Shown: piece by piece, positions 1-64,000 of the stretch
Position numbering within the stretch: the first letter of the stretch is position 1
How the letters are laid out: every line of letters begins with the position of its first letter
DNA from: Actinomycetes bacterium
GTDB lineage: Bacteria > Actinomycetota > CALGFH01
Assembly (NCBI GenBank): GCA_035275125.1
Contig: DATENJ010000477.1
Span: 106 to 64,105 of the forward strand
Length of the DNA stretch: 64,000 bases
Direction: 5' to 3'
Position numbers and translations under genes: made by a program
The notes under the pieces: model-generated
Databases searched by the model: none
What the model saw: only the letters and a program-made list of their open reading frames with translations
Told to the model about the DNA's origin: nothing

Positions 1-1247
1 GCCGCGCCCCCCGGTCCCGAACCGACGCGTGCGGCCGACCTCCTGCTGGAGGCGTTCGCACTACGGTTGACGCAGGGGTATGCGGCGGCCGCGCCGCTGC
101 TGACTCGAGCGCTCGAGCTGAGCCTCACGCCGGCCGGCGGCAACGACGAAGCCGGCATCTGGCGCAGGCTCGCCGATGGCAGGGCTGGCGCCATCGTCGC
201 CCTCGAGGTCTGGGACGCCGAATCCTGGCATGCCCTGGCCGCTGTCCAGGCACAGTTCACCCGCGACACGGGCGCGCTTGTGCATCTGCAGTACGCGCTC
301 AACCTCCTCGCCATGGCCCACCTGTTCGCCGGCGAGCTGACTACGGCAGCGCGACTGGTCGACGAAGATCGCCTGATCACGGAGGTGACCGGGAACCCGC
401 CGGTCGGGTATGCCGCGATGGCGCTCCCGGCCTGGCAGGGTCAGGAGGCGCCGGCCTCTGCGCTGATCGAGTCCACCTCGCAGGCGGCGACCGCGCGCGG
501 CCTGGGCAGGATGGTCAGCTTCGCTGACTACGCGAGCTCGGTGCTCTACAACGGCCTCGGTCGCTACGACGCGGCACGCGACCCCGCCTGGCGAGCCTTC
601 CAGCGTGACGAGCTCGGCTGCGGGCCCTATGTCGTTCCCGAGCTGGCCGAGGCGGCGGCCCGGACCGGCGACGAGAAGCTGGTCAGGGCCGCCCTCCAGT
701 GGCTGACCGAACGCACGCGGCTGGCACCCACCGAATGGTCGCTGGGGATCGAAGCCCGCGTCCGCGCCCGCTCAGCCAGGGCGAGGCCGCCGAGCGGCAC
801 TACCGCGAGTCGATCGATCGGCTGGGGCGCACCCGCGTTCTCGTGCAGCTGGCCCGAGCGCATTTGCTCTACGGCGAGTGGCTGCGCCGCCAGCGACGCC
901 GCCTCGACGCGCGCCCGCAGCTGCGTACAGCCTGCGCCATGCTGGAGGCGATGGGCATCGACGGGTTCGCCGAGCGAGCCAGGCGTGAGCTGCGGGTCAC
1001 CGGCGCGACCTCCCGCAAGCGGACGGTCGCGTCCCGCGAGGAGCTGACCGCCCAGGAGACCGTGATCGCGGAACTGGCCCGCGAGGGGCTGTCCAACCAC
1101 GAGATCGGCGGCCGGTTGTCCATCAGCTCACGCACGGTCCAGTACCACCTGGGCAAGGTCTTCGCCAAGCTCGCCATCAGCTCCCGCAGCCAACTCGACC
1201 GCGCCCTGGCCAGAGACCCGGACAGCGCCGGGTCGCTCCAGCTGTAG
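1..1247 (+). CDS. LuxR-family transcriptional regulator (large ATP-binding LAL type), C-terminal part; apparent 1-nt frameshift near 778
   Basis: The open frame runs in from upstream of the window. The C-terminus carries a LuxR-type HTH (GLSNHEIGGRLSISSRTVQYHLGKVFAKLAISSRSQL). The two ORFs 67-1047 and 699-1247 join if one T is restored in cgcgccc-gctcag (RVRALLSQGEAAERHY). Confidence 0.6.
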
Positions 1248-1252
1248 CGCCG

Positions 1253-1299
1253 CGGGCCACGACTGGCCAGTCGTGCTGGCCACTGGCGGATGCGAACGC
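1253..1299 (-). repeat. Copy A of a ~47-bp intergenic repeat containing the 18-bp perfect palindrome CACGACTGGCCAGTCGTG
   Basis: The reverse complement is 44/47 identical to copy C at 45975-46021; it lies just after the LuxR stop. Confidence 0.7.
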
Positions 1300-1366
1300 C
1301 ACCGTCGCGAACCAGACTCAGAGCCCTGCATCGAGCCGTCCGCCGCTCGTTCCCGCGGAGAGGCAA

Positions 1367-2290
1367 ATGGTCCAAGCCACGAACCACCACTCTTCATTTG
1401 GCCCCCTGAGCCAGGTCGACGCTGGCCTGCTGAATGTTGGCCACGCCGACATCGGCCCGGCCGAAGCTCCGGTGGCCGTGCTGCTGCACGGCTGGCCGTA
1501 CGACATTCACAGCTACGCCGAGGTCGCCCCGCTGTTGGCGGCGGCCGGCTACCGGGTGGTCGTCCCCTATCTGCGTGGCTTTGGCACGACCCGCCTGCTC
1601 TCCGACGCGAGCTTGCGCAACGGGGAGCAGGCCGTGCTCGCCCTTGACGTCATCGCGTTGCTGGATGCCCTCGAGATCGAGCGCGCGATCCTTGCCGGCT
1701 TCGATTGGGGAGCGCGGACGGCCAACGTCGTCGCGGCGCTCTGGCCGGAACGCTGCACGGCGCTCGTCTCGGTGAGCGGGTATCTCATTGGGAGCCAGGC
1801 AGCCGGCAAGGTTCCGTTGCCGCCAGCCGCTGAGCTGCAATGGTGGTACCAGTACTACTTCGCGACCGAACGCGGCCGGGTCGGGTACGACCACAACCGG
1901 CGCGACTTCGCCAAGCTGATCTGGCGAATCGCCTCGCCCGAGTGGACCTTTGACGACGCCACCTTCGATCGCAGCGCCGCCGCCTTCGACAACCCCGATC
2001 ACGTCGAGATCGTGATCAACAACTACCGCTGGCGGCTGGGCCTGGCCAAGGGCGAGCCCCAGTACAACGAGCTCGAGAACCGGCTCGCCGAAGGTCCGGT
2101 GATCGGCGTGCCGACCATCACCCTCGAAGGCGACGCCAACGGCGCCCCGCATCCGGACCCGAGCTCCTACGCCGAGAAGTTCTCAGGTTCCTATTCGCAC
2201 CGGACCATCGAGGGCGGCATCGGGCACAACCTTCCCCAGGAGGCTCCGGAAGCGTTCGCCAACGCCGTCATTGACGTCGACGCCCACTAA
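1367..2290 (+). CDS. alpha/beta-fold hydrolase (epoxide hydrolase / haloalkane dehalogenase-like)
   Basis: HGWP motif, GFG, and alpha/beta-hydrolase core motifs; RBS GGAGAGG 4 nt before the ATG. Confidence 0.8.
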   Translation: MVQATNHHSSFGPLSQVDAGLLNVGHADIGPAEAPVAVLLHGWPYDIHSYAEVAPLLAAAGYRVVVPYLRGFGTTRLLSDASLRNGEQAVLALDVIALLDALEIERAILAGFDWGARTANVVAALWPERCTALVSVSGYLIGSQAAGKVPLPPAAELQWWYQYYFATERGRVGYDHNRRDFAKLIWRIASPEWTFDDATFDRSAAAFDNPDHVEIVINNYRWRLGLAKGEPQYNELENRLAEGPVIGVPTITLEGDANGAPHPDPSSYAEKFSGSYSHRTIEGGIGHNLPQEAPEAFANAVIDVDAH

Positions 2291-2309
2291 CCAGGGAGCT
2301 TGTCCAACC

Positions 2310-3305
2310 ATGGAACCGACCCGGCCCGCGGTCGACCTGTCCGTCCAGGGTCAGCTACCGTCGCTCTCCGGCGCCACCGGCTGGCTGAACTCGCCGCCAC
2401 TCACGGCGACGGACCTTCGCGGCAAGGTCGTCCTGGTCAACTTCTGGACCTACACCTGCATCAACTGGCTCCGCCAGCTTCCCTACGTCCGCGCCTGGGC
2501 CGAGAGATACCAGGACGACATGCTGGTCGTGCTGGGCGTCCACACGCCCGAGTTCGACGTCGAACGCGACCTCGACAACGTCCGCCGAGCCGTCACGGAC
2601 CTGCGGGTCGACTATCCGGTCGTGATCGACAACGACTACGCGATCTGGGATGCATTCGGCAACCGCTACTGGCCGGCCCTCTACTTCGCCGACGCCCAAG
2701 GGCAGATCCGGCACCATCGCTTCGGCGAGGGTGACTACGAGCAGTCAGAAGCGGTCATTCAGCGACTGCTGACCGCGGCCGGGGGCGGCCCCTTCGGCCA
2801 CGATCTGGTCTCGGTCGATCCCGGTGGGGTGGAAGCCGCCGCCGACTGGGACAGCTTGTGGTCCCCGGAGAACTACCTCGGCTATGGGCGTACCGAGAAC
2901 TTCGCCTCACCCAACGGTGCGGTCCTGGACACCCCCCACCTCTACGCCGCCCCCACACCATTGGCCCTCAACCACTGGGCCCTTTCGGGCGACTGGACGG
3001 TCCACGCCCAGGCCATCGTGCTCAACGAGACGGAGGGACGGCTCCTCTACCGCTTCCACGCCCGCGACCTGCACCTGGTCATGGGACCAGCCGTCTCAGG
3101 CACCGCTGTGCGGTTCCGCGTGCAGCTCGACGGCCAGCCCCTGGGTGCCGGGCACGGAATCGACGTCGACGACCAGGGCAACGGCACAGCCACCGAACCA
3201 CGCCTCTACCAGCTCATACGCCAGTCCGGACCGGTGACCGACCGCACCTTCGAGGCCACCTTCCTCGACCCTGGCGTGCGGGCCTACGCCTTCACCTTCG
3301 GCTAG
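2310..3305 (+). CDS. thioredoxin-fold redoxin (AhpC/TSA-like) domain protein with C-terminal extension
   Basis: LRGKVVLVNFWTYTCINWLRQLPYV redoxin-like motif; the ATG at 2310 follows AGGGAG. The upstream TTG at 2271 was rejected. Confidence 0.65.
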   Translation: MEPTRPAVDLSVQGQLPSLSGATGWLNSPPLTATDLRGKVVLVNFWTYTCINWLRQLPYVRAWAERYQDDMLVVLGVHTPEFDVERDLDNVRRAVTDLRVDYPVVIDNDYAIWDAFGNRYWPALYFADAQGQIRHHRFGEGDYEQSEAVIQRLLTAAGGGPFGHDLVSVDPGGVEAAADWDSLWSPENYLGYGRTENFASPNGAVLDTPHLYAAPTPLALNHWALSGDWTVHAQAIVLNETEGRLLYRFHARDLHLVMGPAVSGTAVRFRVQLDGQPLGAGHGIDVDDQGNGTATEPRLYQLIRQSGPVTDRTFEATFLDPGVRAYAFTFG

Positions 3306-3339
3306 GTTGTCGACAAGCGTGTGACTGAAGGGTGCAGGC

Positions 3340-4281
3340 ATGGAGTTGTTCCCGGCGATACCGCTGGCCGAATGGCAGGACACCAAGCAGACGCTGCACC
3401 GGTTCTGCCAGGTCGTCGGCAAGATCCGGCTGGCCGCCAGCATGCGGCGCAACCATTGGTGGAACGTCCCGTTCCACCTCACCGGCCAGGGCGTCACCAC
3501 CCGGCCCATGGGCCAGGTCGACGGCAACCCGATCTTCACCATCGACTTCGACTTCGTCGATCACCAGCTGCGCATCCACACCCTGGACGGCCGGGCGGTC
3601 ACGGTCCCACTCCAGGGCCAGTCGGTCGCCTCCTTCCATGACCAGACCCTCCAGGCCCTGGCCGAGCTCGGGATCAGGGTGGCCATCGCTCACCCGCATC
3701 CATTCGACCTGCCCGACGCCGACCGGCCCTTCGCCGACGACACCGAGCACGCCAGCTACGACCCCCTCTGGGCCAGCCGCTACTGGCAGGTCCTCAGCCA
3801 GGTCAACCTGGTCCTGGAGGAGTTCGCGGCCCGGTTCTCGGGCAAGGTCAGCCCGGTGCACCACTTCTGGCACACCTTCGACATCGCCCACACCCGCTTC
3901 TCCGACCGCAACATCGACCAGCCTGCAACGGCCGATCCCGTCTCCCGGGAGGCGTATTCGCGGGAGGTGATCAGCTTCGGCTTCTGGTTTGGCGACGACC
4001 GCTTCGCCGAGCCGGCGTTCTACAGCTACACCGCCCCGGAGCCGTCCGGCCTGGCCGACCAGCCGCTGGAACCCGAGGCGGCCTGGTGGGACCCGTACAA
4101 CGCCAGCCACCTGGCCGTCCTGCGCTACGACGACGCCCGCGCCGGCGACGACCCCCGCGCCACTGTGCTTGACTTCTTCGAGAGCGCCTACCAGGCCGGC
4201 GCCCGGCTCGCCGACTGGGACATCGGGCGCCTGGCCAGCCCCGGCGGGATCACCGACCCCGCAACACTCGCTGCGCCGTGA
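3340..4281 (+). CDS. conserved hypothetical protein (possibly DUF5996/Ava_C0101-like; family name uncertain)
   Basis: Clean 313-aa ORF with codon bias and RBS GAAGGG; no catalytic motif recognised. Confidence 0.6.
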   Translation: MELFPAIPLAEWQDTKQTLHRFCQVVGKIRLAASMRRNHWWNVPFHLTGQGVTTRPMGQVDGNPIFTIDFDFVDHQLRIHTLDGRAVTVPLQGQSVASFHDQTLQALAELGIRVAIAHPHPFDLPDADRPFADDTEHASYDPLWASRYWQVLSQVNLVLEEFAARFSGKVSPVHHFWHTFDIAHTRFSDRNIDQPATADPVSREAYSREVISFGFWFGDDRFAEPAFYSYTAPEPSGLADQPLEPEAAWWDPYNASHLAVLRYDDARAGDDPRATVLDFFESAYQAGARLADWDIGRLASPGGITDPATLAAP

Positions 4282-4295
4282 GGAGGAGGTAGGTC

Positions 4296-6332
<2,037 letters not shown>

Positions 6333-6355
6333 CAGCCGCCGGCAAGGAGCATGGC

Positions 6356-6840
6356 GTGGTGTGGACGAAGGACACGACACCGGCGACATACGAAACCGAC
6401 CCGGGTGCCGGTATGGCCATCAGACTGCTCGGCCACCTGCGCCACAGCCGCTATCTGTTCTACTTCGCGGTGGTGTCGACCCTGCTCGCGGTGGCCCTGG
6501 TGATGCTGTACGGGACCGTGCAGATCGTCGTCTTCGTGGTCGACCTCCTCCGCCACGGCAGCATCGACAACCGGTGGGGCGCTGAGCTGCGTCTCACGGT
6601 CATCGAGGTGGTGGACCTGTTCCTGATCGGCACGGTGCTGGTCTGGTCGTCACGGTCCTCTCGGTGGTGTTCCGTGGCCAGATCGTGACCTGGGACGGAC
6701 AGCGCGATCTCCTTGGGTTCGGGGTCGCGATCGGCGCCGTCATCGCCGGCCTGACCTTCTTCCTCCGGCACGAGCCGCGCAGGCCCCCATGGCAGGACCA
6801 GGAGCAGGAGCAACCGCCGACCCGGCCAACGCCGCCGTGA
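6356..6840 (+). CDS. small integral membrane protein (YqhA/UPF0114-like?) with apparent 1-nt frameshift near 6645
   Basis: The hydrophobic ORF 6356-6688 continues in the +2 frame as LVVTVLSVVFRGQIVTWDGQRDLLGFGVAIGAVIAGLTFFLRHEP through 6840; a single missing C in gtc(c)tggtc would fuse them. Confidence 0.5.
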
Positions 6841-6926
6841 CGGGGACCAGCATTTTCGGCTGACGTTCACCTGCCCGCCCCGCCACGGGCAGGTCGTCGC
6901 CCTCAAGGCCGACGATCATCCGGCTC

Positions 6927-8501
6927 GTGATCACTCTGGAGCGGCGCATCGTTCGGGGGCCCGCCCGGGAAGGCGGATACCGCCGGTTGGGTGTGGTCGG
7001 CGGGGAACCGCGGCAGCTACGCACCGAGCTGGTCGGGTCTGGCCGCCGGCCAGGAGAGCGGCGGCCGCTGCTGGCCTTCGCGCACCTGTCCGATCTGCAC
7101 GTGATGGACCACCAGTCGCCCGGTCGGGTCGAGCTCCTGGACCGCTACGCCGATCCTGACTCGCCGATCCGCGACCGAGTCGGCATGGTCGGTTCCTACC
7201 GGCCCCAGGAGCTGTTCACCTACCACGTGGTCGAGGCGATGGTGCAGGCCATCAACGCCGTCGGCGCCTCGCCGGCCGCCGCCAGGCCGCTGGATTTCGC
7301 GGTGGTGACCGGGGATGCGACCGACAACTGCCAGTACAACGAGCTGCGCGCCTACATCGACCTGCTCGACGGTGGGTCGATGGTGGTCCCGGACTCCGGC
7401 GACGTCAGCTGCTACCAAGGGGTCGCGGATTCGGTGGCGCACGACCACCGCTACTGGCATCCGCACGGCGGCCGGCCCGACCTGCCGCGAACTCGCTGGG
7501 GGCTGCCCTGTGTCCCCGACGGTCTGGACATGGCTCGCGTCCCCTTCACGGCCACCGGGCTGCGGCTGCCCTGGTATGCGGTCTACGGGAACCACGATAA
7601 CCAGGTGAAAGGTACCGTTCCCGCCAACCAGGCGCTGGTGGACACACTGGTCGGCGAACGCAAGCCCATCACCCCCCCTGACCGGTTGGATGCCCTGGAG
7701 GTGCTGCGCCAACTCGATCTCGGCGACCACTCCGCGATGGCTGCCGTGGCGGTCGGCGCCCGCACCCGGACCGTGGCGCCGGATCCTCGTCGGCGGCCGG
7801 TGGCCAGGGCCGAGCATGTCCTGGAGCATTTCCGGACTCCTGGTTCGCCGGTCGGTCACGGATTCACCCGACCCGACGACGGCGACGACCGGGCCTGGTA
7901 CGCGTTCGATCACGACGCCATCCGCTGTGTCGTGCTCGACACGGTGAACGAACACGGCGGCTGGCAGGGCTCCATCGGCGCCGACCAGCTCGCCTGGCTG
8001 ACCGGCGAGTTGGTGGACGCCGCCGACCGGGTCGTCGTCCTGTTCAGCCACCACCCGCTGGAATCGCTGGTCAATGCCCGCCGCCCGCCAGGGACACCAA
8101 GGCGAGTCCTCGGCCCGGAGCTGCGCGAGCTGCTCCTGGCCCACCGGTGCGTCGCGCTGTGGGTGAACGGCCATTCCCACCGCCATCGGATCAGCCCGGT
8201 CGCCGGCGGCAACGGCACCGGCGGGTTCTGGCAGGTCACCACGGCCTCGCATATCGACTGGCCGCAGCAGAGCCGGATCATCGAACTGGTCGAGGACGGC
8301 TCCGGGCAGCTCAGCATCGACACCACCGTGCTGGACAGCGCCGCTCCCGCCGGTCACGACGGCGGCGACAGTCCGCTGTCGTTGGCGGCCCTGTCCCGGG
8401 AGATCGCCGCCAACCACTGGCAGGCTCGCGATCCCGCCGGCCGGATCAGGGTCGGACCAGGCAGCCCGCTCGACCGCAACACCACGCTGCTGGTCCCCTG
8501 A
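6927..8501 (+). CDS. metallophosphoesterase, TIGR03767-like (calcineurin-like phosphoesterase)
   Basis: AHLSDLH, GDATDN, and GNHD/GHSH phosphoesterase motifs in a ~520-aa actinobacterial-type architecture. Confidence 0.75.
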
Positions 8502-8562
8502 CCCCACGGGATCATCCCTCGTCGGACGTGCTCGATGCGTCCTGAGCGGATCGTCGTGTCGG

Positions 8563-10627
<2,065 letters not shown>

Positions 10628-10698
10628 GCAGACCTCCTTGGTGGTGTGTCGTTCAGCGGGTCTCGGTTGGCAGGGCGGTCGTTGATCATCCCGGTTGC

Positions 10699-11511
10699 CT
10701 AGCCCCGAGCCCCGACCCGGGCTGCGGCCCGGATCAGCCTCGCCACCACGTCAGGGTGGGAAGCCGGCGAGGCGTGACTGGAACGGACCTCCACCGTGGT
10801 CGCGCCGATCCGGTCGGCCATGAACCGCTCCAGGTCCGGGTTGATCATCCGGTCCTGGGTGGAGACCAGGAACCACGACGGCAGCGTCCTCCACGCCGGC
10901 GGCCCCGCCAGGTCGGTGAAGCTCCTCGCCGCGATCGGCTTCTGCACCGAGGCCAGGACCCGCGCCTCGGCCAGCGGGATGTCCGGGGCGAAGTTGTCTG
11001 GGATCGCCGCCGGATCGAACCACAGGAACCCCAGCGAGTCGGGCTGGGTGTGGGCCAGGCCAGGCGGCGGCGGGAACCTGCTCCCCAGCTCACCGAGGCT
11101 CTCCCCCTCGTCGGGCGCGAACGCCGACGCGAACACCAGGCCGACCACGTTGTCGGCGCCGGTGGCGGCGCCGGAGATCACCGCACCGCCGTAGGAGTGG
11201 CCGGCCAGGACGGTCGGGCCCGCCAGCCGCTCGGCCAGGACGTGGCGGGTCCAGGCGACATCTTCGGCCAGTGAGGTCAGCGGCAACTGCACCGCGACCA
11301 CGTCGTAGCCGCGCTGCTGGAGGATGGTGATGACCCGGCTCCAGCTTGACCCGTCAACCCACGCCCCGTGCACCAACAGCACATTCGCCTTGGGACGCCC
11401 ACCGCTGGTCCTGGCCGCGGCCGCGGGGGCCAGGCCGGCGGCCTGGACCGCGGCCAGGCCGGCGACGGCGGCGGTGCCCTTCAACACGGTCCGTCGGGTC
11501 GGCGTACTCAT
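10699..11511 (-). CDS. Tat-secreted alpha/beta hydrolase
   Basis: Twin-arginine signal [18 protein letters not shown]...AAA, GHSYGG nucleophile elbow; the internal ATG has RBS AAGGAGGG. Confidence 0.75.
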
Positions 11512-11531
11512 GTGTTCCCTCCTTGCGGTGT

Positions 11532-12476
11532 TCATGCGGGAGCTCCGACCCGGTATGGGGCCAGGAACGCGGTCAGCGCGGCCAGCAGCTCCTCGGGAGC
11601 CTGCTCGGCGACCCAGTGGGCGGCGCCGGCGAGGACCACGCCCTGGACGTGGTCGGCGGCGAGCCGCATCGTCGCCGCGACTCCGTCACCAACGCTCTCC
11701 GCGCCACCGATGGCCAGCACGGGCAGGCTCAGCCGCTGGGCCTTGCGCTGCTCGTTCTGTGCCATCGTGGTGCTGAGCGCCCGGTAGAACCCGAAGCTGC
11801 CGCGCAGGGCGTCGGGGTCGGCGGCGAGCAGGTCGATGTAGTAGCTGACGGTGTCCTCGGGCAGCTTGCTGGTCCCGGCCGAGGCGTCGATCTCGGACCC
11901 GAAGAAGATCTCCTCCCGTCCCTTGACCAGCCGTTCGTTCACCTCGGCGGGGAGCTGGTTGAACATCAGGTGCCAGAGCCGGGCGTTGAGCAGCGGGGGC
12001 AGGAACAGCGGCGGCGAGGGCGAGATGCCCGGGAGCGGGGCCTCGGAGACGACCAGGCGCTCCACCCGGTCCCGGTGGTCGGCGGCCAGGGCGTAGGCGA
12101 TCGGCATCCCGGTGTCGGTCCCGTACAGGGCGAAGCGCCGGTGGCCCAGCACCTCCATCAGCGCGACCAGGTCCCCGGCCAGGGTGCCGGTGTCGTAGCC
12201 GTCCGCGGGTTTGTCGGACAGCCCGATGCCGCGCTGGTCGACCGCGACGACCTGGAAGTCCCGGGCCAGGGTGGGCATGAGCATGCGCCAGGCGTACCAG
12301 GTCTGGGGCCAGCCGTGGACCAGCAGCAGCGGCGGGCCGTTGCCGCCGGTGACCGCGTGCAGGCGCAGCTGGCCGGTGTCGACATAGCGGCTGGTGAAGG
12401 TGTCGGTGAACCCTGCCGGGAGGTGCGGCGCCCCGGAGACGGAGCCGGCGCCCTCCGGCGTGGGAGATGAGCTCAT
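11532..12476 (-). CDS. alpha/beta-fold hydrolase (haloalkane dehalogenase/epoxide hydrolase-like)
   Basis: LLLVHGWPQTWYAWR, DQRGIGLSD, GTDTGMPIAY; RBS AAAGGAG; start at MSSSPTPEG. Confidence 0.8.
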   Translation of the reverse strand: MSSSPTPEGAGSVSGAPHLPAGFTDTFTSRYVDTGQLRLHAVTGGNGPPLLLVHGWPQTWYAWRMLMPTLARDFQVVAVDQRGIGLSDKPADGYDTGTLAGDLVALMEVLGHRRFALYGTDTGMPIAYALAADHRDRVERLVVSEAPLPGISPSPPLFLPPLLNARLWHLMFNQLPAEVNERLVKGREEIFFGSEIDASAGTSKLPEDTVSYYIDLLAADPDALRGSFGFYRALSTTMAQNEQRKAQRLSLPVLAIGGAESVGDGVAATMRLAADHVQGVVLAGAAHWVAEQAPEELLAALTAFLAPYRVGAPA

Positions 12477-12617
12477 GAAAGCTCCTTTCGCATGGTCTAC
12501 CGGGTTGGGGTAGACCCGTTCTGCCCAGCTGCGCGGCGCCGGGTCGTACAGGCAGGGCCGGACCGCTGCGCCGTCCGCGCGGTGCACACCGTCCGCCAAG
12601 TCTCGTTCGCGCCGGCT

Positions 12618-12667
12618 GGCGATCGCATCTGCCAGTGGCCAGCGCGACTGGCCAGTCGCGTGCGTGG
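12618..12667 (+). repeat. Copy B of the ~47-bp intergenic repeat (contains the 18-bp perfect palindrome CGCGACTGGCCAGTCGCG)
   Basis: GGCGATCGCATCTGCCAGTGGCCAGCGCGACTGGCCAGTCGCG in the divergent intergenic region between the hydrolase and the PPOX gene. Confidence 0.65.
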
Positions 12668-12706
12668 TGGAATGACCGTGAGCAGGACGGCTAACAGGAG
12701 GACGCC

Positions 12707-13099
12707 GTGAGCGCGTTCAGCGACGCCGAAATCGAGTACCTCGGGAGCCAGCGGCTCGGGCGGCTGGCCACGGTCGGCAACGACGGCATGCCCCACGTCG
12801 TCCCCGTCGCCTTCCGGTACAACCGCGACGCCGACAGCATCGACATCGGCGGGCACGACTTCGCCCAGCGAAAGAAGTTCCGCGACGTCCAGCGGACCGG
12901 CGTCGCGGCGTTGGTGGTCGATGATGTGCTGCCGCCCTGGCAGCCCCGGGCCGTGGAGGTGCGCGGCCCGGCGACCACGGTCGACACCGGCGGCAAGGCC
13001 ATCATGGAGGGGTTCGACGACCCGATCATCAGAATCACGCCTCGCCGGATCGTCTCGTGGGGCCTCGAGGACGGCTTCCAGGCCCGATCAGTGGGCTGA
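12707..13099 (+). CDS. PPOX-class (pyridoxamine 5'-phosphate oxidase family) probable F420-dependent enzyme
   Basis: Split-barrel FMN/F420-binding family signature LGRLATVGNDGMPHVVPV; 130 aa. Confidence 0.7.
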   Translation: MSAFSDAEIEYLGSQRLGRLATVGNDGMPHVVPVAFRYNRDADSIDIGGHDFAQRKKFRDVQRTGVAALVVDDVLPPWQPRAVEVRGPATTVDTGGKAIMEGFDDPIIRITPRRIVSWGLEDGFQARSVG

Positions 13100-13120
13100 A
13101 GGCTGAACGACCCTTCCGGC

Positions 13121-13396
13121 TCAGGACAGGCGGCGTTCGAGCTCCCTCGGGTACTCGGGGAAGTAGCGGGAGATGTCGCTGAGGGAGAACTGCCGCAGGA
13201 TCGAGGTGGCCGGCTCCCGCTCGAGAAGGAAGCGGAAGGACTCCCGCACCACTCGCTCAAGATCATCCTCGCCGAGCTCGAGCCGCTCGCCGAGCCGCTC
13301 GGGCACCGTCACCTCGTGCGTGGTCTCGGCCCGGCCCTCGCGGACCTCGACCCGGAAGATCCGGGGCGCCAAGAGGGTGATGCTGATGTCTGCCAT
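13121..13396 (-). CDS. small hypothetical protein
   Basis: 91-aa ORF with codon-position GC bias, convergent with the PPOX gene; no recognisable family. Confidence 0.4.
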   Translation of the reverse strand: MADISITLLAPRIFRVEVREGRAETTHEVTVPERLGERLELGEDDLERVVRESFRFLLEREPATSILRQFSLSDISRYFPEYPRELERRLS

Positions 13397-13520
13397 GTCG
13401 GGATCACTTCAGCGCTATCGTCCAGCACCAGGAGGGGCTGACGCTTTTCTTGGCGGGAGCTGTCGATTTCGCGGCTCCCCGTTTGTCTCATGGGTGACCG
13501 TCCACAACAAGGAGGAAGCC

Positions 13521-13862
13521 ATGCAGTACGTGCTGCTGATCTACCACGGCACCAGCCTCACGACCCAGCGGCCGGAAGAGGAGCAGAAGCGCATCTACGC
13601 CGAGTGGGCGGAGGTCAACAAGACGCCCGGCCTCACCGGCGGCCTGCCGATGGGGCTTCCCGAGAACGCCACCACCGTGCGGGTCCAGGACGGCAAGACG
13701 CTGACCACCGATGGCCCGTTCGTCGAGATCAAGGAGGCGGTCGGCGGCTACGCCGTCCTGGAGGCCGACGACCTCGACGCGGCGATCGAGCTGGCCTCGC
13801 GGATCCCAACGGCCCGCCTTGGCGGCGCCGTCGAGATCCGCCCCAGCGAGAAGTATTGGTAG
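13521..13862 (+). CDS. YciI-like (YCII-related) domain protein
   Basis: MQYVLLIYHG...DGPFVEIKEAVGGYAVLEADDLDAAIELA; RBS AAGGAGGAAG; typical partner of SigJ-like ECF sigma factors. Confidence 0.8.
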   Translation: MQYVLLIYHGTSLTTQRPEEEQKRIYAEWAEVNKTPGLTGGLPMGLPENATTVRVQDGKTLTTDGPFVEIKEAVGGYAVLEADDLDAAIELASRIPTARLGGAVEIRPSEKYW

Positions 13863-15034
13863 CCACCCTCGAGCAGGTCTTCCGCGACCACTGGGGTCGT
13901 GTGCTGGCTGCGCTGATCGGCTTCCTCGGCGACTTCGACCTCGCCGAGGAAGCCGCGCAGGAGGCCTTCGCGATCGCCGCGGAGCGCTGGCCCCAGGACG
14001 GGGTCCCCGCGAACCCGAGCGCCTGGCTGGTGACAACGGCGCGCAACCGTGCCATCAACCGCATCCGTCGTGACCGCACCCTGGCGGCGAAGACTCGCCT
14101 GCTGCAGGTGCCGGAGGCGGCAGAGGACACCATGGACGCGACGTTCCCCGACGAGCGGCTCGAGCTCATCTTCACCTGCTGTCATCCGGCGCTGGCCACC
14201 GAGGCGCAGGTCGCGCTCACGCTGCGGACGCTCGGCGGCCTGACCACCGGCGAGATCGCCCGGGCGTTCCTGGTCCCCGAGCCGACCATGGCCCAGCGGC
14301 TGGTGCGGGCCAAGCGCAAGATCAAGGCCGCCGGGATCCCGTTCCGGGTGCCGCCCGAGCACCTGCTGCCCGATCGGCTCGACGCCGTGCTGGCGGTCGT
14401 CTACCTGATCTTCAACCAGGGCTACGGCGGCCGGGGCGACCTGGCGGCCGAGGCGATCTGGCTGGGGCGGGCGCTGGCCGAGCTGCTGCCCGACGAGCCG
14501 GAGGTGCACGGCCTGCTGGCGTTGATGCTGCTGCTGGACGCCCGCCGGGCGGCGCGGTTCCGCGACGGCGAGGTGGTGCTGCTGGCCGACCAGGACCACT
14601 CGCTGCTGGACACCGCGGAGATCGCCCAGGGTCGGGCGGCGCTCGATCGGGGCCTGGCGCTGGGTGGCCGCGGCCCCTACGTGGTGCAGGCGGCGATCGC
14701 GTCCCTGCACGCCGACCAGCCGCGCGACTGGCCCCAGATCGCCGCGCTGTACGGTGAGCTCTCGCGCCTGACCGGTTCGCCCGTCGTCGAGCTGAGCCGA
14801 GCGGTCGCGGTCGCCGAGACCCAGGGCCCACAGGCGGGCCTGGAGATCGTCGACCGCCTCCCCTTGGAGGACTACCACTACCTGCACGCCACCCGCGGCG
14901 AGCTGCTGCGCCGCCTCGGCCGCACCCTCGAGGCCCGCGAGGCCTACCGCCGAGCCCTGACCCTGGTCCACGACGACACCGAGCGACGCCTGCTCCAGCG
15001 TCAGCTGGCAGAGCTCGACACCTTGCGGCGTTAG
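13856..15034 (+). CDS. ECF-type RNA polymerase sigma-70 factor with C-terminal extension (SigJ-like)
   Basis: Sigma region 2 (FRDHWGRVLAALIGFLGDFDLAEEAAQEAF) and region 4 (LGGLTTGEIARAFLVPEPTMAQRLVRAKRKI), followed by a ~200-aa extension. The TTG start overlaps the yciI stop (TTGGTAG). Confidence 0.8.
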   Translation: MVATLEQVFRDHWGRVLAALIGFLGDFDLAEEAAQEAFAIAAERWPQDGVPANPSAWLVTTARNRAINRIRRDRTLAAKTRLLQVPEAAEDTMDATFPDERLELIFTCCHPALATEAQVALTLRTLGGLTTGEIARAFLVPEPTMAQRLVRAKRKIKAAGIPFRVPPEHLLPDRLDAVLAVVYLIFNQGYGGRGDLAAEAIWLGRALAELLPDEPEVHGLLALMLLLDARRAARFRDGEVVLLADQDHSLLDTAEIAQGRAALDRGLALGGRGPYVVQAAIASLHADQPRDWPQIAALYGELSRLTGSPVVELSRAVAVAETQGPQAGLEIVDRLPLEDYHYLHATRGELLRRLGRTLEAREAYRRALTLVHDDTERRLLQRQLAELDTLRR

Positions 15035-15038
15035 AGAC

Positions 15039-15062
15039 TTGACGACTATCCCTGGCTTGCGG
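15039..15062 (+). promoter_or_regulatory. conserved motif CGTTAGAG-N2-TTGACG-ACTATC (copy 1) upstream of the NHL-repeat gene
   Basis: 21 of the first 23 positions are identical to the motif at 17399-17421. Confidence 0.35.
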
Positions 15063-15141
15063 CAGAGTAACCCACGAGATGACGGTCCGGGTCGCACGGA
15101 CTCCACGCACCGCTGTGCAGACACAAGACGAGGAGACGCGG

Positions 15142-16125
15142 GTGACTGCAGTCGTGGGCGAGGGAAGCTTCACCTACCAGGTCGATCCTACCTGGGAGCA
15201 ATTGCCCGCCGGCTGGAGCCATCCCGATGTCGCCAGCATCGCCGTGGACGACCAGGACCGGGTCTTCGTTTTCAACCGCGGCGAGCACCCCGTCATTATC
15301 TACGACCGCAACGGCACGTTCCTGGATGCCTGGGGCGAAGGCGAGTTCTCCAATGCCCATGGGATCGCGATCGCGCCCGATGGAACCGCCTATTGCGGCG
15401 ACAAAGAGGCGCACGCGGTCAAGCGGTTCACCCCGGACGGACGGCTGCTCGAGGTGCTCGGCACCCCTGGCGTTCCCTCCGACACCGGGGTCGTCGACGA
15501 TTTCCTCACGATCAAGCAGGGCGGCCCGCCGTTCAACGGGCCCACCGACATCGACTTCGGGCCGACCGGTGACGTGTACGTCAGTGACGGCTACTGGAAC
15601 GCCCGGGTCCACTGCTTCGCCAGCAACGGCCGGCTCCGTTTCTCCTGGGGCCAGCCGGGGACCGGCAAGGGCGAGTTCAACATCCCCCACGCCCTCGCCG
15701 TCGCCGCCGACGGACGGGTGCTGGTTGCCGACCGAGAGAACGATCGCATCCAGATCTTCTCCCCCGAGGGCGTCTACCTGGATGAATGGACCGACCTGAC
15801 CAGGCCCGACGACCTCACGATCGGACCTGACGGACACGTCTATGTGGTGGAGCTGGGCCGGTACGTGGGCCGGTGGCCGAGCACGCCGCCTGATACGCCC
15901 GACAGCCCACCGTCACGCTTGTCGGTCTTCGATCTCGAAGGCAACCTCCTGGCCAGGTGGGGGACCCGGGCCGCCTGCGCGCCGGCGAGCTTCTTCGCTC
16001 CCCACGGGATCGCGGTGGACTCGCGGGGCGACATCTATGTCGGCGAGGCCAACTGGTCCGGCGGTGGCAAGGACGGCGACGTACCCCCCGACTGCCACAC
16101 CCTGCAGAAGTTCGTCCGCCGCTGA
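15142..16125 (+). CDS. NHL-repeat beta-propeller protein (peptidyl-alpha-hydroxyglycine lyase-like fold)
   Basis: Repeated NHL blades (HGIAIAPDG, PTDIDFGPTGDVYVSD, PHALAVAADGRVLVADREN, PHGIAVDSRGDIYVGE); GTG start with GAGGAG 6 nt upstream. Confidence 0.7.
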   Translation: MTAVVGEGSFTYQVDPTWEQLPAGWSHPDVASIAVDDQDRVFVFNRGEHPVIIYDRNGTFLDAWGEGEFSNAHGIAIAPDGTAYCGDKEAHAVKRFTPDGRLLEVLGTPGVPSDTGVVDDFLTIKQGGPPFNGPTDIDFGPTGDVYVSDGYWNARVHCFASNGRLRFSWGQPGTGKGEFNIPHALAVAADGRVLVADRENDRIQIFSPEGVYLDEWTDLTRPDDLTIGPDGHVYVVELGRYVGRWPSTPPDTPDSPPSRLSVFDLEGNLLARWGTRAACAPASFFAPHGIAVDSRGDIYVGEANWSGGGKDGDVPPDCHTLQKFVRR

Positions 16126-16134
16126 CCGCCGAAC

Positions 16135-16503
16135 GTGCCTGCCGTGGCCGAAGGCGAGCTTGCCGAGATTGTCAGGAGCTATTACCGGCTGGTGGACACG
16201 AGCGACTTCACTCGAATGCTCGAGTTGTTCGCCGATGACGCTGTCTACCGGCGGCCGGGCTATGCGCCGCTCGTTGGCAAGCCGGCCCTGACCGAGTTCT
16301 ACCTCGGCGTCCGCGTTATCGAGTCCGGCCGACACGAACTGTCCAGCATCCTGGTGCAGGATCGCTCGGCCGCCGTCGAGGGCCAGTTCGCCGGCCAACT
16401 GAAGGACGGCACCAGCGTCCGCCTACAGTTCGCCGACTTCTTCCGGTTCCATGCCGGCCGGATCGTCGAGCGAAGCACCTATTTCGACGCCCCCGCGGTC
16501 TAG
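16135..16503 (+). CDS. SnoaL-like / NTF2-fold protein
   Basis: 122-aa ORF with the ketosteroid-isomerase-like pattern (YYRLVDTSDFTRMLELFADDAVY). Confidence 0.6.
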   Translation: MPAVAEGELAEIVRSYYRLVDTSDFTRMLELFADDAVYRRPGYAPLVGKPALTEFYLGVRVIESGRHELSSILVQDRSAAVEGQFAGQLKDGTSVRLQFADFFRFHAGRIVERSTYFDAPAV

Positions 16504-17297
16504 CGCGAGAACGCCGCTGGCGTTGGCCTTCCCCCGCCGGCTTCCCCAGTGCACGAGGCACGGATCGCGTCGACCATGCCCTGGAGGGCCTCCAGGAGCA
16601 GCCAGATGTCGCCGGAGCAGACGATCATGTCGGCTCCGGACTCGAACAGCTCGACCGCCTCGTCGACCGAGGAAGGCACCCGGCCGTAGGACTTGCCGTT
16701 GGCGAGGCAGGCCCGCCGTATCCGGTCGGCCGCCTCCAGGAAGGTCGGATGGGCGAACTCGCCGGGGATCCCCAGCGAAGAGCTGAGGTCGTTGTGGCCC
16801 AGCCAGAGCCCATCGACGCCGTCGATGGCGGCGATCGCCTCGACGTCGTCGAGGCCGTCGCGGTTCTCGATGGTGGCGAACAAGGTGGTCCGGCGGTTGG
16901 CATCGGCGAGCTTCTGCCTGGCCGGTCCGGGACGGTAGTCGTCATGAGCGATCTGCAGCGCGACGCCTCGGTGGCCCTCGGGCGGGTACTTCATCCAGTC
17001 CAGGATCTGGCTGGCCTCCTGGGCGTTGCGCACGTGGGGCAGGAGGAGGGCCTCGGCCCCCAGGTCACAAGCCATCGCCACATCGTGGTAGGTCTTGGAC
17101 GCGGGCCGGATCACGACGGGCAGCTGCGCTGCCTCCATGTAGCGCAGCACGTTGTTCACGGTCTCGAAGGTGAAGCCCGCGTGCTCCATATCGAAAAAGA
17201 CGAAGTCGCAACCCGCGGCCTTGAGGATTTTGCCGATCCCGGGCGATACGAACTCCATGACACAGGTGCCGACTTTGACCTCTCGTGATCTCGCCAT
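16500..17297 (-). CDS. HpcH/HpaI family aldolase (2,4-dihydroxyhept-2-enedioate aldolase-like)
   Basis: C-terminal 265 aa of the long minus-strand ORF match the HpcH/HpaI fold (GCDFVFFDMEHAGF, ALLLPHV, GVDGLWLGHNDL). The upstream 600 aa of that ORF are antisense to the SBP gene and were rejected. Confidence 0.75.
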   Translation of the reverse strand: MARSREVKVGTCVMEFVSPGIGKILKAAGCDFVFFDMEHAGFTFETVNNVLRYMEAAQLPVVIRPASKTYHDVAMACDLGAEALLLPHVRNAQEASQILDWMKYPPEGHRGVALQIAHDDYRPGPARQKLADANRRTTLFATIENRDGLDDVEAIAAIDGVDGLWLGHNDLSSSLGIPGEFAHPTFLEAADRIRRACLANGKSYGRVPSSVDEAVELFESGADMIVCSGDIWLLLEALQGMVDAIRASCTGEAGGGRPTPAAFSR

Positions 17298-17398
17298 GTC
17301 CTTGAATCCCAAAGCCGGCCTCCTTGGTACGTCGTCAATTTCTATACGACGTCTGCGACCTAGCGTGACGTAGGGATTTGATGCTTTCGGATCGAGCG

Positions 17399-17450
17399 TC
17401 GTTAGAGTATTGACAACTATCTGCCCGCAGCCTACCCTACTGCCGCGCAG
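17399..17450 (+). promoter_or_regulatory. putative sigma-70-type promoter for SBP1 (TTGACA-N17-TACCCT) embedded in the conserved motif CGTTAGAG-N2-TTGACA-ACTATC
   Basis: -35 TTGACA with 17-nt spacer to TAcccT; AT-richer than surroundings; ~70 nt upstream of the ATG at 17523. Confidence 0.4.
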
Positions 17451-17522
17451 GAGTGCAGTCAAGGCACTTGACGGTCCCCTCCCAGCCGCGGGCCGGGTTT
17501 GGCGATTCGGAGAGGTGACCAG

Positions 17523-19226
17523 ATGCTGTCGAGGAGATCCGTCGTCACCATCCTCATCGTGGCGCTGGCACTGGTCGCGGCCGGCTGCGGCAACAGGAAC
17601 GATGAGCAGCAGACAGCTTCCCGGACGCGACTCACGATCCTGGCCGAGGACGTTCCCACCGGCCTCGACTACGACGGGCCCGCGGTGGGCATCCCCACGA
17701 GTCAGACCGGGATGGTCAACCTCATGGAAGGCTTGCTGACCTACGCCCCGGCCGGCCAGAACGACGAGGGCGTGCGGCTGCTCGACTTCACCAAGTACGA
17801 GGGTCGGCTGGCGGAGTCCTGGGACTATGACCCGGCCACCCTCACCTGGACCTTCCACCTGCGCCAAGGGGTGGTCGGCTGCGAGGGGGCCAGCTTCAAC
17901 GCCGACGACGTGCTCTACACCTTTGCCCGGGCCAAGTCGGTGAGCGGCCCGATCCCGCTCGGCTGGTTCGAGGCCAACACCGCCGGGATCGACGGGTTCA
18001 CCCCCGACGTGATCACTGACGAGTCCAAGCGCGAGCTCGGTGACGAGGTCACCAAGGTGGACGACTACACCGTCAAGATCCGCCAGTCCCGGCCGCCGAG
18101 CCAGCTGTTCCTGCCCGTGCTCGCCCAGTGGGCCGGCGTCCTCATCTTCGACAAGGAGACGATGGAGGCCAACAAGACCGACAAGGACCCCTGGAGCCAC
18201 GAGTACACCAACAACACCAACGCCCCCAGCTTCGGCCCCTACTGCCTCAAGACCTGGGAGAAGGGCAGCCAGTTCGTGGTCACCGCGAACCCCCAGTACT
18301 ACCGGGGCGCGCCCGCGGTCTCCGAAATCGTCTACCGCAAGGTCCCCGAGAGCGCCAACCGGGTGGCCGCGCTGCGCAGCGGTGACGCGGACCTGGTCGA
18401 GCACCTGACGCCCAAGGAGTTCCACGCGCTCCGCGACGCCGACGGGATCGAGGTCTCCGGGGTGATCGGCAACGAGACGCTCCTCATCCACCTGAACTGG
18501 AAGACCAAGCCGTTCGACGACGAGCGCGTGCGGCAGGCGTTCGCCCACGCCATCCCCTACGACGAGATCATCGCCAACGGGTACGCGGGCCAGGCCAAGA
18601 AGTGGGAGAGCCAGATCTCCTCCACCTACCCCGGCTACCACCGTCCCGCCAAGCAGTACGGCACCGACCCCGCCGCCGCACGCGAGCTGCTGGCCCAGGC
18701 GGGGTTCCCGGACGGCCGTGGCCTTGACCGGTTCGGGGACGCCTTGCGGCTGACCTACACCGCCGAGAAGCAGTCCACCCTCGGCCCCATCGCGACCGTC
18801 ATCCAGGCCTCGCTGCGCGAGGTCGGGTTCCCGGTCGAGCTCGACCCGATCCCCCAGACGCAGTTCGCCGACCGCCTCTACACCAAGCACGACCTCCCGC
18901 TGGCGCTGGACGACATCGAGAAGGCGGTGCCGGTGGACGGCGGCTACGCGCTGCTGATCGCCCACACCACCTACGGCTGCTGCGCCAACAACGGCAACTT
19001 CGCCGACCCCCGCGTCGACGAGCTGGTCAAGGCGGCCAACGTCGAGACCGACCAGGCCAAGCGGAGCACCCTGCTGGCGCAGGCGCAGGACATCCTGATG
19101 GAGCGGCTCAGCCTCCTGCCGATCGTCGAGTACAAGACCCAGTGGGCCTACCGGGACGACGTGCAGGGCATCACCTGGCATCCGGAGAACTCCCTCAGGT
19201 GGTCCGACCTTCGCGCCGGCGGCTAG
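17523..19226 (+). CDS. ABC transporter substrate-binding lipoprotein, family 5 (peptide/opine/nickel type) - SBP1
   Basis: Signal peptide and lipobox LAAGCG; SBP_bac_5 architecture. About 70 % aa identity to SBP2 (25452-27158), with a 143-bp near-identical tract. Confidence 0.85.
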   Translation: MLSRRSVVTILIVALALVAAGCGNRNDEQQTASRTRLTILAEDVPTGLDYDGPAVGIPTSQTGMVNLMEGLLTYAPAGQNDEGVRLLDFTKYEGRLAESWDYDPATLTWTFHLRQGVVGCEGASFNADDVLYTFARAKSVSGPIPLGWFEANTAGIDGFTPDVITDESKRELGDEVTKVDDYTVKIRQSRPPSQLFLPVLAQWAGVLIFDKETMEANKTDKDPWSHEYTNNTNAPSFGPYCLKTWEKGSQFVVTANPQYYRGAPAVSEIVYRKVPESANRVAALRSGDADLVEHLTPKEFHALRDADGIEVSGVIGNETLLIHLNWKTKPFDDERVRQAFAHAIPYDEIIANGYAGQAKKWESQISSTYPGYHRPAKQYGTDPAAARELLAQAGFPDGRGLDRFGDALRLTYTAEKQSTLGPIATVIQASLREVGFPVELDPIPQTQFADRLYTKHDLPLALDDIEKAVPVDGGYALLIAHTTYGCCANNGNFADPRVDELVKAANVETDQAKRSTLLAQAQDILMERLSLLPIVEYKTQWAYRDDVQGITWHPENSLRWSDLRAGG

Positions 19227-19272
19227 GACCGCCACCGCACCGGGCCGGCGACCGCCCCGGAACGGGCCCGCG

Positions 19273-20676
19273 ATGACCGAGCTGGCCGACCTCGACGGCG
19301 CCGGGCTCCTGGCCGCCTACCGGGCCGGCCAGGCCTCGCCGGTCGAGGCCGTCGCCTCCTGCCTCGAGCGGATCGAACGGCTCGAAGCCCAGGTCAACGC
19401 GGTGGTGACACTCCGCGCCGAGACCTGCCTCGAACAGGCACAGGCCTCCCTGCGGCGCTGGCGCGAGGGCGCGCCGCGGCCGCTGGAGGGGCTGCCGGTC
19501 GGGCTCAAGGACATCATCTTCACCGCGGGCGTGCGCACCACCGGCGGCTCGGCCATCTATGGCGACCTGGTCCCGGCGGCGGACGCGGCCGTGGTGGAAC
19601 GGCTGACCGCCGCCGGCGCGCTGGTACTGGCCAAGCTGCAGACCTACGAGTTCGCCATGGGCGACAACAGCCACTACGGCCCCACCCGCAACCCATGGCG
19701 GCTGGACCACACGCCGGGTGGCTCCTCGACCGGCTCGGGCGCGGCGCTGGCCGCGCGCGAGCTGCCTCTGGCCGTCGGCACCGACACCGGCGGGTCGATC
19801 CGGGTGCCGGCCAGCTTCTGCGGGGTGGTCGGCCTCAAGCCGACCCTCGGCCTGGTCAGCCGTCGGGGCGTCATGCTGCAGTCGTGGACGCTCGACCACG
19901 TGGGGCCGATGGCCCGCTCGGTCGCCGACGCCGCGCGCATGCTGACCTCGATGGCCGGCCACGACCCGCTGGACCCGGCCTCGATCGGCGGCCCCGCCGG
20001 CAGCTACCAGCAGGCGCTGGCCGCCGGCGTGCGAGGCATGCGCATCGGCGTACCGACGGACTGGTTCTTCGACGTCGTGGACCCCGAGGTCGAGGCGGCC
20101 ACCAGGCAGGCGCTGGCCGTTCTCGCCGAGCAGGGCGCCAGCATCGTGGAGGTGTCGCTGCCGACCGCTCGACTGTCCGACGTCATCGGCTGGACGATCA
20201 TGTACGCCGAGTACGCCGCGTTGCACGAGGACACCTTCGACCGCCTCGAGGACTACAGCGCTCCCCTGTCGCAGGAGATCCTGGTCAGCTCCCAGTTCGT
20301 CAGCGCGCTGGACTACGCCCGGTCGCTACGCGCCATGCACCTCGTCCAGCGCGACTTCGAGTCCGCCTTCGAGCAGGTCCAGGCGCTGGTCGTTCCCGGC
20401 ATGGTCGCGGTCGCGCCGCGCCTGGACGACATGCGCTTCCGGATCGGTGCCCGCGACTACAAGTGGGGCGAGCTGGTGGCCCGCACGACGATGATCTTCA
20501 ACCTCGCCGGTATCCCCGCCCTCTCGCTCCCCGCCGGGCTGCACAGCTCCGGGCTGCCCATGGGCATCCAGGTGGCCGCGCGGCCGTTCGACGAGGCCAC
20601 CTGCTTCCAGATCGGCCAGGCCTATGAGCAGGCCACCGGCCACCACCTGCTGGCACCTCCGCTGCTGTCGGCCTGA
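19273..20676 (+). CDS. amidase-signature family amidase (paralogue of 28546-29970)
   Basis: AS signature GGSSTGSGAALAA, GTDTGGSIRVPAS, and catalytic Lys in GLKDI. Confidence 0.85.
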   Translation: MTELADLDGAGLLAAYRAGQASPVEAVASCLERIERLEAQVNAVVTLRAETCLEQAQASLRRWREGAPRPLEGLPVGLKDIIFTAGVRTTGGSAIYGDLVPAADAAVVERLTAAGALVLAKLQTYEFAMGDNSHYGPTRNPWRLDHTPGGSSTGSGAALAARELPLAVGTDTGGSIRVPASFCGVVGLKPTLGLVSRRGVMLQSWTLDHVGPMARSVADAARMLTSMAGHDPLDPASIGGPAGSYQQALAAGVRGMRIGVPTDWFFDVVDPEVEAATRQALAVLAEQGASIVEVSLPTARLSDVIGWTIMYAEYAALHEDTFDRLEDYSAPLSQEILVSSQFVSALDYARSLRAMHLVQRDFESAFEQVQALVVPGMVAVAPRLDDMRFRIGARDYKWGELVARTTMIFNLAGIPALSLPAGLHSSGLPMGIQVAARPFDEATCFQIGQAYEQATGHHLLAPPLLSA

Positions 20677-20682
20677 GCGCGG

Positions 20683-21672
20683 TCAGGGCAGCAGGTAGCG
20701 GCGCTCGATGGCGGCGCCGACGGTGTATTTGGGGTCGACGACGTTCCCGAGGCGCACGCGGCCGCAGAGGCTGAGCAGCATGTAGGCGTCCCAGCGGTCG
20801 AAGCCGTAGTCGGTCACCATCCACCGGACCAGTTCCCGGTAGGCGATGCGGCAGGCATCCTCCAGCGGGCGGGCGCTCCCCACCGTCATGATCAGCCCGT
20901 CGGTCTCCAGGCGGGGCCACTCGATCGCCCAGCCCTTGACCAGGTCGACCCCGATGGTCGTGACCGTGGCGAACTCCACCGCAACCCCGCAGACCTCGCC
21001 GTCGCCCTGGCAGGCGTGCGCGTCGCCGATGAACAGCCGACCACCCGGGGCCCGCACCGGCAGGTAGGTGACGCTGCCAGGGCCGATGTCGGGCAGGTCC
21101 ATGTTGCCGCCGTGGCTGTCAGGGGTCAGGGTGTTGACCGAGTCGATCTCCGGTGAGCAGCTCAGTGTTCCGATGTGGGGGCGGTACGGGAGCGTGATGC
21201 GGGGGCTCCAATGGACCCACTGCTCGTCGACGTCGACCTTGCGGACGATCTCCGGCAGTGGCTCGTTGAGGGTGGCCGTGAGGGCCGTGCCTGTCAGGGC
21301 CCCGAACTCGGGGATCATGCAGCAGGTCCCTCTGGGCTGTGGCCCCCGAGGGACGATGGACTCGATGTGGACCGCGACGGCGTCGCCCGCCTCCGCTCCC
21401 TCGACGAGGATGGGGCCGTTCTGCGGGTTGGTGAAGGGCAGGCGGACCTTCTCGGTCGGCTTGTCCTGTTCGCTGCGGATGGCCCCGTCGAAGGCGTCCC
21501 TGGTGGTCACGACCACCCGGTCCCCCGGCCTGACCCGCAGGACCGGCTCGGAGTAGGGCCCGATCGTGTAGTGGTAGGTCCCCTGCCGCTCCTCGGTGAG
21601 CTCGTGGGTCTCGGGCTCGCTCCCGCGTCCCTCGCCCCGCCGCGCCGCCACGGCCTCGTCGGGCCATTCCAT
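20683..21672 (-). CDS. acetamidase/formamidase family (FmdA/AmdA) amidohydrolase
   Basis: FmdA_AmdA family similarity across the whole length; start MEWPDE with RBS GGAGGTGA; last gene of the ABC operon. Confidence 0.8.
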   Translation of the reverse strand: MEWPDEAVAARRGEGRGSEPETHELTEERQGTYHYTIGPYSEPVLRVRPGDRVVVTTRDAFDGAIRSEQDKPTEKVRLPFTNPQNGPILVEGAEAGDAVAVHIESIVPRGPQPRGTCCMIPEFGALTGTALTATLNEPLPEIVRKVDVDEQWVHWSPRITLPYRPHIGTLSCSPEIDSVNTLTPDSHGGNMDLPDIGPGSVTYLPVRAPGGRLFIGDAHACQGDGEVCGVAVEFATVTTIGVDLVKGWAIEWPRLETDGLIMTVGSARPLEDACRIAYRELVRWMVTDYGFDRWDAYMLLSLCGRVRLGNVVDPKYTVGAAIERRYLLP

Positions 21673-21674
21673 GG

Positions 21675-22658
21675 TCACCTCCCAACCTCGCGCAGCTTGT
21701 TGGTCCGGTCGTCCACCCTGACGCAGGCGACCGTATGACCCTCGGACACAGCGCGCGGCTCGGGCCGCTGCGGCAGGCAGTCGGCGCGGACAAGCGGGCA
21801 CCTGGAGGAGAACAGGCACCCGGGGGCGAGCTCGATGGAGCTGGGGATCTCGCCCTCAAGGACCCAGCGGTCGAGGACCGCGGCGGGGTCGGCGGGCAGC
21901 GACGCCGACAGCAGCGCCTGGGTGTAGGGGTGCTGGGGGTCGTGGAAGACCTGGTCGACGGGACCGACCTCCACGAAGGTGCCCCGGTACATGACCGCCA
22001 CCCGGTCGCAGTGGGCGCCGATGGTGAACAGGTCGTGGGAGATCAACAGGAAGGTCAGACCGCGCTCGCGCTTGATCTGGTCGAGCAGCGCCAGGATGCC
22101 GGCTCGGATCGACAGGTCCAGCGAGGAGGTCGGCTCGTCCAGCACCAGGAATCCGGGGTCGGTGGCGATGGCTCTGGCGATCGCGACCCGCTGCGCCTCG
22201 CCGCCGCTCAGCTCCCTGGGAAAGCGGCGCACGTGGCCGGGGTTGAGCTGGACCAGGCCGAGCAGCTCCCGGGCCCGGGCCGTCCGGCCCGCGCGGTCAA
22301 GGCGGGTGTGCAGGCGCAGCGGCTCCTCCAGGATCGCGCCCACCCGCATCCTGGGGTTCAGGGAATCGAAGGGGTCCTGGAAGACGACCTGGGTCCGGGC
22401 CCGCCACGAGCGCAGGTCGCTGCCGGACAGCCCGGCGACGTCGACTCCGTCGAACCGGATCCCGCCACTGGTCGGCTCGACCAGGCGCAGCAGGCACCTG
22501 CCGACGGTGGACTTGCCCGAGCCGCTCTCGCCGACCAGCCCCAGGGTCTCACCCGGCTCGATGCGGAAGGAGACGCCGTTGACCGCGTGGACGAGACCCT
22601 TGCCTCGGCCCGCCGGATAGTGCTTGACGAGGTTGTCGACCACCAGCGCCACGCTCAC
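21675..22658 (-). CDS. ABC transporter ATP-binding protein (oligo/dipeptide DppF/OppF type)
   Basis: Walker A GESGSGKST, LSGGEAQR signature, Walker B LVLDEPTS, and C-terminal oligopeptide-ABC domain; GTGA overlap with the upstream ATPase. Confidence 0.9.
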   Translation of the reverse strand: MSVALVVDNLVKHYPAGRGKGLVHAVNGVSFRIEPGETLGLVGESGSGKSTVGRCLLRLVEPTSGGIRFDGVDVAGLSGSDLRSWRARTQVVFQDPFDSLNPRMRVGAILEEPLRLHTRLDRAGRTARARELLGLVQLNPGHVRRFPRELSGGEAQRVAIARAIATDPGFLVLDEPTSSLDLSIRAGILALLDQIKRERGLTFLLISHDLFTIGAHCDRVAVMYRGTFVEVGPVDQVFHDPQHPYTQALLSASLPADPAAVLDRWVLEGEIPSSIELAPGCLFSSRCPLVRADCLPQRPEPRAVSEGHTVACVRVDDRTNKLREVGR

Positions 22659-23506
22659 CGGCGGCTCCCGGAGTCCATCTGCTGCCCGCGCCCAGGGGCT
22701 GAGGCGATCAGCCGCCGGCTGTACGGATGCTCCGGCTCGGCGAACACCCGGCGCACCGGGCCCTTCTCCACCACGCGCCCGGCCAGCATGATCTCCACCC
22801 GGTCGCAGTAGTGGGCGACGATGCCGAGGTCGTGGGTGACGAACAGGACCGAGGACCCGGTCTGGCGCACCTTGGCCCGCAGCAGGTCCAGGATCTGGGC
22901 CTGGACGGTGACGTCCAGGCCGGTGGTGGGCTCGTCGGCCACCAGCAGCCGGGGCTCGTTGATGGTGGCGATGGCGATCAGGGCCCGCTGGGCCATGCCG
23001 CCGCTGAGCTGGTGGGCGTAGGCCCGGGCGCGGCGCTGGGCGTCTGGGATGCCCATGCGCTCCAGCGCCGCAACCGCCTGCCGCCAGGCCTGCCGCCGGT
23101 CCACCCGGTGGTGGGCCCGGTAGGCGTGCGCGACCTGGTCGCCGATGCGGACCAGCGGGTTGAGCGCGGCGCGCGGGTTCTGGACGACCAGGCCGATCTG
23201 GCCGCCGCGGATCTGCCGCAGCCGCTCCTCCGAGGCACCCAGGACGTCTTCGCCGAGGAACCGCACCTCGCCGCCGTCGATCCTGCCCGGCGCCCGGACC
23301 AGGCCAAGGAGGGCGAGCGCGGCCGTCGACTTCCCGGACCCGCTCTCACCGACCAGGCCGACGAACTCACCCTCGCGGATGGTGAGCGCGAACTCCACGA
23401 CGGCGCTGACGTCGCCGGCGTCCAGTGGGTAGGTGACGTTGAGCCCGCTCGCCTCCAGCACGACCGGCCGTGGCGTCCCGACGCCGTCGTCGGGACTATC
23501 GGCCAT
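22655..23506 (-). CDS. ABC transporter ATP-binding protein (DppD/OppD type)
   Basis: GESGSGKST, LSGGMAQR, LVADEPTTGLD. Confidence 0.9.
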   Translation of the reverse strand: MADSPDDGVGTPRPVVLEASGLNVTYPLDAGDVSAVVEFALTIREGEFVGLVGESGSGKSTAALALLGLVRAPGRIDGGEVRFLGEDVLGASEERLRQIRGGQIGLVVQNPRAALNPLVRIGDQVAHAYRAHHRVDRRQAWRQAVAALERMGIPDAQRRARAYAHQLSGGMAQRALIAIATINEPRLLVADEPTTGLDVTVQAQILDLLRAKVRQTGSSVLFVTHDLGIVAHYCDRVEIMLAGRVVEKGPVRRVFAEPEHPYSRRLIASAPGRGQQMDSGSRR

Positions 23507-24413
23507 AGCGGTCCTCCAGCAGGTTGCCGAACACGGCGTACCCGAAGACCGTCACCGAGATGGCGATGCCGGGGAAGACCGACGGCCACCACTCTCCGAG
23601 GACGATGAGGCTGGCACCGGTTGCGATCATCCCGCCCCATTCCGGCGTCGGGGGCCGCACCCCGGCGCCGATGAAGCTGAGCCCGGCCGTCAGCAGGATC
23701 GCCCAGCCAACCGTCACCGAAGCCTGGATCAGCGACGGCGCCATCGAGTTGCGCAGGACGTGCTTGAGCGCGATCACGATCTCGCGGTGGCCGACGGCGC
23801 GGGCCGCCTCCACGTAGGTCCGCGAGCGCTGGGTGACCACCTGGCTGCGGGTCAGCCGCAGGAAGATCGGCGTGAACAGCACAGCCAGCGTGAGCACGAT
23901 GTTCAGCAGGCTGCGCCCGGTCAGCACGACCAGGATCATGGCCAGGATGAAGACCGGGAACGACTGGAAGACGTCGGAGATGCGGGTGAGGGCCTCCGAG
24001 CTGCCGGTGCGGTAGTAGCCGGCGAGCAGGCCGAGGAACGTCCCGAGCGCCAGCGACAGCGCGGTGGCGGCGAGCCCCACGACCACGTCGACGCGGGGCG
24101 CGCAGACCACTCGGGAGAAGACGTCCAAGCCGGCGGAGTCGGTCCCGAACCAGTGGACCGGCTGGTCCAGTTGGCCGCGGACGGTCGCCAGCAGCAGCCC
24201 CGGGACCCTCGGCAGGCTCGGCGGGGGCTCCGAGACCCGGCCGGTCGGCACCTCCGGGTCGTAGGGGGCCACGACGCCGCCGAACAGGGCCAGCAGGATC
24301 GAGGCGCCCACGATGCAGGTGCCCACAACGGTGAGGGGGTTGTGCCGGACGACCCGCAGCCAGGGTCGCGGCCGGCCGACGTCGGGTGGGAGCTGCGGCT
24401 GCATCGCCGTCAT
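23496..24413 (-). CDS. ABC transporter permease (DppC/OppC type)
   Basis: BPD_transp_1 family with EAA-like loop; start MTAMQ overlaps the upstream permease stop (ATGA). Confidence 0.85.
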   Translation of the reverse strand: MTAMQPQLPPDVGRPRPWLRVVRHNPLTVVGTCIVGASILLALFGGVVAPYDPEVPTGRVSEPPPSLPRVPGLLLATVRGQLDQPVHWFGTDSAGLDVFSRVVCAPRVDVVVGLAATALSLALGTFLGLLAGYYRTGSSEALTRISDVFQSFPVFILAMILVVLTGRSLLNIVLTLAVLFTPIFLRLTRSQVVTQRSRTYVEAARAVGHREIVIALKHVLRNSMAPSLIQASVTVGWAILLTAGLSFIGAGVRPPTPEWGGMIATGASLIVLGEWWPSVFPGIAISVTVFGYAVFGNLLEDRYGR

Positions 24414-25441
24414 TGCGCCACTCGCGGATCCACCAGCGCGTGGATGACGTCGATGGCCAGCAGGGTCAGCAGGGACCCGGCCGTGATGACGAGGATGACC
24501 CCCTGGATGGCGGGGTAGTCCAACGAGAGGACCGACCGCAGCGCGTACTGGCCCAGGCCGCCGAGGGAGAAGACCTGCTCGATCAGGACGGCGCCGCCGA
24601 GCATGTAGCCGTAGAGGATGCCGATCAGCGTCAGCGAGGGCGCGAAGGCGTTGCGGAAGGTGTACATGGCGACGCGGAACGGCGACAGGCCGCAGCTGCG
24701 CGCGTACAGGATGTGGTCCGACGCCAGCACCGCCAGCATGCTCTGGCGGACCATCTTGATGATCGGGCCGGAGAGCACGAACGCGAGCGTCAGCACCGGC
24801 AGCATCAGGTGATGGAGCGCCTCGACGAAGACCGAGCCTCGCCCGGCCAGCAGCGCGTCCAGGGTCAGGAAGCCGGTCACCGTTTCGGGTGGGCTGGTCA
24901 GCGGGTCCAGGCGGCCGAGCGGCGCCGGCGCCAGGCCCCATTCAGAGAAGAACAGGAAGACGAACATCAGCCCCCACCAGAACTCCGGCTGGGCGCCGGC
25001 GAACAGGCTGTAGGTGAACGCGGCCCGGTCCACGAGCCCTCGCGGGCGGAGCGCCGCGACCATGCCGATCGGGACCCCGACCAGGACCGCGACCAGGAAG
25101 CTGTAGGTGATCAGCTCGAGGGTCACGGGCAGGAACTTGCCAATCTCCTGGGCCACCGGCGAGCCGGTCACCCACGAGCTGCCCAGGTCACCTTGCAGGA
25201 TGCCGGATCCCTCGGCCTCGCGGTCCAGCCCCAGGTAGATCCCGAGCTGCCTGGGGATCGACTTGTCCAGATCCAGCGAGGCGCGCGCGTGGGCGATCGC
25301 CTCGGGCGTGGCGTTGAGGCCTACCAGCCGCCCCACCGGGTCGGCGGGGAGGAGCCTGATGAGGAAGAACACGAGCAGGGTGATGCCAGCGAGCTGAACC
25401 ACCGCCACCAGCAGACGGCGCAGCACGTAGGTGGTCAACAT
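24410..25441 (-). CDS. ABC transporter permease (DppB/OppB type)
   Basis: N-terminal MLTTYVLRRLL plus six-TM permease core. Confidence 0.9.
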   Translation of the reverse strand: MLTTYVLRRLLVAVVQLAGITLLVFFLIRLLPADPVGRLVGLNATPEAIAHARASLDLDKSIPRQLGIYLGLDREAEGSGILQGDLGSSWVTGSPVAQEIGKFLPVTLELITYSFLVAVLVGVPIGMVAALRPRGLVDRAAFTYSLFAGAQPEFWWGLMFVFLFFSEWGLAPAPLGRLDPLTSPPETVTGFLTLDALLAGRGSVFVEALHHLMLPVLTLAFVLSGPIIKMVRQSMLAVLASDHILYARSCGLSPFRVAMYTFRNAFAPSLTLIGILYGYMLGGAVLIEQVFSLGGLGQYALRSVLSLDYPAIQGVILVITAGSLLTLLAIDVIHALVDPRVAQ

Positions 25442-25451
25442 GCCCTGGAAT

Positions 25452-27158
25452 CTAGCTCTCCGCGGGGCTCAGCTCGAACCACCTCAGGGCGTTCTCCGGG
25501 TGCCAGGTGAGCCCGCTGATCCGCTCCGAGAAGGCCCACTGCGTCTTGCGCTCGACGATGGGCACCCAGTTCAGGTCCTTCTGGAGGATCTCCTGGGCCT
25601 CGGCGAGCATCTGCGCCCGCTTCTCCTGATCGGTCTCGACGTTGGCCGCGGCGGTCAGCTCGTCGACCCTGGCGTTGGAGTAGTTGGTGTTGTTGGCCGG
25701 GGCGCCGGCCTTGGAGGAGATCTGGGCGTTGAAGAGCGCGTAGCCGGCGTCGATCAGGACCGGCTTCTCCTGGTCGTCCAGCGCGAAGGGAAGGTCCTTC
25801 TTGACGAACAGCCGGTCCACGAACTGGCTGTTGGGCACGGGGTTGAGCTGCGCCGGGATGCCCGCCTCACGCAGCGCCGCCTGGACCATGGTGGCGATCG
25901 GCCCCAGCGTCGACTCCTTCTCGGCGACATAGGTGAGCTGGAAGGAGCCGCCGAACCGGTCCAGGCCACGGCCCTCGGGGTAGCCGGCCTCGGCGAGCAG
26001 CGCCTTGGCACGGGCCGGATCGGAGGCGTACTGGGTGGCCGGCTTCACGTACCCGGGGAAGGAGGAGGGGACGTGGCCCTCCCATTTCTTCGCCTGGTTG
26101 AAGTAGCCGTCGTTGACGATCGGGTCGTACGGGATGAGGGTGGCGATCGCCTGGCGGACCTTGGGGTTGTCGAAGGGCTTGGATTTGAAGTTCATGTGCA
26201 GGAAGAGGTTCTCGTTGCCGATCACGCCGCCGACCTTCAGCCCTTGTGCCTGCTTGGCCGCCTCGATCTCCTTGGGGGTGAGGTTCTCGGCGACCTGCGC
26301 GGCTCCCGACCTGAGCGCCGCCAGACGGTTGGCGCTCTCGGGCACCTTGCGGTAGACGATCCGCGAGATGGGTGGAGCGCCGCGGTAGTACCTGGGGTTG
26401 GCCTTGACCACGAACTCCGATCCCTTGTCCCATCTCTCCAGGCAGTAGGGGCCGAATCCGGGAAGGTTGACGGTGTCGTTGTACTTGTGGCTCCAGGGGT
26501 CGTCCGGCGTGGCGTGCTTCTCCATCGTCTCCTTGTCCAGGATCCCGGTGGCGAACGTCGCCATCACGGGCAGGAACAGCTGGCTCGGTGCCGACTGTCG
26601 GACCTTGACCGTGTAGTCGTCCACCTTGGTGACCTCGTCACCGAGCTCGCGCTTGGACTCGTCAGTGATCACGTCGGGGGTGAACGCGTCGACCGCGGCC
26701 ACGTTGAACTCGAACCAGGAGACTGCGATCGCCCCGCTCACCGACTTGGCCCGGGCAAAGGTATAGAGCACGTCGTCGGCGTTGAAGCTGGCCCCCTCGC
26801 AGCCGACCACCCCCTGGCGCAGGTGGAAGGTCCAGGTGAGGGTGGCCGGGTCGTAGTCCCAGGACTCCGCCAGCCGCCCTTCGAACTTCTTGAAGTCCAG
26901 CAGCTGCACGCCGTCCTCGTTGACCTCCCCTCGGGAATTGTCCACGAGATTCTCAACCAGATTGACAATCCCCTCCTGGGCGGAAGGGGCGGGGACCGAG
27001 GGCCCGTCATAGTCGAGGCCGGCCGGGATGTCATCCGACAAGATCGTGACCTGCGCGACCTCTTGGTTCTCGGAGTCGGCGGAATCGCCTTGCTCACACC
27101 CGGCGACCGAGACGAGCATCGCCAGGACGGCCGCCCAAAGACCATACCTCCGGATCAT
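25452..27158 (-). CDS. ABC transporter substrate-binding lipoprotein, family 5 - SBP2
   Basis: Signal peptide and lipobox VAGCEQ; RBS GAGGAAGGGA; first gene of the operon SBP2-B-C-D-F-formamidase. Confidence 0.9.
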   Translation of the reverse strand: MIRRYGLWAAVLAMLVSVAGCEQGDSADSENQEVAQVTILSDDIPAGLDYDGPSVPAPSAQEGIVNLVENLVDNSRGEVNEDGVQLLDFKKFEGRLAESWDYDPATLTWTFHLRQGVVGCEGASFNADDVLYTFARAKSVSGAIAVSWFEFNVAAVDAFTPDVITDESKRELGDEVTKVDDYTVKVRQSAPSQLFLPVMATFATGILDKETMEKHATPDDPWSHKYNDTVNLPGFGPYCLERWDKGSEFVVKANPRYYRGAPPISRIVYRKVPESANRLAALRSGAAQVAENLTPKEIEAAKQAQGLKVGGVIGNENLFLHMNFKSKPFDNPKVRQAIATLIPYDPIVNDGYFNQAKKWEGHVPSSFPGYVKPATQYASDPARAKALLAEAGYPEGRGLDRFGGSFQLTYVAEKESTLGPIATMVQAALREAGIPAQLNPVPNSQFVDRLFVKKDLPFALDDQEKPVLIDAGYALFNAQISSKAGAPANNTNYSNARVDELTAAANVETDQEKRAQMLAEAQEILQKDLNWVPIVERKTQWAFSERISGLTWHPENALRWFELSPAES

Positions 27159-27437
27159 GCCCGTTCCCTTCCTCGGGGGAGATCGACCAGTTGCCCAGTG
27201 CTGATCGCCGTCAACTCTGATGCTTGCTCGGTTCGTCGTCAAGTCCCTAACTACGCTTCTGGCAACGGCCCTCCAACGATGCTGGGGCAGCCGCCTCGAA
27301 GCAGTCGTGACCTGCAGGTTCTGCGAGTGGTAGGCTGGCGCCGGTCGTCGGCCGGGCGCTGTCGCTAAGTACCTTGTGACGGTGTCGCGGTCGACGGTCG
27401 GACGCCGTCTGGCAGCGCACCGGGAGCGATAGATCGC

Positions 27438-28286
27438 ATGGCAGAGGACGTTGTGCTCGAGCAACTCCAGCGCCTCGGGATGACGAGCTACGAGGCGAAG
27501 GCGTATGTGGCCCTGATCGCCGCCGGGGTGCCGCTAAATGGCTACGAGGTCGCCAAGCGATCGAAGGTCCCTCGGAGCACGGTCTACGAGACGCTTGGAA
27601 AGCTGGTCGGGCGGGGTGCCGCCTTCGAGGTCAACGTCAACGGGGCGACCGCGTACCTCCCCCTGCCGGTCGAGTCCCTGCTCACGGGCCTGGAGACCGA
27701 GTTCGAGACGGCCATCCGTCGGCTCAAGGCGGCGCTGCCGGCGGTCATCTCCCCACCCAAAGCGCAGGTCGTTCACCACCTGAATGGCGCGGAGATCGTC
27801 CTCGACCGCGCCACAACGATGATCGAGAACGCCACCGAGGACCTGTACCTGGCGATGTGGGACGAGGAGACCCGCAAGCTGGCCCCAGCGATCCAGGCCG
27901 CCGAGGACCGGCGGCTCGCGGTCTTCCTGCTGGTGTTCGGCGGTGAGAACGGCAAGATCCCGCATGCGTTCCCGCACCGCCTGCTGACTGCCCCGGACGC
28001 CCTGGAGCCGGTCAGCCGCCGGCTCCTGCTCGTTGTGGCTGACCGCGCCAGCGTCCTCGTCGGCAGCGCGGTCGGCGACGACATGTGGGCGATGCACAGC
28101 GAGGACCCGGCGGTCAGCCTGGTCGCGATCGAGTACGTCAGGCACGACATCGCGCTGCAGCAGCTCGCGGGGCGCATAGGCGTCGAGGAGATCCAGAAGA
28201 TCTGGCAGACCGACCCGGAGCTGCAGCGCCTGGCCGCACAGCGCGGCCTTCCCGGATCGGGCCCCACCAGGGGGAATCGGCCGTAG
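27438..28286 (+). CDS. TrmB-family transcriptional regulator
   Basis: N-terminal TrmB winged HTH (GMTSYEAKAYVALIAAGVPLNGYEVAKRSKVPRSTVYETL); divergent from the ABC operon. Confidence 0.8.
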   Translation: MAEDVVLEQLQRLGMTSYEAKAYVALIAAGVPLNGYEVAKRSKVPRSTVYETLGKLVGRGAAFEVNVNGATAYLPLPVESLLTGLETEFETAIRRLKAALPAVISPPKAQVVHHLNGAEIVLDRATTMIENATEDLYLAMWDEETRKLAPAIQAAEDRRLAVFLLVFGGENGKIPHAFPHRLLTAPDALEPVSRRLLLVVADRASVLVGSAVGDDMWAMHSEDPAVSLVAIEYVRHDIALQQLAGRIGVEEIQKIWQTDPELQRLAAQRGLPGSGPTRGNRP

Positions 28287-28306
28287 CGTCCCTTCTGAAC
28301 CCGGAG

Positions 28307-28549
28307 GTGGTCCCAACGAGCGAGCCTACCGTCGAAACCCTCGAAGTTCTCGCCCGGGAACTGGGTATCTCGGTCGCCCGGGAGCGACTCGCACGGGCCG
28401 CCGAGGCGCATGCCCGCCTGCGCCCGATGCTGCGGCAGTTCCGGGAGGTGAAGTTCGACTACCTGGACGGGGTTCAGCCCGCGCATGCCAGGCGCTGGAT
28501 CGAGAACGGAGGGCGCTCGGTTCCACACGCACCGCAAGCGCCGTCGTGA
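28307..28549 (+). CDS. small AtzG-like (DUF4089-like) protein, putative partner of the downstream amidase; start codon uncertain
   Basis: ~80-aa helical ORF (LEVLARELGISVARERLARAAEAHARLRPMLRQFREVKFDYLDGVQPAHARRW). Its TGA stop overlaps the amidase GTG start (GTGA). Confidence 0.5.
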   Translation: MVPTSEPTVETLEVLARELGISVARERLARAAEAHARLRPMLRQFREVKFDYLDGVQPAHARRWIENGGRSVPHAPQAPS

Positions 28550-29970
28550 CCGGGCTCGCCGACCTCGGAGCCGGCGAGCTGCTGGAGCTCTACCGCCGGC
28601 GGGAGGCCTCGCCTGAGGAGGTCGCCGAGGCCTGTGCCGCGCGGATCGAGCAGCTGGAGCCAGCGCTCAACGCCGTCACGACGCGCTGCCCTGAGGTCTG
28701 GTCCAGGCAGGCGGCGGAGGCAACCCGCCGGTGGCGCAGCGGCGAGGCCCGGCCTCTGGAGGGTGTCCCCTACGGCGTCAAGGACCTGATCCACACCGCC
28801 GGCGTGCGCACCACGGGCGGGTCCCGCCGTTACCGTGACTACGTTCCCGAGACAGGCGCCGAGGCCGTCGACCGGCTCGAGCGGGCTGGCGGCGTGATGA
28901 TGGCCAAGCTCCACACGTTCGAGTTCGCCAGGGGCGATGACAGCTTCCTCGGGCCCACGCGCAACCCCTGGGACCTGGAGCGGACCGCCGGCGCCTCCTC
29001 CACTGGCGCGGGCGCGGTCCTGGCGGCTCGGCAGCTGCCGCTGGCGCTGGCGACCGACACCGGCGGCTCCATCCGGGTCCCCGCCACCTTCTGCGGCGTC
29101 ACCGGCCTGAAGCCAACCTTCGGGCTCGTTCCCCGGACCGGCGTGATGCCCCAATCCTGGACCTTGGACCACGTCGGGCCGATGGGCCGCTCGGTCGCCG
29201 ACGTCGCCCGAATGCTGACCGCGATCGCCGGCTACGACCCGGCGGACCCCGAGTCGATCCGGACACCGCGCCGCGACTTCGTCGAGGGACTCGACCGAGG
29301 GGTCGCCGGCCTCCGCCTTGGCATCCCTCGCGACTGGTTCTTCGACGTCATCGACCCGGAGGCACTGCAAGCGACGCAACGGGCCGCCTCCCTGCTGGCC
29401 GGGCAGGGCGCGGACGTGGTCGAGGTCGACCTTCCCCACGCCCACCTCTCCGACGTCATCGGTGCCCTCATCATCTACGCGGAGTTCGCCGCCCTCCACA
29501 CCGACGACCTCGACCGACTGGAAGAGTTCGGGACGCGCTGGACACAGCAGGTACTGGTGGACTCCCACTTCGTCGGCGCCGCCGACTACCTCAGGGCCCT
29601 GCGGGCGCGGCACCTGATCCAGCGCGACCTCGAGCAGGCCTTCGAGCAGGCGGACGTGCTCCTGGTTCCTGGCACGGTGGGGGTGGCGCCTCGACTGGAG
29701 GACCTCGCCTTCTCGGTCGGGGACGCCGTCCGGGAATGGGACCAGCACGTGGCACGGATGACACTGCTGTTCAACCTTGCCGGCGTGCCCGCCCTGGCGC
29801 TCCCGGCGGGCTTCAGTAGCGGTGGGCTGCCATTGGGGATCCAGGTCGCCGCCCGACCGTTCGACGAGGCGACCTGCCTCCGGGTAGGCCACACCCTGCA
29901 GCGATGCACCACCTACCACCTGGCGGTTCCGCCCCTCGTCTCGGGCCAGGACGGTATGCGGTCGGGCTAG
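28546..29970 (+). CDS. amidase-signature family amidase (AtzE-like 1-carboxybiuret hydrolase-type architecture)
   Basis: GASSTGAGAVLAA, GTDTGGSIRVPAT, and GVKDLI; ~60 % identical to the amidase at 19273-20676. Confidence 0.85.
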   Translation: MTGLADLGAGELLELYRRREASPEEVAEACAARIEQLEPALNAVTTRCPEVWSRQAAEATRRWRSGEARPLEGVPYGVKDLIHTAGVRTTGGSRRYRDYVPETGAEAVDRLERAGGVMMAKLHTFEFARGDDSFLGPTRNPWDLERTAGASSTGAGAVLAARQLPLALATDTGGSIRVPATFCGVTGLKPTFGLVPRTGVMPQSWTLDHVGPMGRSVADVARMLTAIAGYDPADPESIRTPRRDFVEGLDRGVAGLRLGIPRDWFFDVIDPEALQATQRAASLLAGQGADVVEVDLPHAHLSDVIGALIIYAEFAALHTDDLDRLEEFGTRWTQQVLVDSHFVGAADYLRALRARHLIQRDLEQAFEQADVLLVPGTVGVAPRLEDLAFSVGDAVREWDQHVARMTLLFNLAGVPALALPAGFSSGGLPLGIQVAARPFDEATCLRVGHTLQRCTTYHLAVPPLVSGQDGMRSG

Positions 29971-31001
29971 ATGAGGTCGCCTCTGGTTCGCGGGTCGATG
30001 AGGAACTGCAGGACGTCCATGAACACATAGACCGTGAGCGCGAAGATGGCCACGAACATGACGCAGCCGGCGACCGCCAGGTAGTCCGAGTTCACCACCG
30101 ACTCGACCGCGAACTGGCCCAGCCCGCCCCAGGAGAAGACCGTCTCGACCAGCACTGCCGCGCTGATCAGGTAGCCGTACACCAGGCCGGACAGGGTGAT
30201 CACCGGTAGCAGTGCGTTCCGCAGGGCGCCACGGTTGATCCGCCGGACCGGCATCCCGCAGGCGCGCGCGTACCGCACATAGTCCGAGTCCAGCGCCTCC
30301 ATGGTCTGGGTCCGGGTCATCTTCAGCAATGGCGCGGCGTAGACGAACGCGAGCGTGACCCCGGGCAGGATCAGGTGCCCGAAGGCGGAGCGGAACGCGG
30401 CCCAGTTCCCCGTGAGCACCGAGTCCAGGGTGTAGACCCCGGTGATCGTGGTGGGCGCCCCGATCAGCACGTCGATGCGACCGAGGGGAGCCGGCGCGAT
30501 CCCGAGGGTGACGAAGAACACCAGGATCAGCATCAGGCCCCACCAGAACTCGGGCAGCGCCCCCGCGACCATCCCGTAGACGAACGGGATGCGCTTGAAC
30601 AGGCGCCCGCGCGACACCGCCGAGAGGATGCCGAGCGGGACGGCGACCGCGATGGCGATGACGAACGCGAAGGTGATGAGCTCGAAGGTGGCCGTGAAAC
30701 GGCGCAGCACCTCGTCCAGCACCGGCTTGCTGGTGAAGTACGAGCGTCCGAGGTCCCCTTGCAGCACGTTGCCGAGGTACTTGACGTAGCGGACGTGGAT
30801 CGGCTGGTCGAGGCCGAGGCTCTGCACTAGGGCCGCTCTGGTCTCGTCGGAGGCGAGCCCGCCCGCCAGCAGGTAGGTGGGGTCGCCGGGGAGAAGCTGG
30901 ATCAGGACGAAGACGATCGTCACGATGCCCCAGACCTGGACCAGCAGGATGCCGAGGCGGCGCAGCACGAAGCGCAGCTTCCAGCCTATCGGGACGACCA
31001 C
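29967..31001 (-). CDS. ABC transporter permease (DppB type) - distal gene of the third ABC operon
   Basis: GTG start with GGGAGGTGG upstream; typical DppB N-terminus KLRFVLRRLGILLVQ. Confidence 0.8.
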   Translation of the reverse strand: MVVPIGWKLRFVLRRLGILLVQVWGIVTIVFVLIQLLPGDPTYLLAGGLASDETRAALVQSLGLDQPIHVRYVKYLGNVLQGDLGRSYFTSKPVLDEVLRRFTATFELITFAFVIAIAVAVPLGILSAVSRGRLFKRIPFVYGMVAGALPEFWWGLMLILVFFVTLGIAPAPLGRIDVLIGAPTTITGVYTLDSVLTGNWAAFRSAFGHLILPGVTLAFVYAAPLLKMTRTQTMEALDSDYVRYARACGMPVRRINRGALRNALLPVITLSGLVYGYLISAAVLVETVFSWGGLGQFAVESVVNSDYLAVAGCVMFVAIFALTVYVFMDVLQFLIDPRTRGDLI

Positions 31002-33016
31002 GACGCCACCTCCCGTGTGGACTGGCAGACGAGGTTGCCGTGCTCGTCGGCGTGTGCCGTCCAACCCTCGAGCAGCAGGAAGCTGGAGTCGACCTCCTCG
31101 ATCACGCACGGGTGGTCGATCCTCGTCCCAGGCTCGAGGCGATCCCGGTCGTACACCGGGACCTCGCGGTCGAGGAAGGCGATCCTCCGTGACCCCTTGG
31201 GGACGGGTTCCGCCCCGGAGTGGCGGCTAGACGGGGGCTGCAGCCGCAGCGTGGGCACGGTCCCAACGGCGGTCACCCGCACGTTGACCACCTCCGCCGG
31301 GTCCCCCAGCCGCGTCCCGTAGCGCAGCTCGTGCAGCCGCTCGAACTCGCGGTAGACCGAGGCCGGGTCGAGCGGCGAGCCCTCCGCGACCGGCACCGGG
31401 ACCTCGGTCGACTGCCCGACGTAGCGAACGTCGAGCAGCCGCTCGAACTCCACCTCGCCGACCGACGCCTCCTCGCCCTGGAGGAAGGCGCTGGCGGCCT
31501 GGCCGAGCTCCTGGAACTGCTTGCCCAGGTCGGCCGCGGAGACGGCCGTGAGCAGGCTGAGCAGCGTCTGGCTGGCGGTGTTCCTGAGATCCGCCGTGAG
31601 GAGGCCGAACGCTGACAGCACGCTCTGGTTCGGCGGCACCAGCACGCGGCGGATGCCGACCTCCTCGGCGACCGCCACCGCGAACTGACCGCCCGCGCCC
31701 CCGTAGCAGATCAGCGTGAAGTCGCGCGGGTCGATCCCCCGTTTCACGGTCGCCTCGAGGATGGCCTGCGCCATGTTCGCGTTGAGCAGCCGGAAGACAC
31801 CGAGGGCGGCCTGCTCGACGCTCACGCCGAAGTGCGCCGCGATCGGTTCGAGCGCCTCGCGGGAGCGCCCTGGGACCACGCGCAACCGGCCGCCGAGGAA
31901 GTTGCCCGGGTCGAGGATGCCGAGCACGAGGTTGGCGTCGGTGGCGGTCGGCGCCGTGCCGCCCCGGTCGTAGCAGGCGGGGCCGGGGTCCGCGCCGGCG
32001 CTCTGGGGGCCAACGCGGAGGGTCCCTCCCTCGTCGACCCAGGCGATGCTGCCACCGCCCGCGCCGACCGAGGCCACGTCGATGCCCTGGGTGCGGGCCG
32101 GGATCCCCCACTCGACCTCGACCTCGTCGCGCATCTCGGGCTCGCCGTCCCTGAGCACGCAGATGTCGCAGCTCGTCCCGCCGACGTCCATCGTGATGAG
32201 GTCGCCGATCCCGCTCCTCCGCCCGATGAACTGGCTGGCCAGGACGCCCGCCGCCGGGCCCGAGGCGATCAGGATGATGGGGTGCGCCCTCGCCTCCCCC
32301 GACGGGACGATCCCGCCGCCGGAATGCATGTACCTCACCGGCACCCCGAGGACCCCGGCCAGGCGTTCGATGTACCCACGGGTCCGTGGCATCGCATAGG
32401 CGTTCAGCACCGTCGTGCTCGTCCGCTGGTACTCGCGGATGCGGGGGTCGACGTCGGACGAGAGCGAGATCGCCAGCTCCGCTGAGATCGAGCGGGCGAT
32501 CTGCCCGATCGCGCGCTCGTGCTCGCCGTTGGCATAGGCGTTGAACAGGCACACGGCGAGCGCCTCGACGCCGTCGGCGAGCAGCGCCCGGACCGCGTCC
32601 TCGACGCCGCGCTCGTCCAGCGGCTCGAGCACGTTGCCGTCCATGTCGATCCGCTCGTCGACCTCTCTGACCAGGTACCTGGGCACGAACGGTCGGGGCT
32701 TGTCCCACTGGAGGTTGTACAGCTGGTTCCGGTAGACGCGGCCGATCTCCAGCACGTCACGGAACCCCCGCGTCGTGAGCAGTCCCACCTTGGCCCCGGT
32801 TCTGGTGAGGACCAGGTTGGTGACGAGGGTGGTCGCGTGCATGAACGAGGAGATGCGGCCGAAGTCGACCCCGCCCTGGCGGCACGCCTCGAGCAGGCCC
32901 TCCTCGGGGGCCGAGGGAACGGTCCGGACCTTGGTCCGGCGCAGGTCTCCCGAGGCCTCGTCGTAGACGACCAGGTCGGTGAACGTCCCCCCGATGTCGA
33001 CCCCCACCCGCTGCAT
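30986..33016 (-). CDS. hydantoinase/oxoprolinase family, A subunit (HyuA-like)
   Basis: MQRVGVDIGGTFTDLV N-terminus and Hydantoinase_A family along the full length; RBS GGGAGGAA. Confidence 0.9.
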   Translation of the reverse strand: MQRVGVDIGGTFTDLVVYDEASGDLRRTKVRTVPSAPEEGLLEACRQGGVDFGRISSFMHATTLVTNLVLTRTGAKVGLLTTRGFRDVLEIGRVYRNQLYNLQWDKPRPFVPRYLVREVDERIDMDGNVLEPLDERGVEDAVRALLADGVEALAVCLFNAYANGEHERAIGQIARSISAELAISLSSDVDPRIREYQRTSTTVLNAYAMPRTRGYIERLAGVLGVPVRYMHSGGGIVPSGEARAHPIILIASGPAAGVLASQFIGRRSGIGDLITMDVGGTSCDICVLRDGEPEMRDEVEVEWGIPARTQGIDVASVGAGGGSIAWVDEGGTLRVGPQSAGADPGPACYDRGGTAPTATDANLVLGILDPGNFLGGRLRVVPGRSREALEPIAAHFGVSVEQAALGVFRLLNANMAQAILEATVKRGIDPRDFTLICYGGAGGQFAVAVAEEVGIRRVLVPPNQSVLSAFGLLTADLRNTASQTLLSLLTAVSAADLGKQFQELGQAASAFLQGEEASVGEVEFERLLDVRYVGQSTEVPVPVAEGSPLDPASVYREFERLHELRYGTRLGDPAEVVNVRVTAVGTVPTLRLQPPSSRHSGAEPVPKGSRRIAFLDREVPVYDRDRLEPGTRIDHPCVIEEVDSSFLLLEGWTAHADEHGNLVCQSTREVASWSSR

Positions 33017-33039
33017 GCCGTTCCTCCCCGACGCCGTGG

Positions 33040-34389
33040 TCACCGCAGCTCGTCGCGGTGCGCCTGCAGGAACCGCGTGATGGTCGAGATCGTGTGCTCG
33101 ATGTCCTCGTCGCTGTGCGCGGCCGAGATGTAGCCCTTGTTCGTCTTGATGGGCAGGACGAAGACGTTGTTGTTGAGGAGGGTGCGCCGGAAGGCGACGT
33201 CCTTGGGATGCCCGCCGCGGACCGACACCAGCTGGATGATGTCCCTGAAGGAGCGCACGTTGCGGGTGAAGTACAGGCACCATGCCGAGCCGAACTGCGC
33301 GAAGCTGGCGTCGATGCCGAGCTCGTCGATCACCGCCCGGATCTCCTTGGCCATCCACTCCCCCTGACGGAACAGCCGGGCATGGACCTGCTCGTCCCGC
33401 AGGATCCTGATGGTCGTCAGCGCCGCGGTGACGCCGAGGAGATGCCCCATGAAGGTCCCGGAGATGAACACCGGGCCCTCGGGGCTGAACAGCGACATGA
33501 CGTCGCGCCTGCCGGCGACCGCGCTGATCGGATAGCCGTTCGCCATCGCCTTGCCGAACACGGCCAGGTCCGGCGTCACCCCGAGCAGGCTCTGGGCGCC
33601 GCCGAGGCTGTGCCGGAAGCCGGTGATGATCTCGTCGAAGATCAGGAGGATCCCGAGCTCGTCGCAGAGGGCGCGCAGCAGCACCAGGAAGTCCTTGTCA
33701 ACGATGAGGCAGCCGGCGCTGTGGCAGACGGGCTCGATCACCACCGCCGCCAGGCGGTCGGCCTCGCGCCTGATGAGGCGCTCGGTCGCCTCCGGGTCGT
33801 TGAACGGCGCCACCACGATCTGGTCGATCGTCTCCTGGAGGGAACCGACCGACGCGGGAACCGTGGCCGGCGCGTCGGCGGGCCCGGCCTCCTCCGGCCG
33901 GGGCTTGACGCTGGCCGCCAGGTAGTCGTGCCACCCGTGGTACCCGCCCTCGAACTTGAGCAGCTTCGTCCTTCCGGTGTAGGCGCGGGCGAGGCGGACG
34001 GCGTTGTAGACCGCGTCGGATCCGCCGCCACCGCACAGCGCGGTCATGTCGGCGCAGGGGACCAGCTCGGTGAACAGGCGGGCGAGCTCGACCTCTTTCG
34101 GGTGGGGCGCGGTGAACAGCACCCCGTCGTTGGTCAGGGTGTCGATCACCGCGGCGCGGACCCTGGGGTCGTTGTGGCCCAGGAGGGCGGGCCCGGCCGC
34201 CCCCCAGTAGTCGATGAACTCGTTGTCGTCGACGTCCCAGATGCGGGAGCCCCCGGCCCGGCGGATGAACAGCGGGTACGGCTCGTACCAACGCCCGTCG
34301 CCCTGGACGCCGCCGGGGGAGCTGGCACGGGCCGTCTCCAGCAGCCGCCGCGACCGCTCGGTGGGGATCGTGAGCTCAACGTCGATCAT
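33040..34389 (-). CDS. class III pyridoxal-phosphate aminotransferase (omega-aminotransferase / GSA-aminomutase-like)
   Basis: AT-III fold with PLP lysine in VFGKAMANGYP; start MIDVEL overlaps the HyuB stop by 14 nt. Confidence 0.85.
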   Translation of the reverse strand: MIDVELTIPTERSRRLLETARASSPGGVQGDGRWYEPYPLFIRRAGGSRIWDVDDNEFIDYWGAAGPALLGHNDPRVRAAVIDTLTNDGVLFTAPHPKEVELARLFTELVPCADMTALCGGGGSDAVYNAVRLARAYTGRTKLLKFEGGYHGWHDYLAASVKPRPEEAGPADAPATVPASVGSLQETIDQIVVAPFNDPEATERLIRREADRLAAVVIEPVCHSAGCLIVDKDFLVLLRALCDELGILLIFDEIITGFRHSLGGAQSLLGVTPDLAVFGKAMANGYPISAVAGRRDVMSLFSPEGPVFISGTFMGHLLGVTAALTTIRILRDEQVHARLFRQGEWMAKEIRAVIDELGIDASFAQFGSAWCLYFTRNVRSFRDIIQLVSVRGGHPKDVAFRRTLLNNNVFVLPIKTNKGYISAAHSDEDIEHTISTITRFLQAHRDELR

Positions 34390-36181
34390 CGCTCGCCTCC
34401 AGTTCCTGGTCGTCGGCTCGGCCGGCCCGGTCCCGCTGCTGGTCCCGACGGAGCGCCTCGGTCTCGGCGACCGCCACCCGCCCGTCCCGGTCGAGCCGCA
34501 CGCCGTAGTCGTCGCCGGCGCTGGCCCTCGACACGTAGCCGTCGCGGACGTCCCGTTCGACCAGGGACGGGTCCCGCCGCAGAGGGTCCCCGTAGCCGCC
34601 TCCTCCCCCCTCGGTGACCTCGAGCACGTCGCCGGCCTGGAGCGGCAGGAGGGAGAACTTGCTCGGCGATCTGGTGTCGAAGAGCCGCTGGATGTCGTGG
34701 CGCTGGCCGTCCCGCACGACGCTGAAGTCGTTGGGCGTCCCGGCGTGCCCTCCCTCCAGCCCCCACGGCGGGATGACGTGGCGGTCGGCGCAGGCGGTGA
34801 CCAGCGCCGGCCGGAGCAGCTGGAGCCGGCGCGTGGCTCCGAGGCCGCCCCGGTGGGCACCCGGTCCCGCGGAGTCGGTGTTCATGCCGTAGCCGAGGAA
34901 GCGGACCGGGTAGCGGGTCTCCCAGACCTCCATGGACTCGTTCTTGGCGTTCGCGATGATCGGCCAGTCGACGTTGTTGCCGTCCTTGTTCGGCCGGGCG
35001 CCGGTCCCGCCCGGCTCGAACAGGTACATGAGGAACTCCTCGTTGGTCTCGGGATCCACGCCGGAGGCGGTCAGGTTGTTGCCGGTGCCGAGCGACCCCG
35101 CGGGGACACGGTCGGGCGCCATCCCACGGAGCGCCCTGAGGATCGCCTCGCACGTCTTGATGCAGGTGTCGGCCCAGCTGAAGGTCGGCGCCGGGTAGAC
35201 CGGCCGCACCAGCGTCCCCGGCGTCGCCCGGATCTCGATGAGGTCGATGACCCCGGAGTTCATGTCGATCATGGGGTCGATCACCGCCGCCAGGGCGACG
35301 AAGCAGGCCGACCGGGTGCCGCTGAAGGTGCAGTTGACCGGGCCAAGGACCTGGCGGTCGGTCCCGGTCAGGTCCACCACCAGCGACGACCCGTCCTTGA
35401 TGACCTTCACGCGGATGGTGTGGGGCCCGCCGCCGTGGCCGTCGTCCTCGATGACCTCGGTGGCCGCGTACTCGCCGTCCGGGAAGTCCTCGAGAAACCT
35501 GGTGAAGCGCCGCCGCGAGTACTCCAGCGCGGCCTCCATGCCGAGCAGGAGGCGGTCGAGCCCGTACTTGCCGGCGAGCTCACGGACCCGGCGCTCGGCG
35601 ACGATGTTGGAGGCGAGCTGCGCCTGGAGGTCTCCCCAGCACTGCCGGGCCATGCGGACGTTCTTGAGGATGAACTCCTGGATCTCGCGGTTGAGCTCGC
35701 CGGCGCGGTACAGCTTCGCCGGCGGGATGATCAGGCCCTCCTGCACCACGTGGTCGACCGTCCCCGACCAGCCGCCCGGCGACATCCCGCCGATGTCCGA
35801 CCAGTGGCCGCGGTTCACGGCGAAGCCCACGTGACGGTCGGCCACGAACATCGGGCAGGCCACCACCACGTCGGCCTGATGGTTCGCGCCGTCGTACGGG
35901 TCGTTGAACACGATGACGTCGCCGGGCTCGAAGGACGGGTAGGCCCTGATGATCGTCTCGACGGCGTCGACGAGCGCGCCGGCATGTCCGGGGATCCCGT
36001 AGGCCTGGGCGATCATCCGGCCCCTGGTGTCGAACAGCCCGCAGGTGAAGTCCTCGCCCTCGCTGAAGCACGTCGAGTAGGCCGTCCGGGTGGTGGTGAG
36101 CACCATCTCGTGCATGATCGAGAGCAGGTAGCTCCGGATGATCTCGGCGGTGAACGGGTCGAGCTGCGGTGGCTGGCTCAC
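34376..36181 (-). CDS. hydantoinase/oxoprolinase family, B subunit (HyuB-like)
   Basis: Hydantoinase_B family (DPFTAEIIRSYLLSIMHEM...); GTG start with GAGGAG, overlapping the ATPase stop (GTGA). Confidence 0.9.
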   Translation of the reverse strand: MSQPPQLDPFTAEIIRSYLLSIMHEMVLTTTRTAYSTCFSEGEDFTCGLFDTRGRMIAQAYGIPGHAGALVDAVETIIRAYPSFEPGDVIVFNDPYDGANHQADVVVACPMFVADRHVGFAVNRGHWSDIGGMSPGGWSGTVDHVVQEGLIIPPAKLYRAGELNREIQEFILKNVRMARQCWGDLQAQLASNIVAERRVRELAGKYGLDRLLLGMEAALEYSRRRFTRFLEDFPDGEYAATEVIEDDGHGGGPHTIRVKVIKDGSSLVVDLTGTDRQVLGPVNCTFSGTRSACFVALAAVIDPMIDMNSGVIDLIEIRATPGTLVRPVYPAPTFSWADTCIKTCEAILRALRGMAPDRVPAGSLGTGNNLTASGVDPETNEEFLMYLFEPGGTGARPNKDGNNVDWPIIANAKNESMEVWETRYPVRFLGYGMNTDSAGPGAHRGGLGATRRLQLLRPALVTACADRHVIPPWGLEGGHAGTPNDFSVVRDGQRHDIQRLFDTRSPSKFSLLPLQAGDVLEVTEGGGGGYGDPLRRDPSLVERDVRDGYVSRASAGDDYGVRLDRDGRVAVAETEALRRDQQRDRAGRADDQELEASDDRR

Positions 36182-37143
36182 GACGCGCTCCTCTCGGACG
36201 GGGCGACCCTGATGCAGCGCACCTCGTGGGCTGCGGCGGTCTCGACCAGTCGCGGCGCGACGTGCGAGCACTCGTCGATGGCGATCGGGCAGCGCGAGTG
36301 GAGGAAGCAGCCCGACGGGAGGTTGATCGGGCTCGGGATCTCGCCCCTGAGGACCAGTGGGGAGCGCGCCGCGTGGGGGTCCGGGGTGAGCACGGCCGAC
36401 AGCAGCGAGCCGCTGTAGGGGTGCAGGGGGCCGGAGAAGATCCGGTCCGCGGACCCTCGTTCCACGATCTGGCCCAGGTACATCACCGCGACCTCGTGGC
36501 TGATGTGCCGGACCGCGGTGAGGTCGTGGGAGATGAACACGTACGCGACCCCGGTGGACCGCTGGAGCTGCATCAGAAGCTCGATGATCTCCGCCCGGGC
36601 GGTCGCGTCCAGCAGCGAGGTCGGCTCGTCGAGCACGATCAGGCGGGGCTCGGTCACCATCGCCCGTGCGATCCCGATCCGCTGGAGCAGCCCCGAGCTG
36701 AGCTCGTGCGGGTAGCGGGCGAGGTCGTCGGGATCGACGCCGAGCGACGTCGCCACCTCCACCACCCGGCGCACCCGGTCGAGCTCGCTCAGGTGGCGCA
36801 GGAGGCGGAGCGGCTCCTTGACCGCCTCGCCGACCGGCCGTCTCGGGTCGAGGGCGTCGTAGGGCTCCTGGAAGACGATCTGCACCTTGGCCCGCAGGCT
36901 TCGCTGCCTGCCGCGGAAGTCCGCGAGGTCCCGGCCCTCGAAGGTCACCGTCCCCGAGGTCGGACGGAGCAGCCCGAGGATGCAGCGCCCGACCGTGGTC
37001 TTGCCCGACCCGCTCTCCCCCACCAGGCCGAGCGTCTTCCCCTCGCCGACGGTGAACGAGACGCCGTTCACGGCCCAGACGCGGCCACGCGACCGGGGCG
37101 CGGGGAACGTCTTGACTAGGTCGTCGACTCGAAGGAGCTCCAC
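36178..37143 (-). CDS. ABC transporter ATP-binding protein (DppF type)
   Basis: GESGSGKTT, LSSGLLQR, LIVLDEPTS. Confidence 0.85.
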   Translation of the reverse strand: MELLRVDDLVKTFPAPRSRGRVWAVNGVSFTVGEGKTLGLVGESGSGKTTVGRCILGLLRPTSGTVTFEGRDLADFRGRQRSLRAKVQIVFQEPYDALDPRRPVGEAVKEPLRLLRHLSELDRVRRVVEVATSLGVDPDDLARYPHELSSGLLQRIGIARAMVTEPRLIVLDEPTSLLDATARAEIIELLMQLQRSTGVAYVFISHDLTAVRHISHEVAVMYLGQIVERGSADRIFSGPLHPYSGSLLSAVLTPDPHAARSPLVLRGEIPSPINLPSGCFLHSRCPIAIDECSHVAPRLVETAAAHEVRCIRVAPSERSAS

Positions 37144-38114
37144 TCCCCCACCCTTTCCTGATGGTGGCAGCTCACGTCGCGGTCGGGCTCGACCTCCAGG
37201 AGCGCCGGCGCCGCCTCCCGGCACGTCTGGTCGGCGAGCGGGCATCGCGTCGAGTAGGCGCACCCGTCGCGGGCGGGTGGTGGGACGGACCGTCGCTGGG
37301 CGGCCGCCGGCAACGCCTCCCCGGTCCCGAACCGCGACGAGTGGAGGAGGCGGATGGTGTACGGGTGCCGCGGCTCGTCGAACACGCGCTCCACCGGGCC
37401 GACCTCGACGATCCTGCCGGCGTACAGCACCGCGATCCGGTCGCAGTAGTTCGCGGCGATCCCCAGGTCCCGGGTGATCAGGAGGGCCGATGCACCCAGC
37501 TCCTCGACCTGCTGGCGCAGGAGGTCGAGGATCTGGGTCTGGATGGTGACGTCCAGCCCCATGGTGGGCTCGTCCGCCACCAGGACCTTCGGCTCGTTGA
37601 TGGTCGCCATGGCGATCAGGACCCGCTGGGCCATCCCGCCGCTGAGCTCGTGCGGGTAGGCGCGGAGCCGTTCCTCCGGGTCGGGAATCGCGACCTTCGT
37701 CAGCATCTCCAGGGCTCGCCGGCGGGCGTCCTTCAGCGAGACGTCGTGGTGCCCGCGGTAGACCTCCGCGACCTGGTCCCCGACCCGGAGCAGGGGGTTG
37801 AGGTGCGCCCGGGCGTTCTGCACGATCAGCGCCAGGTCGCGCCCCCGGATGGTGCGCAGCTCCTCCTCGCGCCTGGACAGCAGGTCCCGGCCCTCAAGCA
37901 CCACCCGGCCGGCGACGATCTGTCCGGGGGACGGCAACAGCCCGAGGACGCTCCAGGCGACGATCGACTTCCCCGACCCGCTCTCCCCGATGAGCCCGAG
38001 GGTCTCGCCGGGTCGCAGCTGCAGCGTGACGCCGTCGAGGGCCCGGGCCCGACGGCCGCGGGCCTGGAACTCGACGCTCAGGTCCTGGATCTCGAGGATC
38101 GCCTCCCGCGACAC
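37116..38114 (-). CDS. ABC transporter ATP-binding protein (DppD type)
   Basis: GESGSGKSI, LSGGMAQR, LVADEPTMGLD. Confidence 0.9.
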   Translation of the reverse strand: MSREAILEIQDLSVEFQARGRRARALDGVTLQLRPGETLGLIGESGSGKSIVAWSVLGLLPSPGQIVAGRVVLEGRDLLSRREEELRTIRGRDLALIVQNARAHLNPLLRVGDQVAEVYRGHHDVSLKDARRRALEMLTKVAIPDPEERLRAYPHELSGGMAQRVLIAMATINEPKVLVADEPTMGLDVTIQTQILDLLRQQVEELGASALLITRDLGIAANYCDRIAVLYAGRIVEVGPVERVFDEPRHPYTIRLLHSSRFGTGEALPAAAQRRSVPPPARDGCAYSTRCPLADQTCREAAPALLEVEPDRDVSCHHQERVGEWSSFESTT

Positions 38115-39065
38115 CTAGACCCTCCGGCGGCGCGGGTCGGTGACCTCCGCCAGGGAGTCGCCGATGAGACCGAACCCCAGGACGGTGATCGACAGCATGA
38201 GACCGGGGAACACCGAGGGCCACCAGATGCCGCCCTCCATCAGGCTCGAGGTGCCGACGGCGATCATCGACCCCCACTCCGGGGTCGGAACCCGGACCCC
38301 CGCCCCGACGAAGCTGAGCCCGGCCGTGAGCAGCATCGCCGTTCCCACGGTGACCGAGCTCATGGCGAAGATCGGCCCCGACGAGTTCGGGAGCAGGTGC
38401 CGGAAGACGATGCCGCGGTCCGAGGATCCCGACGCCTTGGCCGCCTCCATGAACAGCCGCTGCTTCACATAGACCGCCTGGCTGCGGACGAGGCGCGCGT
38501 ACACCGGTGCGTTGACGACCGCGATCGCGAGCACGACGTTCTCGATGCGCTGCCCGGTGAGGACCACCAGGGCCATCCCGAGGACGAACACGGGGAACGA
38601 CTGGATGAGGTCGGCGACCCGCATCGCCGACTCGCTCCAGCGATTCGTGTAGTAGCCGGCGACAACGCCGATCGGCGTCCCGATCGCGATCGCCAGCAGG
38701 GTCGCGGTGACGGCGATGGTGAGGTCGATCCGCGGCGCGTAGATCAGCCGGGAGAAGATGTCCATCCCGCTCTTGTCGGTGCCGAGGAGGTAGGTCGCGT
38801 TCGGCGGCAGCAGCTCGTCGCCCGGATGGGCGGTCTGCGGGTCGAACCGCGCCAGCAGAGGAGCGAACGCCGCCAGCAGCAGCACCACGGCGACGATCGC
38901 GAGCCCGGTCGCCAGCCGCGGGTTGGCCCGCACGATCCGCCACAGGCGATGCAGGCGAGCCCGCCAGTCCCTTGGTGGAACGAAGGTGAACGCCTCGCCG
39001 GGAGGGACGTCGCTCAGCGAGGACACGTCATCCTCCGAGGGCTTCCCCGGCCAGCGGTCGTTCAA
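38115..39065 (-). CDS. ABC transporter permease (DppC type)
   Basis: BPD_transp_1 core; the N-terminus may start later, at the VSSLSD GTG. Confidence 0.85.
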   Translation of the reverse strand: MNDRWPGKPSEDDVSSLSDVPPGEAFTFVPPRDWRARLHRLWRIVRANPRLATGLAIVAVVLLLAAFAPLLARFDPQTAHPGDELLPPNATYLLGTDKSGMDIFSRLIYAPRIDLTIAVTATLLAIAIGTPIGVVAGYYTNRWSESAMRVADLIQSFPVFVLGMALVVLTGQRIENVVLAIAVVNAPVYARLVRSQAVYVKQRLFMEAAKASGSSDRGIVFRHLLPNSSGPIFAMSSVTVGTAMLLTAGLSFVGAGVRVPTPEWGSMIAVGTSSLMEGGIWWPSVFPGLMLSITVLGFGLIGDSLAEVTDPRRRRV

Positions 39066-39933
39066 CGGTCGCTTCCTCGATCCGGTAGAACTCGTCCATC
39101 CCGATCAGATCCTCGATCTCCTTGCGAATCTCGATCGCCTCACCTTGGGGGAGCACCGGGCTGCCAACGTCGCGGAGCGACCGGTAGGCGTCGCGGGCGA
39201 CCTTGTACGACAGCAGCAGGGCCGCCATCGCCTCCACGACCATCTTGTAGCCCATGTCCTCGAGCTCGCGGACGGTCAGGACGGGCCGCCCGACCCGGTT
39301 CCCCAGGCTGTTGACGTATACCACCGGCCCGTCCACATCACGAGGAAACTTCGCCGCCTGGTCCAGGTCGTCCGGGAAGGCCATCACGAGGTCGGCCCCC
39401 GCCCCGAACAGGGCGTTGGCCCGCCTGACCCCCTCGTTGTAGCCCTCGGTGCGGATCGCGTCGGTCCGGGCGATGAGGACGAAGTCCGGGTCGGCCTCCC
39501 GGCGCGCCCGGTCGGCCATCCGGATCTTGGCCAGCAGGTCGTCGAGCGGGATCGTGTGCTCGATGTAGTCGCGGTGGTAGTGCGCCCGCTTCGGGAAGTG
39601 CTGGTCCTCGATGTGCACCCCCGAGACCCCACCCCAGATGAGCTCCCGGACGGCCCGCATCGTGTGCATGGCCTCCCCGAACCCGCCGTCTCCGTCGACG
39701 ACCAGGGGCGTGTCGATCCTGCGGGCGATCTGGCTGGACGCCTCCACGAGCTCGATCATGCTCGTGAGCGGCTCGGTGACGCAGGTCGAGCAGCCGAGCG
39801 CGTAGCCGCCGAGATAGACGACGGGGAACCCGAGCTGCTCCACGACCCGCGCGGTCAGGGCGTTGATGCAGACGGGCGCCACGATGAGCCCCGGCCTCGC
39901 CAGCGCCTCCCTCAGAGCCTGCCGTTGCTTCAC
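39028..39933 (-). CDS. isocitrate lyase / PEP mutase superfamily enzyme (2-methylisocitrate lyase / oxaloacetate decarboxylase-like)
   Basis: ICL/PEPM TIM-barrel motifs (ARVVEQLGFPVVYLGGYAL, DGDGGFG, HIEDQ); GTG start with GGGAGGGAG. Confidence 0.75.
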   Translation of the reverse strand: MKQRQALREALARPGLIVAPVCINALTARVVEQLGFPVVYLGGYALGCSTCVTEPLTSMIELVEASSQIARRIDTPLVVDGDGGFGEAMHTMRAVRELIWGGVSGVHIEDQHFPKRAHYHRDYIEHTIPLDDLLAKIRMADRARREADPDFVLIARTDAIRTEGYNEGVRRANALFGAGADLVMAFPDDLDQAAKFPRDVDGPVVYVNSLGNRVGRPVLTVRELEDMGYKMVVEAMAALLLSYKVARDAYRSLRDVGSPVLPQGEAIEIRKEIEDLIGMDEFYRIEEATVERPLAGEALGG

Positions 39934-39976
39934 GTTCGCTCCCTCCCTTGCGTCGACCGACCATCCACCGTCCCGC

Positions 39977-41392
39977 TCAGCAGCCAGGCCCCTCGAGGAT
40001 CCGGCGGGAGATGCGTCGCCTGACGAGCCGTCCCGAGGCCTGGACACCGGTCGCCTTGCGGTCCCGCACCAGGACCCGCCCGCGCAGGATCGTCGTCACC
40101 GGCCAGCCCACCACCTCCCATCCCTCCCAGGGGCTGTAGTCGGAGACATGGAAGTCCTCACGGGTCAGGGTCATGCGGAGCTCCGGGTCGATGATCGCCA
40201 GGTCGGCGTCGCTGCCGGGGGCGATCACCCCCTTGGTGGGGTAGAGGCCGAAGATCCTCGCGGCGTTCGAGGAGGTGAGCTCGACGAAGCGCTCCAGGCG
40301 CATGCCCCGCTTCACCACGCCCTCGGAGTACATGACGCCCATGCGGGCCTCGGCGCCGAGGTTGCCGCCGGTGAGGTTGTCGATCCGCTCACCGCGGAGC
40401 TTCACCTCCAGCGACGTCGGCATCTCGTCGGTGGCGACGGTGGAGAGCACCCCGCTCGCCGCGGCCTGCCACAGCGCCTCCTGGTCGTCGGCGGTCTTGA
40501 GCGACGGGTAGGTGTGGTAGCAGAAGCCTCGCGGGCTGCGGTACTCCTCCGCGGTCCGGCAGAGGTAGTGGTGCAGCGTCTCGCCGTACACCGGGAGGCC
40601 CCGCCCGCGGCTGTCCGCGAGCACCTCCACCGCCTGCCTTGTGGATGCGTGCACGAAGTAGACGGCGGCCTCCTTGGCCCGCGCCACGGCCACGGTCTGC
40701 TGGAAGGCGAGCTCCTCGGCGAGGTGGGAGCGGACCTCGTGGATGTTCCACCCCGCCATCCGGTCGTCGCGCAGGGACTGTTCGTAGTTGCACTGCACGG
40801 TGTCCTCGTCCTCGGCATGCACCGCCAGGATGCCGCCCTCGGCGGCCAGCTGGCCCAGGAGCAGCGCTATCCGTCCGTAGTCGAGCCGGAACGACTTCCT
40901 GGTGTTCACGGTGAAGGCCTTGAAGCTGGGGAACCCGTCCTGCACCAGCTCGGGAACCTGGTCGAACACGTCCAGCGGTTGTGGGCCGAGCAGGCCGATG
41001 TGGAACCCGTAGTCGGTGTGCGACCGGCCGTCCCAGCGCTGGCACCGCCGTTGCAGCTCCTCATGCAGGTCCTCGCCGGCGTGGACGAAGCAGAAGTCGA
41101 GGTGGGTGGTCACGCCGCCGTGGACCATCCCGACCGTGTCGTCCTCCGGGCCGAGGGAGTAGTAGTCGAGCTCGGGATGCTGGGCGATGTACATGTCCTG
41201 GTGGGCGTGCGGTTCGATGCCGCCGGGAACGACCACCATGCCGGAGGCGTCGACGACGCCGGCGTCGGCGTCGTCGAGCGCCCCCGGGGAGGCGACCACG
41301 GCGATCGTCTCCCCGCGCACCCCGAGGTCCCAGTTGCCGGCGCCCTCGGGGGTGACGACGTGCCCACCACGGATGACGAGATCGAGAGCTAT
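39977..41392 (-). CDS. D-hydantoinase / dihydropyrimidinase-type cyclic amidohydrolase; start codon anomalous (probable 1-nt indel in the first ~10 codons)
   Basis: PGGIEPHAHQ metal-binding motif, carboxylated-lysine region SFKAF, and the conserved N-terminal beta-strand LDLVIRGGHVVTPEG. No ATG/GTG/TTG lies in frame between the upstream TGA and this strand; an ATG sits one frame off just upstream. Confidence 0.75.
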   Translation of the reverse strand: MALDLVIRGGHVVTPEGAGNWDLGVRGETIAVVASPGALDDADAGVVDASGMVVVPGGIEPHAHQDMYIAQHPELDYYSLGPEDDTVGMVHGGVTTHLDFCFVHAGEDLHEELQRRCQRWDGRSHTDYGFHIGLLGPQPLDVFDQVPELVQDGFPSFKAFTVNTRKSFRLDYGRIALLLGQLAAEGGILAVHAEDEDTVQCNYEQSLRDDRMAGWNIHEVRSHLAEELAFQQTVAVARAKEAAVYFVHASTRQAVEVLADSRGRGLPVYGETLHHYLCRTAEEYRSPRGFCYHTYPSLKTADDQEALWQAAASGVLSTVATDEMPTSLEVKLRGERIDNLTGGNLGAEARMGVMYSEGVVKRGMRLERFVELTSSNAARIFGLYPTKGVIAPGSDADLAIIDPELRMTLTREDFHVSDYSPWEGWEVVGWPVTTILRGRVLVRDRKATGVQASGRLVRRRISRRILEGPGC

Positions 41393-41437
41393 CGCTGCTC
41401 ATCCCTTCGGGTTCGGGAGCGCTGCGTCTCCGGTGGG

Positions 41438-43069
41438 CTAGGTCTTCCTGGAGAAGCTTGCGAACCGAAGGAAGTTGTTGGTCTGCCAGACGTATCCGCC
41501 CATGCTGCTCAGATGGGGGAAGTTGTTGCCCACGTGGAGGTAGAAGCCCCACGGGGCGTCCCCCACGAGGCGCTGGTTCGCCTCCCGGGCGAGCTTCGTC
41601 CGCTCGGCGGGGTCCGGGCTGGCCAGGCCCCGGTCGATCAGGTCGGTGACGGTGGCGTCGTTGTACTTCACCCAGTTGGCCGGGCCGATGCCCTCGTCGG
41701 GATGGAAGTACAGCCCTAGGACGTACGGCCCGTCCGGCGTGAACGGCGTGTCGTTGACCAGGACCATCTGGGCCTCGCGCTTGAAGTACTGCTCGAAGTA
41801 CTTGGCCGGGCTCAGCTTCTGCAGCTGGACGTCGATACCCACGTCGCGCAGGGCGGTCTGGATGAGGATCGCGACCTCCTCGTCGACCGCCTGGGCGGTG
41901 TTGAAGGACAGCTGCACCTTCGGGTTCTGGACGCCGGCCTCCTGCAGCAGCTGACGCGCCCGGTCCGGGTTGTTGCCGTACGGCCAGTCGTCGAGGGCTC
42001 CGGGATAGCCGCCGGGAATGTAGCCGGGCGCCGGCCCGACACCCTGGGCCTTCAGGAACACGGTGCTGACGATCTCGTCGACCGGGAGGGCGTAGGCCAC
42101 CGCCTGGCGCACCTTGGGGTTGTCGAGCGGCGGCATGCCGTTGTTGAGGCCGAGGATGAGACCGGCGCTCCCCTTCCTCGACTCGACCACGACGGCCTTG
42201 TTGCCCCGGAGCTCCTCGAGCTGCCGTGGCGTGAGGTCGACGGCCGCGTCGACCTCACCTCGTCCCAGCAGGGAGGCGCGGGACGACGCCTCGGGGATGG
42301 CCTTCACGATGATCTTCTGGATGGTGAGCGGCCCCTTGAAGTAGTTGGGGTTGGCGACCCAGACGGTCTCCTGCCCAGGGGTGAACGTCTCCACGTGGTA
42401 GGCCCCGAAGCTTGCCGTGTGGGTCGCCATCCAGTCCTTGGCCCACTTGTCGCTGTCGGTCGCGTGCTTCTTGACCTCGGTCGAGTCGTAGATCGTGCAG
42501 ATCGGGATCGTCGCCATTGCCAGCGGGAGGATCGGATTCGGCTTGGTGAGGTTGATGTCGAACGTGTAGGTGTCGACGACCGAGACCGGGTCCTCCTTGT
42601 CGACCGAGCTCACGCCCATCACGAAGCCGCACAGCCCGTCGAGTCCGAGGCTGCGCTCGAACAGGTACTTCACGTCGGCGGAGGTGAGCTCGTTGCCGAA
42701 GTAGCTCTTGACGCCCTTGCGGAGGGTGAAGCGGAAGCTCAGGCCGTCGTCGGCCCGCTCGTAGGACTCGGCGAGGAAGGGCTCGGGCGCCTTCGAGACG
42801 TCGACGTCCACCGTCCCGTCCTCGTTGGTCTTAGTTGGCAGCTGCACCAGGGGATCGGCGTAGTTGAGCCCGGCCTCGAGGTTCTGCGGCTGGTTCCCGA
42901 CGAACTCCGAGTCGAGTGAGGTGGGGGTCGCGGCCTCGGCGATCACGAGGGTCGACCCTCGACTGCTCCCGCCGTTGCTGTCCTCACTCTTGGACGTGCA
43001 GGCCCCGAGCACCACCACCAGGACGGCGAGACCTGCGACCAGTCGCCTGCGCGCCCATGTCCCATCCAT
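41438..43069 (-). CDS. ABC transporter substrate-binding lipoprotein, family 5 - SBP3
   Basis: Signal peptide and lipobox LGACTS, SBP_bac_5 fold; RBS GAGGAAGGGG. Confidence 0.9.
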   Translation of the reverse strand: MDGTWARRRLVAGLAVLVVVLGACTSKSEDSNGGSSRGSTLVIAEAATPTSLDSEFVGNQPQNLEAGLNYADPLVQLPTKTNEDGTVDVDVSKAPEPFLAESYERADDGLSFRFTLRKGVKSYFGNELTSADVKYLFERSLGLDGLCGFVMGVSSVDKEDPVSVVDTYTFDINLTKPNPILPLAMATIPICTIYDSTEVKKHATDSDKWAKDWMATHTASFGAYHVETFTPGQETVWVANPNYFKGPLTIQKIIVKAIPEASSRASLLGRGEVDAAVDLTPRQLEELRGNKAVVVESRKGSAGLILGLNNGMPPLDNPKVRQAVAYALPVDEIVSTVFLKAQGVGPAPGYIPGGYPGALDDWPYGNNPDRARQLLQEAGVQNPKVQLSFNTAQAVDEEVAILIQTALRDVGIDVQLQKLSPAKYFEQYFKREAQMVLVNDTPFTPDGPYVLGLYFHPDEGIGPANWVKYNDATVTDLIDRGLASPDPAERTKLAREANQRLVGDAPWGFYLHVGNNFPHLSSMGGYVWQTNNFLRFASFSRKT

Positions 43070-43089
43070 GCGATGACCCCTTCCTCGGA

Positions 43090-43140
43090 GGCCCGGCGTC
43101 GCTGTACCAGATTTGATATATCCTATAGATGGACGCCTGG
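43090..43140 (-). promoter_or_regulatory. AT-rich promoter/operator region of the SBP3 operon (TTGACC -35-like; GATATATC palindrome; TGTACCAG...CCTGGTCA inverted repeat, candidate GntR operator)
   Basis: The only AT-rich stretch in this 115-bp intergenic region; it lies between the GntR gene and the SBP3 start. Confidence 0.4.
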
Positions 43141-43185
43141 TCAAGGATGGCGGATCGGACCGAAGGGACCACCGGAGCGGTGGTG

Positions 43186-43938
43186 CTAGCGCGAGCCCTC
43201 GCGCAGGTGGCTGACCACCGAGAAGCGCCCGCTGAGAATGTGCGCCCGCATGCGCTCCCCCGCCTCGTCCGCGTCCTGGGCCCGGATCGCCTCGAGGATC
43301 CCCTCGTGCTCGTCCATCGACTTGCAGGCACGGTCGGGGATGAGCCAGATGTCCCAGGGGAACCAGGCCCACAGCTTCTGAATCATGAAGTGCAGGTACT
43401 TCGAGGCGGAGGCGGCATAGATCGTGTGATGCCAGCGCGCGTTGAGCTCGGGGACCTCTCGCAGGTCGTTGGCATCGACTCCGCGCTTCATGGCGGCGTG
43501 GAGGCCCTCAAGGAACTGGACGTGCTCCGGGGTGAGCTTGGGCACGGCCTGCCGGGTGGCCTGCGACTCGAGCATCGAGCGGATCTCGTAGATCTCGAGT
43601 GCGTCCTCGGCCGTGAACTCGGTGACCCGCACCTCGCGATGGCTCTCCATCGACACCAGGCCCTCGGTGGCCAGGATGCGCAGCGCCTCCCTGATCGGCG
43701 TCGCGCTCACACCCAGATCCTCGATCAGCTCCGAGAACCTGAGCCGTTGCCCGCGCTTGATCCGCCCGCTCGCGATCGCTTGCCGCAACGAATCGGCCGC
43801 CAGCTCGGCCTTGGTCTTGTAGCGGTCCATCGGGCGCGCGCCGAAGCCCGACCCGAACAACCCGGCATCGGCCAGCATCTCCGGGGCGACCTGCCGCGGG
43901 ACGTTGGCACCCTGATCGGGCATCAGTCGATCGGACAT
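43186..43938 (-). CDS. GntR-family transcriptional regulator (FadR-type FCD C-terminal domain)
   Basis: GntR HTH (GQRLRFSELIEDLGVSATPIREALRILATEGLV) followed by a helical FCD domain. Confidence 0.85.
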   Translation of the reverse strand: MSDRLMPDQGANVPRQVAPEMLADAGLFGSGFGARPMDRYKTKAELAADSLRQAIASGRIKRGQRLRFSELIEDLGVSATPIREALRILATEGLVSMESHREVRVTEFTAEDALEIYEIRSMLESQATRQAVPKLTPEHVQFLEGLHAAMKRGVDANDLREVPELNARWHHTIYAASASKYLHFMIQKLWAWFPWDIWLIPDRACKSMDEHEGILEAIRAQDADEAGERMRAHILSGRFSVVSHLREGSR

Positions 43939-44081
43939 CGGTCTTGTCCCCGTTGTGATTTCGTATATGTTCGAACATAACACCGCCCCGCGGTGACGTC
44001 CACAACCTCGGGTCGAGGTCATCAGTCAGGCCAGCGCGAAGCCGGCCAGTCGGCGGGCTCCCTCGAGGGGGTCGGCGGAGC

Positions 44082-45422
44082 CTACCTGGCCAGCTCTTGG
44101 AGCAGGATCACCTGGGCCAGGATCATCGCCTCGATCTCTGCCGGGTCGACGCTCTCGTCGGAGGCGTGGATGCGGGCCTTGGCGGTGTCTTCGGCGCCCC
44201 AGAGGATGAACTCGGCGTTCCGCGCCACCGTCTGCAAGGTGTGCAGCAACGGGATCGATCCACCGGACCCGGCGTCCCCGGCCGGTGAGCCGTAGGCGGC
44301 CGCCAGCGCCTTGCGGGCGGCCGTGTAGCCCGGCCCGTCGCTCGCGGCCCGGAACGGGGCGGCGGCCTTGGTCCGTTCGACGGTGACCTGGGCACCCCAG
44401 GGCGCATGGGTCTCCAGATGCCGGACCAGCGCGTCCAGTTCCGTGTCGGGGTCGGCATCGGGCACGATCCGCATCGACAGCTTCGCCCTGGCCTCGGGGA
44501 TCAGGACGTTGGAAGAACGATCGACCGGGATCATGTCGAGGCCGATCGCGTTGATGGACGGCTTGGGCCACAGTCGCGAGCCGATCGTGCCCGTCCCGAT
44601 CACGCCCACGCCCTCGGCGAGGTCGGCCCCGGCCCGCAGGTCCTCCCTCGGAGAAGTCCAGGCCGTCCCAGTCGAAGCTGGACACGCCCTCGACGGCGAC
44701 GTTCCCTTCGGCGTCGTGCAGGGTGGCGAGCAGCCGGGCCAGCGCCATCATCGCGTCCGGGGTCGGGCCGCCGAAGATCCCAGAGTGGAGCGGGTGCTGG
44801 AGCGTCCGCACCGTGACGATGCAGGCCACGTCGCCGCGGAGGGTGGTCGTCAGGGTCGGCTCCCCGACCTTCAGGTTCCCCATGTCGGCGACGATGAACA
44901 CGTCGCACTGGAACAGGTCGGGCTGGGCCTGGACGAAGGCCTCGAGGGTGGAGTTGGTCTCCTCCATCCCCTCCACGATGAGCTTGACGTGGCACGGCGG
45001 CGACCCGTCGAAGACCTTCAGGGTCCCGGCGTGGATCACCAACCCGCTCTTGTCGTCGGAGATCCCCCGCCCGTACAACCGCCCGTCGTCCTTGCGCGTC
45101 GGGGTCCACGGATCGGACGACCAACCCTGTTCGGGAGGGGCTGGCTGGACGTCGTAATGGGCGTACAGCATCACGGTGGATGAGCCCTCGGAGCCCGGGA
45201 CCGTCGCGTAGATCGGAGGGTAGCCGTCGGGAACCGCCTGCAGCTCCGCGTTGTGGAACCCGGCGTCGCGCATGACCTCCACCGTCCTGTCGGCCATCTG
45301 GCGGACCGGTTCAGGGGGTAGCCGGGGAACGCGACCGAAGCCAGCCTGGTGAGGTCCTCGAGGTCCGCGAGCAGCTCCGGCATCATGCCCGCGACCTTCT
45401 CCCGCACGTCGTCCCGGTTCAT
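44082..45422 (-). CDS. M20-family metallopeptidase (dipeptidase / ArgE-DapE-like) with two apparent 1-nt frameshifts (near 45320 and 44650)
   Basis: Three ORF pieces (45171-45536, 44026-45297, 44082-44609) are collinear with the M20 fold (HYDVQP, GRGISDDKSG, EGMEE). A lost C in a C6 run and an extra G in GAGG(G)AGG restore the frame. Confidence 0.65.
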
Positions 45423-45484
45423 GGCTGACTCCTTCTCCTTGGCGGAATCGACACGGAGCGACGGCATCGGGGGACGCAGCGACG

Positions 45485-45919
45485 TCAGAAGAGCACTCGG
45501 GCGATCAGCAGCCCGACGAACACCACCACGACCCACGAGACCAGCATCGGGATCGTGAACGAGTGCCAGATCGGAACCTTGGACAGCCGCGTCGTCCCGT
45601 CGTGTCGATGTTCACCGCGGCGATCTGTGACCCGTTGGCCGGGAAGAGCCAGACACCGATCGATGATCCTGGAGGCGATCGACACCAGCCAGTCGATGCC
45701 GCCCGCGGCCTGCATCACCGCCGAGGCCGTGATGACCGCGAGGATGATGAAGAACGCGTCCACCGGTGGGACGCCGGGGTCAGCTCCAAAGACAAAGCTC
45801 AGCACCGCGGTGCCCGCCGCCCCCCACAGACCGAGACCGATCCCCCCGGTTCGAACCCCGAGGAAGATGGCCAGCAGGACGACCGCACCTTCCAGAACTG
45901 CCTGCCAGCCCTCGCTCAC
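45485..45919 (-). pseudogene. remnant of an anaerobic C4-dicarboxylate transporter (DcuA/DcuB family): N-terminal ~95 aa only
   Basis: AVLEGAVVLLAIFLGVRTGGIGLGLWGAAGTAVLSFVFGADPGVPPVDAFFIILAVITASAVMQAAGGIDWLV matches the DcuA N-terminus; similarity then ends and the ORF stops after 144 codons. Confidence 0.55.
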
Positions 45920-45974
45920 GGCCTCACTCCTTGGTGATGGCGTTGCGGCCTGCTCAGGATGGTGTTGGCTGGCC

Positions 45975-46021
45975 GGCGTTCGCATCCGCCAGTGGCCAGT
46001 GCGAGTGGCCAGTCGTGGCCC
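45975..46021 (+). repeat. Copy C of the ~47-bp intergenic repeat
   Basis: GGCGTTCGCATCCGCCAGTGGCCAGTGCGAGTGGCCAGTCGTGGCCC, 44/47 identical to the reverse complement of copy A. Confidence 0.7.
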
Positions 46022-46062
46022 TGTCCAGGCTCGGTAAGCTGACCCGCAACCTGGGAGGGCTC

Positions 46063-47181
46063 ATGGTGGTGCCGATGATCGGCCGTTGGCTTGCCGCGGT
46101 CGTCGGCGGCCTGCTCGTCCTGGTGGTGTGGGGCAGCGTGATCGGTACGCTGCTCGTGCCCCGCCCGGTGGGCAGCCGGCTGACCCGGTGGGTCGACCGG
46201 CTGGTGAACGGTGGGTTCGCTCTCGTGACCGCCTCCATCTCCGAGTACTGGCGGCGTGACCGGGTGCTGGTCAGGCAGGCGGCGGCCATCCTGCTCATGC
46301 AGCTGGCGGCCTGGCTGGGGGTGGCGTTCCTCGGGTACGGGCTGCTGCTGTGGCCGTTGGTCACCGGCGGCCTGGGGTCGGCGTTCATCGTCGCCGGGTC
46401 CTCCCTGTTCACCCTCGGGTTCAGGGAGCCGGGCGGGGCGCCCTCGGCGGTGGGGTTCGCCGCCGCAGGGACCGGCCTGGCGATCGTGACCCTGCAGATC
46501 GCCTACCTGCCGACGCTCTATGCGGCGTTCAACCGCAGGGAGACCGAGGTGGCGCTGCTGAACGCGCGGGCCGGGGTGCCGTCCTGGGGCCCGGAGCTGC
46601 TGGCACGCACCCACTACGCGCTGGGATCGGGCACGTCCACGCTCGATACGCTGCCCGAGCTGTATGCCCGATGGGAACGCTGGGCTGCCGACGTCGCCGA
46701 GAGCCATACCACCTACCTGCCGCTGGTGCGGTTCCGGTCACCGCGGCCGCTGTCCTCCTGGGTGACGGGGCTGCTGGCGGTGCTGGACTCCGCCGCCCTG
46801 TTCCTGGCGCTGTCTCCGAAGGCCGCCCCGGTGGTCCCGGCCCGCCTGTGTCTACGGAGCGGATTCACATGCTTCAACCAGATCGCCAGGGCGATGGGCG
46901 TTGCCGTGCCCGAGGAAGCCGACCCCAATGGTCAGATCAGCCTGAGCTACCAGGAGTTCCTCGACGCGGTCGCCCGGATGCGCGAGGTCGACTTCCCGAT
47001 CGAGCGTGCCCCCACCGAAGCATGGGCGGACTTCGTCGGCTGGCGGATCAACTACGAGCAGGCCGCCTACGCCGTTGCCGCCGCTGTCGACGCGGTCCCG
47101 GCGCTGTGGTCGGGTCCACGCCCCCACGAGGGTCCCGCCATCGCACCCATCCGCCCACCACTCGGCCGACCGCCCAAGTGA
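46063..47181 (+). CDS. hypothetical polytopic membrane protein
   Basis: 372-aa ORF with RBS GGGAGGG and several predicted TM helices; no recognised family. Confidence 0.55.
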   Translation: MVVPMIGRWLAAVVGGLLVLVVWGSVIGTLLVPRPVGSRLTRWVDRLVNGGFALVTASISEYWRRDRVLVRQAAAILLMQLAAWLGVAFLGYGLLLWPLVTGGLGSAFIVAGSSLFTLGFREPGGAPSAVGFAAAGTGLAIVTLQIAYLPTLYAAFNRRETEVALLNARAGVPSWGPELLARTHYALGSGTSTLDTLPELYARWERWAADVAESHTTYLPLVRFRSPRPLSSWVTGLLAVLDSAALFLALSPKAAPVVPARLCLRSGFTCFNQIARAMGVAVPEEADPNGQISLSYQEFLDAVARMREVDFPIERAPTEAWADFVGWRINYEQAAYAVAAAVDAVPALWSGPRPHEGPAIAPIRPPLGRPPK

Positions 47182-47203
47182 GCCGCACCGACCGCCGGCC
47201 GCC

Positions 47204-48013
47204 TCAGGCCTCGGGCCGCTCGTCTGGCGTTAAGGGAACGCGCCCTCGGTGCTGGCGCCCGGCCCAGGCGCCCAAGACCGGCCAGGGCGACCAGAACACG
47301 AGGTGGACGAGAAGGATGATCGGGTGCACCGCGTCCAGGACCGCTGCCCGGGTCGAGTCGAAGTCGACGTGGTCGCCGTCCAGGACGCTGACATCAGGGG
47401 CGAGGTGGTACCAGTGCGCCGCCTCGACACCGTAGACCACGGCCACCGCAACCAGGATCGTGAGTGCGGCCAGGATGCCTGTCTCGAGCCCGAAACGCAG
47501 CGACCGCGTGGCGCGGGCGCACACATAGGCGATCGCGAACAGCATCACCGGGGGAAGCAGCATGGTCACCGACCCGAGTCCGTCATCGCCCAGCCCGGCG
47601 CGCGAAACGCCCAGCAGGCCCGCACCGAACGCGACCGCCACAGCGGCCGCGACAGCGAACGACCTGCCCGAATGTGGCCTGCCGAGCAGCGCGACGGCGG
47701 CCCCGACGGCGAACCGTCGCCGCTCCCGCGGGACCGTGATGGTGGCGAGTTCGGCGCGCAAGGCCGTACCCCAGTCCACCTGGTCGCCGTCCGACAACGT
47801 GCGCTCGCCGGTGAGAGTCGCCGCGGCCGCTAGGAGCCGGTCGGCAATATCCCGTTCCTCCTGCCCTGTCGCACGCCGCCGGGTCCGGGTCAGGATCGAC
47901 CCCACGACGGCGACGGGCACAGCAAGCACCAGGACGGCCCCGGGCACAATCATCGACAGCGCCAGGGCGACAGCCACCGCCCCGACGATCCAGCGGGTGC
48001 GTCGCGTGGTCAT
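47204..48013 (-). CDS. hypothetical membrane protein
   Basis: 269-aa hydrophobic ORF convergent with the previous gene. Confidence 0.5.
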   Translation of the reverse strand: MTTRRTRWIVGAVAVALALSMIVPGAVLVLAVPVAVVGSILTRTRRRATGQEERDIADRLLAAAATLTGERTLSDGDQVDWGTALRAELATITVPRERRRFAVGAAVALLGRPHSGRSFAVAAAVAVAFGAGLLGVSRAGLGDDGLGSVTMLLPPVMLFAIAYVCARATRSLRFGLETGILAALTILVAVAVVYGVEAAHWYHLAPDVSVLDGDHVDFDSTRAAVLDAVHPIILLVHLVFWSPWPVLGAWAGRQHRGRVPLTPDERPEA

Positions 48014-48104
48014 CAGAACGCCTCACCGGGAGCGGGCCGGATCACGCCGCCCGACGGACGGGAACGTCTCAGATCCCATGTGACGGTTCGATGGGAGGGA
48101 GAGG

Positions 48105-49700
48105 TCATCGCTGGGCCGGGATCTCGACGCGGAGGACGGTGCCGCGACCGAGCTTGCTCGTGACCTCGAGCCGGCCCTCGAGGTCGGCGACTCGGCCTCG
48201 CATCGATCGCAGGCCGAAGTGTTCGCGCCCCACGGCGGCCGGATCGAAGCCACGGCCGTCGTCGGACACCTCGACCAGAACGGTGTCGTCGACTACTGCG
48301 ATGCGGACCGTGGCGTTGCTCGCCCGAGCATGCTTGACCACGTTGGCCAGGGCCTCCTGGCCGAGGCGGTACAGCTGCTCTTCGACCTCCGGTTCCAGTG
48401 GCAGGCGCTCACCGGGCCCGTCGACCTCGATCGCCAACCCTTCCCGGGCGCTGAGCGCCGCCGCCTGCTTGGTGAGCGCGGCGACCAGCCCCTCATCGGC
48501 GAGCGCGCCCGGCTGGAGCTCGAAGATCAGGGCGCGCATCTCGGCCAACGCGCCCCGGGTCAGCTGACCGATCTCGCTCAGCTCCTCCCCCACCGGCCCG
48601 GTGGAATCGAGCCCCTCCCGCGCGAGCGTGTGCTGCGCGGTTCGCACGTGCAGGGTCGTGGAGAACAGCGACTGCGAGACCGAGTCGTGCAGGTCGCGGG
48701 CGATACGCTGTCGTTCAAGGGCGGCGCGCTCGCCCTCGCGGCGCTGCGACTCGGCCAGCTCCAGCCCGGCGCGCCGGCGCTCGCTGACGATCGCCGCCAG
48801 GCAGCAGGTCGTGAGCGCGGCAAAGGTGATGTAGAGCTGGAGATTCAGGGCGCTGTCGGTTGGCGAGAGCTCGACGAAGAATCCCTGCTGGTGGGAGGTG
48901 GTCACCACCGCGATGACCGCCGCGATCGCGACCGCCAGCGTCGCTCCCTCCGGGCCGAGTCGCAGCGCGGCCCAGATGAACGCCGGGAACACCATGTAGG
49001 TGAGCGGCTGCTCGGCGGACAGGGCGATCACGCTCAATCCGGCCACGGCGGCCAGCATCAGGACGCCCTCAACCACCCGTCGGTCTCGCCCCACCAGCGC
49101 CCGCGGGTGCGCCCACGCCAGGGCGAGCGGGACAACCACCAACCCGCCCGCGACCCCACCCAGCCACCAGCTCCGCCAGAACACGGCCATCTCGGGCACC
49201 TCGATGACCTGGCCTGCCCACCGGACCAGGATCGCGACGGTCGCGGCGAGCGCCTCACCGACCGCGACGGCGACGAACACGGCGCCAACCTGCTCTAGCC
49301 GGTCAATCGCCGCCCGCCGGCCGACCAGCCGCTGGAGGATGACCACCGCGACAACAGCCCTGGCCACATGGCCCGCCGTGTCGGCAAGGGCGATCCCCAG
49401 CGGCTGCGAAGCGCCTGGAAGGTCCACAAGCGTGCCGAACAGGTCCCCTAGCAGGAGCGCGGGCCACCAGCGCAATCCACCCAGGTACAGCACCGCAATT
49501 CCCACGCCGGTGGCCGGCCAGAAGGCGCCTACCCCGCCCGTCAGCAGGAACGCCTCGCCACTCTGGGCAGCGACGTAGTAGCCGCCGGCGATCAGGAGCA
49601 CCCCGGCCACATACGGCACCGACCACCTGGAAACCGGGACGCCCCGCCAGGTCGGCTGCGCCGCAGGAAGCGATGCGTCGGTGTTCGTCAGGCCTCCCAT
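48105..49700 (-). CDS. sensor histidine kinase, MASE1-type membrane sensor + HisKA_3 + HATPase_c (NarX/LiaS class)
   Basis: N-terminal multi-TM MASE1-like region, then the H-box RIARDLHDSVSQSLF and the ATPase domain (LVEVSDDGRGF). Confidence 0.85.
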   Translation of the reverse strand: MGGLTNTDASLPAAQPTWRGVPVSRWSVPYVAGVLLIAGGYYVAAQSGEAFLLTGGVGAFWPATGVGIAVLYLGGLRWWPALLLGDLFGTLVDLPGASQPLGIALADTAGHVARAVVAVVILQRLVGRRAAIDRLEQVGAVFVAVAVGEALAATVAILVRWAGQVIEVPEMAVFWRSWWLGGVAGGLVVVPLALAWAHPRALVGRDRRVVEGVLMLAAVAGLSVIALSAEQPLTYMVFPAFIWAALRLGPEGATLAVAIAAVIAVVTTSHQQGFFVELSPTDSALNLQLYITFAALTTCCLAAIVSERRRAGLELAESQRREGERAALERQRIARDLHDSVSQSLFSTTLHVRTAQHTLAREGLDSTGPVGEELSEIGQLTRGALAEMRALIFELQPGALADEGLVAALTKQAAALSAREGLAIEVDGPGERLPLEPEVEEQLYRLGQEALANVVKHARASNATVRIAVVDDTVLVEVSDDGRGFDPAAVGREHFGLRSMRGRVADLEGRLEVTSKLGRGTVLRVEIPAQR

Positions 49701-49778
49701 GTCGACGCCGGACCGTTGAGGAACGGTACCGCCCTGTGCCATCCCAGTCGAACGAGGCGGCCGCGCGGAGGCGCCGGC

Positions 49779-50198
49779 TCACTCGCCTCGTGGCCAGGGA
49801 TCGAGGCGGGAGGCCGCGCGGATCATGTCGAAGAGGTCGTCCAGGTCCCGACCGTGCTTCTCCAGGAACGCGTGCGCGCCTGCCACCATCGCCTGGGGCC
49901 TCAGCTCGCCCATGCAGCTGATGGCGACCACCGGACGGTCCCGGCCTCGGAGCTCCCGGAGGACTCCCATGCCCTCCGGCAGCCGCGGCAGCAGCAGGTC
50001 CAGGACGACCACGTCAGGAAGGAGCTCCAGGTCGAGCCGCTTGGCACTCCGGGTGGACCCGGCCTCCCCGACCACGGTGAGGTCCGGTGCACACTGGATC
50101 AGGCTGCGAAGCGCCCGCCGGACCCGGGCATCGCCCTCGACGATCAAGACCCTCAGCTTGGGTGGCTTCCTCGGGTCGTCGGGCACGGTCTGCTGCAC
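49779..50198 (-). CDS. stand-alone response-regulator receiver (CheY-like) domain protein
   Basis: LRVLIVEG...VVVLDLLLP phospho-acceptor region; GTG start with GAAGGAA. Confidence 0.65.
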   Translation of the reverse strand: MQQTVPDDPRKPPKLRVLIVEGDARVRRALRSLIQCAPDLTVVGEAGSTRSAKRLDLELLPDVVVLDLLLPRLPEGMGVLRELRGRDRPVVAISCMGELRPQAMVAGAHAFLEKHGRDLDDLFDMIRAASRLDPWPRGE

Positions 50199-50326
50199 AT
50201 CGGTTCCTTCGTCACCGGCTGGCCGAGGTGCCTCCGACGGTACGGCAGTGAGCTCGCGGGAGCCTCGGACAAACGACCCACCTCCAGGGTGACGAATGTC
50301 CTCATCGGGCCGGCACTGCCAGGTGG

Positions 50327-51022
50327 CTAGGACGCCGGGGGCGCTGGCGCGATGCCCTCCCGGATCGCCAGCAAGGCGGCCTGGGTTCTGGACGCCACCC
50401 CGAGCTTGCCGAGGATGTTGCTCACATGCGTCCGGGCGGTGCGCTCGCTGATCACCAGCGAATCCGCGATCTCCTGGTTGGACAGCCCCTGGGCCACCAG
50501 GACCAGGACCTCACGCTCCCGCTCGGTCAGAGAGTCCACCGCCCGCGGCTTGGGCGCGACGAGCGACCGCGTCAGTTGCTTCGCGATCGCCGAGTTCAGA
50601 TGCACCTCGCCACGGCACGCCGCCCGGATGGCCGCGGCGACCTCGTCGGCCTCGGCGTCCTTGAGCAGGTAGCCGGCTGCACCGGCCTGGAGAGCGCCAT
50701 GGACCAGGTCGGCCTGGGTGAAGCTGGTCATCGCCACCACTTCGATCTCGGGATGGCGTTGGGTGATGGCCGCGATGGCGGTCACCCCGTCCATTCCGGG
50801 CATCAGCAGGTCCATCAGCGCCACATTCGGGGGCCGACCGGCCGCGACGAGCGCCTCGATCCCGTCCAGGGCCTGCTGCCCGTCGGCGGCCTCGCCGACC
50901 ACCTCGATGTCGTCCACCGTCTCCAGATAGGCCTGCAGGCCGCGACGGACTACGGCGTGGTCGTCAACGACGAACACCCTCACCAGTTGCTGGCCCGGGT
51001 CGTCGGCATCGGGCCGGCTCAC
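50327..51022 (-). CDS. two-component response regulator, NarL/FixJ family (REC + LuxR HTH)
   Basis: VFVVDDHAVVRRGL, MDLLMPGMDG, and the LuxR HTH LTEREREVLVLVAQGLSNQEIADSLVISERTARTHVSNILGKLG. Confidence 0.9.
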   Translation of the reverse strand: MSRPDADDPGQQLVRVFVVDDHAVVRRGLQAYLETVDDIEVVGEAADGQQALDGIEALVAAGRPPNVALMDLLMPGMDGVTAIAAITQRHPEIEVVAMTSFTQADLVHGALQAGAAGYLLKDAEADEVAAAIRAACRGEVHLNSAIAKQLTRSLVAPKPRAVDSLTEREREVLVLVAQGLSNQEIADSLVISERTARTHVSNILGKLGVASRTQAALLAIREGIAPAPPAS

Positions 51023-51207
51023 CTATCGCCTACTCCCCGAATCACGGATCGGTCCAGGTCAACTGTAGAGGGACCTAGGTCATCTGTCGCGTCGAGCTTG
51101 CGTCGCCCGACCGATGAACCCCCACCTCCCAGCTGGGATCATGCGGTTCGGCCGAAGGCGACCTTCAGCGTGGAATGCCTGTCTTGGGACTTCGGGAAGA
51201 GGCTCAG

Positions 51208-52191
51208 ATGCGCATTCAGCAGTCCAGCCACCAGGGATCTGTGGTGCTGACCCTGGCCGGCCGGCTCGACCTGGCGGCCGCTCCCCAGGTCCAGCGGGAC
51301 ATCCTCAAGCAGCTGGCCCAGCAGCCACCGGCGATCATCTGCGACCTGGCCCAGGTGGAGGCGATCGACTCGCTGTGTGCCGGGGTGTTCGCCTCGATCC
51401 GGCATCCTGCCCTGGGTTGGCCTGGCACGGCCCTGGTGCTGTGCGGCGCCCGGCCGGCGGTGGCCGACACCCTCGTCCAGCACGGGGTGATGCATCACCT
51501 GGCGATGTACCCCAGCCTGGATCAGGCGCTGGCCAATGCCCGCGCCCGACCACCACGGCTGGGGGCGCGACTGACCATGGGGCCGGTGCCGACCGCGGCC
51601 GCCGCTGGCCGGCAGTTCGTCGCGGAGGTATGCGGCCGCTGGGGGCTTCAGGTGCTGGCCGAGCCGGCGGCGCTGCTGGCCAGCGAGCTGGTCACCAACG
51701 CCGTGGTCCACGCCCACACGGCGCTGGAGCTACAGGTCGAGCTGCGCGGCTCCCGGCTGGAGGTGGCGGTGCACGACCAGGACCCGGACCTGCCGGGGTT
51801 GCTGGCCGCCAAGGACGGGACCGACCGAGGGCTGGGCCTGCAGATCGTGGACCAGGTGGCCACGACCTGGGGAGTGCGCCAGGACGAGGCTGGCGGCAAG
51901 ACCGTCTGGTGCACCCTGGACCTGCCACCGCCGCAAGCTGGCAGGGTCGGCGGCAGCCGGCAGGCCGGGATCGCCGCGCCGCTCACCGAGCGGGAGCGTG
52001 CCGTCCTGCGGCCGCTACCCACCCGGCTGTCGCACGGGGAGATCGGCCGTGAGCTGGATGTGTCGGTCAACACCGTCAGGAGCCAGGTCCAGGCCATCTA
52101 CCGCAAGTTCGAGGTCACGAGGCGAGCCGAGGCGGTCGCCCACGCACGCCATCTCCGCCTGCTCCCCGGGTCCAGACCCACCGACCCCTAG
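51208..52191 (+). CDS. fusion regulator: STAS (anti-sigma antagonist) + anti-sigma regulatory kinase (HATPase_c, RsbW-like) + LuxR-type HTH
   Basis: N-terminal STAS pattern (VVLTLAGRLDLAAAPQVQRDI...), a central RsbW-like ATPase (LVTNAVVHA, DQDPDLPG), and a C-terminal LuxR HTH (LTERERAVLRPLPTRLSHGEIGRELDVSVNTVRSQVQAIYRKF). Confidence 0.7.
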   Translation: MRIQQSSHQGSVVLTLAGRLDLAAAPQVQRDILKQLAQQPPAIICDLAQVEAIDSLCAGVFASIRHPALGWPGTALVLCGARPAVADTLVQHGVMHHLAMYPSLDQALANARARPPRLGARLTMGPVPTAAAAGRQFVAEVCGRWGLQVLAEPAALLASELVTNAVVHAHTALELQVELRGSRLEVAVHDQDPDLPGLLAAKDGTDRGLGLQIVDQVATTWGVRQDEAGGKTVWCTLDLPPPQAGRVGGSRQAGIAAPLTERERAVLRPLPTRLSHGEIGRELDVSVNTVRSQVQAIYRKFEVTRRAEAVAHARHLRLLPGSRPTDP

Positions 52192-52467
52192 GCGTCAGGG
52201 AGCGTCGGCCGCTCCAAGGCGGCAGCGTAGATTCGCAGCACTCCGGTGACCACGGCGAAGATGGGCGTCGGGTCAACGCCGAGCTCGGCTGCTCGCATCG
52301 CCTGGGGCAGGATGTCGGCCTCCAGGAAGCCGAGGAGCAGGCGAATGAGCTTCACGCCGACCTCCGCCACCTGCATCTGGTCGTGGGTGACCTGGCCCAG
52401 GGACTCGCTGATCGCGGCGGCCAAGGCTTCCGAGTCCAGCTCAGGGGCTGGATCGCCAGTTGGCATG
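52188..52467 (-). CDS. small hypothetical helical protein
   Basis: 93-aa ORF with RBS AAGGCGGA; no known family. Confidence 0.35.
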
Positions 52468-52605
52468 GGGTCCGCCTTGTGTGTGGTCGGTGAGAATAGC
52501 CCGACTTCGCCCAGGGTGGCAACCAGACTACCCACAGCGGCCGCGACGGACCCAGGCGTCGCCGCTACAGGCGCGGACAGACCTACCGACTGATGCGGTG
52601 AGCGA

Positions 52606-54003
52606 TCACTGCGCCGGCGTGCTGGGCTGGATGTTCTTGTTGTTGTGGAACACGTTTGCGGGGTCGTACCTGGCTTTCACCTCGGCGAGCCGCCGGTACG
52701 TGTTGTCGCCGTAGGCCTCGCGGACGCGGCTCGTGTCGTCGTCGGAGTCGAGGAAGTTCACGTAGACGCCGGCGCGGTGGGGCTGCAGGGCGTCGAGGAA
52801 TGCTCGGGCCCACGCGGTCTCCGATGCCCTGATGGTGTCGTCCTGCTCGGGGAGCCAGGCTGCGTCGATGACGATGTTGTGCTCCACATCACGCCCGGGG
52901 TAGGCCGTGGCGTCCCGAGGGGCTCGGGCGACCGCGCCACCCATGTGGAACACCGCCGCGTACGACATCGGGGAGGTGGCCCCGTAGGCGTGCGCGGCGA
53001 CGATGTCGATGACCTCGTCGGACAGGCGGGTGAGGCTGGTGGCCTTCCAGTAGTAGTGCCAGCCATGGGGGACGGTGTCGTCGAGGCCGCGCTGATGGTC
53101 GACGTACAGGGTGGGTCCGACCAGATCCACGAGCGGGGTCCCGAACTGGCGGAGCCCACGGACGGCAAGCTCACCTGCCTCCACGGGTCCGGCGTAGCAG
53201 CTGGCCACGGCGATTGCCGGCCGGAAGCGGAGGTCCTCGTCGACACCCGGCAGCGGCGGGATCGTGCCGAGCCGGATGACGGTCCCGAGCTCGTCGGGCG
53301 CGTCGGCGACGAAGTCCCGGTAGAAGCGCAGGACCTCGGTGGTGTCCTCGGCCGCCCAGAACACCGGTCCGGCCATGACGGTGGGGCCGACCGGGTGCAG
53401 CGCGAACCGGAACGAGCTGACGACGCCGAAGTTCCCGCCGCCGCCTCGCAGGGCCCAGAACAGGTCGGGGTGCTCGCTGGCCGACGCCCGCACGATCTCG
53501 CCCTCGGCGGTGACCACCTCGGCCTGGACGAGATTGTCGACGGTGAGCCCGTACTTGCGCATGAGCCAGCCGATGCCGCCGCCCAGGGTGAGGCCGCCGA
53601 CGCCGGTGTGACCCACGATGCCGCCCGTGGTCGCCAGACCGTACGCCTGTGTCTCGTGGTCGACATCCGCCCACAGGGCACCGCCCTGGACGAGGGCCGT
53701 GCGTTCCACAGGGTTGACCGACACGGCACGCATCGCCGACAGGTCGATCAGGATCCCGCCGTCGCACACCGCGGTGCCGGCGACGTTGTGACCCCCGCCG
53801 CGAACGGCGATCTCGAGATCGCGGTCGCGGGCGAAGCGGACCGCTGCGGCCACGTCGGCGGTGCCGCCGCAGCGGGCAATCAGCCGAGGTCGCCGGTCGA
53901 CGATGCCGTTCCATACGGCCCGGGCGTCGTCGTAGTCATGGCGGTCGGGGACGATCACATCGCCCCGGAACCCAGGAATCTGCGTCGTGGTTGGTGCTGA
54001 CAT
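52606..54003 (-). CDS. FAD-linked oxidase (FAD_binding_4 / BBE-like oxidoreductase)
   Basis: FAD-binding PCMH domain (RGGGHNVAG, GGGIGWLMRKYG) and C-terminal BBE-like region (AYVNFLD). Confidence 0.85.
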   Translation of the reverse strand: MSAPTTTQIPGFRGDVIVPDRHDYDDARAVWNGIVDRRPRLIARCGGTADVAAAVRFARDRDLEIAVRGGGHNVAGTAVCDGGILIDLSAMRAVSVNPVERTALVQGGALWADVDHETQAYGLATTGGIVGHTGVGGLTLGGGIGWLMRKYGLTVDNLVQAEVVTAEGEIVRASASEHPDLFWALRGGGGNFGVVSSFRFALHPVGPTVMAGPVFWAAEDTTEVLRFYRDFVADAPDELGTVIRLGTIPPLPGVDEDLRFRPAIAVASCYAGPVEAGELAVRGLRQFGTPLVDLVGPTLYVDHQRGLDDTVPHGWHYYWKATSLTRLSDEVIDIVAAHAYGATSPMSYAAVFHMGGAVARAPRDATAYPGRDVEHNIVIDAAWLPEQDDTIRASETAWARAFLDALQPHRAGVYVNFLDSDDDTSRVREAYGDNTYRRLAEVKARYDPANVFHNNKNIQPSTPAQ

Positions 54004-54128
54004 CGTCCCTCCTCTGGTGGATGGACTCATCGCAACATCGGGGGGCACTGAGGAGAAGTCAGCGATCTGGACTTTGAAGTAAGAAATCTGGACTTCACGG
54101 CGGTCGGTTGCCGCGGGACACTGCGGTC

Positions 54129-54821
54129 ATGAGGACCTACGGTCAGTACTGCCCGATCGCCCGTGGCGCGGAGATCTTCGCTGAGCGTTGGACGCCGTTG
54201 ATCGTCCGCAACCTGCATCTGGGCTGTGAGACCTTCGGCGAGATCCTCGAGGGTGCGCCCGGGCTCTCCCACACCCTGCTCGCGCAGCGGCTCAAGCAGC
54301 TCGAACGCCTCGGCATCGTCGAGTCGGCACCGAAGGCGCAGGGGCGCGGTCACCGATACCAGCTCACGAGCTCGGGCCACGATCTGTTCAAGGTCTGCGA
54401 GACCCTCGGCGAGTGGGGCGCTCGTTGGCTCGAGATCGCCCCCGAGAACCTCGATCCCTACGTGGCGCTGTGGTCGATGTGCAACGCGCTCCGCCGGGAC
54501 CGGCTCCCGGACCAGCGCGTGGTCATCCGGTTGGACTTCACCGGCTACCGTCCTCACGAGCGGTACTGGCTGCTGCTCGAGCACCGCGAGGCCGAGATCT
54601 GCAAGACCTATCTCGGCCTGGACGAAGACCTCTACATCACCGCCGACGCCGAAGCGTTCGTGAAGTGGCACGCCGGGCAGCTGTCCTGGGCGGAGGCCAC
54701 CCGCGACTCCCGGATCCAGCTCCACGGCCCGTCATGGCTCGTGCGGGCCTTCCCGAGCTGGAACGGCCGCAGCATGTTCGCCCACATCAGACCCGACGCC
54801 GCCACTGTCACCGCGAACTGA
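54129..54821 (+). CDS. HxlR-family transcriptional regulator (long form with C-terminal domain)
   Basis: HxlR wHTH (YCPIARGAEIFAERWTPLIVRNLHLGCETFGEILEGAPGLSHTLLAQRLKQLERLGIV); divergent from the FAD oxidase. Confidence 0.75.
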   Translation: MRTYGQYCPIARGAEIFAERWTPLIVRNLHLGCETFGEILEGAPGLSHTLLAQRLKQLERLGIVESAPKAQGRGHRYQLTSSGHDLFKVCETLGEWGARWLEIAPENLDPYVALWSMCNALRRDRLPDQRVVIRLDFTGYRPHERYWLLLEHREAEICKTYLGLDEDLYITADAEAFVKWHAGQLSWAEATRDSRIQLHGPSWLVRAFPSWNGRSMFAHIRPDAATVTAN

Positions 54822-55774
54822 CGCTGGCCGGCAGCGCGCTCGTACAGGCCGACAACCTGGCCTCGGTCGTTGAGGTCGTGGGCCTGGCTGTCGGATGAGG
54901 CGAGCGGGTGATCGATCGTCGTGTAGGCGCCGCTCTTGTACCGGAAGCCGTGGCGGACCTGGTTGGCATCCAGGTAGAAGCCCACGACGTGGCCGCGGTT
55001 GTTGATGCCGAAGGGGACGGTCGCCACGGCACCGGGGAAGGCAAGCGTGGTGAGGCCGCCGTTGGCTTCTCGAAGGTACACGCGAGTCGCTCCCGCGGCG
55101 TCGAGGTAGAAGCCGGTGGTCTGCCCGCGAGCGTTGCTGTCGACTGCCGTGGACTGCAGGGCGCCGGGGACGTCGATCGTGGTGTAGATCCCCTTGTCGA
55201 GGAGGAACCCGTGAAACGCTCCTCCGGCATCGACGTAGGTGCCGACGACCTGGCCGCGGTCGTTGAGGCCCAGGGCCTGGGTCGGCGCGCCGGGGACGTC
55301 GATCGTCGTGAAGCGGCCCTTGTCCAGCAGGTAACCGTGGCAGCCGCCGCGCGCGTCCTCGTAGTCGCCCAGGATCTGCCTGCGGGCGTTGATCCTCAGC
55401 GCAATCGTCCGCGCGGCGCCCGGGACGTCGATGGTCGTGTAGCGCCCGCGGTCGAGGACGAACCCGTGGACGGCGAAGCCGGCGGTGTCGTAGCCGCCCA
55501 CGATCTGGCCGCGGTTGTTGATGCCGAAGGGCGCGGTCTCCAGGACGGCGTCCGGGTGGTCGATCGTGGTGAACTCACCCCGGTCAAGGAGAAAACCGGG
55601 GCCGAGCGGATCCACGGGATCGTCCGCGATGCAGCTGACCGGTGGCGGCTCCGCGGCCCCGGCGGGGGCGGGACCGGCCACGACGAGCGTCGCGAGGAGG
55701 AGGGCGGCCGCCAGGATCCTCCAACCACTGGTGGTGCTGTCCGTCGGGATCTCGGTGAGCGAAGGGGACGCCAT
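54632..55774 (-). CDS. secreted tandem-repeat protein with HAF-like ~47-aa repeats (x6), paralogue 1
   Basis: Signal peptide (LAAALLLATLVVAGPAPAGAA), then the repeat unit [YF]TTIDxPGA..T.A.GINNRGQ[IV]VG.Y.DA.G..HGF.LD. Its 3' end overlaps the HxlR gene by ~190 nt, so the true stop is uncertain. Confidence 0.6.
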   Translation of the reverse strand: MASPSLTEIPTDSTTSGWRILAAALLLATLVVAGPAPAGAAEPPPVSCIADDPVDPLGPGFLLDRGEFTTIDHPDAVLETAPFGINNRGQIVGGYDTAGFAVHGFVLDRGRYTTIDVPGAARTIALRINARRQILGDYEDARGGCHGYLLDKGRFTTIDVPGAPTQALGLNDRGQVVGTYVDAGGAFHGFLLDKGIYTTIDVPGALQSTAVDSNARGQTTGFYLDAAGATRVYLREANGGLTTLAFPGAVATVPFGINNRGHVVGFYLDANQVRHGFRYKSGAYTTIDHPLASSDSQAHDLNDRGQVVGLYERAAGQRQFAVTVAASGLMWANMLRPFQLGKARTSHDGPWSWIRESRVASAQDSCPACHFTNASASAVM

Positions 55775-55823
55775 GCTGGTCTCCTCTCCGGTGCGGGTCG
55801 GTTCTCTCGCCCGACCAGCCGGG

Positions 55824-56870
55824 CTACGGGAGCATGGGGTCCATCGTGCCGAGCGGATCCAGGCCCATTGCCCCGCCGGCGGCACCGCCGGCCGCCGGGT
55901 CGGTGTAGTAGCCGACGATGTGGCCACGGTCGTTGATCGCCGTCGCGAACGTCGAAACCGCTCCTGGCACAGCGATCCGTGTGGGCTCTCCGTCGTCATA
56001 CCGGAACGCGCGGAGCGTCACGAAGGTGCCGTCCGCACTGAGAAACGCAGCGGTCGCAGCGGTCTGACCGCGATTGTTGAGCCCGATGTGGATGGTCTGC
56101 ACCGCCCCCGGCACATCCGGCAATCTCGTGAAGGTGCCGTCGCGCTCCCGCAGGAACGTGTAGTGGCTGTTCTTCGGGTCGGCCGGAACAAACGCCTGAC
56201 CGATCGACTGGCCGCGGTCGTTGATGTCGTTGAGGGTGGTGTTGGACACACCGGGAGCGTCGACCCTGATGAACCGCCCGTCCTCGTAGATGTAGCCGCG
56301 GAGGAACCGCAGCGGCACCTGCCGGTCCACGTCGCTGTAGATGCCGACCACCTGGCCGCGGTTGTTGATTCTCCAGGCGAGGGTGGTCAGCGCGCCAGGG
56401 ACGTCGAGCGTGGTGAACTTGCCGCGGGCGCTCCGCAGATACCCGTGGGCCTCCCCCATCGTCGGGTCGTACCTGAGGAGGGAGCCGACGGTCACGCCGC
56501 GGTCGTTGCCGCCGGTGAGGTCGTTCTCCAGGTCCCCAGCTGGGTCGTCGAACTTCGTGTACCTGCCGCGCTTGTCCAGGCGGAAGCCGTGCAGCCGGCC
56601 GTCGGCGTTGGCGTAGTAGCCGATGACATCACCGCTGTTGGTGATGTCCCACGCCTCGGTCCTGGTGGCGCCGGGGAAGTCGATGGTCCGGTAGCGCTCG
56701 CCGTCGAAGACGTAGCCGTGGATCGCACCTCGTGCGGGAGCGGCGTCCTGACCGTCCGAGGTCGCGGCGGCGGCGGGTAGCCCGCTCGCCGCCAGCGTCA
56801 CGGCGGCCAGCACGAGAGCGGAGACGACTGCTGCGCGGATGCGATGTGGGTATCGGGTGATGCGCACCAT
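55824..56870 (-). CDS. secreted tandem-repeat protein with HAF-like repeats, paralogue 2
   Basis: Signal peptide (AAVVSALVLAAVTLAASG) and the same repeat family (HGYVFDGERYRTIDFPGA, TLDVPGALTTLAWRINNRGQVVG). Confidence 0.6.
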   Translation of the reverse strand: MVRITRYPHRIRAAVVSALVLAAVTLAASGLPAAAATSDGQDAAPARGAIHGYVFDGERYRTIDFPGATRTEAWDITNSGDVIGYYANADGRLHGFRLDKRGRYTKFDDPAGDLENDLTGGNDRGVTVGSLLRYDPTMGEAHGYLRSARGKFTTLDVPGALTTLAWRINNRGQVVGIYSDVDRQVPLRFLRGYIYEDGRFIRVDAPGVSNTTLNDINDRGQSIGQAFVPADPKNSHYTFLRERDGTFTRLPDVPGAVQTIHIGLNNRGQTAATAAFLSADGTFVTLRAFRYDDGEPTRIAVPGAVSTFATAINDRGHIVGYYTDPAAGGAAGGAMGLDPLGTMDPMLP

Positions 56871-57056
56871 GCTGGTGCACCCCCTTCCTGTCATGCCGGA
56901 GGTCGTCACCAGATGTTCGCCGCGAACGGCCAGCCGGATCGGCTCAGGCCGGAATCACCCGGGCGGGGTGAGGACGGGTCACCCGGGCCGCCATCGCCGC
57001 GACTAGGGCCAAAGGGCCGCCCATCACGGGGCGGCCCTTGGCATGGCTGGGAGCGG

Positions 57057-59009
57057 TCAGGGTCTGATCTGGCTGAAGCGGGTGGCCCAGTTGGCCAGGG
57101 CGGTGCGGGTGCCACCGCAGCTGCCGAGCTCCGGCCCGGCGTTGGCGAACCACTCGGTGAGGGTGCAGGTCTGGTTGATGTATTCGTTCGCGATCCAGAT
57201 CGAGTTGCCGTCGGCCACGGCGGCGCCGTAGTCACCCCAGCGGGTCCGCGGTGGGTCGCCAACGAATGCCTTGTAGCTGGTGAACCCGTCCGAGACGCCC
57301 TTGCCTTCGGCGGCGACCCGGACCGGTCCCGCACCAGACTTCAGGTCGAGCCCGGCGTAGGCCGCGCTCGGGTAGTGGTCGGCGCCGACAAGGGTGAAGG
57401 AGATCACGGCGCGGCCGGCGTCGGTGACCCCGACCGTCGGGTAGGTCAGGTTGTTGTTCTTCACGCCCAGGTAGCCCTGCTTGACGATGGAACCGCTCAC
57501 GGCCGACCCCGAGACCTTGGGCCGGACGACGAAGAACTCCAGGCCCGCCTTGGTGGCGCCGCCGACGTTGACGGCGGTATCGAGCGAGCTCCAGAGCTTC
57601 CCGTCGGCGAAGGTCACCTGGTGCATGCGGGTGTCGCTGGCGTCCAGGTGCGAGATGACCTCGTCGTGGGCGGGTTCCTCGGTGAAGAGCAGCTGCCAGC
57701 AGCCCGGCCCGAACGGCGTCGCCAGGGTGGTGTCGTTGACGCATTGGCCGAGCGGGAAGTCGCCGGGCTTCTGGTCGGCCTTGGGCGAGATGCTGTAGGT
57801 GCCGACGTTGATGAGGGAGTTGCGTAGGACCGGCTGGGGGTTCGAGGTGAGCAAGGTCGCCGTCCTGGTCAGCGACCAGATGGCGATGCGGTTGTCGGTG
57901 CCGTTGCCGTTGGCCTCCTCGGCGGCCATGGAGCTGAGGAAGTACTCGGTCCCGGCCTGAGCCAGCTCGTACCGGATGCCGGGGGTGACCCCAGGTCGCA
58001 GGGTGAAGCCCGGGTTGCCGTTCACCGCGCCGACAGTGTCGATCTGGGTCACGTTCACGGTGGCGGCGTTGCGGGCCAGGGCGAACTTGTTGAACGCATA
58101 GACCTGGGCGGCGTGGAACCCGTCGGCGAAGAACGGGTACTCGTTGGTGGTGATGTAGAAGCCGAAGGCGTCGGCGCCGATCTGGGGGTAGTCGCCCAGG
58201 CATGGCCCACCCTCGCAATTGTGGTCAGGGGTCCCGTCGGTGCCGTCGTCCTGCACGGGCACGCTGTAGATGGCCCACTGGCCGGTGGGATTGCTGGTCT
58301 TGCTGACGGCGATGTCCAGGTGGTTCGTGCCCACGAACGCCCCGTCTTCGGGATCCGCGTCGAGGGTCAGCACGACGTGGAACCACCGTCGGGTGACCCG
58401 GTCGAACAGACAGCTCGGGTCGGTCAGGAACGGCCCGAACTCCCCGGTGGTCCGGTTGATCGCCGGCGGGTAGCCGTAGAAGGTGTTCTGGTCGGTCACG
58501 CCGGTCACCGGGTTGCCGGCCGTGTCGTACACGCGCAGGACGTCGTTGACGGTCTCCAGCACGAAGCCATTGCCCACGCACAGGCCCTGGTCGGGCGGTT
58601 CCAGCGAGAACTGGTTGCCGCCGTTGGCGGTGCGCTGGTCGCGGTGGTTCAGGCCGTCGATGCTGCGGACCAGCCTCGGGCTCGACGTCACCTTGGCGCC
58701 GGCCACGGTGGCGCCGGCGTGGCTACGCAGCCCGCGCGAGAGGCTCCGGTCGACGGTCACGCCCCGGCGGGCGGTGGCCACTCTGGCGGCGGCCTCGTCG
58801 GCGTCAGGCTCCTCACTGGGCCGGATCTCCGGCTGCTGGAGGGCCCCACTGCCGACCGAACCGCCACGGATCGATGTCGTCCCACCACTGGGAATCTGCC
58901 GGGTGACGGTGTCCGCGCGCGCCGGCGGGACACCCGCGCCCACCAACAGCAGCGCCGCGCAGACCAGGACTGGTACCAGCGACCAAGCCAGCACGCTCCT
59001 GCGGTTCAT
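57057..59009 (-). CDS. large secreted hypothetical protein (651 aa)
   Basis: N-terminal signal peptide MNRRSVLAWSLVPVLVCAALLLVGAGVPPARA and strong codon bias; no family recognised. Confidence 0.55.
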   Translation of the reverse strand: MNRRSVLAWSLVPVLVCAALLLVGAGVPPARADTVTRQIPSGGTTSIRGGSVGSGALQQPEIRPSEEPDADEAAARVATARRGVTVDRSLSRGLRSHAGATVAGAKVTSSPRLVRSIDGLNHRDQRTANGGNQFSLEPPDQGLCVGNGFVLETVNDVLRVYDTAGNPVTGVTDQNTFYGYPPAINRTTGEFGPFLTDPSCLFDRVTRRWFHVVLTLDADPEDGAFVGTNHLDIAVSKTSNPTGQWAIYSVPVQDDGTDGTPDHNCEGGPCLGDYPQIGADAFGFYITTNEYPFFADGFHAAQVYAFNKFALARNAATVNVTQIDTVGAVNGNPGFTLRPGVTPGIRYELAQAGTEYFLSSMAAEEANGNGTDNRIAIWSLTRTATLLTSNPQPVLRNSLINVGTYSISPKADQKPGDFPLGQCVNDTTLATPFGPGCWQLLFTEEPAHDEVISHLDASDTRMHQVTFADGKLWSSLDTAVNVGGATKAGLEFFVVRPKVSGSAVSGSIVKQGYLGVKNNNLTYPTVGVTDAGRAVISFTLVGADHYPSAAYAGLDLKSGAGPVRVAAEGKGVSDGFTSYKAFVGDPPRTRWGDYGAAVADGNSIWIANEYINQTCTLTEWFANAGPELGSCGGTRTALANWATRFSQIRP

Positions 59010-59565
59010 GGTTTCTCCGTTCGGTGCTCGTGCGGACGCCCATGCGTCCTGCACGGAGTGGCGACGAATGGAGAGGGACGGCGGAGCGCGAGCTGGGCAT
59101 CGTTGCCGAGGCTCGGCCATGCAGCCTCCTTCGCAGGACCGGCGGCAGCCGCTTGGGCGACAAACGACCACCAACGCAGAAGACCCTGACGATCAGCCCG
59201 GATCGTGTCAATCGGCCCGCACTACGACATCGGGCGTAAAGGCACATACAGCTCCGCGGGGTGTCGACCAGCGTCGCCGGGGGCCGGTGCTCGACACGGC
59301 CAATGCGGCCCTGGGCTATCTGGAGGAGCTGTTCCCCGACAGCATCGGTGAGGCCTGCTTCATCGACCGGGCCGGACCTGAGAACGCCCGCATGGTCCGC
59401 GGCGTGCGGGCAACCCTTCAGGACCTGGCCACCCGAACGGGCAAACGCAACCACCAGCGTCCTGGATCGCGTGCCCGACCGCGCCTAAGCACTCCCGCGA
59501 CCTCCCTCGTGGCGCTGGCCGCGCCGAGCGTGCGGCCGGCATCGGCTTAGGGCACGGTAGGGACC

Positions 59566-60414
59566 ATGAGCAGGTGGCACGTCAGCAACGAGGTCCGGAG
59601 CAAGATCGCCAGCACGGGGCCACTGGGTCGGGCCTGGCTGGACGAACTCGCGCGCGGTCCCGCGATGACGGCTGACGTGGAGGAGGTCGAGGTCGTCGTC
59701 GCCCATCAGGAGCGCATCACCCTGCGCGTCGGCGACGTCTTCGTGAAGCTCGACGCTGACCGGTCACGCCTCGATGTCGAGGTCGAGGCGATGACGATGG
59801 CACCGGTCCCGACTCCGGAGATCCTGTGGCGCAAGCCGCACGAGCTCGCGCTCGCCGCCCTCCCAGCGACAGCACTCGGCCGCCTCGGCCAGCCGTCGCC
59901 CTCGCGGCCAGCGGCGTGGGCCGCTGCGGGAGCCGCCGTCCGGACGCTGCACGACGCGCCGCTGCCCCCATGGCGCAGTCGGAAACTCGACGGGCTCGCA
60001 TCACAGCTCGACAGCGAGTGCGAGTGGTTCGTCGCCAACCGGGTCCTTCCCGCCGACGTGGTCACGCACAACCGGCGGCTGGCCGAGGGGGCGCTCCGGC
60101 CGTCGACGCCGGTGTTCATGCACGGCGACCTGCAGGTCTGCCACATCTTCGTCGACGGTGACAAGGTCACCGGCATCCTCGATTGGTCCGAAGGCGGCCA
60201 GGGCGACGCGCTGTGGGACCTCGCCACCCTCACGATGGGGCACCCCGAGCACCTCGGCGACGTCATCGCCGGCTACGGCACCGACGTCGACCTCGACATG
60301 GTCCGCGGGTGGTGGTCGGTGCGTTGCCTGCTGGCGACCCGCTGGCTGGTCGAGCACGGCTACGGTCCCGCCGAGGAGTATCCCGAGGTCGCCCTGCTGA
60401 GGTCCCAGCCGTAA
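59566..60414 (+). CDS. phosphotransferase-enzyme-family kinase (aminoglycoside phosphotransferase/APH-like fold)
   Basis: Brenner-type catalytic motif HGDLQVCHIFVDGDKVTGILDWSEGGQGDALWDLA. Confidence 0.75.
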   Translation: MSRWHVSNEVRSKIASTGPLGRAWLDELARGPAMTADVEEVEVVVAHQERITLRVGDVFVKLDADRSRLDVEVEAMTMAPVPTPEILWRKPHELALAALPATALGRLGQPSPSRPAAWAAAGAAVRTLHDAPLPPWRSRKLDGLASQLDSECEWFVANRVLPADVVTHNRRLAEGALRPSTPVFMHGDLQVCHIFVDGDKVTGILDWSEGGQGDALWDLATLTMGHPEHLGDVIAGYGTDVDLDMVRGWWSVRCLLATRWLVEHGYGPAEEYPEVALLRSQP

Positions 60415-60495
60415 GGCTCGGCATCACGGACACCCTCATTGGACATGTGGAGCAATTGGGAGGATTATCCCCCGATTGCCCGTCCGGAGGTGCGA

Positions 60496-60741
60496 ATGCG
60501 CTACAAGGTCGGTGCCGAGCAGCTTGAGCGGGTGCCATCGCTGGCCCATCGGCCTGACGGGGTGTTCCGGGTGGCCCGGACAGCCCCGGTCGGCCCAACC
60601 CATGCCGTCTGCGCCCGGACCGGGGCCACGGTCTGCGGGATGAAGCCTGACGCCCTTGTGGTGCTGGATGAGGATTGGGAGGCGGCCTGCTTTGTCGAGA
60701 AATGCTCGGCCTGCTTCGTCGCCCTCGCCGGCGGAAGCTGA
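60496..60741 (+). CDS. small Cys-rich hypothetical protein (possible metal-binding)
   Basis: 81-aa ORF, RBS GGAGGTG 5 nt before the ATG; Cys pattern C-x7-C...C-x4-C-x2-C. It overlaps the GrpB 5' region, so it is tentative. Confidence 0.3.
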   Translation: MRYKVGAEQLERVPSLAHRPDGVFRVARTAPVGPTHAVCARTGATVCGMKPDALVVLDEDWEAACFVEKCSACFVALAGGS

Positions 60742-60785
60742 CCGCCTCCTGTAGGAGTCGAGGGCGGCCGTCGGCGTGTTGGAGG

Positions 60786-61385
60786 ATGATCGAGGCCATG
60801 GACGAGCCGGCCCCCTTACAGCGGCGCTCTCGGGATGGTGGGCCAGATCCCGTCGAGATCGTGGCCTACGATCCGACCTGGACGGCACGGTTCGCCGAGC
60901 TGGGCCGCGATCTCCGCGCCGGGCTGGGTGAGGTCGCGCTTCGGATCGACCACATCGGCTCCACCTCGGTGCCCGGCCTGGCCGCCAAGCCGATCGTCGA
61001 CATCCAGGTCTCGGTGGCCGACTTCGAGCCGCTGGCCGCGTACCGGCTGCCGCTGGAGCGGTTGGGGTATGTGTACAGGGCCGACAATCCCGAGCGGACC
61101 AAGCGGTACTTCCGGGAGCCGCCTGGCCGTCGCCGGACCCATGTGCATGTGCGCCGGGCGGGCAGTTTCTCTGAGCAGTGGGCGCTGCTGTTCCGCGACT
61201 ACCTGCGCGCAGACCCTGACGCGGCGGTCGAGTACGAGGCGGTGAAGCGACGCCTGGCCATCCGCTATCGGGACGACCGCAGGGCATATGTCGACGCCAA
61301 GGGGCCGTTCCTGTGGGAGATCATCCGCCGGGCCGACGACTGGGCCCAGACCCAGGGCTGGTTCCCCGGTCCCAGCGACGCCTGA
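60786..61385 (+). CDS. GrpB family protein (UPF0157; nucleotidyltransferase-like)
   Basis: VAYDPTWTARFAELGRDLRAGLG...IDHIGSTSVPGLAAKPIVDIQVSV...RTHVHV typical of GrpB. Confidence 0.8.
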   Translation: MIEAMDEPAPLQRRSRDGGPDPVEIVAYDPTWTARFAELGRDLRAGLGEVALRIDHIGSTSVPGLAAKPIVDIQVSVADFEPLAAYRLPLERLGYVYRADNPERTKRYFREPPGRRRTHVHVRRAGSFSEQWALLFRDYLRADPDAAVEYEAVKRRLAIRYRDDRRAYVDAKGPFLWEIIRRADDWAQTQGWFPGPSDA

Positions 61386-61389
61386 GCAG

Positions 61390-61872
61390 TCAGGTCTGGT
61401 TGGTGGCCGCCTTGGCGAGCAGCTCCAGAAGGCTGCTCCAGCCGCCGCCCCCGGTGATCCCGTCACGGAGGGCCTGGCCGTCGACCAGTCGCTCCAGATG
61501 TCGGTGCTCCAGGGTGACGGTGGTCTGGTCGGGGCCGTCGGCGCTGAAGCGGACCTCGATCTCGCTGGCGTGGGCGGGGTCGGGGTCGTACTGCCAGTGG
61601 CCGTTGATCTGCCAGGTCACGACCAGCCGGTGCGGTGGCTCCCAGATCAGCACCCGACCCCAGTCGCACTCGCTGCCGTCGGTGCCTTGTTCGTACCAGC
61701 GGCCGCCTTGGCGTGGTTCCAGGATGGCGGTGGCCATGTCGGCCTGGCCGATGTGGTACTCGGCCGGCCACCAGCTACCGAACTGCTCGGTGAAGGTCCG
61801 GAAGGTCCGCTCGACGGGTACGTCGAGGGTGACGGTTCCGGTGAGCGGCGGGATGGTGGGGGTGCTGGTCAT
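61390..61872 (-). CDS. SRPBCC-superfamily protein (AHSA1/Aha1-like activator of Hsp90 ATPase domain)
   Basis: 160-aa AHSA1-domain pattern; ATGA overlap with the upstream ArsR gene, a common ArsR–AHSA1 pairing. Confidence 0.7.
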   Translation of the reverse strand: MTSTPTIPPLTGTVTLDVPVERTFRTFTEQFGSWWPAEYHIGQADMATAILEPRQGGRWYEQGTDGSECDWGRVLIWEPPHRLVVTWQINGHWQYDPDPAHASEIEVRFSADGPDQTTVTLEHRHLERLVDGQALRDGITGGGGWSSLLELLAKAATNQT

Positions 61873-62201
61873 GCATCCTCCTGCTCGGGGTCGGTGGGGG
61901 CCGCTTGGGCGGCCTTGGCGAAGGCGGTGAGGGCCTCGGCCCAGATGCGGTCCAGGTAGGTGCGCAGGGCGGTCACGCCCTCGGGGTTGAGCCGGTAGAT
62001 GCGGCGGGTTCCCTGGGCTTGGCTGACGACCAGGCCGCCCTCTCTGAGCACGCGCAGGTGCTGGGAGACCGCGGGTCGGGTGACGGGCAGCTGCTGGGCC
62101 AGCTCCCCGACCGTGCTTGGGCGTCGCGCCAGCAGCTCGAAGATGGCTCGCCGCGTCGGGTCGCCCAGCAGCCCCAGTCCCGCAACTCCGTTAGTGTCCA
62201 C
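61869..62201 (-). CDS. ArsR/SmtB-family transcriptional regulator
   Basis: LLGDPTRRAIFELLARRPSTVGELAQQLPVTRPAVSQHLRVLREGGLV. Confidence 0.85.
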   Translation of the reverse strand: MDTNGVAGLGLLGDPTRRAIFELLARRPSTVGELAQQLPVTRPAVSQHLRVLREGGLVVSQAQGTRRIYRLNPEGVTALRTYLDRIWAEALTAFAKAAQAAPTDPEQEDA

Positions 62202-62295
62202 TAACGTAAGTTACGACTAACGGGACCCTGAGCGCAAGTGGTCCTAGCCTGGGGCTGGTTGGCCGACGTGCCACCGGGGGGCTATTCTGCCGTTT

Positions 62296-62325
62296 ACTCA
62301 AGTTATCAAGTGCTTACTTGAATAG
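62296..62325 (+). promoter_or_regulatory. AT-rich operator/promoter with the 6-4-6 inverted repeat TCAAGT-GCTT-ACTTGA, upstream of the ArsR-rhodanese gene
   Basis: TTACTCAAGTTATCAAGTGCTTACTTGAATAGAGTG is markedly AT-rich in a ~72 % GC context and sits just upstream of RBS GAGGAGGG and the ATG at 62344. Confidence 0.5.
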
Positions 62326-62343
62326 AGTGGGCGAGGAGGGTAC

Positions 62344-63009
62344 ATGGCTGACCGAGCGGCCAAGACGGCCCTGTTCGATGCGTTCGCCCGGGCGGCCAAG
62401 GCCCTGGCCAGCGGCCGACGCATCGAGCTGATGGACGTGCTCGCGAACGGCGAGCGGACCGTGGAGGCCCTGGCCGGCGAGGTCAGCCTGTCGGTGGCCA
62501 ATACCAGTCAGCACCTGCAGATCCTTCGCCAGGCCGGGCTCGTCAGCAGCCGGCGCGAGGGCACCTCGGTCCACTACCGGCTGGCAGCCCCGGAGGTGTT
62601 CGAGCTCTGGCGGACCCTGCGGGCCCTGGCCGCCAGCCGCCTGGCCGAGGTCGAGCGGCTCGCCGCCGCGTACCTCGGCTCCAGGGACCAGCTGGAGCCG
62701 GTCACCCGGGAGGAGTTGGCCCGCCGGCTTGAGAACGGCGACCCTGTGTTGGTCCTGGACGTGCGGCCAGCTTCTGAGCACGCCGCCGGGCACGTGCCCG
62801 GAGCGGTCTCCATCCCGGTCGAGGAACTGCACAGGCGACTGGCCGAGCTCCCCCGCGACCGGGAGATCGTCGCCTACTGCCGCGGCCCCTACTGCGCCTT
62901 CGCCCACGAGGCCGTGGAGTTGCTGCGTGACGAGGGCTTTGCGGCACGCCGGCTGGAGGACGGGCTCCCCGAATGGCAGGCCGCCGGCTTGGCCGTCGCC
63001 CTCGCCTGA
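62344..63009 (+). CDS. ArsR-family regulator fused to a rhodanese domain (BigR/persulfide-sensing repressor-like)
   Basis: ArsR wHTH (LMDVLANGERTVEALAGEVSLSVANTSQHLQILRQAGLV) plus C-terminal rhodanese with active-site CRGPYC. Confidence 0.8.
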   Translation: MADRAAKTALFDAFARAAKALASGRRIELMDVLANGERTVEALAGEVSLSVANTSQHLQILRQAGLVSSRREGTSVHYRLAAPEVFELWRTLRALAASRLAEVERLAAAYLGSRDQLEPVTREELARRLENGDPVLVLDVRPASEHAAGHVPGAVSIPVEELHRRLAELPRDREIVAYCRGPYCAFAHEAVELLRDEGFAARRLEDGLPEWQAAGLAVALA

Positions 63010-63033
63010 CATCGACCGAGCCGAGGAGCCGGC

Positions 63034-64000
63034 ATGCCCACCATCCACCCGGTCGTCGACGAGGGCCTCGGCAACAGCGCCTATGTGGTCGAGCTTGGCG
63101 ACGGGCGGGCCCTGGTGGTCGACCCGGCACGCGACCCCACCTCCTACCTGGACCTGGCCCGCTGGCGGCACCTTCGGATCGTGTATGCGGCCGAGACCCA
63201 CCTCCACGCCGACTTCCTGACCGGCAGCCGAGAGCTCGCCGCCGCCGCCGGCGCCCAGATCCTCGCCCCTAGGGCGAGCCAGCTCGGCTTTGCCCATCGC
63301 GGCCTGGAGGATGGCGAGGAGGCCGACCTGGGCGGGCTCACCCTGCGGGTGCTGGCCACTCCCGGGCACGCCCCCGAGCACGCCAGCTACCTGCTCCTGG
63401 ACGGCGCTCGGCCTGTGGCCCTGTTCAGCGGCGGGGCGCTGCTGGTCGGCACCGTGGCCCGCACCGACCTGGCCGGCCCCGAGCTGACCGAGCCCCTGGC
63501 CCGGGCCGCCTACCGGTCGCTGCACCAACGGCTCCTGTCGTTGCCCGACGAGCTCGGCGTGTATCCGACCCACGGCGCCGGGTCGTTCTGTGCCACCCCG
63601 GCCGGTGACCAGCGCACGACCACCATCGGGGCCGAGCGTCGCCACAACCGGCTGCTGGCCGCCCCGGACGAGGACGCCTTCGTCACGCAACTGCTGGCCG
63701 GCTTCGGCAGCTACCCGCCGTACTTCCTGCGGCTGCGGGAGCGCAACCGGATCGGCCCCGAGCTGCTCCGCCGCGACTGGAGGGTCCTGCCCCTGCTCTC
63801 GACCGACCGGGTCCAACAGCACCTGGCCGCGGGCGGGCTGGTGGTCGACGCCCGCCCCATCACGGCGTTCGCGGCTGGTCACGTCCCGAGAGCGCTGTCG
63901 ATCGAACTGCGGCCGCAGTTCGCCAGCTGGCTGGGCTGGCTGCTGGACGACACCCAGCCGCTGGTGGTCGTCCTGGACGAGGATCAGGACCGAGGGGAAT
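63034..64000 (+). CDS. MBL-fold metallo-hydrolase fused to a rhodanese domain (Blh/ETHE1-like persulfide dioxygenase), 3' end outside the window
   Basis: Metallo-beta-lactamase motif ETHLHADF, ATPGHAPEHASY, then a rhodanese-like region; RBS GAGGAG. Confidence 0.8.
   Translation, partial: MPTIHPVVDEGLGNSAYVVELGDGRALVVDPARDPTSYLDLARWRHLRIVYAAETHLHADFLTGSRELAAAAGAQILAPRASQLGFAHRGLEDGEEADLGGLTLRVLATPGHAPEHASYLLLDGARPVALFSGGALLVGTVARTDLAGPELTEPLARAAYRSLHQRLLSLPDELGVYPTHGAGSFCATPAGDQRTTTIGAERRHNRLLAAPDEDAFVTQLLAGFGSYPPYFLRLRERNRIGPELLRRDWRVLPLLSTDRVQQHLAAGGLVVDARPITAFAAGHVPRALSIELRPQFASWLGWLLDDTQPLVVVLDEDQDRGE

Follow-up and report, generated by a model that had tools for sequence, protein, structure and literature searches.

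Two published precedents bear on the genes described here: the amidase AtzE acts with an obligate small partner, AtzG (PMC6219798), and a caprolactamase has been described together with an omega-aminotransferase (PMC6061476). Genes related to both systems, together with ABC transporters, occur in a 64-kb stretch of DNA from an uncultured Actinomycetes bacterium (hereafter, the window). An initial annotation described this locus as a supercluster of three paralogous family-5 ABC uptake systems, each joined to a different amide-bond hydrolase and arising by lineage-specific expansion. In a gene map built from GC3 frame analysis and Pfam, three substrate-binding protein (SBP) genes of one family (Pfam PF00496) were indeed recovered within 27 kb, and the adjoining hydrolases exist at the family level (Pfam, NCBIfam). 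Only two permease/ATPase sets are present, however, one at 21675-25441 and one at 29967-31001 plus 36178-39026, and their components are 44-53% identical. We consider it fairly likely that the locus comprises two independent catabolic modules placed back to back, rather than three parallel transport systems.

Gene Content of Module A

In module A (15079-29970), a single translocator is accompanied by two SBP/amidase pairs, an amidase of the FmdA/AmdA family, an aldolase (HpcH), a TrmB regulator, and an 80-aa protein, with two further genes on its left border:

15079-16125, plus strand: NHL-repeat beta-propeller protein, left border (Pfam NHL, E=3e-28)
16135-16503, plus: SnoaL-like/NTF2-superfamily protein (Pfam SnoaL_2, E=7e-19)
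16500-17297, minus: HpcH/HpaI class II aldolase, divergent from SBP1 (Pfam HpcH_HpaI, E=1e-28)
17330-17351, HpcH/SBP1 intergenic: inverted repeat copy 1, CGTCGT-N10-ACGACG, candidate shared operator
17523-19226, plus: SBP1, family-5 lipoprotein binding protein (Pfam SBP_bac_5, E=1e-75)
19273-20676, plus: amidase 1 (Ami1), amidase-signature, GatA/AtzE-like (Pfam Amidase, E=1e-106)
20683-21672, minus: FmdA/AmdA-family amidase, last gene of the SBP2 operon (Pfam FmdA_AmdA)
21675-22658, minus: translocator A ATPase, F-like (Pfam ABC_tran and oligo_HPY)
22655-23506, minus: translocator A ATPase, D-like (Pfam ABC_tran and oligo_HPY)
23496-24413, minus: translocator A permease, C-like (Pfam BPD_transp_1 with OppC_N or BPD_transp_1_N)
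24410-25441, minus: translocator A permease, B-like (Pfam BPD_transp_1 with OppC_N or BPD_transp_1_N)
25452-27158, minus: SBP2, lipoprotein binding protein of family 5, heading the translocator A operon (PF00496, E=2e-74)
27234-27255, SBP2/TrmB intergenic: inverted repeat copy 2, CGTCGT-N10-ACTACG, one mismatch, candidate operator
27438-28286, plus: TrmB-family regulator, divergent from SBP2 (Pfam TrmB and Regulator_TrmB)
28307-28549, plus: conserved 80-aa protein, its stop overlapping the Ami2 start
28546-29970, plus: amidase 2 (Ami2), amidase-signature, GatA/AtzE-like, right end of the module (Pfam Amidase, E=5e-104)

Two Binding Proteins and One Translocator

All three SBPs carry lipoprotein signal peptides (LVAAGC in SBP1, VSVAGC in SBP2, and VLGAC in SBP3). 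SBP1 and SBP2 are 62% identical, whereas SBP3 is only 27-28% identical to either; by sequence, the set reads as one paralogous pair plus a distant family member, and the proposed paralogy of all three holds for the pair alone. Likewise, the suggestion of a different amide chemistry beside each SBP fails for SBP1 and SBP2: the amidases beside them are paralogues of one another (60% identical), with intact Lys/cis-Ser/Ser catalytic motifs. Ami1 groups in a single clade with amidases adjoining SBP1-type SBPs, and the SBP and amidase trees, both neighbour-joining and without bootstrap support, are congruent contig by contig. These patterns suggest that SBP1 is evolutionarily paired with Ami1 and SBP2 with Ami2, the pairs co-diversifying in relatives. 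In the same trees, both the SBP1/SBP2 and the Ami1/Ami2 splits are older than several lineages, which runs against a lineage-specific expansion.

No permease or ATPase gene was found near SBP1 in the gene map or by Pfam. In about 35 genomes, SBP1/2-type SBPs are accompanied by orthologues of the translocator A permeases, at 55-66% identity. From gene context, the two matched SBP/amidase pairs appear to share translocator A, although translocator B, or a transporter whose genes lie elsewhere, could instead be the partner of SBP1. If translocator A is shared, both paralogous SBPs of module A would feed a single ABC translocator of the Opp/Dpp type, built from permeases B and C and ATPases D and F, such that two related amide substrates would be captured by separate binders, pass through a common channel, and be deamidated by the matched amidases. 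The third uptake system of the initial annotation is thereby lost, with SBP1 most likely sharing translocator A.

The best solved structures for Ami2 are GatA and AtzE (6c62); against the AtzE family it scores 303 bits (NCBIfam cutoff 461), and an identical (100%) NCBI entry is titled “MAG TPA: amidase [Actinomycetes bacterium]”. The neighbouring 80-aa protein belongs to a family of 54 representatives and is predicted to fold into three helices (pLDDT 85). GatC chains rank top, below significance, in a fold search, and neither sequence nor fold gave a significant match to AtzG or GatC; the Pfam AtzG-like family is matched by one of 49 family members (E=0.001). In one further cluster (L070), a homologue abuts the amidase gene; on the P0013 contig, the gene for the small protein comes after TrmB, and no amidase gene directly succeeds it. 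Identity as a GatC/AtzG-like partner is possible, and in our model the protein, translationally coupled to Ami2, would probably serve as a structural partner of the amidase.

Accessory Enzymes and Regulation of Module A

The FmdA/AmdA amidase aligns over its full length with an uncharacterised solved structure, 5UBU (545 bits; roughly 70-75% identity as read from the alignment), and scores 75 bits against formamidase FmdA (NCBIfam cutoff 500). HpcH is 91% identical to the copy in a close relative (L056), and its best matches among solved structures are aldolases of the 2-keto-3-deoxy-sugar-acid and HpaI kinds. The NHL protein collinearly matches a peptidyl-alpha-hydroxyglycine amidating lyase domain (3fvz, E=6e-20). 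Its gene is kept beside SnoaL-HpcH-SBP1 in relatives with 91% SBP1 protein identity and on the P0004 contig, and the SnoaL-like gene is conserved in L056-L059; both genes travel with module A. These four proteins may carry out further processing of module A products.

The initial annotation proposed three regulators. TrmB and GntR stand, and no others were found in the locus; the third candidate, the HpcH region, encodes an aldolase. TrmB is conserved beside SBP2-type operons. Copy 1 of the inverted repeat, a short element, is the sole exact match to CGTCGT-N10-ACGACG in 64 kb (0.13 expected), and 76 nt separate copy 2 from the SBP2 start downstream of it. In L056, copy 1 is kept as an inverted repeat with a differing spacer and copy 2 is a perfect inverted repeat. 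Because this conserved repeat is common to the HpcH/SBP1 and SBP2/TrmB intergenic regions, it argues for their membership in one regulon, and it is probably the element through which TrmB regulates the two divergent promoter regions.

Gene Content and Proposed Pathway of Module B

Module B (29967-43938) is a GntR-headed operon in which the translocator genes are interleaved with enzyme genes:

29967-31001, minus: translocator B permease, B-like, last gene (Pfam BPD_transp_1 and BPD_transp_1_N)
30986-33016, minus: HyuA-type subunit of ATP-dependent hydantoinase/oxoprolinase/lactamase (Pfam Hydant_A_N, Hydantoinase_A, Hydant_A_C)
33040-34389, minus: class III (GSA-aminomutase-like) aminotransferase (Pfam Aminotran_3)
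34376-36181, minus: HyuB-type subunit (Pfam Hydantoinase_B, E=5e-164)
36178-37143, minus: translocator B ATPase, F-like (Pfam ABC_tran and oligo_HPY)
37116-38114, minus: translocator B ATPase, D-like (Pfam ABC_tran and oligo_HPY)
38115-39026, minus: translocator B permease, C-like (Pfam BPD_transp_1 and OppC_N)
39028-39933, minus: isocitrate-lyase (ICL)/PEP-mutase superfamily enzyme (Pfam PEP_mutase, E=2e-34)
39977-41392, minus: cyclic amidohydrolase, dihydropyrimidinase/hydantoinase-like (NCBIfam D-hydantoinase, 305 bits, cutoff 393)
41438-43069, minus: SBP3, lipoprotein binding protein of family 5, first gene of the operon (PF00496, E=1e-74)
43186-43938, minus: GntR/FCD regulator (Pfam GntR and FCD)

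The initial annotation had not recorded the ICL/PEP-mutase enzyme or the aminotransferase, nor, in module A, the 80-aa ORF, the NHL gene, or the SnoaL gene. Adjacent genes touch or overlap throughout the module B operon. The B-like permease has a GTG start at 31001 with a GGGAGG ribosome-binding site, and its ATPase counterparts are 49-53% identical to those of translocator A. The order SBP-C-D-F-B seen in L075 is ancestral, and the terminal position of the B-like permease is common to L075 and the window. The cyclic amidohydrolase retains its GGIEPHAH metal motif with HxH intact, and it likely uses a non-canonical ATA start at 41392, since a conserved N-terminal peptide precedes the only canonical start.

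No enzyme or SBP of the locus reaches any NCBIfam equivalog cutoff. The best families are caprolactamase CapA for HyuA (499 bits, cutoff 1000), the GSA aminomutase subfamily for the aminotransferase (354 bits, cutoff 398), and methylisocitrate lyase for the ICL/PEP-mutase enzyme (168 bits, cutoff 354); HyuB scores 281 bits against CapB (cutoff 1000). Under GntR control, a cyclic amide would be imported via SBP3 and its own translocator, and its ring opened by the metal-dependent cyclic amidohydrolase and/or the ATP-dependent HyuAB. The resulting amino acid would be transaminated by the class III enzyme, and the carbon skeleton cleaved by the lyase.

Conservation in Relatives

Both modules are found independently conserved in other genomes. 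Contigs from six metagenome samples carry a complete module A (relatives with SBP1 91% identical); the gene context of SBP1 is retained around orthologues of 87-91% and 68% identity, and SBP2 orthologues occur at 86-92% and 68%. On the P0004 and P0013 contigs, a single translocator is surrounded by two SBPs and two amidases, and the P0009 contig carries a single-SBP version with two amidases. A 68% identical SBP3 orthologue heads an operon of the same gene order in L063, with other flanking genes, and the GntR/FCD gene adjoins the SBP3 orthologue in L062 and L063. DNA homology to relatives at 87-90% identity stops at about 29936-29946, at the end of Ami2, with other genes beyond. Because synteny stops exactly at this junction, the “supercluster” is a juxtaposition of the two modules specific to this genome, and its coherence is not borne out in the closest relatives.

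Alternative Explanations

Three parallel family-5 systems, with their own regulators and different hydrolases, expanded within the lineage, would accommodate the three SBP_bac_5 genes, the amide hydrolases of four families, and the TrmB and GntR regulators. We nevertheless regard this reading as highly improbable, given the two translocators, the paralogous amidases beside SBP1 and SBP2, the distance of SBP3, the age of the SBP1/SBP2 split, the enzymatic nature of HpcH together with the repeat that its promoter region has in common with the TrmB region, and the loss of synteny at the module junction. Coincidental adjacency of generic peptide transporters, with di-/oligopeptide-binding SBPs and unrelated hydrolase neighbours, is very unlikely. 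The closest named SBP relatives are DppA, GsiB, NikA, and HbpA, and JGI labels these SBPs as peptide/nickel binders. Against this, SBP-amidase linkage and co-diversification extend across many contigs, and the hydrolase genes lie inside the transporter operons, where stop and start codons overlap. Moreover, the SBPs score about 100-135 bits, their best NCBIfam scores being 125-133 bits, where the equivalog cutoffs are 393-1098; the comparison supports the view that they are not generic DppA/OppA/NikA/opine binders.

The modules might also form a single pathway under selected adjacency, in which B imports and ring-opens a cyclic amide and the A amidases, Fmd, and HpcH finish the linear amides or ureido acids. 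The L070 cluster is suggestive: HyuA, HyuB, an aminotransferase, and MmgE/PrpD run in one direction with HpcH, Fmd, SBP, B, C, D, F, the small protein, and an amidase, with a translocator 59-65% identical to translocator A, an SBP nearest SBP1, and an amidase nearest Ami1. Because genes of the module A type sit beside HyuAB and an aminotransferase in L070, a functional relationship between the modules may exist. L075 links an SBP3-type transporter to an FmdA enzyme and an Amdase-like protein, and in the window Ami2 and the module B permease share 4 nt at their ends. Yet the L070 HyuA and HyuB are only 36% and 32% identical to those of the window, its aminotransferase is class IV rather than class III, relatives at 87-91% and 62% identity have module A without module B, L063 keeps the module B order with different upstream genes, and the modules have separate regulators. 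A single pathway is therefore rather unlikely, and two independent modules remain the preferred reading.

Biological Implications

The gene organisation of the locus is of the ordinary catabolic kind. Linkage between transporter and amide hydrolase recurs in unrelated genomes, where FmdA plus an amidase also occurs with SBP1/2-type transporters; in Alphaproteobacteria, a polysaccharide-deacetylase-fold protein is linked to a transporter of these families. The proposal that the region is dedicated to the uptake and hydrolysis of amide-type compounds is supported, and, at the level of protein families, scavenging of amides and cyclic amides is a reasonable general reading.

Gene Content of the Region

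The window has a G+C content of 70%, and raw open reading frame (ORF) lists therefore consist mostly of shadow frames. Gene calling relied on GC at third codon positions together with the GC1>GC2 pattern, each gene being verified with Pfam, and start codons were placed using ribosome-binding sites together with the gene calls of near-identical public contigs. The three SBP_bac_5 genes of the initial annotation, encoding the family-5 binding proteins SBP1 to SBP3, were all recovered (Pfam E ~1e-75), and each product carries PF00496 (E<=1e-74) and a lipoprotein signal peptide. The hydrolases named alongside them were likewise borne out at the family level by Pfam and NCBIfam.

Binding proteins and amide hydrolases of the region (window coordinates)
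17523-19226, + strand: SBP1, family-5 binding protein
19273-20676: Ami1, amidase-signature enzyme
20683-21672, - strand: Fmd, enzyme of the FmdA/AmdA family
25452-27158, - strand: SBP2, family-5 binding protein
28546-29970: Ami2, amidase-signature enzyme
30986-33016: HyuA
34376-36181: HyuB
39977-41392: cyclic amidohydrolase
41438-43069, - strand: SBP3, family-5 binding protein

These binding proteins had been read as belonging to three ABC systems, and it is this count that fails. Only two permease/ATPase sets are present, translocator A at 21675-25441 and translocator B at 29967-31001 plus 36178-39026, and none lies near SBP1; a dedicated complement of two permeases and two ATPases for each of the three binding proteins was not found. 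Downstream of SBP1 there is only Ami1, and the genes that converge on Ami1 are those of the SBP2 operon, in the order SBP2, permease B, permease C, ATPase D, ATPase F, and Fmd. Two regulator placements were also discarded: HpcH (16500-17297) is a class II aldolase rather than a regulator, and TrmB sits between SBP2 and Ami2 rather than at the left end of the region. The GntR gene lies upstream of SBP3.

The left flank (1-13 kb) encodes FtsH and various hydrolases, with no further ABC system. Within the window, the composition profile has no island signature, and no Rfam families or tRNA genes were found; consensus promoter and terminator matches at 16000-31000 occur at a frequency no higher than chance. 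The stops of the convergent Ami1 and Fmd genes (20676/20683) are 6 nt apart, and Ami2 and permease B (29967-29970) overlap by 4 nt; since these convergent ends nearly coincide, the opposing units have no space for terminators between them.

A Duplicated Binding Protein-Amidase Pair

SBP1 and SBP2 are 62% identical, and Ami1 and Ami2 60% identical, over their full lengths. SBP3 shares 27-28% identity with SBP1 or SBP2, and the components of translocators A and B are 44-53% identical. The region therefore holds one duplicated binding protein-amidase pair, plus a separate system of the same broad ABC family. Characterized functions were not matched at the equivalog level; no scanned protein reached an NCBIfam equivalog cutoff, even for its best-scoring family (DppA for SBP1 and SBP2, AtzE for Ami2, FmdA for Fmd, dihydropyrimidinase for the cyclic amidohydrolase, CapA for HyuA, CapB for HyuB, and the GSA aminomutase subfamily for the aminotransferase). 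The NCBIfam scan of binding proteins covered SBP1 and SBP2, the best solved-structure matches of SBP3 score about 100 bits, and the matches of SBP1 and SBP3 to AccA and NikA structures amount to 45-68 bits.

Model cutoffs and scores (bits); no cutoff listed was reached
DppA, cutoff 1005: SBP1/SBP2, 125-133
OppA, cutoff 947: SBP1/SBP2, 67-68
NikA (TIGR02294), cutoff 393: SBP1/SBP2, 64-99
Opp5A_nikA, cutoff 600: SBP1/SBP2, 111-118
CntA, cutoff 800: SBP1/SBP2, 40-52
AtzE (NF006631), cutoff 461: Ami2, 303; Ami1, 301
AtzE (TIGR02715), cutoff 426: Ami1 and Ami2, 288-289
Formamidase FmdA equivalog, cutoff 500: Fmd, 75
CapA and CapB equivalogs, cutoffs 1000: HyuA, 499; HyuB, 281
Dihydropyrimidinase (TIGR02033), cutoff 393: cyclic amidohydrolase, 305
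GSA aminomutase subfamily, cutoff 398: module B aminotransferase, 354

A concentration of this kind had been taken to suggest lineage-specific expansion. The trees point the other way. The binding protein tree and the amidase tree are congruent contig by contig, both being neighbor-joining trees without bootstrap support and hence indicative only. The SBP1 clade (homologs P0001-P0004 and P0010, the binding protein of relative contig L070) pairs with an Ami1 clade made up of P0251-P0254, P0270 from the P0004 contig, and the L070 amidase, and the SBP2 clade (P0005-P0007, P0009, and P0013) pairs with an Ami2 clade made up of P0249, P0250, P0261 from the P0009 contig, and P0263 from the P0013 contig. 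The duplication thus predates the lineages in these trees and is not an expansion peculiar to this genome. That each binder has stayed with its own amidase argues for two related, yet distinct, amide substrates.

A genome scan with SBP1 returned 50 loci at 48-61% identity, mostly from Alphaproteobacteria and Acidimicrobiia, and no close relative. At these loci the transporter itself is kept and its neighbors differ from those of the window; they include a polysaccharide-deacetylase-fold protein, MmgE/PrpD, a CitE-like lyase, CoA transferases, acyl-CoA dehydrogenase, MaoC, GMC oxidoreductases, and SDR. Tandem SBP1/2-type genes occur in several alphaproteobacterial MAGs (loci L010, L026, L027, and L047, at ~8200-11600 and equivalent positions), so duplication of the binding protein gene is recurrent in this family.

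Conservation and Borders of Module A

Module A (15079-29970) is conserved as a unit. Contigs of six JGI metagenome samples, with SBP1 91% identical to that of the window, share its layout: NHL, SnoaL, HpcH (minus strand), SBP1, Ami1, the convergent block Fmd-F-D-C-B-SBP2, TrmB, a small ORF, and Ami2. The NHL and SnoaL genes left of HpcH thus travel with the module. In one relative, L059 (SBP1 91% identical), an IS21-type element (IstA/IstB; 5217-7267) lies directly upstream of NHL-SnoaL-HpcH-SBP1, where the window has an ECF sigma-factor gene, a difference that locates the module's left border at this point.

More distant contigs rearrange the same parts. For example, the P0004 contig carries HpcH, two binding proteins, and two amidases, followed by convergent Fmd and ATPase genes, and the P0013 contig groups two binding proteins, two amidases, HpcH, TrmB, and the small ORF around one B-C-D-F set. 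In the P0009 contig, a single binding protein is accompanied by TrmB, the small ORF, an amidase, B-C-D-F, Fmd, and another amidase. Finally, L070 reads in one direction through HyuA, HyuB, an aminotransferase, MmgE/PrpD, HpcH, Fmd, SBP, B, C, D, F, a small protein, and an amidase; the L070 translocator shares 59-65% identity with translocator A, and the binding protein and amidase of L070 are nearest SBP1 and Ami1, respectively. Because of these variants, L070 included, SBP1-type binders can be regarded as the natural partners of A-type translocators, and the orphan SBP1 of the window probably uses translocator A, as this partnership in relatives would suggest.

The right border bears directly on the claim of a coherent 27-kb supercluster. 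Modules A and B do abut in the window, and their transporters belong to the same broad family. Homology with the nearest relatives, L071 (90% DNA identity) and L072 (87%), stops at ~29936-29946, which is the end of Ami2. Beyond that point, a third amidase-signature gene on the same strand is found in L072-L074, and unrelated sequence in L071; the P0009 contig continues past its Ami2-type gene with a transposase fragment and alpha/beta hydrolases. As synteny in the relatives ends at Ami2, the supercluster is better described as two modules that abut in this genome only. The third amidase-signature gene lies at 3364-3675 in L072 and at 2274-2519 in L074, relatives with ~87% DNA identity, where the window has module B. 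A metagenome scan with Ami2 peptides gave only relatives of 32-38% identity and no information on the junction.

Amidases, Fmd, and a Small Helical Protein

Pfam Amidase (PF01425) is found in Ami1 and Ami2 (E=1e-106 and 5e-104), and the Ser-cisSer-Lys motifs of the amidase-signature family are intact in both (GLKD/GVKD, GGSSTG/GASSTG, and DTGGSIRVP). The nearest solved relatives of Ami2 are GatA and AtzE. Fmd scores 122 bits against a PF03069 cutoff of 27. Its closest relative is 5UBU, a solved but uncharacterized structure, with which it aligns at full length at 545 bits and ~70-75% identity as read off the alignment; such conservation is unusually strong for a protein with no assigned substrate. 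A literature search found no paper mentioning 5UBU in the searched library.

A small ORF (28307-28549, + strand) encoding 80 amino acids overlaps the start of Ami2. A search of 1.84 billion proteins yielded 54 representatives of its family (E<=1e-3), which conserves the motif LRxVxLxFLxxIEPAxAxxWIExGG. There is no Pfam model for the family, and the window protein has no Pfam match; AtzG-like PF13318 is touched by one of 49 members (E=0.001). The predicted structure consists of three helices (mean pLDDT 85). Foldseek against solved structures places GatC chains first, at a non-significant E of ~1, and searches of solved structures by sequence or profile gave no match. An assignment as AtzG was not confirmed, Pfam and structure matches being absent and the fold search suggestive only. 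In L070, a homolog that had not been called as a gene (16090-16374) ends at the first base of the Ami1-type amidase gene; the 76-aa ORF that had been called there is not homologous and was rejected as the counterpart.

The solubility of AtzE depends on the small protein AtzG, and the pair is thought to derive from GatC-GatA (PMC6219798). Given the kinship of Ami2 with GatA and AtzE, the coupling of the two genes, and the faint likeness to AtzG and GatC, the best guess for the 80-aa protein is a GatC/AtzG-like amidase partner.

The NHL propeller (15079-16125, + strand) gives a single long, collinear match (E=6e-20) to 3fvz, the catalytic lyase domain of peptidylglycine alpha-amidating monooxygenase (PAM). 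This hints at an N-acyl-alpha-hydroxyglycine or ureidoglycolate-type lyase, which would release an amide and glyoxylate.

Regulation of Module A

An inverted repeat, CGTCGT-N10-ACGACG, is located at 17330-17351, 33 nt upstream of the HpcH start and between HpcH and SBP1, and a copy with one mismatch is located at 27234-27255, 76 nt upstream of the SBP2 start and between SBP2 and TrmB. The exact pattern occurs once in 64 kb against 0.13 expected. When one mismatch is allowed there are four sites, two of which fall in these two intergenic regions. Both are kept as inverted repeats (N10/11) in the relative L056 (2637-2659 and 12422-12443), with diverged spacers. This arrangement fits a single regulon for module A, and the repeat is a candidate operator at which TrmB may act as the regulator. 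A similar ~22-nt stretch, GTTAGAGnnTTGACnACTATC, is also present upstream of the NHL gene (15031-15053) and of SBP1 (17398-17422), and contains a TTGAC(A/G) -35-like hexamer; of the two copies, only the one at SBP1 is conserved in L056.

Module B

Module B (29967-43938) is a conserved operon in its own right. It also encodes an ICL/PEP-mutase-family protein and a class III aminotransferase, both missing from the initial annotation. From SBP3 to the last permease, the genes are joined by overlaps or by gaps of 0-43 nt, the exception being the junction after SBP3 (45 nt, or 117 nt with the canonical GTG start). The permease genes of the operon (38115-39026 and 29967-31001) are separated by 7 kb. 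In L063, with SBP3 68% identical, the gene order of the window is kept: SBP, amidohydrolase, PEP-mutase-like protein, permease C, ATPase, ATPase, HyuB, aminotransferase, and HyuA, with GntR divergent and upstream genes unlike those of the window. In L075, whose SBP3 relative is 53% identical, genes for an FmdA enzyme and an Amdase/racemase-like protein come after SBP-C-D-F-B. The order in L075 indicates an ancestral origin for the unusual placement of permease B; in the window, enzyme genes have entered at two points, one just behind the SBP gene and the other between permease B and the second ATPase gene.

HyuA and HyuB carry the Hydantoinase_A and Hydantoinase_B domains of the two subunits of caprolactamase- and N-methylhydantoinase-type ATP-dependent hydrolases (PF01968, PF05378, and PF19278, and PF02538 at E=5e-164). 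The 39977-41392 product has the HxH metal motif and is a cyclic amidohydrolase, not a demonstrable dihydropyrimidinase. Its conserved N-terminal peptide (LDLVIRGG...; 41320-41392, - strand) begins ahead of the sole canonical start codon. At the aligned isoleucine the window reads ATA, and L063 (9340-9403) reads ATT, five bases after a GGAGG site; comparison of the two relatives suggests a conserved non-canonical start codon.

Two further genes, one split and one fragmentary, lie upstream of GntR. The M20 peptidase gene (44026-45297, - strand) is split over two reading frames, its N-terminal half in the frame of a 423-aa ORF and its dimerization and C-terminal part in the 44082-44609 frame, with the break between ~44610 and 44860. 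An ENA metagenome contig carries a 100% identical copy of SBP3 and shows the same split, so the gene is either a pseudogene or a shared assembly error. Finally, a DcuA/DcuB C4-dicarboxylate transporter fragment (45485-45985, - strand) covers only positions 3-79 of a 368-position profile and is a gene remnant.

Comparison with Known Systems

PepT-family importers may have several binding proteins per translocator, as with DppA and MppA on DppBCDF in E. coli and the multiple OppA proteins that use one translocator in Borrelia. The window resembles the Opp, Dpp, and Nik systems in its family-5 binding proteins, its B-like and C-like permeases, its two ATPases with an oligo_HPY tail, and the extra binding protein gene without its own translocator beside a complete system. 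Unlike in those systems, the binding proteins are only ~25% identical to every characterized binder and the partner with which each co-diversifies is a cytoplasmic amidase, not a peptidase.

Hydantoin-utilization (hyu) clusters and the reductive route of pyrimidine catabolism combine a dihydropyrimidinase/D-hydantoinase, HyuAB, and an M20 carbamoylase. Module B has an HxH-motif amidohydrolase, HyuA and HyuB genes, and an M20 gene upstream of GntR; however, the amidohydrolase falls below its cutoff (305 vs. 393 bits), the M20 gene is frameshifted and absent at the orthologous locus L063, and genes for a hydantoin racemase or hydantoin permease are absent.

Module A recalls AtzE-AtzG and GatA-GatC (PMC6219798) in that Ami2, a GatA/AtzE-like amidase-signature enzyme, has its start overlapped by the stop of the preceding gene, which encodes a small helical protein, and it includes an NTF2-superfamily gene, the superfamily of AtzH. 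The differences are that Ami2 is below the AtzE cutoff (303 vs. 461), the small protein lacks significant AtzG or GatC similarity, Ami1 has no adjoining small-protein gene, the SnoaL_2 protein is not DUF3225, and AtzD and AtzF genes are absent.

In Pseudomonas jessenii, caprolactam is degraded through the ATP-dependent caprolactamase CapAB and an omega-aminotransferase (PMC6061476, PMC8453981). The HyuA/HyuB-type genes of module B similarly flank a class III aminotransferase gene, and the logic is the same, namely lactam ring opening followed by transamination of the freed amino group. Module B differs in that HyuA (499 bits) and HyuB (281 bits) are below the CapA/CapB cutoffs of 1000, its aminotransferase is GSA-aminomutase-like, and it adds a dihydropyrimidinase-like enzyme, an ICL/PEP-mutase-like lyase, and an ABC importer.

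Two routes can be proposed. The recurrent set of module A consists of amide hydrolases and a pyruvate-type aldolase, and similar sets elsewhere add MmgE/PrpD or CitE-like lyases and a polysaccharide-deacetylase-fold protein; here, the amide of a hydroxy- or amino-dicarboxylic acid would be deamidated and then split by aldol cleavage. For module B, the caprolactamase/omega-aminotransferase-like order HyuB-aminotransferase-HyuA, together with the amidohydrolase and the ICL-like lyase, points to a route in which a cyclic amide or ureide would undergo ring opening, transamination, and C-C cleavage.

Conclusions

The sequence observations behind the earlier reading largely stand, and its systems-level interpretation does so only in part: what appeared to be tripled transport is two unrelated catabolic operons touching in one genome. 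Taken as a whole, this is a normal catabolic neighborhood of an uncultured actinomycete, built from known kinds of parts, namely an Opp-type importer with multiple binding proteins and mixed transporter/hydrolase operons, and current understanding is not overturned. A broader and rather doubtful proposal is that module A defines an uncharacterized, widespread amide-nutrient system of uncultured Actinomycetes, in which duplicated, co-evolving binding protein-amidase pairs would use one translocator and the amidases would be heteromers with small helical proteins of a new family, analogous to GatC and AtzG and lacking a Pfam model; if so, the cell would gain a modular way to broaden its range of amide substrates.

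The region is a clean natural example of binding protein-amidase pairs that diversify together and probably share one ABC translocator, and its conserved small protein may be a new amidase partner of the GatC/AtzG type. Experimental work would be most rewarding on the co-diversifying pairs and on the small protein family that Pfam does not model, and together they provide handles on the amide or cyclic-amide nutrients of uncultured soil or water Actinomycetes.

Follow-up and report, generated by a model that had tools for sequence, protein, structure and literature searches.

The window, by which we mean the whole stretch of 64,000 nucleotides that was analysed, is a metagenome-assembled contig that carries two paralogous genes for family-5 solute-binding lipoproteins in opposite orientation. 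SBP1 (17523-19226, + strand) is an orphan gene without permease genes of its own and with an amidase gene after it. Its protein is an exact match to NCBI HKQ01463.1, of the MAG TPA 'Actinomycetes bacterium', and this copy is known from this assembly only, which also encodes HKQ01470.1. SBP2 (25452-27158, - strand), assigned by Pfam SBP_bac_5 (1.5e-74) and by its neighbouring genes, is the first gene of a minus-strand operon in the order SBP2, permease, permease, ATPase, ATPase, FmdA-like, and this layout is repeated in the related contigs L011-L016. According to Pfam, the segment between the two SBP genes (19227-25451) holds the amidase gene on the plus strand and then, on the minus strand, the FmdA-like gene, two ABC ATPase genes and two permease genes. 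Further genes at the locus encode TrmB, HpcH, SnoaL and NHL proteins. Amides and hydantoin-type compounds are candidate ligands, to judge by the amidase, formamidase-like and hydantoinase genes nearby.

Both SBP genes are full-length open reading frames of 567-568 codons with lipoprotein signal sequences, as are their orthologues, and a LVAAGC lipobox is present in SBP1. SBP1 matches Pfam SBP_bac_5 at 1e-75, the scores of the pair are 255.6 and 251.8 bits (gathering cut-off 32.4), and the best relatives of the pair in the PDB are the DppA structures 5f1q and 1dpp. By these matches, SBP1 and SBP2 are predicted family-5 (cluster C) ABC-transporter solute-binding proteins. Overall, the two are 62% identical as proteins and 72% identical as DNA.

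Extent of the near-identical segment

A preliminary description of this DNA had reported a single 143-bp tract, nearly identical between the two genes and flanked on both sides by sequence of 70-75% identity. The tract exists: positions 17805-17947 of SBP1 (+ strand; Tract A) and the reverse complement of 26734-26876 in SBP2 (- strand) differ at 3 of 143 nt (17828, 17867 and 17918), all of them synonymous, and both copies translate as RLAESW...AKSVSG. The SBP1 coordinates first given for it, 17804-17946, are one base out of register; paired literally with 26734-26876 they yield 30% identity, and at position 17804 the two genes differ.

On the 3' side, identity does fall to 69%, but for 48 nt only (15 mismatches), after which a perfect 75-nt match follows. 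The 48-nt island lies at 17948-17995 in SBP1 (+ strand), where it encodes PIPLGWFEANTAGIDG, and at 26686-26733 in SBP2 (- strand), where it encodes AIAVSWFEFNVAAVDA. The perfect match, 17996-18070 against 26685-26611, is the longest exact run of the pair and opens Tract B (17996-18124, + strand, in SBP1; 26560-26685, - strand, in SBP2, with the inverted repeats I2 and I6). Past 18070 the mismatches are scattered and identity is 79-88% to about 18124, with a 3-nt indel at 18090-18092 and an exact 24-nt run at 18096-18119. On the 5' side, a shoulder at 17760-17804 (+ strand; partner 26877-26921) is 80% identical, with 9 mismatches in 45 nt, and identity further upstream is down to about 58%. The earlier estimate for the flanks was correct only in part. 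A sliding-window identity profile, one of the checks that had been proposed, shows a bounded peak, and the exact runs common to the two paralogues measure 23-75 nt. The exchanged region is accordingly larger than had been described, a mosaic of about 320-360 bp in which two tracts lie around a protected 48-nt island.

The window was also searched for a further copy of the tract; the only other SBP_bac_5 gene there (41453-43000, - strand) is 27% identical and lacks it. The amidase and permease paralogue pairs of the same window, taken as controls, contain no comparable tract.

Synonymous sites and the grouping of the copies by genome

At residues that are identical in the two proteins, the codons are also identical in 83 of 91 cases inside the segment and in 164 of 251 outside it (Fisher 6e-7). 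The same-codon fraction is 0.90-0.91 in the tracts against 0.57-0.72 elsewhere; codon usage alone predicts about 0.63, a value that is matched outside the tracts and from which the tracts depart (binomial 1e-5 and 2e-4). SBP1 and SBP2 diverged long ago: outside the segment, the similarity of their synonymous sites does not exceed the expectation from codon usage.

The comparison with related genomes, also proposed earlier, relies on L011, a metagenome lineage about 91% identical to the window with the same locus. The contigs L011-L016 represent a single population, which is the only lineage besides that of the window with DNA for both paralogues; the lineages P0001, P0003, P0004, P0009 and P0123 were used at the protein level only. 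P0001 and P0003 come from contigs of sample 3300067032, and P0123 lies with P0131 on a 19,168-nt contig of sample 3300043331. A scan of the genome collection returned no close relative, only homologues that are about 50% identical or less and mostly alphaproteobacterial, and a clade-specific degenerate pattern, which matches the window and L011-L018, had 0 matches in the metagenome collection, where these samples are not represented.

Synonymous divergence between SBP1 and SBP2 of the window amounts to 0.12 and 0.17 for the two tracts, compared with 0.54 elsewhere in the gene. In Tract A, the value of 0.12 for the paralogues compares with 0.41 (SBP1) and 0.33 (SBP2) for the orthologue pairs with L011, and over the remainder of the gene it is the paralogues that are farther apart, with 0.54 for the paralogues against 0.21 and 0.26 for the orthologues. 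A GENECONV-type permutation of polymorphic sites, another of the proposed checks, is significant: none of 10,000 shuffles reached the longest concordant run observed in the window pair, and the L011 pair gives P = 4e-4. Paralogue pairs taken across genomes were not significant in this test. The strictest version, a longest-run permutation of silent sites in columns whose amino acid is invariant across all sequences, was not significant (P = 0.52); its power is low, with few sites (166) and a run broken by the 3 mismatches, and the case is built on the same-codon fraction, dS and the site patterns.

Four-taxon informative sites change their grouping along the gene. Tract A has 7 sites that group the copies by genome and 0 that group them by orthology, against 7 by genome and 292 by orthology across the 5' part and the remainder of the gene (Fisher 7e-11). 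The 5' shoulder has 6 sites by orthology and 0 by genome, and on this count has stayed unconverted since the split from the L011 lineage; the island has 12 and 0. Neighbour-joining bootstrap values follow the same division, with grouping by genome at 97% for Tract A and 98% for 17996-18070, and grouping by orthology at 100% for the island, for the 5' part and for the remainder. When Tracts A and B are taken together, the two window copies cluster at 99.6% and the two L011 copies at 72%. Exact runs of at least 50 nt occur within genomes only: the window has runs of 75 and 50 nt and L011 has runs of 66 and 52 nt, whereas the longest run between genomes is 35 nt. Over 17805-17947 and from 17996 to about 18120, each copy resembles its paralogue in the same genome more than its orthologue.

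The substitutions that are derived and common to the copies within a genome are both synonymous and non-synonymous, and the same is true of the second lineage at partly other positions. The derived states GAG, AGC, CTC, TTT, ACT and GGT are private to SBP1 and SBP2 of the window, and CAT-CTC, GTG and GGC are private to the two L011 copies. With shared derived sites of their own and exact runs of 66 and 52 nt, the L011 paralogues show that their lineage converted independently. A 2-residue insertion (DESKRE) is present in both paralogues of the window clade and missing from P0004, P0009 and the outgroups; an older event carried these two codons into both paralogues. The direction of transfer can be read from state polarity relative to the orthologues, which points from SBP1 to SBP2 at 17913-17947 and around 18009, and from SBP2 to SBP1 at 17823-17900. 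Window SBP2 has an SBP1-type Ala in FARAKS and an SBP1-type GTG, and window SBP1 has SBP2-type DYDPA and N. From these end-state sequences the transfers would be mixed in direction. What was first envisaged as a single recent event is thus better seen as repeated exchange, apparently in both directions, that took place independently in at least two lineages and includes older events.

The island behaves differently. It is of the SBP1 type in 8/8 SBP1-clade proteins that cover it and of the SBP2 type in 10/10 SBP2-clade proteins that cover it; the paralogues differ there at 9 of 16 residues, and each orthologue group is nearly invariant. This pattern suggests that the island residues distinguish the functions of SBP1 and SBP2.

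Probable short-patch gene conversion and its alternatives

Very probably, the 5' third of these old, inverted SBP paralogues has been homogenised by repeated short-patch ectopic gene conversion. Recombination between inverted paralogues, preferred over constraint from the start, is supported by the permutation test and by the grouping by genome inside the tract. The paralogues lie about 8.5 kb apart, and the process would be homologous recombination without crossover, presumably dependent on RecA. Because the segment covers the most conserved motif of the family, it may have kept identity runs long enough for the recombination machinery, and each conversion would renew such runs, so that the process could feed itself and leave the exact runs of 50-75 nt present now. 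The minimum commonly cited for recombination is about 20-30 bp, which these runs exceed. The island may persist because selection removes variants converted within it, as its conservation pattern would have it; alternatively, conversion patches may halt at its cluster of mismatches.

An adaptive version of this explanation, which we regard as unlikely and which is speculation as far as docking is concerned, holds that conversion is limited to this segment because both binding proteins dock on the same permease pair. SBP1 is without permease genes of its own and adjoins the transporter operon of SBP2, so both proteins may dock on the same pair. Homogenisation of the N-lobe segment would then keep a common docking or activation surface in step, and the 16-residue island would be the distinguishing part, for example in ligand choice. 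The paper on the structure of E. coli DppABCDF names R383 and D436, both in the C-lobe, as the residues of the ligand clamp; a list of N-lobe contact residues was sought in it, and none is given. Identity to DppA is about 25-30%, with gaps exactly at the island, which would make mapping onto the structure unreliable. If the idea of a shared permease is true, conversion keeps the common interface of the orphan and of the operon's own binding protein in step.

In a rarer variant of the adaptive idea, a crossover in the inverted runs of 50-75 nt would occasionally invert about 8.7 kb and swap promoters and signal peptides between the two binding-protein bodies, as a switch. Along with the intervening genes, such a crossover within the tracts would turn round the 3' two-thirds of SBP1 and SBP2. 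The tracts had been proposed as a substrate for inversion, and with exact runs of 50 and 75 nt this is possible in principle, but inversion is seen in no related contig: among L011-L013, L015, L016 and the contig with P0123 and P0131 none is inverted and all have the orientation of the window, and P0001, L014 and L019, on partial contigs, agree with it. In each SBP the N-terminal and the C-terminal part are assigned to the same paralogue, with matching phylogenies, and no recombinase gene was found between or next to the repeats. With neither a recombinase at the locus nor an inverted arrangement among these contigs, the inversion switch was rejected.

Allelic recombination is a second way in which the tracts could have arrived, imported from other strains by transformation, conjugation or transduction. 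Mosaic tract states do occur across samples, in the SBP2 orthologues P0133 and P0005 and in the SBP1 orthologue P0001, and L019 and the window differ at one tract site despite being 99.92% identical. Allelic import, however, does not explain why the two paralogues within a genome are nearest to one another and have private derived sites in common, still less in two lineages; transfer from paralogue to paralogue would still be required, and import would just shift that step to another cell. We consider this explanation very unlikely.

It is exceedingly improbable that purifying selection on a highly conserved motif, together with the strong codon bias of high-GC DNA, produced the tracts without recombination. 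No part of the family is more conserved than Tract A (69-78% identity even with distant homologues, compared with 57-59% in the C-terminal part), so constraint contributes to the amino-acid identity, but it accounts neither for the synonymous identity nor for the shared derived states. Codon bias alone leads to about 63% same codons at identical residues, and the fraction found in the tracts is well above this. Under constraint, orthologues should also be the nearest pairs, yet the copies cluster by genome and have derived changes in common, synonymous ones (TTT, ACT and GGT) among them. Orthologue dS runs against constraint as well, since its value in Tract A (0.33-0.41) exceeds that found elsewhere in the gene. 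The change in tree topology, as reconstructed here, already contradicts the explanation by selection.

The chance of an assembly artefact, in which the assembler switched between paralogues at short common k-mers and pasted the segment from one into the other, is likewise exceedingly small. The window is a MAG contig, the exact SBP1 protein is recorded on a single contig, and exact runs of 23-75 nt could be bridged by small k-mers. Against this, the two tract copies are not identical (3 mismatches), as a simple paste would leave them, and the SBP2 tract with its SBP1-type residues is reproduced in L019, a separate assembly with a k141 contig name that is 99.92% identical to the window over 15 kb. 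The SBP2 copy of Tract A is found there in the same state, with the SBP1 state at 1 of the 3 mismatch sites, a TAT/TAC codon, and hence 2 mismatches to SBP1. The same mosaic, with other lineage-specific sites, is seen in contigs from six other samples (L011-L016), and it is also present at the protein level on the contig with P0123 and P0131.

A functional nucleotide element conserved as DNA in both genes (a structured RNA, an antisense transcript or a protein-binding site) would suit the conserved synonymous sites and the long antisense ORF at 16500-19235 that overlaps SBP1, of a kind usual in high-GC DNA, but its probability is negligible: an Rfam scan of the whole window gave no match, an element under constraint should stay conserved between orthologues, where Tract A dS is raised, and the tract sequence changes in step within genomes and is not fixed.

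Comparison with known systems

Gene conversion between bacterial paralogues is well established, and the mechanism proposed here is not new. In enterobacteria, tufA and tufB are duplicated, inversely oriented genes in concerted evolution by RecA-dependent gene conversion; Abdulkarim and Hughes reportedly described this conversion in 1996, and concerted evolution of the tuf type is said to be reviewed by Santoyo and Romero (2005). The SBP pair resembles tufA/tufB in its opposite orientation, in grouping by genome and in that the intervening DNA need not invert; exchange is non-reciprocal in the tuf genes and may be so in the SBP pair. Unlike the tuf genes, which are homogenised over essentially their whole length and do the same job, the SBP genes are homogenised over about 0.3 of 1.7 kb, with the rest about 70% identical, and have a 48-nt gene-specific island inside the exchanged region.

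Programmed segmental gene conversion serves antigenic variation in Neisseria pilE/pilS, Borrelia vlsE and Treponema tprK. As in these systems, short internal segments of surface-protein or lipoprotein genes are replaced from paralogous sequence elsewhere. The donors there are silent, partial cassettes that act one way and diversify a variable region, whereas the SBP partners are complete genes with signal peptides, exchange is apparently two-way, and the most conserved part is exchanged while the variable island is not. On two of these counts, the completeness of both genes and the exchange of the conserved part, antigenic variation of the cassette type was rejected. In phase-variable hsdS loci and shufflons, inversion proceeds via inverted repeats inside paralogous genes. 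The SBP locus is similar in having near-identical inverted repeats in two paralogues that flank several kilobases, where a crossover would swap gene halves; unlike those loci, it has no recombinase gene, and no contig is inverted.

In the primate red and green opsin genes, spectral-tuning sites resist homogenisation. Long-lasting segmental gene conversion bounded by selection is also described for duplicated genes such as mammalian gene pairs (PMC2720389). The SBP pair is like these cases in that paralogues are more alike than orthologues in stretches, across speciation, while distinguishing sites stay different; those pairs are eukaryotic, mostly tandem and meiotic, whereas the SBP pair is bacterial and inverted, and selection on its island is deduced from the conservation pattern only.

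The SBP pair is a clean natural example from an uncultured actinomycete of conversion that is sub-genic, recurs independently in sister lineages and skirts a 48-nt island. Trees and orthology calls made from this part of SBP_bac_5 genes will mislead, and the exact inverted runs of 50-75 nt endanger short-read assembly and are also a possible substrate for inversion. The island is a candidate location for the residues that set SBP1 and SBP2 apart.

Near-identical tracts flanking a divergent island

SBP1 (17523-19226, forward strand; exactly HKQ01463.1) and SBP2 (25452-27158, reverse strand) are paralogous genes on a metagenome-assembled contig labelled "Actinomycetes bacterium". Both match Pfam SBP_bac_5 far over the cut-off, begin with a signal of the lipoprotein type that ends in AGC, and share 62% protein and 72% DNA identity overall. 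Their transcription units are convergent: SBP1 is an orphan with just an amidase gene (19273-20676) after it, and SBP2 is the first gene of a minus-strand operon that continues with two permeases, two ATPases, and an FmdA-like gene.

A preliminary description had reported a single near-identical 143-bp tract between the two genes. Alignment confirms the tract itself: 17805-17947 (tract A) and the reverse complement of 26734-26876 differ over 143 nt at three positions (17828, 17867, and 17918), all of them synonymous. The SBP1 coordinates first given, 17804-17946, were one base out of register, and a second tract was overlooked. Directly 3' of tract A lies an island (17948-17995) with 15 mismatches in 48 nt, beyond which tract B (17996 to ~18124) opens with 75 nt of perfect identity (17996-18070 = 26685-26611), longer than any other exact run of the pair. 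Past 18070, identity is 79-88% up to ~18124, with a 3-nt indel and an exact 24-nt run. Identity in the 5' shoulder (17760-17804) is 80% and falls to ~58% further upstream.

The island encodes 16 residues, PIPLGWFEANTAGIDG in SBP1 and AIAVSWFEFNVAAVDA in SBP2, which differ at nine positions, and it is nearly invariant inside each orthologue group in every protein that covers it. We infer that it may be kept distinct by selection against converted variants, or by dense mismatches that would halt conversion patches. The whole exchanged segment aligns to the N-lobe of DppA-type proteins, with alignment gaps exactly at the island. The ligand-clamp residues of Escherichia coli DppA are R383 and D436 (PMC12136057); both positions are in the C-lobe, far downstream of the segment. 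These placements are consistent, if only loosely, with exchange being permitted in regions where no difference between the two proteins is required.

Grouping by genome and by orthology

A protein search returned SBP1 orthologues (P0001-P0003, 87-91% identical) and SBP2 orthologues (P0005-P0007), plus more distant relatives. Six related metagenome loci, L011-L016, each from a different JGI sample, are nearly identical among themselves and ~91% identical to the window; five contain both SBP genes in the window's order and orientation, and L014 stops just after SBP1. Additional SBP2 orthologues are found in L017, L018, and L020. L019, which belongs to a different ENA assembly, matches 22190-37158 at 99.92% identity (12 differences over 15 kb) and reproduces the SBP2 tract.

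Informative sites were compared among four sequences, the window's SBP1 and SBP2 (W1 and W2) and their L011 counterparts (L011_1 and L011_2). Sites grouping the sequences by orthology and by genome number 0 and 7 in tract A, 12 and 0 in the island, and 292 and 7 in the 5' part and rest of the gene (Fisher test, 7e-11). In neighbour-joining trees of tracts A and B, W1, W2, and L019 SBP2 form a clade (bootstrap 99.6%) and the two L011 paralogues form a separate one (72%), whereas the island, the 5' part, and the rest each place the SBP1 orthologues together (100%). The derived codons GAG, AGC, CTC, TTT, ACT, and GGT, three of which alter the amino acid, are private to W1 and W2, and CAT-CTC, GTG, and GGC are private to L011_1 and L011_2. 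Long exact matches are confined to the paralogues of one genome (75 and 50 nt in the window; 66 and 52 nt, at shifted positions, in L011), and no run between genomes exceeds 35 nt. Conversion therefore took place in both lineages, independently, after their split. Recombination between the paralogues had been rightly proposed from the sequence, yet the exchange then envisaged is only one part of a wider pattern, in which a protected island is surrounded by concerted evolution that is long-standing, recurrent, apparently bidirectional, and sub-genic. Such a process is well documented in bacteria, and SBP1/SBP2 adds one more case. Import of the tracts from other strains cannot by itself account for the pattern, as it would not make sisters of the two copies within a genome.

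Synonymous sites and assembly

Constraint and codon bias together account for some of the identity at the amino-acid level, tract A being the most conserved part of the family, but they leave unexplained the change in tree topology and the shared synonymous changes. Outside the segment, identical residues use the same codon in 57-72% of cases; ~63% is predicted from the genes' own codon usage, and synonymous sites there thus retain no ancestry signal. The fraction is 0.91 in tract A and 0.90 in tract B (binomial, 1e-5 and 2e-4; segment versus rest, Fisher 6e-7). Nei-Gojobori dS between SBP1 and SBP2 amounts to 0.12 for tract A and 0.17 for tract B, compared with 0.54 over the remainder of the gene and 1.1 at the 5' end. 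When polymorphic sites were permuted, the observed concordant run was reached in 0/10,000 shuffles; restricted to silent sites in invariant-amino-acid columns, which are few and whose run is broken by the three mismatches, the test is not significant (P = 0.52).

The window's amidase and permease paralogue pairs contain no comparable tract, with highest 90-nt identities of 0.84 and 0.74 and longest exact runs of 18 and 14 nt, respectively. The amidase genes (19273-20676 and 28546-29970, both forward), one beside each SBP gene, have 60% protein and 68% DNA identity. No known RNA family was matched anywhere in the window.

An assembly artefact is unlikely to have made the tracts, although it is possible for the SBP1 copy. 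The two tract copies are not identical, a separate assembly also yields the SBP2 state, and contigs of six other samples carry the same mosaic with other private sites.

Direction, age, and genomic setting

Judged from residue states, the direction of transfer appears mixed: W2 shows SBP1 states at the Ala of FARAKS and at a GTG codon, and W1 shows SBP2 states at DYDPA and an Asn. Outside the segment, the more distant protein P0004 falls with SBP1 and P0009 with SBP2; the duplication is therefore older than that deeper split. A two-residue insertion in tract B (DESKRE) is common to SBP1 and SBP2 of the window's clade but is lacking in P0004, P0009, and the outgroups, which suggests that the same place had undergone conversion earlier. 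In P0123 and P0131, encoded on one contig of another sample, identity is 94% in tract A and 82% in tract B, against 47% in the N-terminal and 59% in the C-terminal part outside. At one of the three tract A mismatch sites, L019 SBP2 (10001-11707) differs from the window's SBP2 and has the SBP1 state TAT, possibly a very recent conversion or a tract-boundary difference, which hints that exchange within the species is still going on.

The inverted tracts had also been proposed as potential substrates for inversion. Crossover in the exact inverted runs could invert the ~8.7 kb between them and swap the 5' ends of the genes, but no inverted arrangement was seen among the related contigs. The locus has no recombinase gene, and within each SBP gene the N- and C-terminal parts agree in their history. 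In one sample (L014, 5217-7267), the DNA upstream of the NHL gene contains an IS21-type element with IstA/IstB genes; none is found beside the NHL gene in L011 and L012, whose flanks reach only a few hundred bases upstream.

The NCBI protein corresponding to SBP2, HKQ01470.1, has 497 aa, and its start is probably too far downstream; a 568-codon reading from 27158, which begins with a lipoprotein signal (MIRRYG...VAGC), is kept in all SBP2 orthologues. A third SBP_bac_5 gene (41453-43000, reverse strand) is 27% identical to SBP1 and lacks the tract. At the SBP1-side locus on the P0004 contig, from a more distant lineage, a tandem pair of SBP genes (578 and 560 aa) is accompanied by two amidase genes; this locus appears to have gained extra copies of the orphan binding-protein and amidase modules. 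A 911-codon open frame (16500-19235, reverse strand) runs antisense over the entire SBP1; its 3' part (~16500-17330) probably holds an HpcH/HpaI-family gene, as in relatives, and the remainder is most likely a spurious frame, usual in high-GC DNA. Past the second amidase and a gene for a TrmB-family regulator (27438-28286), the region ~28500-37158 (L019 1-8613) encodes another set of ABC transporter components together with hydantoinase A and B and an aminotransferase, which suggests that the substrates of this neighbourhood are amide or hydantoin-type compounds rather than peptides.

Follow-up and report, generated by a model that had tools for sequence, protein, structure and literature searches.

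A small gene apparently coupled to an amidase gene in an Actinomycetes bacterium, most likely a distant relative of atzG and gatC

Does the amidase encoded at 28546-29970 of an Actinomycetes metagenome-assembled genome (MAG) depend on a small, separately encoded partner of the kind represented by AtzG and GatC? AtzG is the small subunit of the 1-carboxybiuret hydrolase AtzE (PDB 6C62), and the AtzG-like family PF13318, formerly DUF4089, includes HpxX. GatC is the scaffold subunit of the tRNA-dependent amidotransferase GatCAB, and its C-terminal half contacts GatB. The locus lies in a stretch of 64,000 nucleotides that was analyzed as a whole (the window), in a catabolic island that includes transporters, hydantoinases and a formamidase.

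Three consecutive genes on the forward strand make up the unit considered here. The first, at 27438-28286 (stop codon 28284-28286), encodes a TrmB-family transcriptional regulator (Pfam TrmB, 56 bits; Regulator_TrmB, 28 bits; NCBI HKQ01471.1). It is separated by 20 nt from a small open reading frame (ORF) at 28307-28549, read from the sequence as a GTG at 28307, 80 codons in all and a TGA at 28547-28549. The GTG of the amidase gene (28546-28548) shares the tetranucleotide GTGA (28546-28549) with this stop, a signature of translational coupling. An earlier sequence-only reading had described a small ORF overlapping the amidase start beside a TrmB gene, and this layout was recovered here. Divergently oriented from the unit, at 21675-27464 on the reverse strand, is an Opp/Dpp-type ABC transporter operon encoding a solute-binding protein, two permeases and two ATPases (Pfam SBP_bac_5, BPD_transp_1 and ABC_tran with oligo_HPY; gene starts are approximate). 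Close relatives of the locus (L001-L006) likewise carry a TrmB gene 5' of the small ORF and the divergent Opp/Dpp-type operon. No promoter, terminator or Rfam family was found in the unit or as an explanation of its 260-nt interval.

The association between the small gene and the amidase gene extends well beyond these relatives. Each of the 20 true family members recovered by a motif scan of metagenomes is directly followed by an amidase gene whose product is 46-59% identical to that of the window, and the same gene order occurs in three further distant members and three close relatives. Among diverged metagenomic loci whose downstream sequence could be read, a family member is situated directly 5' of a homologous amidase gene in 23 of 23, or in 26 of 26 when the close relatives are included. 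The co-translation proposed earlier from the GTGA overlap is borne out as tight, apparent translational coupling: 21 of the 23 loci examined have an RTGA stop/start overlap, and three further loci have overlaps of 4-8 nt. Several loci have the pair inside ABC-transporter operons, and GGT precedes or adjoins it in four (L020, L021, L053 and L055).

A search of 1.84 billion proteins yielded 64 representative homologues of the small protein, 65 to 100 residues in length. P58 and W64 are invariant in the family alignment, R46, E57 and G69 are nearly so, and the C-terminal EPA...WIENGG motif is the most conserved part of the protein. A tblastn search of plasmids with the small ORF gave no match. 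AlphaFold2 (AF2) models of the family are confident (pLDDT 86.6 and 81.5); the model of the window's protein (mean 86.6) has helices at residues 9-18, 25-46, 51-54 and 58-66 and an unstructured N-terminal stretch of 8 residues, in agreement with the helical product anticipated from the sequence.

Is this family related to AtzG? The earlier reading had called the small protein AtzG-like and had put forward a DUF4089 HMM search as a check. When run, this search gave no match of the small ORF to PF13318, to PF02686 or to any NCBIfam model, AtzG/HpxX included, at E ≤ 10, and only one of 65 family members matched PF13318 (E = 1.1e-3). No AtzG or GatC match was obtained in a PDB sequence search either; designed toroid repeat proteins and DnaB did match, but these low-complexity helical matches were discarded. 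On the other hand, hhalign comparison of the family with 18 diverse AtzG/DUF4089/HpxX sequences, taken from the neighbours of plasmid-borne AtzE, gave a probability of 78.7% (P = 1.7e-5, score 30.0) over 53 columns, in which the Gl-x-L and PL...E(P)A landmarks line up. Control scores were lower: 16-17.5 for reversed alignments, at most 14.1 for column shuffles and 15.1 ± 3.0 (maximum 25.0) for 7-column block shuffles, none of 200 reaching 30.0. Against close AtzG orthologues alone, the probability was just 10%. The value of 79% is of moderate strength, suggestive of homology to AtzG but no proof of it. The family also aligned with GatC at a score of 22.4 (null 11.9 ± 2.1, maximum 18.5), as good as the 21.0 obtained for a bona fide AtzG-like alignment against GatC, and GatF, GATC and GatC were the top three Foldseek matches in the PDB, although the fold-search scores were not significant.

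From alignment and gene order, distant kinship of the small ORF with AtzG/GatC is the most likely reading, and the locus represents an uncurated, divergent form of the pairing between a GatC/AtzG protein and an amidase. Of the proposed AtzG-like identity, remote homology thus stands, on hhalign and gene architecture, while membership in DUF4089 by HMM does not. As remote homology goes together here with the lack of a PF13318 match, the HMM search, taken as decisive, would have wrongly rejected the small ORF.

The resemblance to AtzG systems covers several features. Like AtzG, the small protein is helical, non-enzymatic-looking and about 60-80 residues long, and its gene lies directly 5' of a GatA-like amidase-signature gene with the usual 4-nt overlap; annotated DUF4089/HpxX-AtzE pairs have the same architecture and overlap. 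Some loci of the small family recurrently combine the pair with a gamma-glutamyltransferase-family gene and ABC transporters, reminiscent of the ggt-atzG-atzE-atzH clusters that occur in Enterobacteriaceae (PMC6219798; L047). The small family differs in ending with EPAxAxxWIENGG(R)S, whereas AtzG-like proteins end with EPAPVFRP or AEIYRPAPFP. It further differs in regulation, the window's unit having a TrmB regulator and that of AtzG a LysR regulator, and in occurrence: its members come from an Actinomycetes MAG and soil-type metagenomes, whereas the published or annotated AtzG examples compared are from Proteobacteria. With GatC, the small protein shares the position of its gene 5' of a GatA-like gene and an N-terminal two-helix segment in register with GatC residues 1-49. 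The alignment stops at residue 49 of 100, so that the GatB-contacting C-terminal half of GatC has no equivalent; moreover, no gatB is found nearby and the context is catabolic, in contrast to the translational context of GatC. A literature search on GatC-like small subunits of other amidases returned nothing relevant.

AtzG plays no catalytic part, and in its absence AtzE is insoluble (PMC6219798). By analogy, the amidase of the window is probably a two-subunit enzyme of known type, and we consider it probable that the small ORF is a genuine gene that is translated, and that its helical product of about 80 residues is remotely homologous to the small, non-catalytic subunits of the GatC/AtzG class and coupled to the amidase. 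The TrmB regulator, the small ORF and the amidase would be transcribed together, and the GTGA overlap would couple translation, yielding small protein and amidase in matched amounts. The small protein would then most likely wrap onto the amidase and be needed for its folding, solubility or oligomeric state, as in AtzG-AtzE and GatC-GatA. The divergent Opp/Dpp-type transporter probably takes up the substrate of the amidase, putatively a small amide or ureide rich in nitrogen, which the enzyme probably deamidates under TrmB control. The heterotetramer and the carboxylated ureide substrate proposed in the sequence-only reading are analogies of the same kind.

Strict synteny and gene overlap demonstrate linkage, not mechanism. 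The small protein may be real and tied to the amidase and yet be neither a GatC/AtzG homologue nor a scaffold: it could regulate activity, act as a substrate-delivery protein or adaptor linking the amidase to a transporter, or serve as an assembly chaperone that is subsequently released. The invariant W64 and the WIENGG motif, which have no counterpart in AtzG or GatC, fit such a role, as do the location of the pair inside ABC-transporter operons in several loci and the non-significant fold-search scores. We find this rather unlikely. A small helix-turn-helix (HTH) DNA-binding protein, that is a second regulator or an antitoxin-like protein with LARELGIS as the HTH turn, is very unlikely. Pfam HTH_3 matches in four of 65 members (best E = 0.12) and a PDB sequence match to CopG (E = 1.5) hint in this direction but are far below threshold. 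Furthermore, the modelled second helix spans 22 residues, which does not conform to a compact tri-helical HTH, no HTH proteins are among the top fold matches, conservation is highest in EPA...WIENGG and not in the putative HTH, and a TrmB regulator is already encoded directly 5'.

The 474-residue amidase is an amidase-signature enzyme of the GatA/AtzE neighbourhood. It matches Pfam Amidase (PF01425) at 349 bits over the full-length model and has an intact Lys-Ser-Ser triad, K79 (VKD), S151 (GASSTG) and S175 (GGSIRVPA), aligned with the AtzE motifs. Full-length identity to AtzE is 38%, and the best PDB matches of the enzyme are GatA (4wj3_A) and AtzE (6c62_A). By the curated cut-offs, it is not a member of the AtzE family proper: the NF006631/TIGR02715 scores were too low (303.3 bits versus 461 and 288.7 versus 425.75, where authentic AtzE scores 668 and 771), and the AtzE, GatA and PRK06169 models score the enzyme equally. 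The GatA cut-off of TIGR00132 was not reached either (294.9 bits versus 481.1). The enzyme shares the amidase-signature fold, the K-S-S triad and the upstream small gene with the AtzE family, including the AtzE-like amidases of enterobacterial hpx clusters, but distant members of its own group carry a C-terminal extension ending in ...VTATKDSIW. We take the small protein and its partner amidases to be a lineage of their own that has escaped curation, covered neither by the Pfam models for AtzG-like proteins and GatC nor by the NCBIfam models for AtzE and GatA.

Could the pair simply be the organism's own GatC and GatA, subunits of the tRNA-dependent amidotransferase? The best PDB sequence match of the amidase is GatA 4wj3_A, the JGI annotation names the cluster of its paralogue 'aspartyl-tRNA(Asn)/glutamyl-tRNA(Gln) amidotransferase subunit A', and the small gene is placed 5' as in gatC-gatA. 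Nevertheless, scores with TIGR00132 gatA (295 and 312 bits) stay below the cut-off of 481, gatB is not adjacent, the two paralogues lie inside the catabolic island, and the small protein has no counterpart of the GatB-binding half of GatC and no PF02686 match. We therefore rate a genuine GatC-GatA as extremely improbable.

The small ORF itself is, by the features of its sequence, a real gene, since it combines GC periodicity, third-position-biased substitutions, an in-frame indel and the 64 representative homologues. At codon positions 1/2/3, its GC content is 0.78/0.52/0.78 for the whole ORF and 0.8/0.4-0.5/0.9 for the core at 28367-28516. Compared with two relatives (81-88% identity), substitutions at codon positions 1/2/3 number 5/5/18 and 6/8/14, and one of these relatives has an in-frame 9-nt insertion. 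A longer reading of the frame, 154 codons from 28085, was dismissed because the added upstream part shows no coding GC pattern (GC3 0.65) and overlaps the TrmB gene; antisense ORFs at 28474-30543 and 27773-28537 were taken as GC-rich artefacts. At the start site, a Shine-Dalgarno-like GGAGGTGGTC (28303-28312, forward strand), a near-perfect anti-Shine-Dalgarno complement, abuts and overlaps the GTG at 28307 and is kept as GGAGGTGAT(T/C) in L001 and L006; as its spacing to this GTG is zero, the real start could lie a few codons away. Most homologues are preceded by GGAGG-type ribosome-binding sites. That the frame is open by chance in GC-rich intergenic DNA, or merely encodes a regulatory leader peptide, might be suspected from a GC3 (0.78) below that of the neighbouring genes (about 0.9), from the start codon without a properly spaced ribosome-binding site and from the absence of the ORF from the NCBI annotation of the source MAG, but is effectively refuted by conservation down to about 30% identity with invariant residues, by the in-frame indel and synonymous-biased substitution, by the high AF2 confidence and by the JGI gene callers, which predict the ORF in every relative examined, leaving this explanation a negligible chance. 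These relatives are all labelled 'hypothetical protein' and have no Pfam domain.

The window contains a second amidase of the same clade, of 467 residues, at 19273-20676 on the forward strand (Pfam Amidase, 358 bits), which is 60% identical to the 28546-29970 enzyme without gaps. With just 46 nt between this gene and the upstream solute-binding-protein gene, there is no adjacent small ORF, and a six-frame translation of the whole window revealed no second copy of the small family; the description of this paralogue as partnerless was accurate. Another same-clade amidase without a partner gene occurs in L023, and, from these two gene arrangements, the small subunit may not be obligatory for the clade. 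The functional divergence after duplication that had been read from the missing partner does not follow, because at 60% identity the small subunit might also serve the paralogue in trans.

A wider reading, which we put forward as an unlikely and speculative one, is that the family represents a third, independently diverged 'vestigial transamidosome' lineage beside GatC and AtzG. Its Trp and WIENGG would have a function that AtzG does not have, possibly in completing or gating the active site; alternatively, one small subunit could serve both the 28546-29970 and the 19273-20676 amidases in trans. On this view, soil Actinomycetota would generally scavenge nitrogen from ureides or cyclic amides with two-subunit amidases, a design that has been overlooked.

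If the favoured explanation, a GatC/AtzG-class partner of the amidase, is right, the recycling of a translation-machinery scaffold for catabolic amidases, from GatC to AtzG, would reach beyond Proteobacteria and the AtzE family proper. There would also be a systematic annotation gap, with the small gene absent from the NCBI record and its relatives listed as hypothetical, and anyone cloning an amidase of this clade would express it by itself; should the AtzG precedent hold, amidase expression or enzyme mining would fail without the co-expressed small gene. The EPAxAxxWIENGG motif would provide a conserved basis for building a new family model.

Downstream, the pair departs from the atzG-atzE-atzH and hpxXYZ arrangements in that no AtzH/HpxZ (NTF2-like, DUF3225) gene follows directly 3' of the amidase gene; the gene found there encodes a convergent ABC permease. 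Elsewhere in the window, a SnoaL-like NTF2 protein is encoded at 16135-16503, not adjacent to the amidase.

The small open reading frame (28307-28549, plus strand) runs from a GTG at 28307 through 80 codons to a TGA at 28547-28549; the amidase gene, which opens with GTG at 28546-28548, has three bases in common with that stop codon (GTGA). The sequence-only reading had described just such an ORF of about 80 codons overlapping the amidase start, and this description is borne out. The TrmB-family gene (27438-28286, plus strand) ends 20 nt upstream, and within 27200-30300 neither an Rfam family nor a sigma-70-like promoter or an intrinsic terminator was found; TrmB gene, small ORF and amidase gene look like one transcription unit. 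GC content by codon position is 0.78/0.52/0.78 over 28307-28549 and about 0.8/0.4-0.5/0.9 over the core (28367-28516), the neighbouring genes having about 0.7/0.45-0.5/0.9. A 154-codon version from 28085 in an automatic ORF list (0.84/0.60/0.65) was rejected, its upstream part overlapping the TrmB gene and lacking coding composition. The element GGAGGTGGTC at 28303-28312, kept as GGAGGTGAT in close relatives L001 and L006, is a near-perfect complement of the anti-Shine-Dalgarno 3' end of 16S rRNA and overlaps the GTG at 28307 with zero spacing, so that the initiation codon is uncertain by a few codons. Translation may begin at a different start codon or, alternatively, by reinitiation after the nearby TrmB stop.

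Conservation, substitution pattern, homologue set and a confident structural model together establish that the small ORF is a real protein-coding gene. A word-indexed search returned three homologues at 81-88% identity, all called genes by JGI. The contigs of all three have the layout of the window (divergent SBP_bac_5 ABC operon, TrmB, small ORF, amidase), including the 4-nt overlap. Small-ORF differences between the window and two relatives fall 5/5/18 and 6/8/14 at codon positions 1/2/3, and one close relative carries an in-frame 9-nt insertion. Searched exhaustively with HMMER, 1.84 billion cluster representatives yielded 64 homologues (E ≤ 1e-3), nearly all of 65-100 aa. The family consensus is ...LRxVxLxFLxxxEPAxAxxWIENGG(R)S, with P58 and W64 invariant and R46, E57 and G69 nearly so. 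AlphaFold2, run with the family alignment, predicted helices at 9-18, 25-46, 51-54 and 58-66 for the window protein (mean pLDDT 86.6) and the same helix layout for a distant family member (pLDDT 81.5). The TrmB and amidase proteins bear consecutive accessions (HKQ01471.1 and HKQ01472.1) although the small gene occupies the interval between their genes (28287-28545), and its exact product is absent from a 15-billion-protein collection; the gene is evidently unannotated in the NCBI record of the source MAG. Named homologues are all 'hypothetical protein', with no Pfam domain.

Metagenome contigs scanned with the back-translated motif EP-x5-WIENGG gave 27 loci, 20 of which hold true family members (family HMM E ≤ 1e-18). 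In all 20 an amidase gene, its product 46-59% identical to the window amidase, lies directly 3' of the small gene; three additional distant members, 32-37% identical to the window protein, each precede an amidase as well, with overlaps of 4-8 nt. Small gene and amidase are thus a conserved two-gene module, present within the window as a single copy of the small family. An RTGA stop/start overlap occurs in 21 of the 23 loci examined and argues for translational coupling, in agreement with the co-translation suggested earlier; most small genes of the scanned loci have a GGAGG-type ribosome-binding site.

The proposal that the small protein is AtzG-like fared less uniformly. Even at E ≤ 10, the small ORF matched neither PF13318 (AtzG-like/DUF4089), PF02686 (GatC) nor NCBIfam, so the suggested HMM check came out negative; a PDB sequence search found no match to AtzG or GatC, and only 1 of 65 family members matched PF13318 (E = 1.1e-3). 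Profile comparison with close orthologues of AtzG (reference atzG and atzE from pADP-1) was weak (probability 10%, P = 0.003). Against a diverse AtzG-like/DUF4089/HpxX set, assembled from genes that precede AtzE-family amidases on plasmids from 14 genera, where a 4-nt overlap with the amidase is likewise the norm, hhalign gave a probability of 75-79% (score 30.0 over 53 columns; P = 1.7e-5 to 2.5e-5), aligning residues 10-64 with AtzG 8-60 so that the landmarks 'Gl-x-L' and 'PL...E(P)A' coincide. Reversed profiles scored 16.4 and 17.5, 200 column shuffles a mean of 8.3 (maximum 14.1) and 200 seven-column block shuffles a mean of 15.1 (sd 3.0, maximum 25.0). With five GatC sequences from solved structures the family scored 22.4 (P = 1.3e-3; block-shuffle null 11.9 ± 2.1, maximum 18.5) in an alignment restricted to the N-terminal half of GatC, equal to or slightly above the result of the bona fide AtzG-like alignment against GatC (21.0). 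Structural similarity to the GatC/AtzG class falls short of statistical significance and lends support only; the profile evidence has moderate strength, and the gene architecture agrees fully with such a pairing. Taken together, these lines favour remote homology to the GatC/AtzG class as the best explanation, and quite a likely one. On Bosea sp. plasmid pNBC550 (L050), the gene at 308-487, upstream of an annotated AtzE-family amidohydrolase, is also called only 'hypothetical protein'; its product aligns with DUF4089/AtzG-like proteins, a sign that current models under-detect this class.

The partnered amidase (28546-29970, plus strand) scores 349 bits on Pfam Amidase, and alignment with AtzE (38% identity) places its catalytic residues at K79, S151 and S175. 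Its nearest PDB sequence relatives are GatA (4wj3_A, 259 bits) and AtzE (6c62_A, 233 bits). It stays below the cut-offs of the NCBIfam AtzE family (303 vs 461), PRK06169 (302 vs 506) and GatA (295 vs 481); on the two AtzE models, authentic AtzE reaches 668 and 771. These scores place the enzyme in the GatA/AtzE neighbourhood, as the label AtzE-like implied, but in neither curated family; the same placement holds for the partner amidases of distant loci and for the window paralogue. Partner amidases of four metagenomic loci (L020, L021, L025, L033) share, at the C-terminus, a conserved stretch of about 25 extra residues with the ending ...IEKPIVTATKDSIW; the window amidase, AtzE and the enzyme of locus L029 lack it.

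By analogy, the module would work like the AtzG-AtzE and GatC-GatA core, yet it fails membership of PF13318, PF02686, the NCBIfam AtzE family and GatA, lacks the AtzH of atzG-atzE-atzH clusters, and has an invariant C-terminal motif of its own in the small protein. The most fitting description is a new, uncurated form of a two-subunit amidase of known type, so far encountered in metagenomes and an Actinomycetes MAG. Annotation and enzyme expression can profit from this finding, which also adds modestly to the 'vestigial transamidosome' idea but is not surprising in kind.

The second window amidase (19273-20676, plus strand) is 60% identical to the partnered one without gaps, a closer match than those given by partnered amidases at distant loci (49-53%). 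Only 46 nt separate its start from a solute-binding-protein gene upstream, a gap too short for an adjacent small ORF, and its lack of a partner is confirmed. On the contig of metagenomic locus L023, a minus-strand cupin, RraA-like and amidase operon (4436-7142) encodes an amidase 49.6% identical to the window's, with no small ORF because RraA overlaps its start; that contig also carries a partnered pair, which means that more than one lineage has both partnered and unpartnered paralogues. The unpartnered state may reflect functional divergence, as first proposed, independence from the subunit, or use in trans of the window's one small protein. The JGI name for the cluster that holds the window paralogue is 'aspartyl-tRNA(Asn)/glutamyl-tRNA(Gln) amidotransferase subunit A'; at 312 bits on TIGR00132 (cut-off 481), this is probably an over-annotation.

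The TrmB/small/amidase unit faces a divergent Opp/Dpp-type ABC operon and is part of an island about 30 kb long for the catabolism of nitrogen compounds, comprising a second SBP with its amidase, formamidase/acetamidase, hydantoinase A and B, class-III aminotransferase, amidohydrolase, a PEP-mutase-like enzyme, more Opp-type transporters, a GntR/FCD regulator and an M20 peptidase. Within it, a convergent minus-strand set (30986-43372: hydantoinase/oxoprolinase A and B, class-III aminotransferase, Opp-type ATPases and permeases, PEP-mutase/isocitrate-lyase-like protein, amidohydrolase and another SBP_bac_5), followed by the GntR/FCD regulator and M20 peptidase (43186-45297), appears to be a separate system for using cyclic amides or hydantoins. 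Four ORFs with coding-type GC3 (455, 361, 705 and 471 aa), at 54632-59174 (minus) and 45766-47181 (plus), had no Pfam match at E ≤ 1e-5.

In distant loci the pair repeatedly adjoins a gamma-glutamyltransferase (GGT)-family gene and an RraA-like (aldolase/decarboxylase) gene (L020 9941-14570; L021 2419-6533; L053 5140-10075; L055 3987-8914), a cupin and a GntR/FCD regulator being frequent companions; the window holds neither a GGT nor an RraA gene. At times the pair lies inside sugar-type ABC operons, and creatininase-family, HpcH-aldolase and SnoaL-like genes occur in its vicinity. The GGT neighbour resembles the ggt-atzG-atzE-atzH (ggt-hpxX-hpxY-hpxZ; hpxWXYZ) clusters described for Enterobacteriaceae in PMC6219798, a paper that also reports AtzG to have no catalytic role and to be an obligate partner, AtzE being insoluble in its absence. 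The likely role here would be to take up a small amide or ureide and deamidate it, the 'carboxylated ureide' proposed as substrate being only an analogy.

A SnoaL-like/NTF2-superfamily protein is encoded at 16135-16503 (plus strand), about 1 kb upstream of the SBP and paralogue pair, and another at 10290-10811 of distant locus L054, downstream of a small/amidase pair. AtzH/HpxZ, third member of atzG-atzE-atzH clusters, is itself an NTF2-superfamily protein, and the SnoaL-like proteins near the amidases are possible candidates for a functional analogue.

Follow-up and report, generated by a model that had tools for sequence, protein, structure and literature searches.

A conserved ABC-importer operon with HyuA/HyuB-type and aminotransferase genes as a candidate system for catabolism of a small cyclic amide

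In caprolactam catabolism, the succession of a lactamase and an aminotransferase is established (PMC6061476, PMC8453981), and for N-methylpyrrolidone amine removal after the action of a HyuAB-type amidohydrolase has been listed (PMC6987047). Here we analysed a 64,000-nt stretch of DNA from an Actinomycetes bacterium (hereafter the window), in which a HyuA/HyuB-type pair and an aminotransferase (AT) are interleaved with the genes of a peptide-type ABC importer. No description of this cassette was found in the literature searched; the enzyme types are individually all known, while their combination has, as far as that literature shows, not been studied before.

Architecture and conservation of the operon

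Pfam profile annotation bore out the gene content, strand and order of the original prediction: next to gntR, a string of ten minus-strand genes encodes an SBP, a dihydropyrimidinase/hydantoinase-like (DHT-like) protein, a PEP-mutase/isocitrate-lyase superfamily (PEPM-like) protein, DppC, DppD, DppF, HyuB, AT, HyuA and DppB, and the predicted ends coincide with the stop codon of dppB (29967) and the preferred ATG of gntR (43938). The regulator (43186..43938, minus strand, 250 aa from that ATG) carries GntR (59 bits) and FCD (96 bits) domains and met no NCBIfam equivalog cut-off (best, phnR_burk, 115 < 271.5). The importer, all on the minus strand, comprises a family-5 SBP lipoprotein (41438..43069, 543 aa; SBP_bac_5, 252 bits) whose N-terminus, MDGTWARRRLVAGLAVLVVVLGAC, bears a lipobox, a DppC-type permease (38115..39026; OppC_N and BPD_transp_1), DppD-type (37116..38114; Walker A GESGSGKS and LSGG) and DppF-type (36178..37143; Walker A GESGSGKT) ATPases, each with ABC_tran and oligo_HPY domains, and a DppB-type permease (29967..31001; BPD_transp_1_N and BPD_transp_1) displaced to the 3' end of the operon. 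The solved structures nearest to the SBP, all at about 100 bits, are the peptide SBP 8upi, the agropinic-acid SBP AgaA (6hlx), HbpA and GsiB/YliB.

Four neighbouring pairs overlap (dppD/dppF by 28 nt, dppF/hyuB by 4 nt, hyuB/AT by 14 nt and hyuA/dppB by 16 nt), and the widest gaps within the string are 43-45 nt. Mutual overlaps of 14-25 nt had been proposed for HyuB, AT and HyuA; this holds for hyuB/AT, whereas 23 nt lie between the AT stop and hyuA, with an SD ahead of the hyuA ATG at 33016, and the same gap measures 24-70 nt in orthologous loci. The term island finds no support in composition (GC 0.697 in the string vs 0.698 in the whole window). The surroundings are crowded with further peptide-type ABC operons and amidases, and decayed genes adjoin gntR.

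A candidate promoter of the sigma-70 type lies at 43116..43144 on the minus strand (TTGACC-N18-TATAT, containing TATAGGATATA), overlapped by an AT-rich quasi-palindrome that is a putative GntR operator. When the four cassette loci are aligned, neither TTGAC nor the ATA block ahead of sbp varies, and the spacing form is TTGAC-N17/18-TATA. This pattern, derived post hoc from these same loci, has a single match in the 64-kb window, where 0.02 would be expected, and one each in L081, L085 and L086, in every case ahead of sbp; a generic consensus promoter scan called nothing at 43116..43144.

The whole cassette recurs in identical order in three other contigs, L081 (a Nitrospiraceae MAG), L085 and L086, with every protein 58-78% identical (DppC 72-78%) and a GC content of 57-60% compared to 70% here. 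L085 and L086 also have a GntR/FCD gene beside the cassette, oriented divergently from it. The displacement of dppB is real and is kept in the orthologous cassettes; in L086 the gene, 77% identical, holds the same place. Beyond these, the AT-HyuA-HyuB triad was found again in other gene orders, with subunit identities that track each other: AT-A-B in L088 (63/62/61%), L177 (53/54/56%) and L093 (49/47/47%), and A-B-AT in L001 (47/48/48%), the orders other than that of the cassette being counted as three. In L177 the triad adjoins an orthologous ABC transporter in the canonical B-C-D-F-A order (42-59% identical, vs 23-47% for the other peptide-type ABC transporters examined), together with an FCD regulator and an amidase. 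The gene string is a real, intact operon conserved across unrelated bacteria, and this pattern of conservation indicates that it behaves as a single functional unit and not as a chance juxtaposition. Overall, the synteny on which the original prediction depended is present, both as the conserved order and as the recurring triad; its observation is confirmed and its interpretation partly supported.

Enzymes of the string

HyuB (34376..36181, minus strand, 601 aa) matches Hydantoinase_B over its full length (547 bits), and HyuA (30986..33016, minus strand, 676 aa), an ASKHA ATPase, matches Hydant_A_N, Hydantoinase_A and Hydant_A_C. Among solved structures, N-methylhydantoinase scored highest for both (289 bits for HyuB and 459 for HyuA), followed by caprolactamase (CapB 246 bits; 362 for HyuA), with carboxylases far lower (74-97 and 163-248 bits, respectively). 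Residues D44, H101, D104 and H126 of HyuB align with the CapB metal tetrad, and HyuA holds the ATP motifs DIGGTFTD (7), DVGGT (277) and GADPGP (341) (tetrad and motifs from PMC8453981). HyuAB is catalytically intact by these motifs and, by its scores, falls in the hydrolytic branch of ATP-dependent lactamases and hydantoinases. Both subunits stay below the cut-off of 1000 of the corresponding caprolactamase equivalogs (CapB 281, CapA 499); as HyuA is nearer to N-methylhydantoinase than to caprolactamase, the substrate may be either a hydantoin or a lactam. Identity as an acetone or acetophenone carboxylase pair was rejected, the nearest relatives being hydrolases; for the acetone carboxylase, profile or structure comparison had been proposed as a check.

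The AT (33040..34389, minus strand, 449 aa; Aminotran_3, 186 bits) is a class-III PLP enzyme whose best NCBIfam matches are models of glutamate-1-semialdehyde aminomutase (GSAM), all under cut-off (352.6 < 398; 345.5 < 527). Its PDB matches begin with GSAM (265 bits) and the beta/gamma-amino-acid transaminase 6K8H (226 bits), followed by PctV, D-phenylglycine AT and beta-phenylalanine AT, so that beta/gamma-amino acids or D-phenylglycine are the substrates of its closest characterised transaminase relatives. The catalytic Lys280 and the carboxylate-binding Arg33 are kept, while Asn417-Lys418 (Asn-Arg in most homologues) stand where the GSAM (Y/F)EAGF motif has its Glu; with Lys and Arg present and this Glu missing, the protein looks like a working transaminase. 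A subgroup-II omega-transaminase like that of the caprolactam pathway, the pathway originally cited as precedent, was rejected since the clade is GSAM-like. Members of the AT family at 58-65% identity also occur without HyuAB, beside Mo-hydroxylases or Rieske oxygenases or alone, so the AT is not tied to lactamases alone. Elsewhere, its contexts recurrently include ring-amide hydrolases (PxpABC-type, Amidohydro_2/3, Polysacc_deac_1) and semialdehyde/tricarboxylate enzymes (NAD_binding_2, TcuA, Iso_dh, PrpD, PEP_mutase).

The DHT-like cyclic amidohydrolase (39977..41392, minus strand; Amidohydro_1) probably starts at an ATA at 41392, in a frame open from 41398, with the first canonical start being a GTG at 41320; ATA or ATT stands in place of ATG in three of the four orthologues. 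In the PDB it comes closest to D-hydantoinases (about 227 bits, with alignments beginning at residue 5-9 of the open frame), and its NCBIfam scores are 289 for D-hydantoinase TIGR02033 (cut-off 393), 206 for allantoinase and 153 for dihydroorotase. The binuclear-metal ligands are present (HAH, FK, VHAED, VHAS, TDE). Dihydropyrimidinases carry a Tyr in the FMAY motif, a position occupied by Asn here. The PEPM-like protein (39028..39933, minus strand, 301 aa; PEP_mutase, 119 bits) belongs to a Cys-less subfamily: its loop EDQHFPKRAHYHRDY aligns to EDQ..PK(K/R)CGH of PDP, OAH, DML and MICL, and in KRAHYH the catalytic Cys is replaced by Ala, invariantly in all four orthologues. It scored 168 with prpB (cut-off 354) and is about equidistant (95-137 bits) from every solved subfamily, PA4872 included. 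The labels D-hydantoinase and lyase given to these two proteins thus stand at superfamily level only, the former being below cut-off and the latter lacking the catalytic Cys, so that C-C cleavage by ICL-type chemistry is unsupported. Both genes are absent from L177, L088, L093 and L001; they are accessory, because the orthologous set of transporter, AT and HyuAB in L177 does without them.

An amidase-signature enzyme (28546..29970, plus strand; Amidase, 349 bits) is convergent with dppB, their ends overlapping by 4 nt, and scores 303 for the AtzE family (cut-off 461). A paralogue within the window (19273-20676) is 60% identical to it, while the amidases after dppB in L086 and near the L177 set are only 34-37% identical; the amidases beside the various loci are not orthologues of each other. 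The association is weak, and the amidase possibly provides an accessory step. None of the string's own proteins reached an NCBIfam equivalog cut-off, and no activity can therefore be transferred by homology.

Proposed pathway and alternatives

We consider it somewhat probable that the ten genes form a catabolic operon, under GntR/FCD control, for a small cyclic amide (lactam or hydantoin-like), combining inducible uptake, ATP-dependent ring opening and transamination. The genes present, their intact catalytic motifs, the layout of the operon and its conservation are observed directly, while the sequence of the steps, a lactam as substrate, the part played by the regulator and all activities are inferred. 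Uptake, ring opening and deamination, three parts of the original interpretation, are the most economical reading, with a direct precedent in caprolactam catabolism (PMC6061476); the fourth, C-C cleavage, loses its support as an ICL-type reaction with the Cys-to-Ala replacement. The lipoprotein SBP and the DppBCDF-type importer would bring the compound in, and HyuA would spend ATP to activate the ring amide as a lactim phosphate for hydrolysis at the metal site in HyuB. The co-transcribed GSAM-like AT would then transfer the freed amino group to a 2-oxo-acid acceptor, yielding an aldehyde or oxo (di)carboxylate. The roles given to the two cassette-lineage-specific enzymes are guesses: the DHT-like protein might open a second ureide/imide-type ring or related congener with its binuclear metal centre, and the PEPM-like protein might decarboxylate or hydrolyse an oxo-diacid in a Mg-dependent reaction, rather than act by ICL-type retro-Claisen cleavage. 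The neighbouring amidase may free more ammonia. Weighing against this reading, HyuA resembles N-methylhydantoinase more than caprolactamase; opening of a hydantoin gives an N-carbamoyl product in which the amine is blocked, and the cassette has no carbamoylase.

Were the substrate a cyclic ureide (5-substituted hydantoin or dihydropyrimidine), which we regard as unlikely, the DHT-like protein and HyuAB would be a pair of hydantoinases that complement each other in stereo- or substrate selectivity, an amidase or another hydrolase would decarbamoylate the N-carbamoyl amino acid, the AT would deaminate a D- or beta-amino acid, and the PEPM-like protein would decarboxylate an oxaloacetate-type product. 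The top scores of both Hyu subunits with N-methylhydantoinase fit such a scheme, as do the D-hydantoinases and dihydropyrimidinases nearest to the DHT-like protein, the D-phenylglycine and beta-amino-acid ATs among the characterised AT relatives, the AtzE/allophanate-hydrolase-like amidase abutting the cassette (with an amidase after dppB in L086), and two loci (L082/L083) that pair a DHT-like gene with GntR and AT in the absence of HyuAB. However, a hydantoin racemase and a CN-hydrolase or intact M20 carbamoylase are all absent from the cassette and the other annotated ORFs, the amidases are non-orthologous between loci, and L088, L093 and L177 have HyuAB and AT with neither a DHT-like gene nor an evident carbamoylase. 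The sub-threshold D-hydantoinase score and the Asn in place of the FMAY Tyr also argue against it.

Catabolism of an opine-like compound or a pyroglutamyl/gamma-glutamyl conjugate, as in the Agrobacterium agropinic-acid system, seems quite improbable; here the family-5 importer would take up an N-substituted 5-oxoproline-type lactam, HyuAB would open it, and downstream enzymes would split the conjugate. The aga region of the Ti plasmid holds a peptide-type ABC transporter and the HyuA/HyuB homologues AgaF/AgaG. Among solved structures AgaA ranks second for the SBP, with glutathione-binding HbpA and GsiB near the top, and HyuAB is common beside Dpp-type ABC operons on rhizobial plasmids (one Mesorhizobium example was inspected; of 794 plasmid records with a HyuA match, the commonest genera are Agrobacterium, 172, and Rhizobium, 127). 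The SBP likeness is, however, no better than to generic peptide SBPs, the cassette has no opine oxidase or dehydrogenase, and the aga scheme has no aminotransferase. Moreover, plasmid relatives are all at most 43% identical, and the hosts are environmental MAGs (Actinomycetes, Nitrospiraceae) rather than plant-associated rhizobia.

A carboxylation route, in which the AT makes a ketone from an imported amine and HyuAB, as an ATP-dependent carboxylase of the acetone/acetophenone type, makes a beta-keto acid, is very improbable. Acetone and acetophenone carboxylases do belong to the Hydantoinase_A/B family, class-III transaminases are able to make ketones from amines, and HyuA has sub-threshold matches to the ApcC and ApcA models; against this stand the much lower carboxylase scores of both subunits, their lengths (601/676 aa), which fit lactamases and not the 776/717-aa acetone carboxylase subunits, and a cassette without a third small subunit gene. 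That there is no common pathway, unrelated enzyme genes having been inserted meaninglessly into an ordinary peptide ABC operon, could be read from transporter genes broken up twice with dppB displaced and from the crowded, partly decayed surroundings, but is strongly disfavoured to the point of being scarcely credible, given the exact interrupted order in three contigs differing in GC and taxonomy, the co-occurrence and co-varying identity of triad and transporter in a different order in L177, and the catalytic residues retained in all enzymes.

Comparison with known systems

One near counterpart is caprolactam degradation in Pseudomonas jessenii (CapA/CapB and 6-aminohexanoate aminotransferase), with the related valerolactam-opening OplBA, where a two-subunit enzyme of the HyuA/HyuB family opens the ring with ATP and a PLP fold-type-I class-III AT then acts on the amino acid set free (PMC6061476, PMC8453981). 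The ATP motifs and metal tetrad of CapAB are conserved here, but the AT is GSAM-like instead of subgroup II. In addition, no ABC importer is interspersed among the cap genes, other ORFs lie between capAB and the Cap aminotransferase, and genes for 6-oxohexanoate dehydrogenase or beta-oxidation are missing from the cassette. A further parallel is the NmpA/NmpB route for N-methylpyrrolidone (PMC6987047), which too couples ring opening by a HyuAB-type enzyme to removal of the amine, and the N-methylhydantoin amidohydrolase of creatinine degradation (7hk5) is the best solved match of both subunits (459 and 289 bits), although that enzyme is a fused 1288-aa protein. In both routes the difference lies in the amine, predicted here to be removed by a transaminase; creatinine deaminase, carbamoylsarcosine amidase, sarcosine oxidase and amino-acid oxidase are absent from the cassette.

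With HemL GSAM and its offshoots (beta-phenylalanine AT, the Sphaerobacter omega-TA 6K8H, D-phenylglycine AT) the AT shares fold type, catalytic Lys and N-terminal Arg; unlike HemL, it lies below all HemL cut-offs and in a catabolic operon, not with haem genes. The PEPM-like protein has the PEP_mutase fold and Mg-binding DGDGGFG and EDQ of methylisocitrate lyase, petal death protein, oxaloacetate acetylhydrolase and the PA4872 oxaloacetate decarboxylase, but has KRAHYH for the gating-loop K(K/R)CGH of short PEPM/ICL enzymes and is close to no single subfamily. The Agrobacterium aga region likewise joins a family-5 importer and a HyuA/HyuB pair for a lactam nutrient, while AT, DHT-like and PEPM-like genes are foreign to it, the host taxa differ and the SBP likeness is only about 100 bits. 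Finally, a dihydropyrimidinase-family hydantoinase and/or HyuA/HyuB is shared with classical hyu operons, in which a D- or L-hydantoinase stands with a hydantoin racemase and an N-carbamoyl-amino-acid amidohydrolase, and the claimed distinctness from the described hyu and creatinine clusters holds: the cassette has no hydantoin racemase, carbamoylase or creatinine-pathway genes and instead has an AT, a PEPM-like enzyme and an interleaved ABC importer.

Gene content and surroundings of the cassette

Eleven genes, all on the minus strand, lie between 29967 and 43938 of the window, which has a GC content of about 70% along its whole length. Their Pfam content consists of a GntR+FCD regulator, SBP_bac_5, Amidohydro_1, PEP_mutase, a DppC-type permease, two ABC_tran+oligo_HPY ATPases, Hydantoinase_B, Aminotran_3, Hydant_A_N/Hydantoinase_A/Hydant_A_C, and a DppB-type permease, in exact agreement with the gene list of the original prediction. 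With start codons picked from the Shine-Dalgarno context and the match to family N-termini, the ten genes from sbp to dppB (29967–43069; hereafter, the cassette) are tightly packed. Gaps of 45 nt, 43 nt, and 1 nt separate sbp, the gene for a dihydropyrimidinase/hydantoinase-like amidohydrolase (DHT-like), the gene for a PEP-mutase/ICL-superfamily protein (PEPM-like), and dppC; dppC and dppD abut (0 nt), and overlaps occur at dppD/dppF (28 nt), dppF/hyuB (4 nt), and hyuA/dppB (16 nt). Mutual overlaps of 14–25 nt had been predicted among hyuB, the class-III aminotransferase (AT) gene, and hyuA, which holds for hyuB and AT (14 nt) but not for AT and hyuA, as these are separated by 23 nt, with a gap at this junction in the orthologues as well. 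The family-5 (Dpp/Opp/Nik/opine) ABC importer is complete, with SBP_bac_5, DppB- and DppC-type BPD_transp_1 permeases, and two ABC_tran+oligo_HPY ATPases; each ATPase contains a Walker A motif, and the binding protein carries a lipoprotein signal peptide with an LGAC lipobox.

The cassette sits in a stretch rich in amide/peptide scavenging genes, including a third SBP_bac_5 gene and an amidase (17499–20676, plus strand), a second complete Dpp-type operon (SBP-DppBCDF) ending in an FmdA/AmdA formamidase/acetamidase gene (20683–27464, minus strand), and a TrmB-family regulator with a second amidase (27438–29970, plus strand). The two amidases (19273–20676 and 28546–29970) are 60% identical paralogues, the second of which converges on dppB; amidases near the different loci are not orthologous, and a flanking amidase was therefore downgraded as a conserved cassette member. 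Directly upstream of gntR lies the only M20 gene found in the window annotation, a frameshifted dipeptidase-like gene in two reading frames (44026–45297 and 44082–44609, minus strand), in which the N-terminal half matches PRK07907 positions 47–258 and the M20_dimer/C-terminal part is in another frame; it is either a frameshifted pseudogene or an assembly error. Also upstream of gntR are a truncated remnant of a DcuA/DcuB C4-dicarboxylate transporter (45485–45985, minus strand; profile positions 3–79 of 368) and two long ORFs (45766–47181 and 47204–48022) with no Pfam or NCBIfam match. The stretch at 48105–52191 encodes a MASE1-HisKA_3 histidine kinase, a LuxR-type response regulator, and a divergent STAS/HATPase/GerE protein, a signalling module without evident link to the cassette.

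The aminotransferase and its HyuAB partners

Separated only by the AT gene, hyuA and hyuB encode full-length proteins with Pfam scores of 177, 303, and 28 bits for HyuA (Hydant_A_N, Hydantoinase_A, and Hydant_A_C, respectively) and 547 bits for HyuB. The ATP motifs of CapA (DxGGTxTD, DxGGT, and GxxPGP) and the essential Asp-His-Asp-His metal site of CapB have been defined (PMC8453981); HyuA contains the ATP-binding motifs DIGGTFTD (7), DVGGT (277), and GADPGP (341), and HyuB residues D44, H101, D104, and H126 align with the CapB metal site. By their paired domains and motifs, the two proteins fall within the ATP-dependent lactamases/hydantoinases/oxoprolinases (HyuA/HyuB, CapAB, OplAB). CapA and CapB are the only hydrolytic models for the HyuAB type in the NCBIfam library, and their equivalogs NF050156 and NF050157 were not reached (498.6 and 281.3 bits, respectively, with cut-offs of 1000 each); indeed, no cassette protein reached an NCBIfam equivalog cut-off. 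The best solved-structure matches were to N-methylhydantoinase (459 bits for HyuA and 289 bits for HyuB), followed by caprolactamase (362 and 246 bits).

The AT (34389..33040) is a class-III (fold-type I) PLP aminotransferase, with an Aminotran_3 score of 186 bits (Pfam) and a Schiff-base lysine, Lys280 in FGKAMANG. This lysine does not vary across 33 homologues and corresponds in alignment to the FGK lysine of glutamate-1-semialdehyde aminomutase (GSAM); AT also retains the N-terminal Arg. It belongs to a GSAM-like clade, and its nearest characterised relatives after GSAM are 6K8H (a Sphaerobacter omega-transaminase for beta- and gamma-amino acids), PctV, D-phenylglycine aminotransferase, ForI, and beta-phenylalanine aminotransferases. 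The HemL cut-offs were not reached by AT (352.6 versus 398 for PRK00062 and 345.5 versus 527.3 for TIGR00713). The C-terminal (Y/F)EAGF of GSAM aligns with KTNKGY in AT, where Glu is replaced by Asn (Asn-Lys here, Asn-Arg in most homologues). A true transaminase, which has to accommodate a 2-oxo-acid, would be expected to lack this Glu, and from the replacement AT is predicted to be such an enzyme.

AT, HyuA, and HyuB (the triad) recur together in further gene orders, and their identities to the window proteins rise and fall in parallel. The order AT-hyuA-hyuB was found with AT/HyuA/HyuB identities of 63/62/61% (contig L088), 53/54/56% (L177), and 49/47/47% (L093), and the order hyuA-hyuB-AT with 47/48/48% in a Solirubrobacteraceae MAG (L001). 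The most telling of these loci is L177, in which a family-5 ABC transporter in the canonical B-C-D-F-SBP order immediately precedes the triad, with an FCD regulator and an amidase nearby; the transporter components are 42–59% identical to those in the window, versus 23–47% for the other peptide-type ABC transporters examined (L171 and L175). As L177 joins the triad to an orthologous transporter, the transporter, AT, and HyuAB form a conserved functional set, to which the cassette lineage has specifically added the DHT-like and PEPM-like genes.

Side observations were made at two of these loci. Four genes directly downstream of the L177 triad (15239–20143) encode an MFS transporter, TcuA (571 bits, above the tricarballylate-dehydrogenase equivalog cut-off of 369 bits), an Ldh_2 protein, and a tartronate-semialdehyde-reductase-like dehydrogenase; Iso_dh and a Polysacc_deac_1 gene with weak similarity to PuuE lie upstream. 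This neighbourhood could point to a tricarboxylate as the end product, or it could be a tcu unit unrelated to the triad. At the metagenome locus L093, two different HyuA/HyuB pairs flank AT (4827–8721 and 11329–15132), one about 47% (with a GST gene after it) and the other 27–37% identical to the pair in the window.

In a neighbour-joining tree, the cassette ATs formed one clade, and HyuAB-linked members were also found on deeper branches. Members of the AT family at 58–65% identity also occur without HyuAB. Molybdenum hydroxylases adjoin AT on L087 and L170, Rieske oxygenases on L169, and an Amidohydro_2 protein on L172; on L082, AT is accompanied by GntR and a DHT-like gene, and on L084 it lies close to a PEP_mutase gene, a PxpABC-type lactamase, and a beta-hydroxyacid dehydrogenase. 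The theme common to the AT contexts is the catabolism of nitrogenous ring compounds, and the family is not bound to one partner. Scans of representative genome and metagenome contigs with the AT alignment (at least 600 stretches each) gave, among the matches listed, relatives of at most 49% identity, and of these only L001 and L093 gave useful context; among the matches listed from the representative genomes, as sampled, no relative exceeded 47% identity. AT has roughly 7,200 protein homologues, and the true orthologues were reached by going from AT protein hits to their encoding contigs. Queried by tblastn with HyuA, AT, and the PEPM-like protein, the plasmid collection gave nothing above 43% identity, and the plasmid contexts inspected (Natrinema, Streptomyces, and Haloferax) were uninformative; HyuAB genes beside Dpp-type ABC operons are common on rhizobial plasmids.

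The substrate of HyuAB might be a hydantoin or dihydropyrimidine, a reading that stays alive through the greater similarity of the pair to N-methylhydantoinase. However, L088, L093, and L177 pair a transaminase with HyuAB without any carbamoylase, and we favor a lactam because the transaminase adjoins HyuAB in these carbamoylase-less loci and because the product of lactam opening is a free amine, whereas that of hydantoin opening is N-carbamoyl. Neither a hydantoin racemase nor an N-carbamoyl-amino-acid amidohydrolase was found among the cassette or other annotated ORFs of the window, which sets the string apart from a classical hyu system. Less probable are an opine/pyroglutamyl-conjugate system of the agropinic-acid type and a carboxylase function of HyuAB. 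Carboxylase chains scored 74–97 bits with HyuB and 163–248 bits with HyuA, versus 246–459 bits for the hydrolases; Apc equivalogs gave 88–257 bits against cut-offs of 1250–1500, and no third (small gamma/epsilon) subunit ORF was found among the cassette ORFs. The concern raised in the original prediction, that the genes might encode an acetone-carboxylase pair, is thereby answered in favor of the much higher-scoring hydrolases, and HyuAB is an intact predicted hydrolytic ATP-dependent cyclic amidase.

Conservation, regulation, and accessory enzymes

Three contigs reached through AT protein relatives (L081, a Nitrospiraceae MAG, and L085 and L086, assemblies of public sequencing runs) carry the same genes in the same unusual order as the window, i.e., SBP, DHT-like, PEPM-like, DppC, DppD, DppF, HyuB, AT, and HyuA, with DppB where the contig extends, and each cassette protein is 58–78% identical to its window counterpart. 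Synteny had been proposed as a check on the gene string, and with the full order kept in three other contigs, the string is more than chance; a meaningless juxtaposition of genes is contradicted by this synteny across contigs differing in GC and taxonomy. Given that the GC content of these contigs is 57–60% versus 70% in the window, the cassette has crossed lineages; it is compositionally at home in the window's genome and therefore not a recent island, a candidate that we rejected as composition gives it no support. On L081, phage-integrase and Transposase_20 genes (1–1027) precede the cassette and no GntR gene is adjacent, which suggests that this copy was acquired on a mobile element.

Directly upstream of sbp, all four cassette loci share TTGAC(C/G), a spacer of 17–18 nt, and TATA(T/C), with an AT-rich quasi-palindrome (TATA-N3-TATA) spanning the -10 region; in the window, the candidate element is TATAGGATATA (43116–43144). 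The window holds a single match to this pattern, where 0.02 would be expected, and each orthologous locus likewise has one; these counts are descriptive and no test, as the pattern was derived from these same loci. A generic consensus promoter scan upstream of sbp called no promoter. From its conservation across loci, the motif is the putative promoter of the operon, together with a probable operator at which the neighbouring GntR/FCD protein would act. Separately, TATGTTCGAACATA (~43964–43977, minus strand) is a perfect 14-bp palindrome that closely follows a terminator-like hairpin (43995..43981) and precedes the gntR ATG by about 25 nt. It is a possible autoregulatory site of gntR; the adjoining ATATACGA resembles part of the L086 sbp-upstream motif.

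The DHT-like protein is a cyclic amidohydrolase of the binuclear metal type, with the motifs EPHAHQ, SFKAF, VHAED, FVHAS, and ATDE kept in the orthologues; from motif position and family knowledge, we take these to hold the metal ligands (HxH, carboxylated Lys, two His, and Asp). It did not reach the D-hydantoinase cut-off (TIGR02033; 289.2 versus 393 bits), and the best PDB D-hydantoinases scored about 227 bits. Dihydropyrimidinases carry Tyr in the FMAY motif, and the DHT-like protein has Asn at this position. Its probable start codon is ATA in the window (41390–41402, minus strand) and L085 (~2940) and ATT in L086 (~2957), each 5–10 nt past a Shine-Dalgarno sequence, and the Nitrospiraceae copy has ATG (L081 2976, MSIDLVVRGG) at the same position. 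The similarity to D-hydantoinase N-termini already starts ahead of GTG 41320, the first canonical start, and the gene seems to use a near-cognate start codon. A frameshifted pseudogene (ATG 41402 being out of frame) was rejected, as ATA or ATT occupies the same codon in two other orthologues.

In the PEPM-like protein, the gating loop reads PKRAHYH, versus PK(K/R)CGH in petal death protein (PDP), oxaloacetate acetylhydrolase (OAH), dimethylmalate lyase (DML), and methylisocitrate lyase; at the position of its Ala, PDP, OAH, and DML have the Cys and the 1xg3 MICL chain has Ser, and this Ala is invariant in 4/4 orthologues. The prpB cut-off was not reached (168 versus 354), nor were those of PEP mutase and phosphonopyruvate hydrolase (81.6 versus 319.6 for TIGR02320 and 83.3 versus 374.4 for TIGR02321), and a profile of the four sequences was about equidistant from all solved subfamilies (95–137 bits), among them the PA4872 oxaloacetate decarboxylase, PEP mutase, and phosphonopyruvate hydrolase. 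With the catalytic Cys replaced by Ala in all four orthologues and no subfamily close, the C–C cleavage by an ICL/PEPM-family lyase that had been predicted finds no support as an ICL-type step, and the protein is more likely a decarboxylase, a hydrolase, or an enzyme of another Mg-dependent reaction on an oxo-diacid. Phosphonate catabolism, considered for a PhnR-like GntR match and the PEPM fold, was rejected because the phnR, PEP-mutase, and phosphonopyruvate-hydrolase models were far below cut-off, and is also disfavoured by the PEPM-like protein being closer to MICL-like enzymes.

Proposed pathway and relation to known systems

Given a cassette with this architecture, conservation, and intact catalytic motifs, a pathway can be sketched from family chemistry and the caprolactam precedent (PMC6061476, PMC8453981). 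The FCD regulator would free the promoter once its effector is present, and the lipoprotein SBP with DppBCDF would import a small cyclic amide. HyuA would then phosphorylate the lactim tautomer and HyuB would hydrolyse the lactim phosphate, after which AT would take off the freed amino group and the PEPM-like enzyme would process the resulting oxo-acid. The DHT-like protein may open a second ureide/imide ring or a related substrate.

We tentatively raise the idea, which we consider rather unlikely, that a GSAM-like AT, co-evolving HyuAB, and a dedicated family-5 ABC importer constitute a widespread, unstudied route for natural saturated lactams. Candidates could be carboxylated 2-piperidones/2-pyrrolidones from pyridine-carboxylate, piperidine-alkaloid, or polyamine breakdown. 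If this natural-lactam route exists, ring opening would give an amino-di-/tricarboxylate and the deaminated product would lead to tricarboxylate-type chemistry, which would explain the recurring Cys-less PEPM/ICL-like proteins, TcuA, Iso_dh, a PrpD fragment, beta-hydroxyacid dehydrogenases, and Mo-hydroxylases; in that case, the PEPM-like protein would represent a type of reaction new to its superfamily.

To our knowledge, there are few ATP-dependent lactamases, and with every one characterised so far a new catabolic route came to light, namely those of caprolactam, valerolactam, N-methylpyrrolidone, creatinine, and 5-oxoproline. Such enzymes are sought as mild biocatalysts for the very stable 5- to 7-membered lactams, and the cassette offers a co-evolving lactamase/transaminase pair, a dedicated binding protein usable to fish for the natural substrate, and two divergent accessory enzymes whose chemistry is not predictable from described subfamilies. 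It is an entry point to its natural substrate and to a Cys-less PEPM/ICL subfamily, and its presence in both Actinomycetes and Nitrospiraceae, each uncultured, suggests an as yet uncharted nitrogen source in the environment.

Our literature search found no paper on this gene combination. Not described in the retrievable literature are a GSAM-like transaminase that co-evolves with lactamase subunits and is here inserted between them, the interleaving of the enzymes with transporter genes, and the two divergent accessory enzymes. All component families are already known, and the cassette is no surprise in principle: it resembles the caprolactam, valerolactam, and N-methylpyrrolidone routes in its overall logic of import, ring opening, and deamination (PMC6061476, PMC8453981, PMC6987047).
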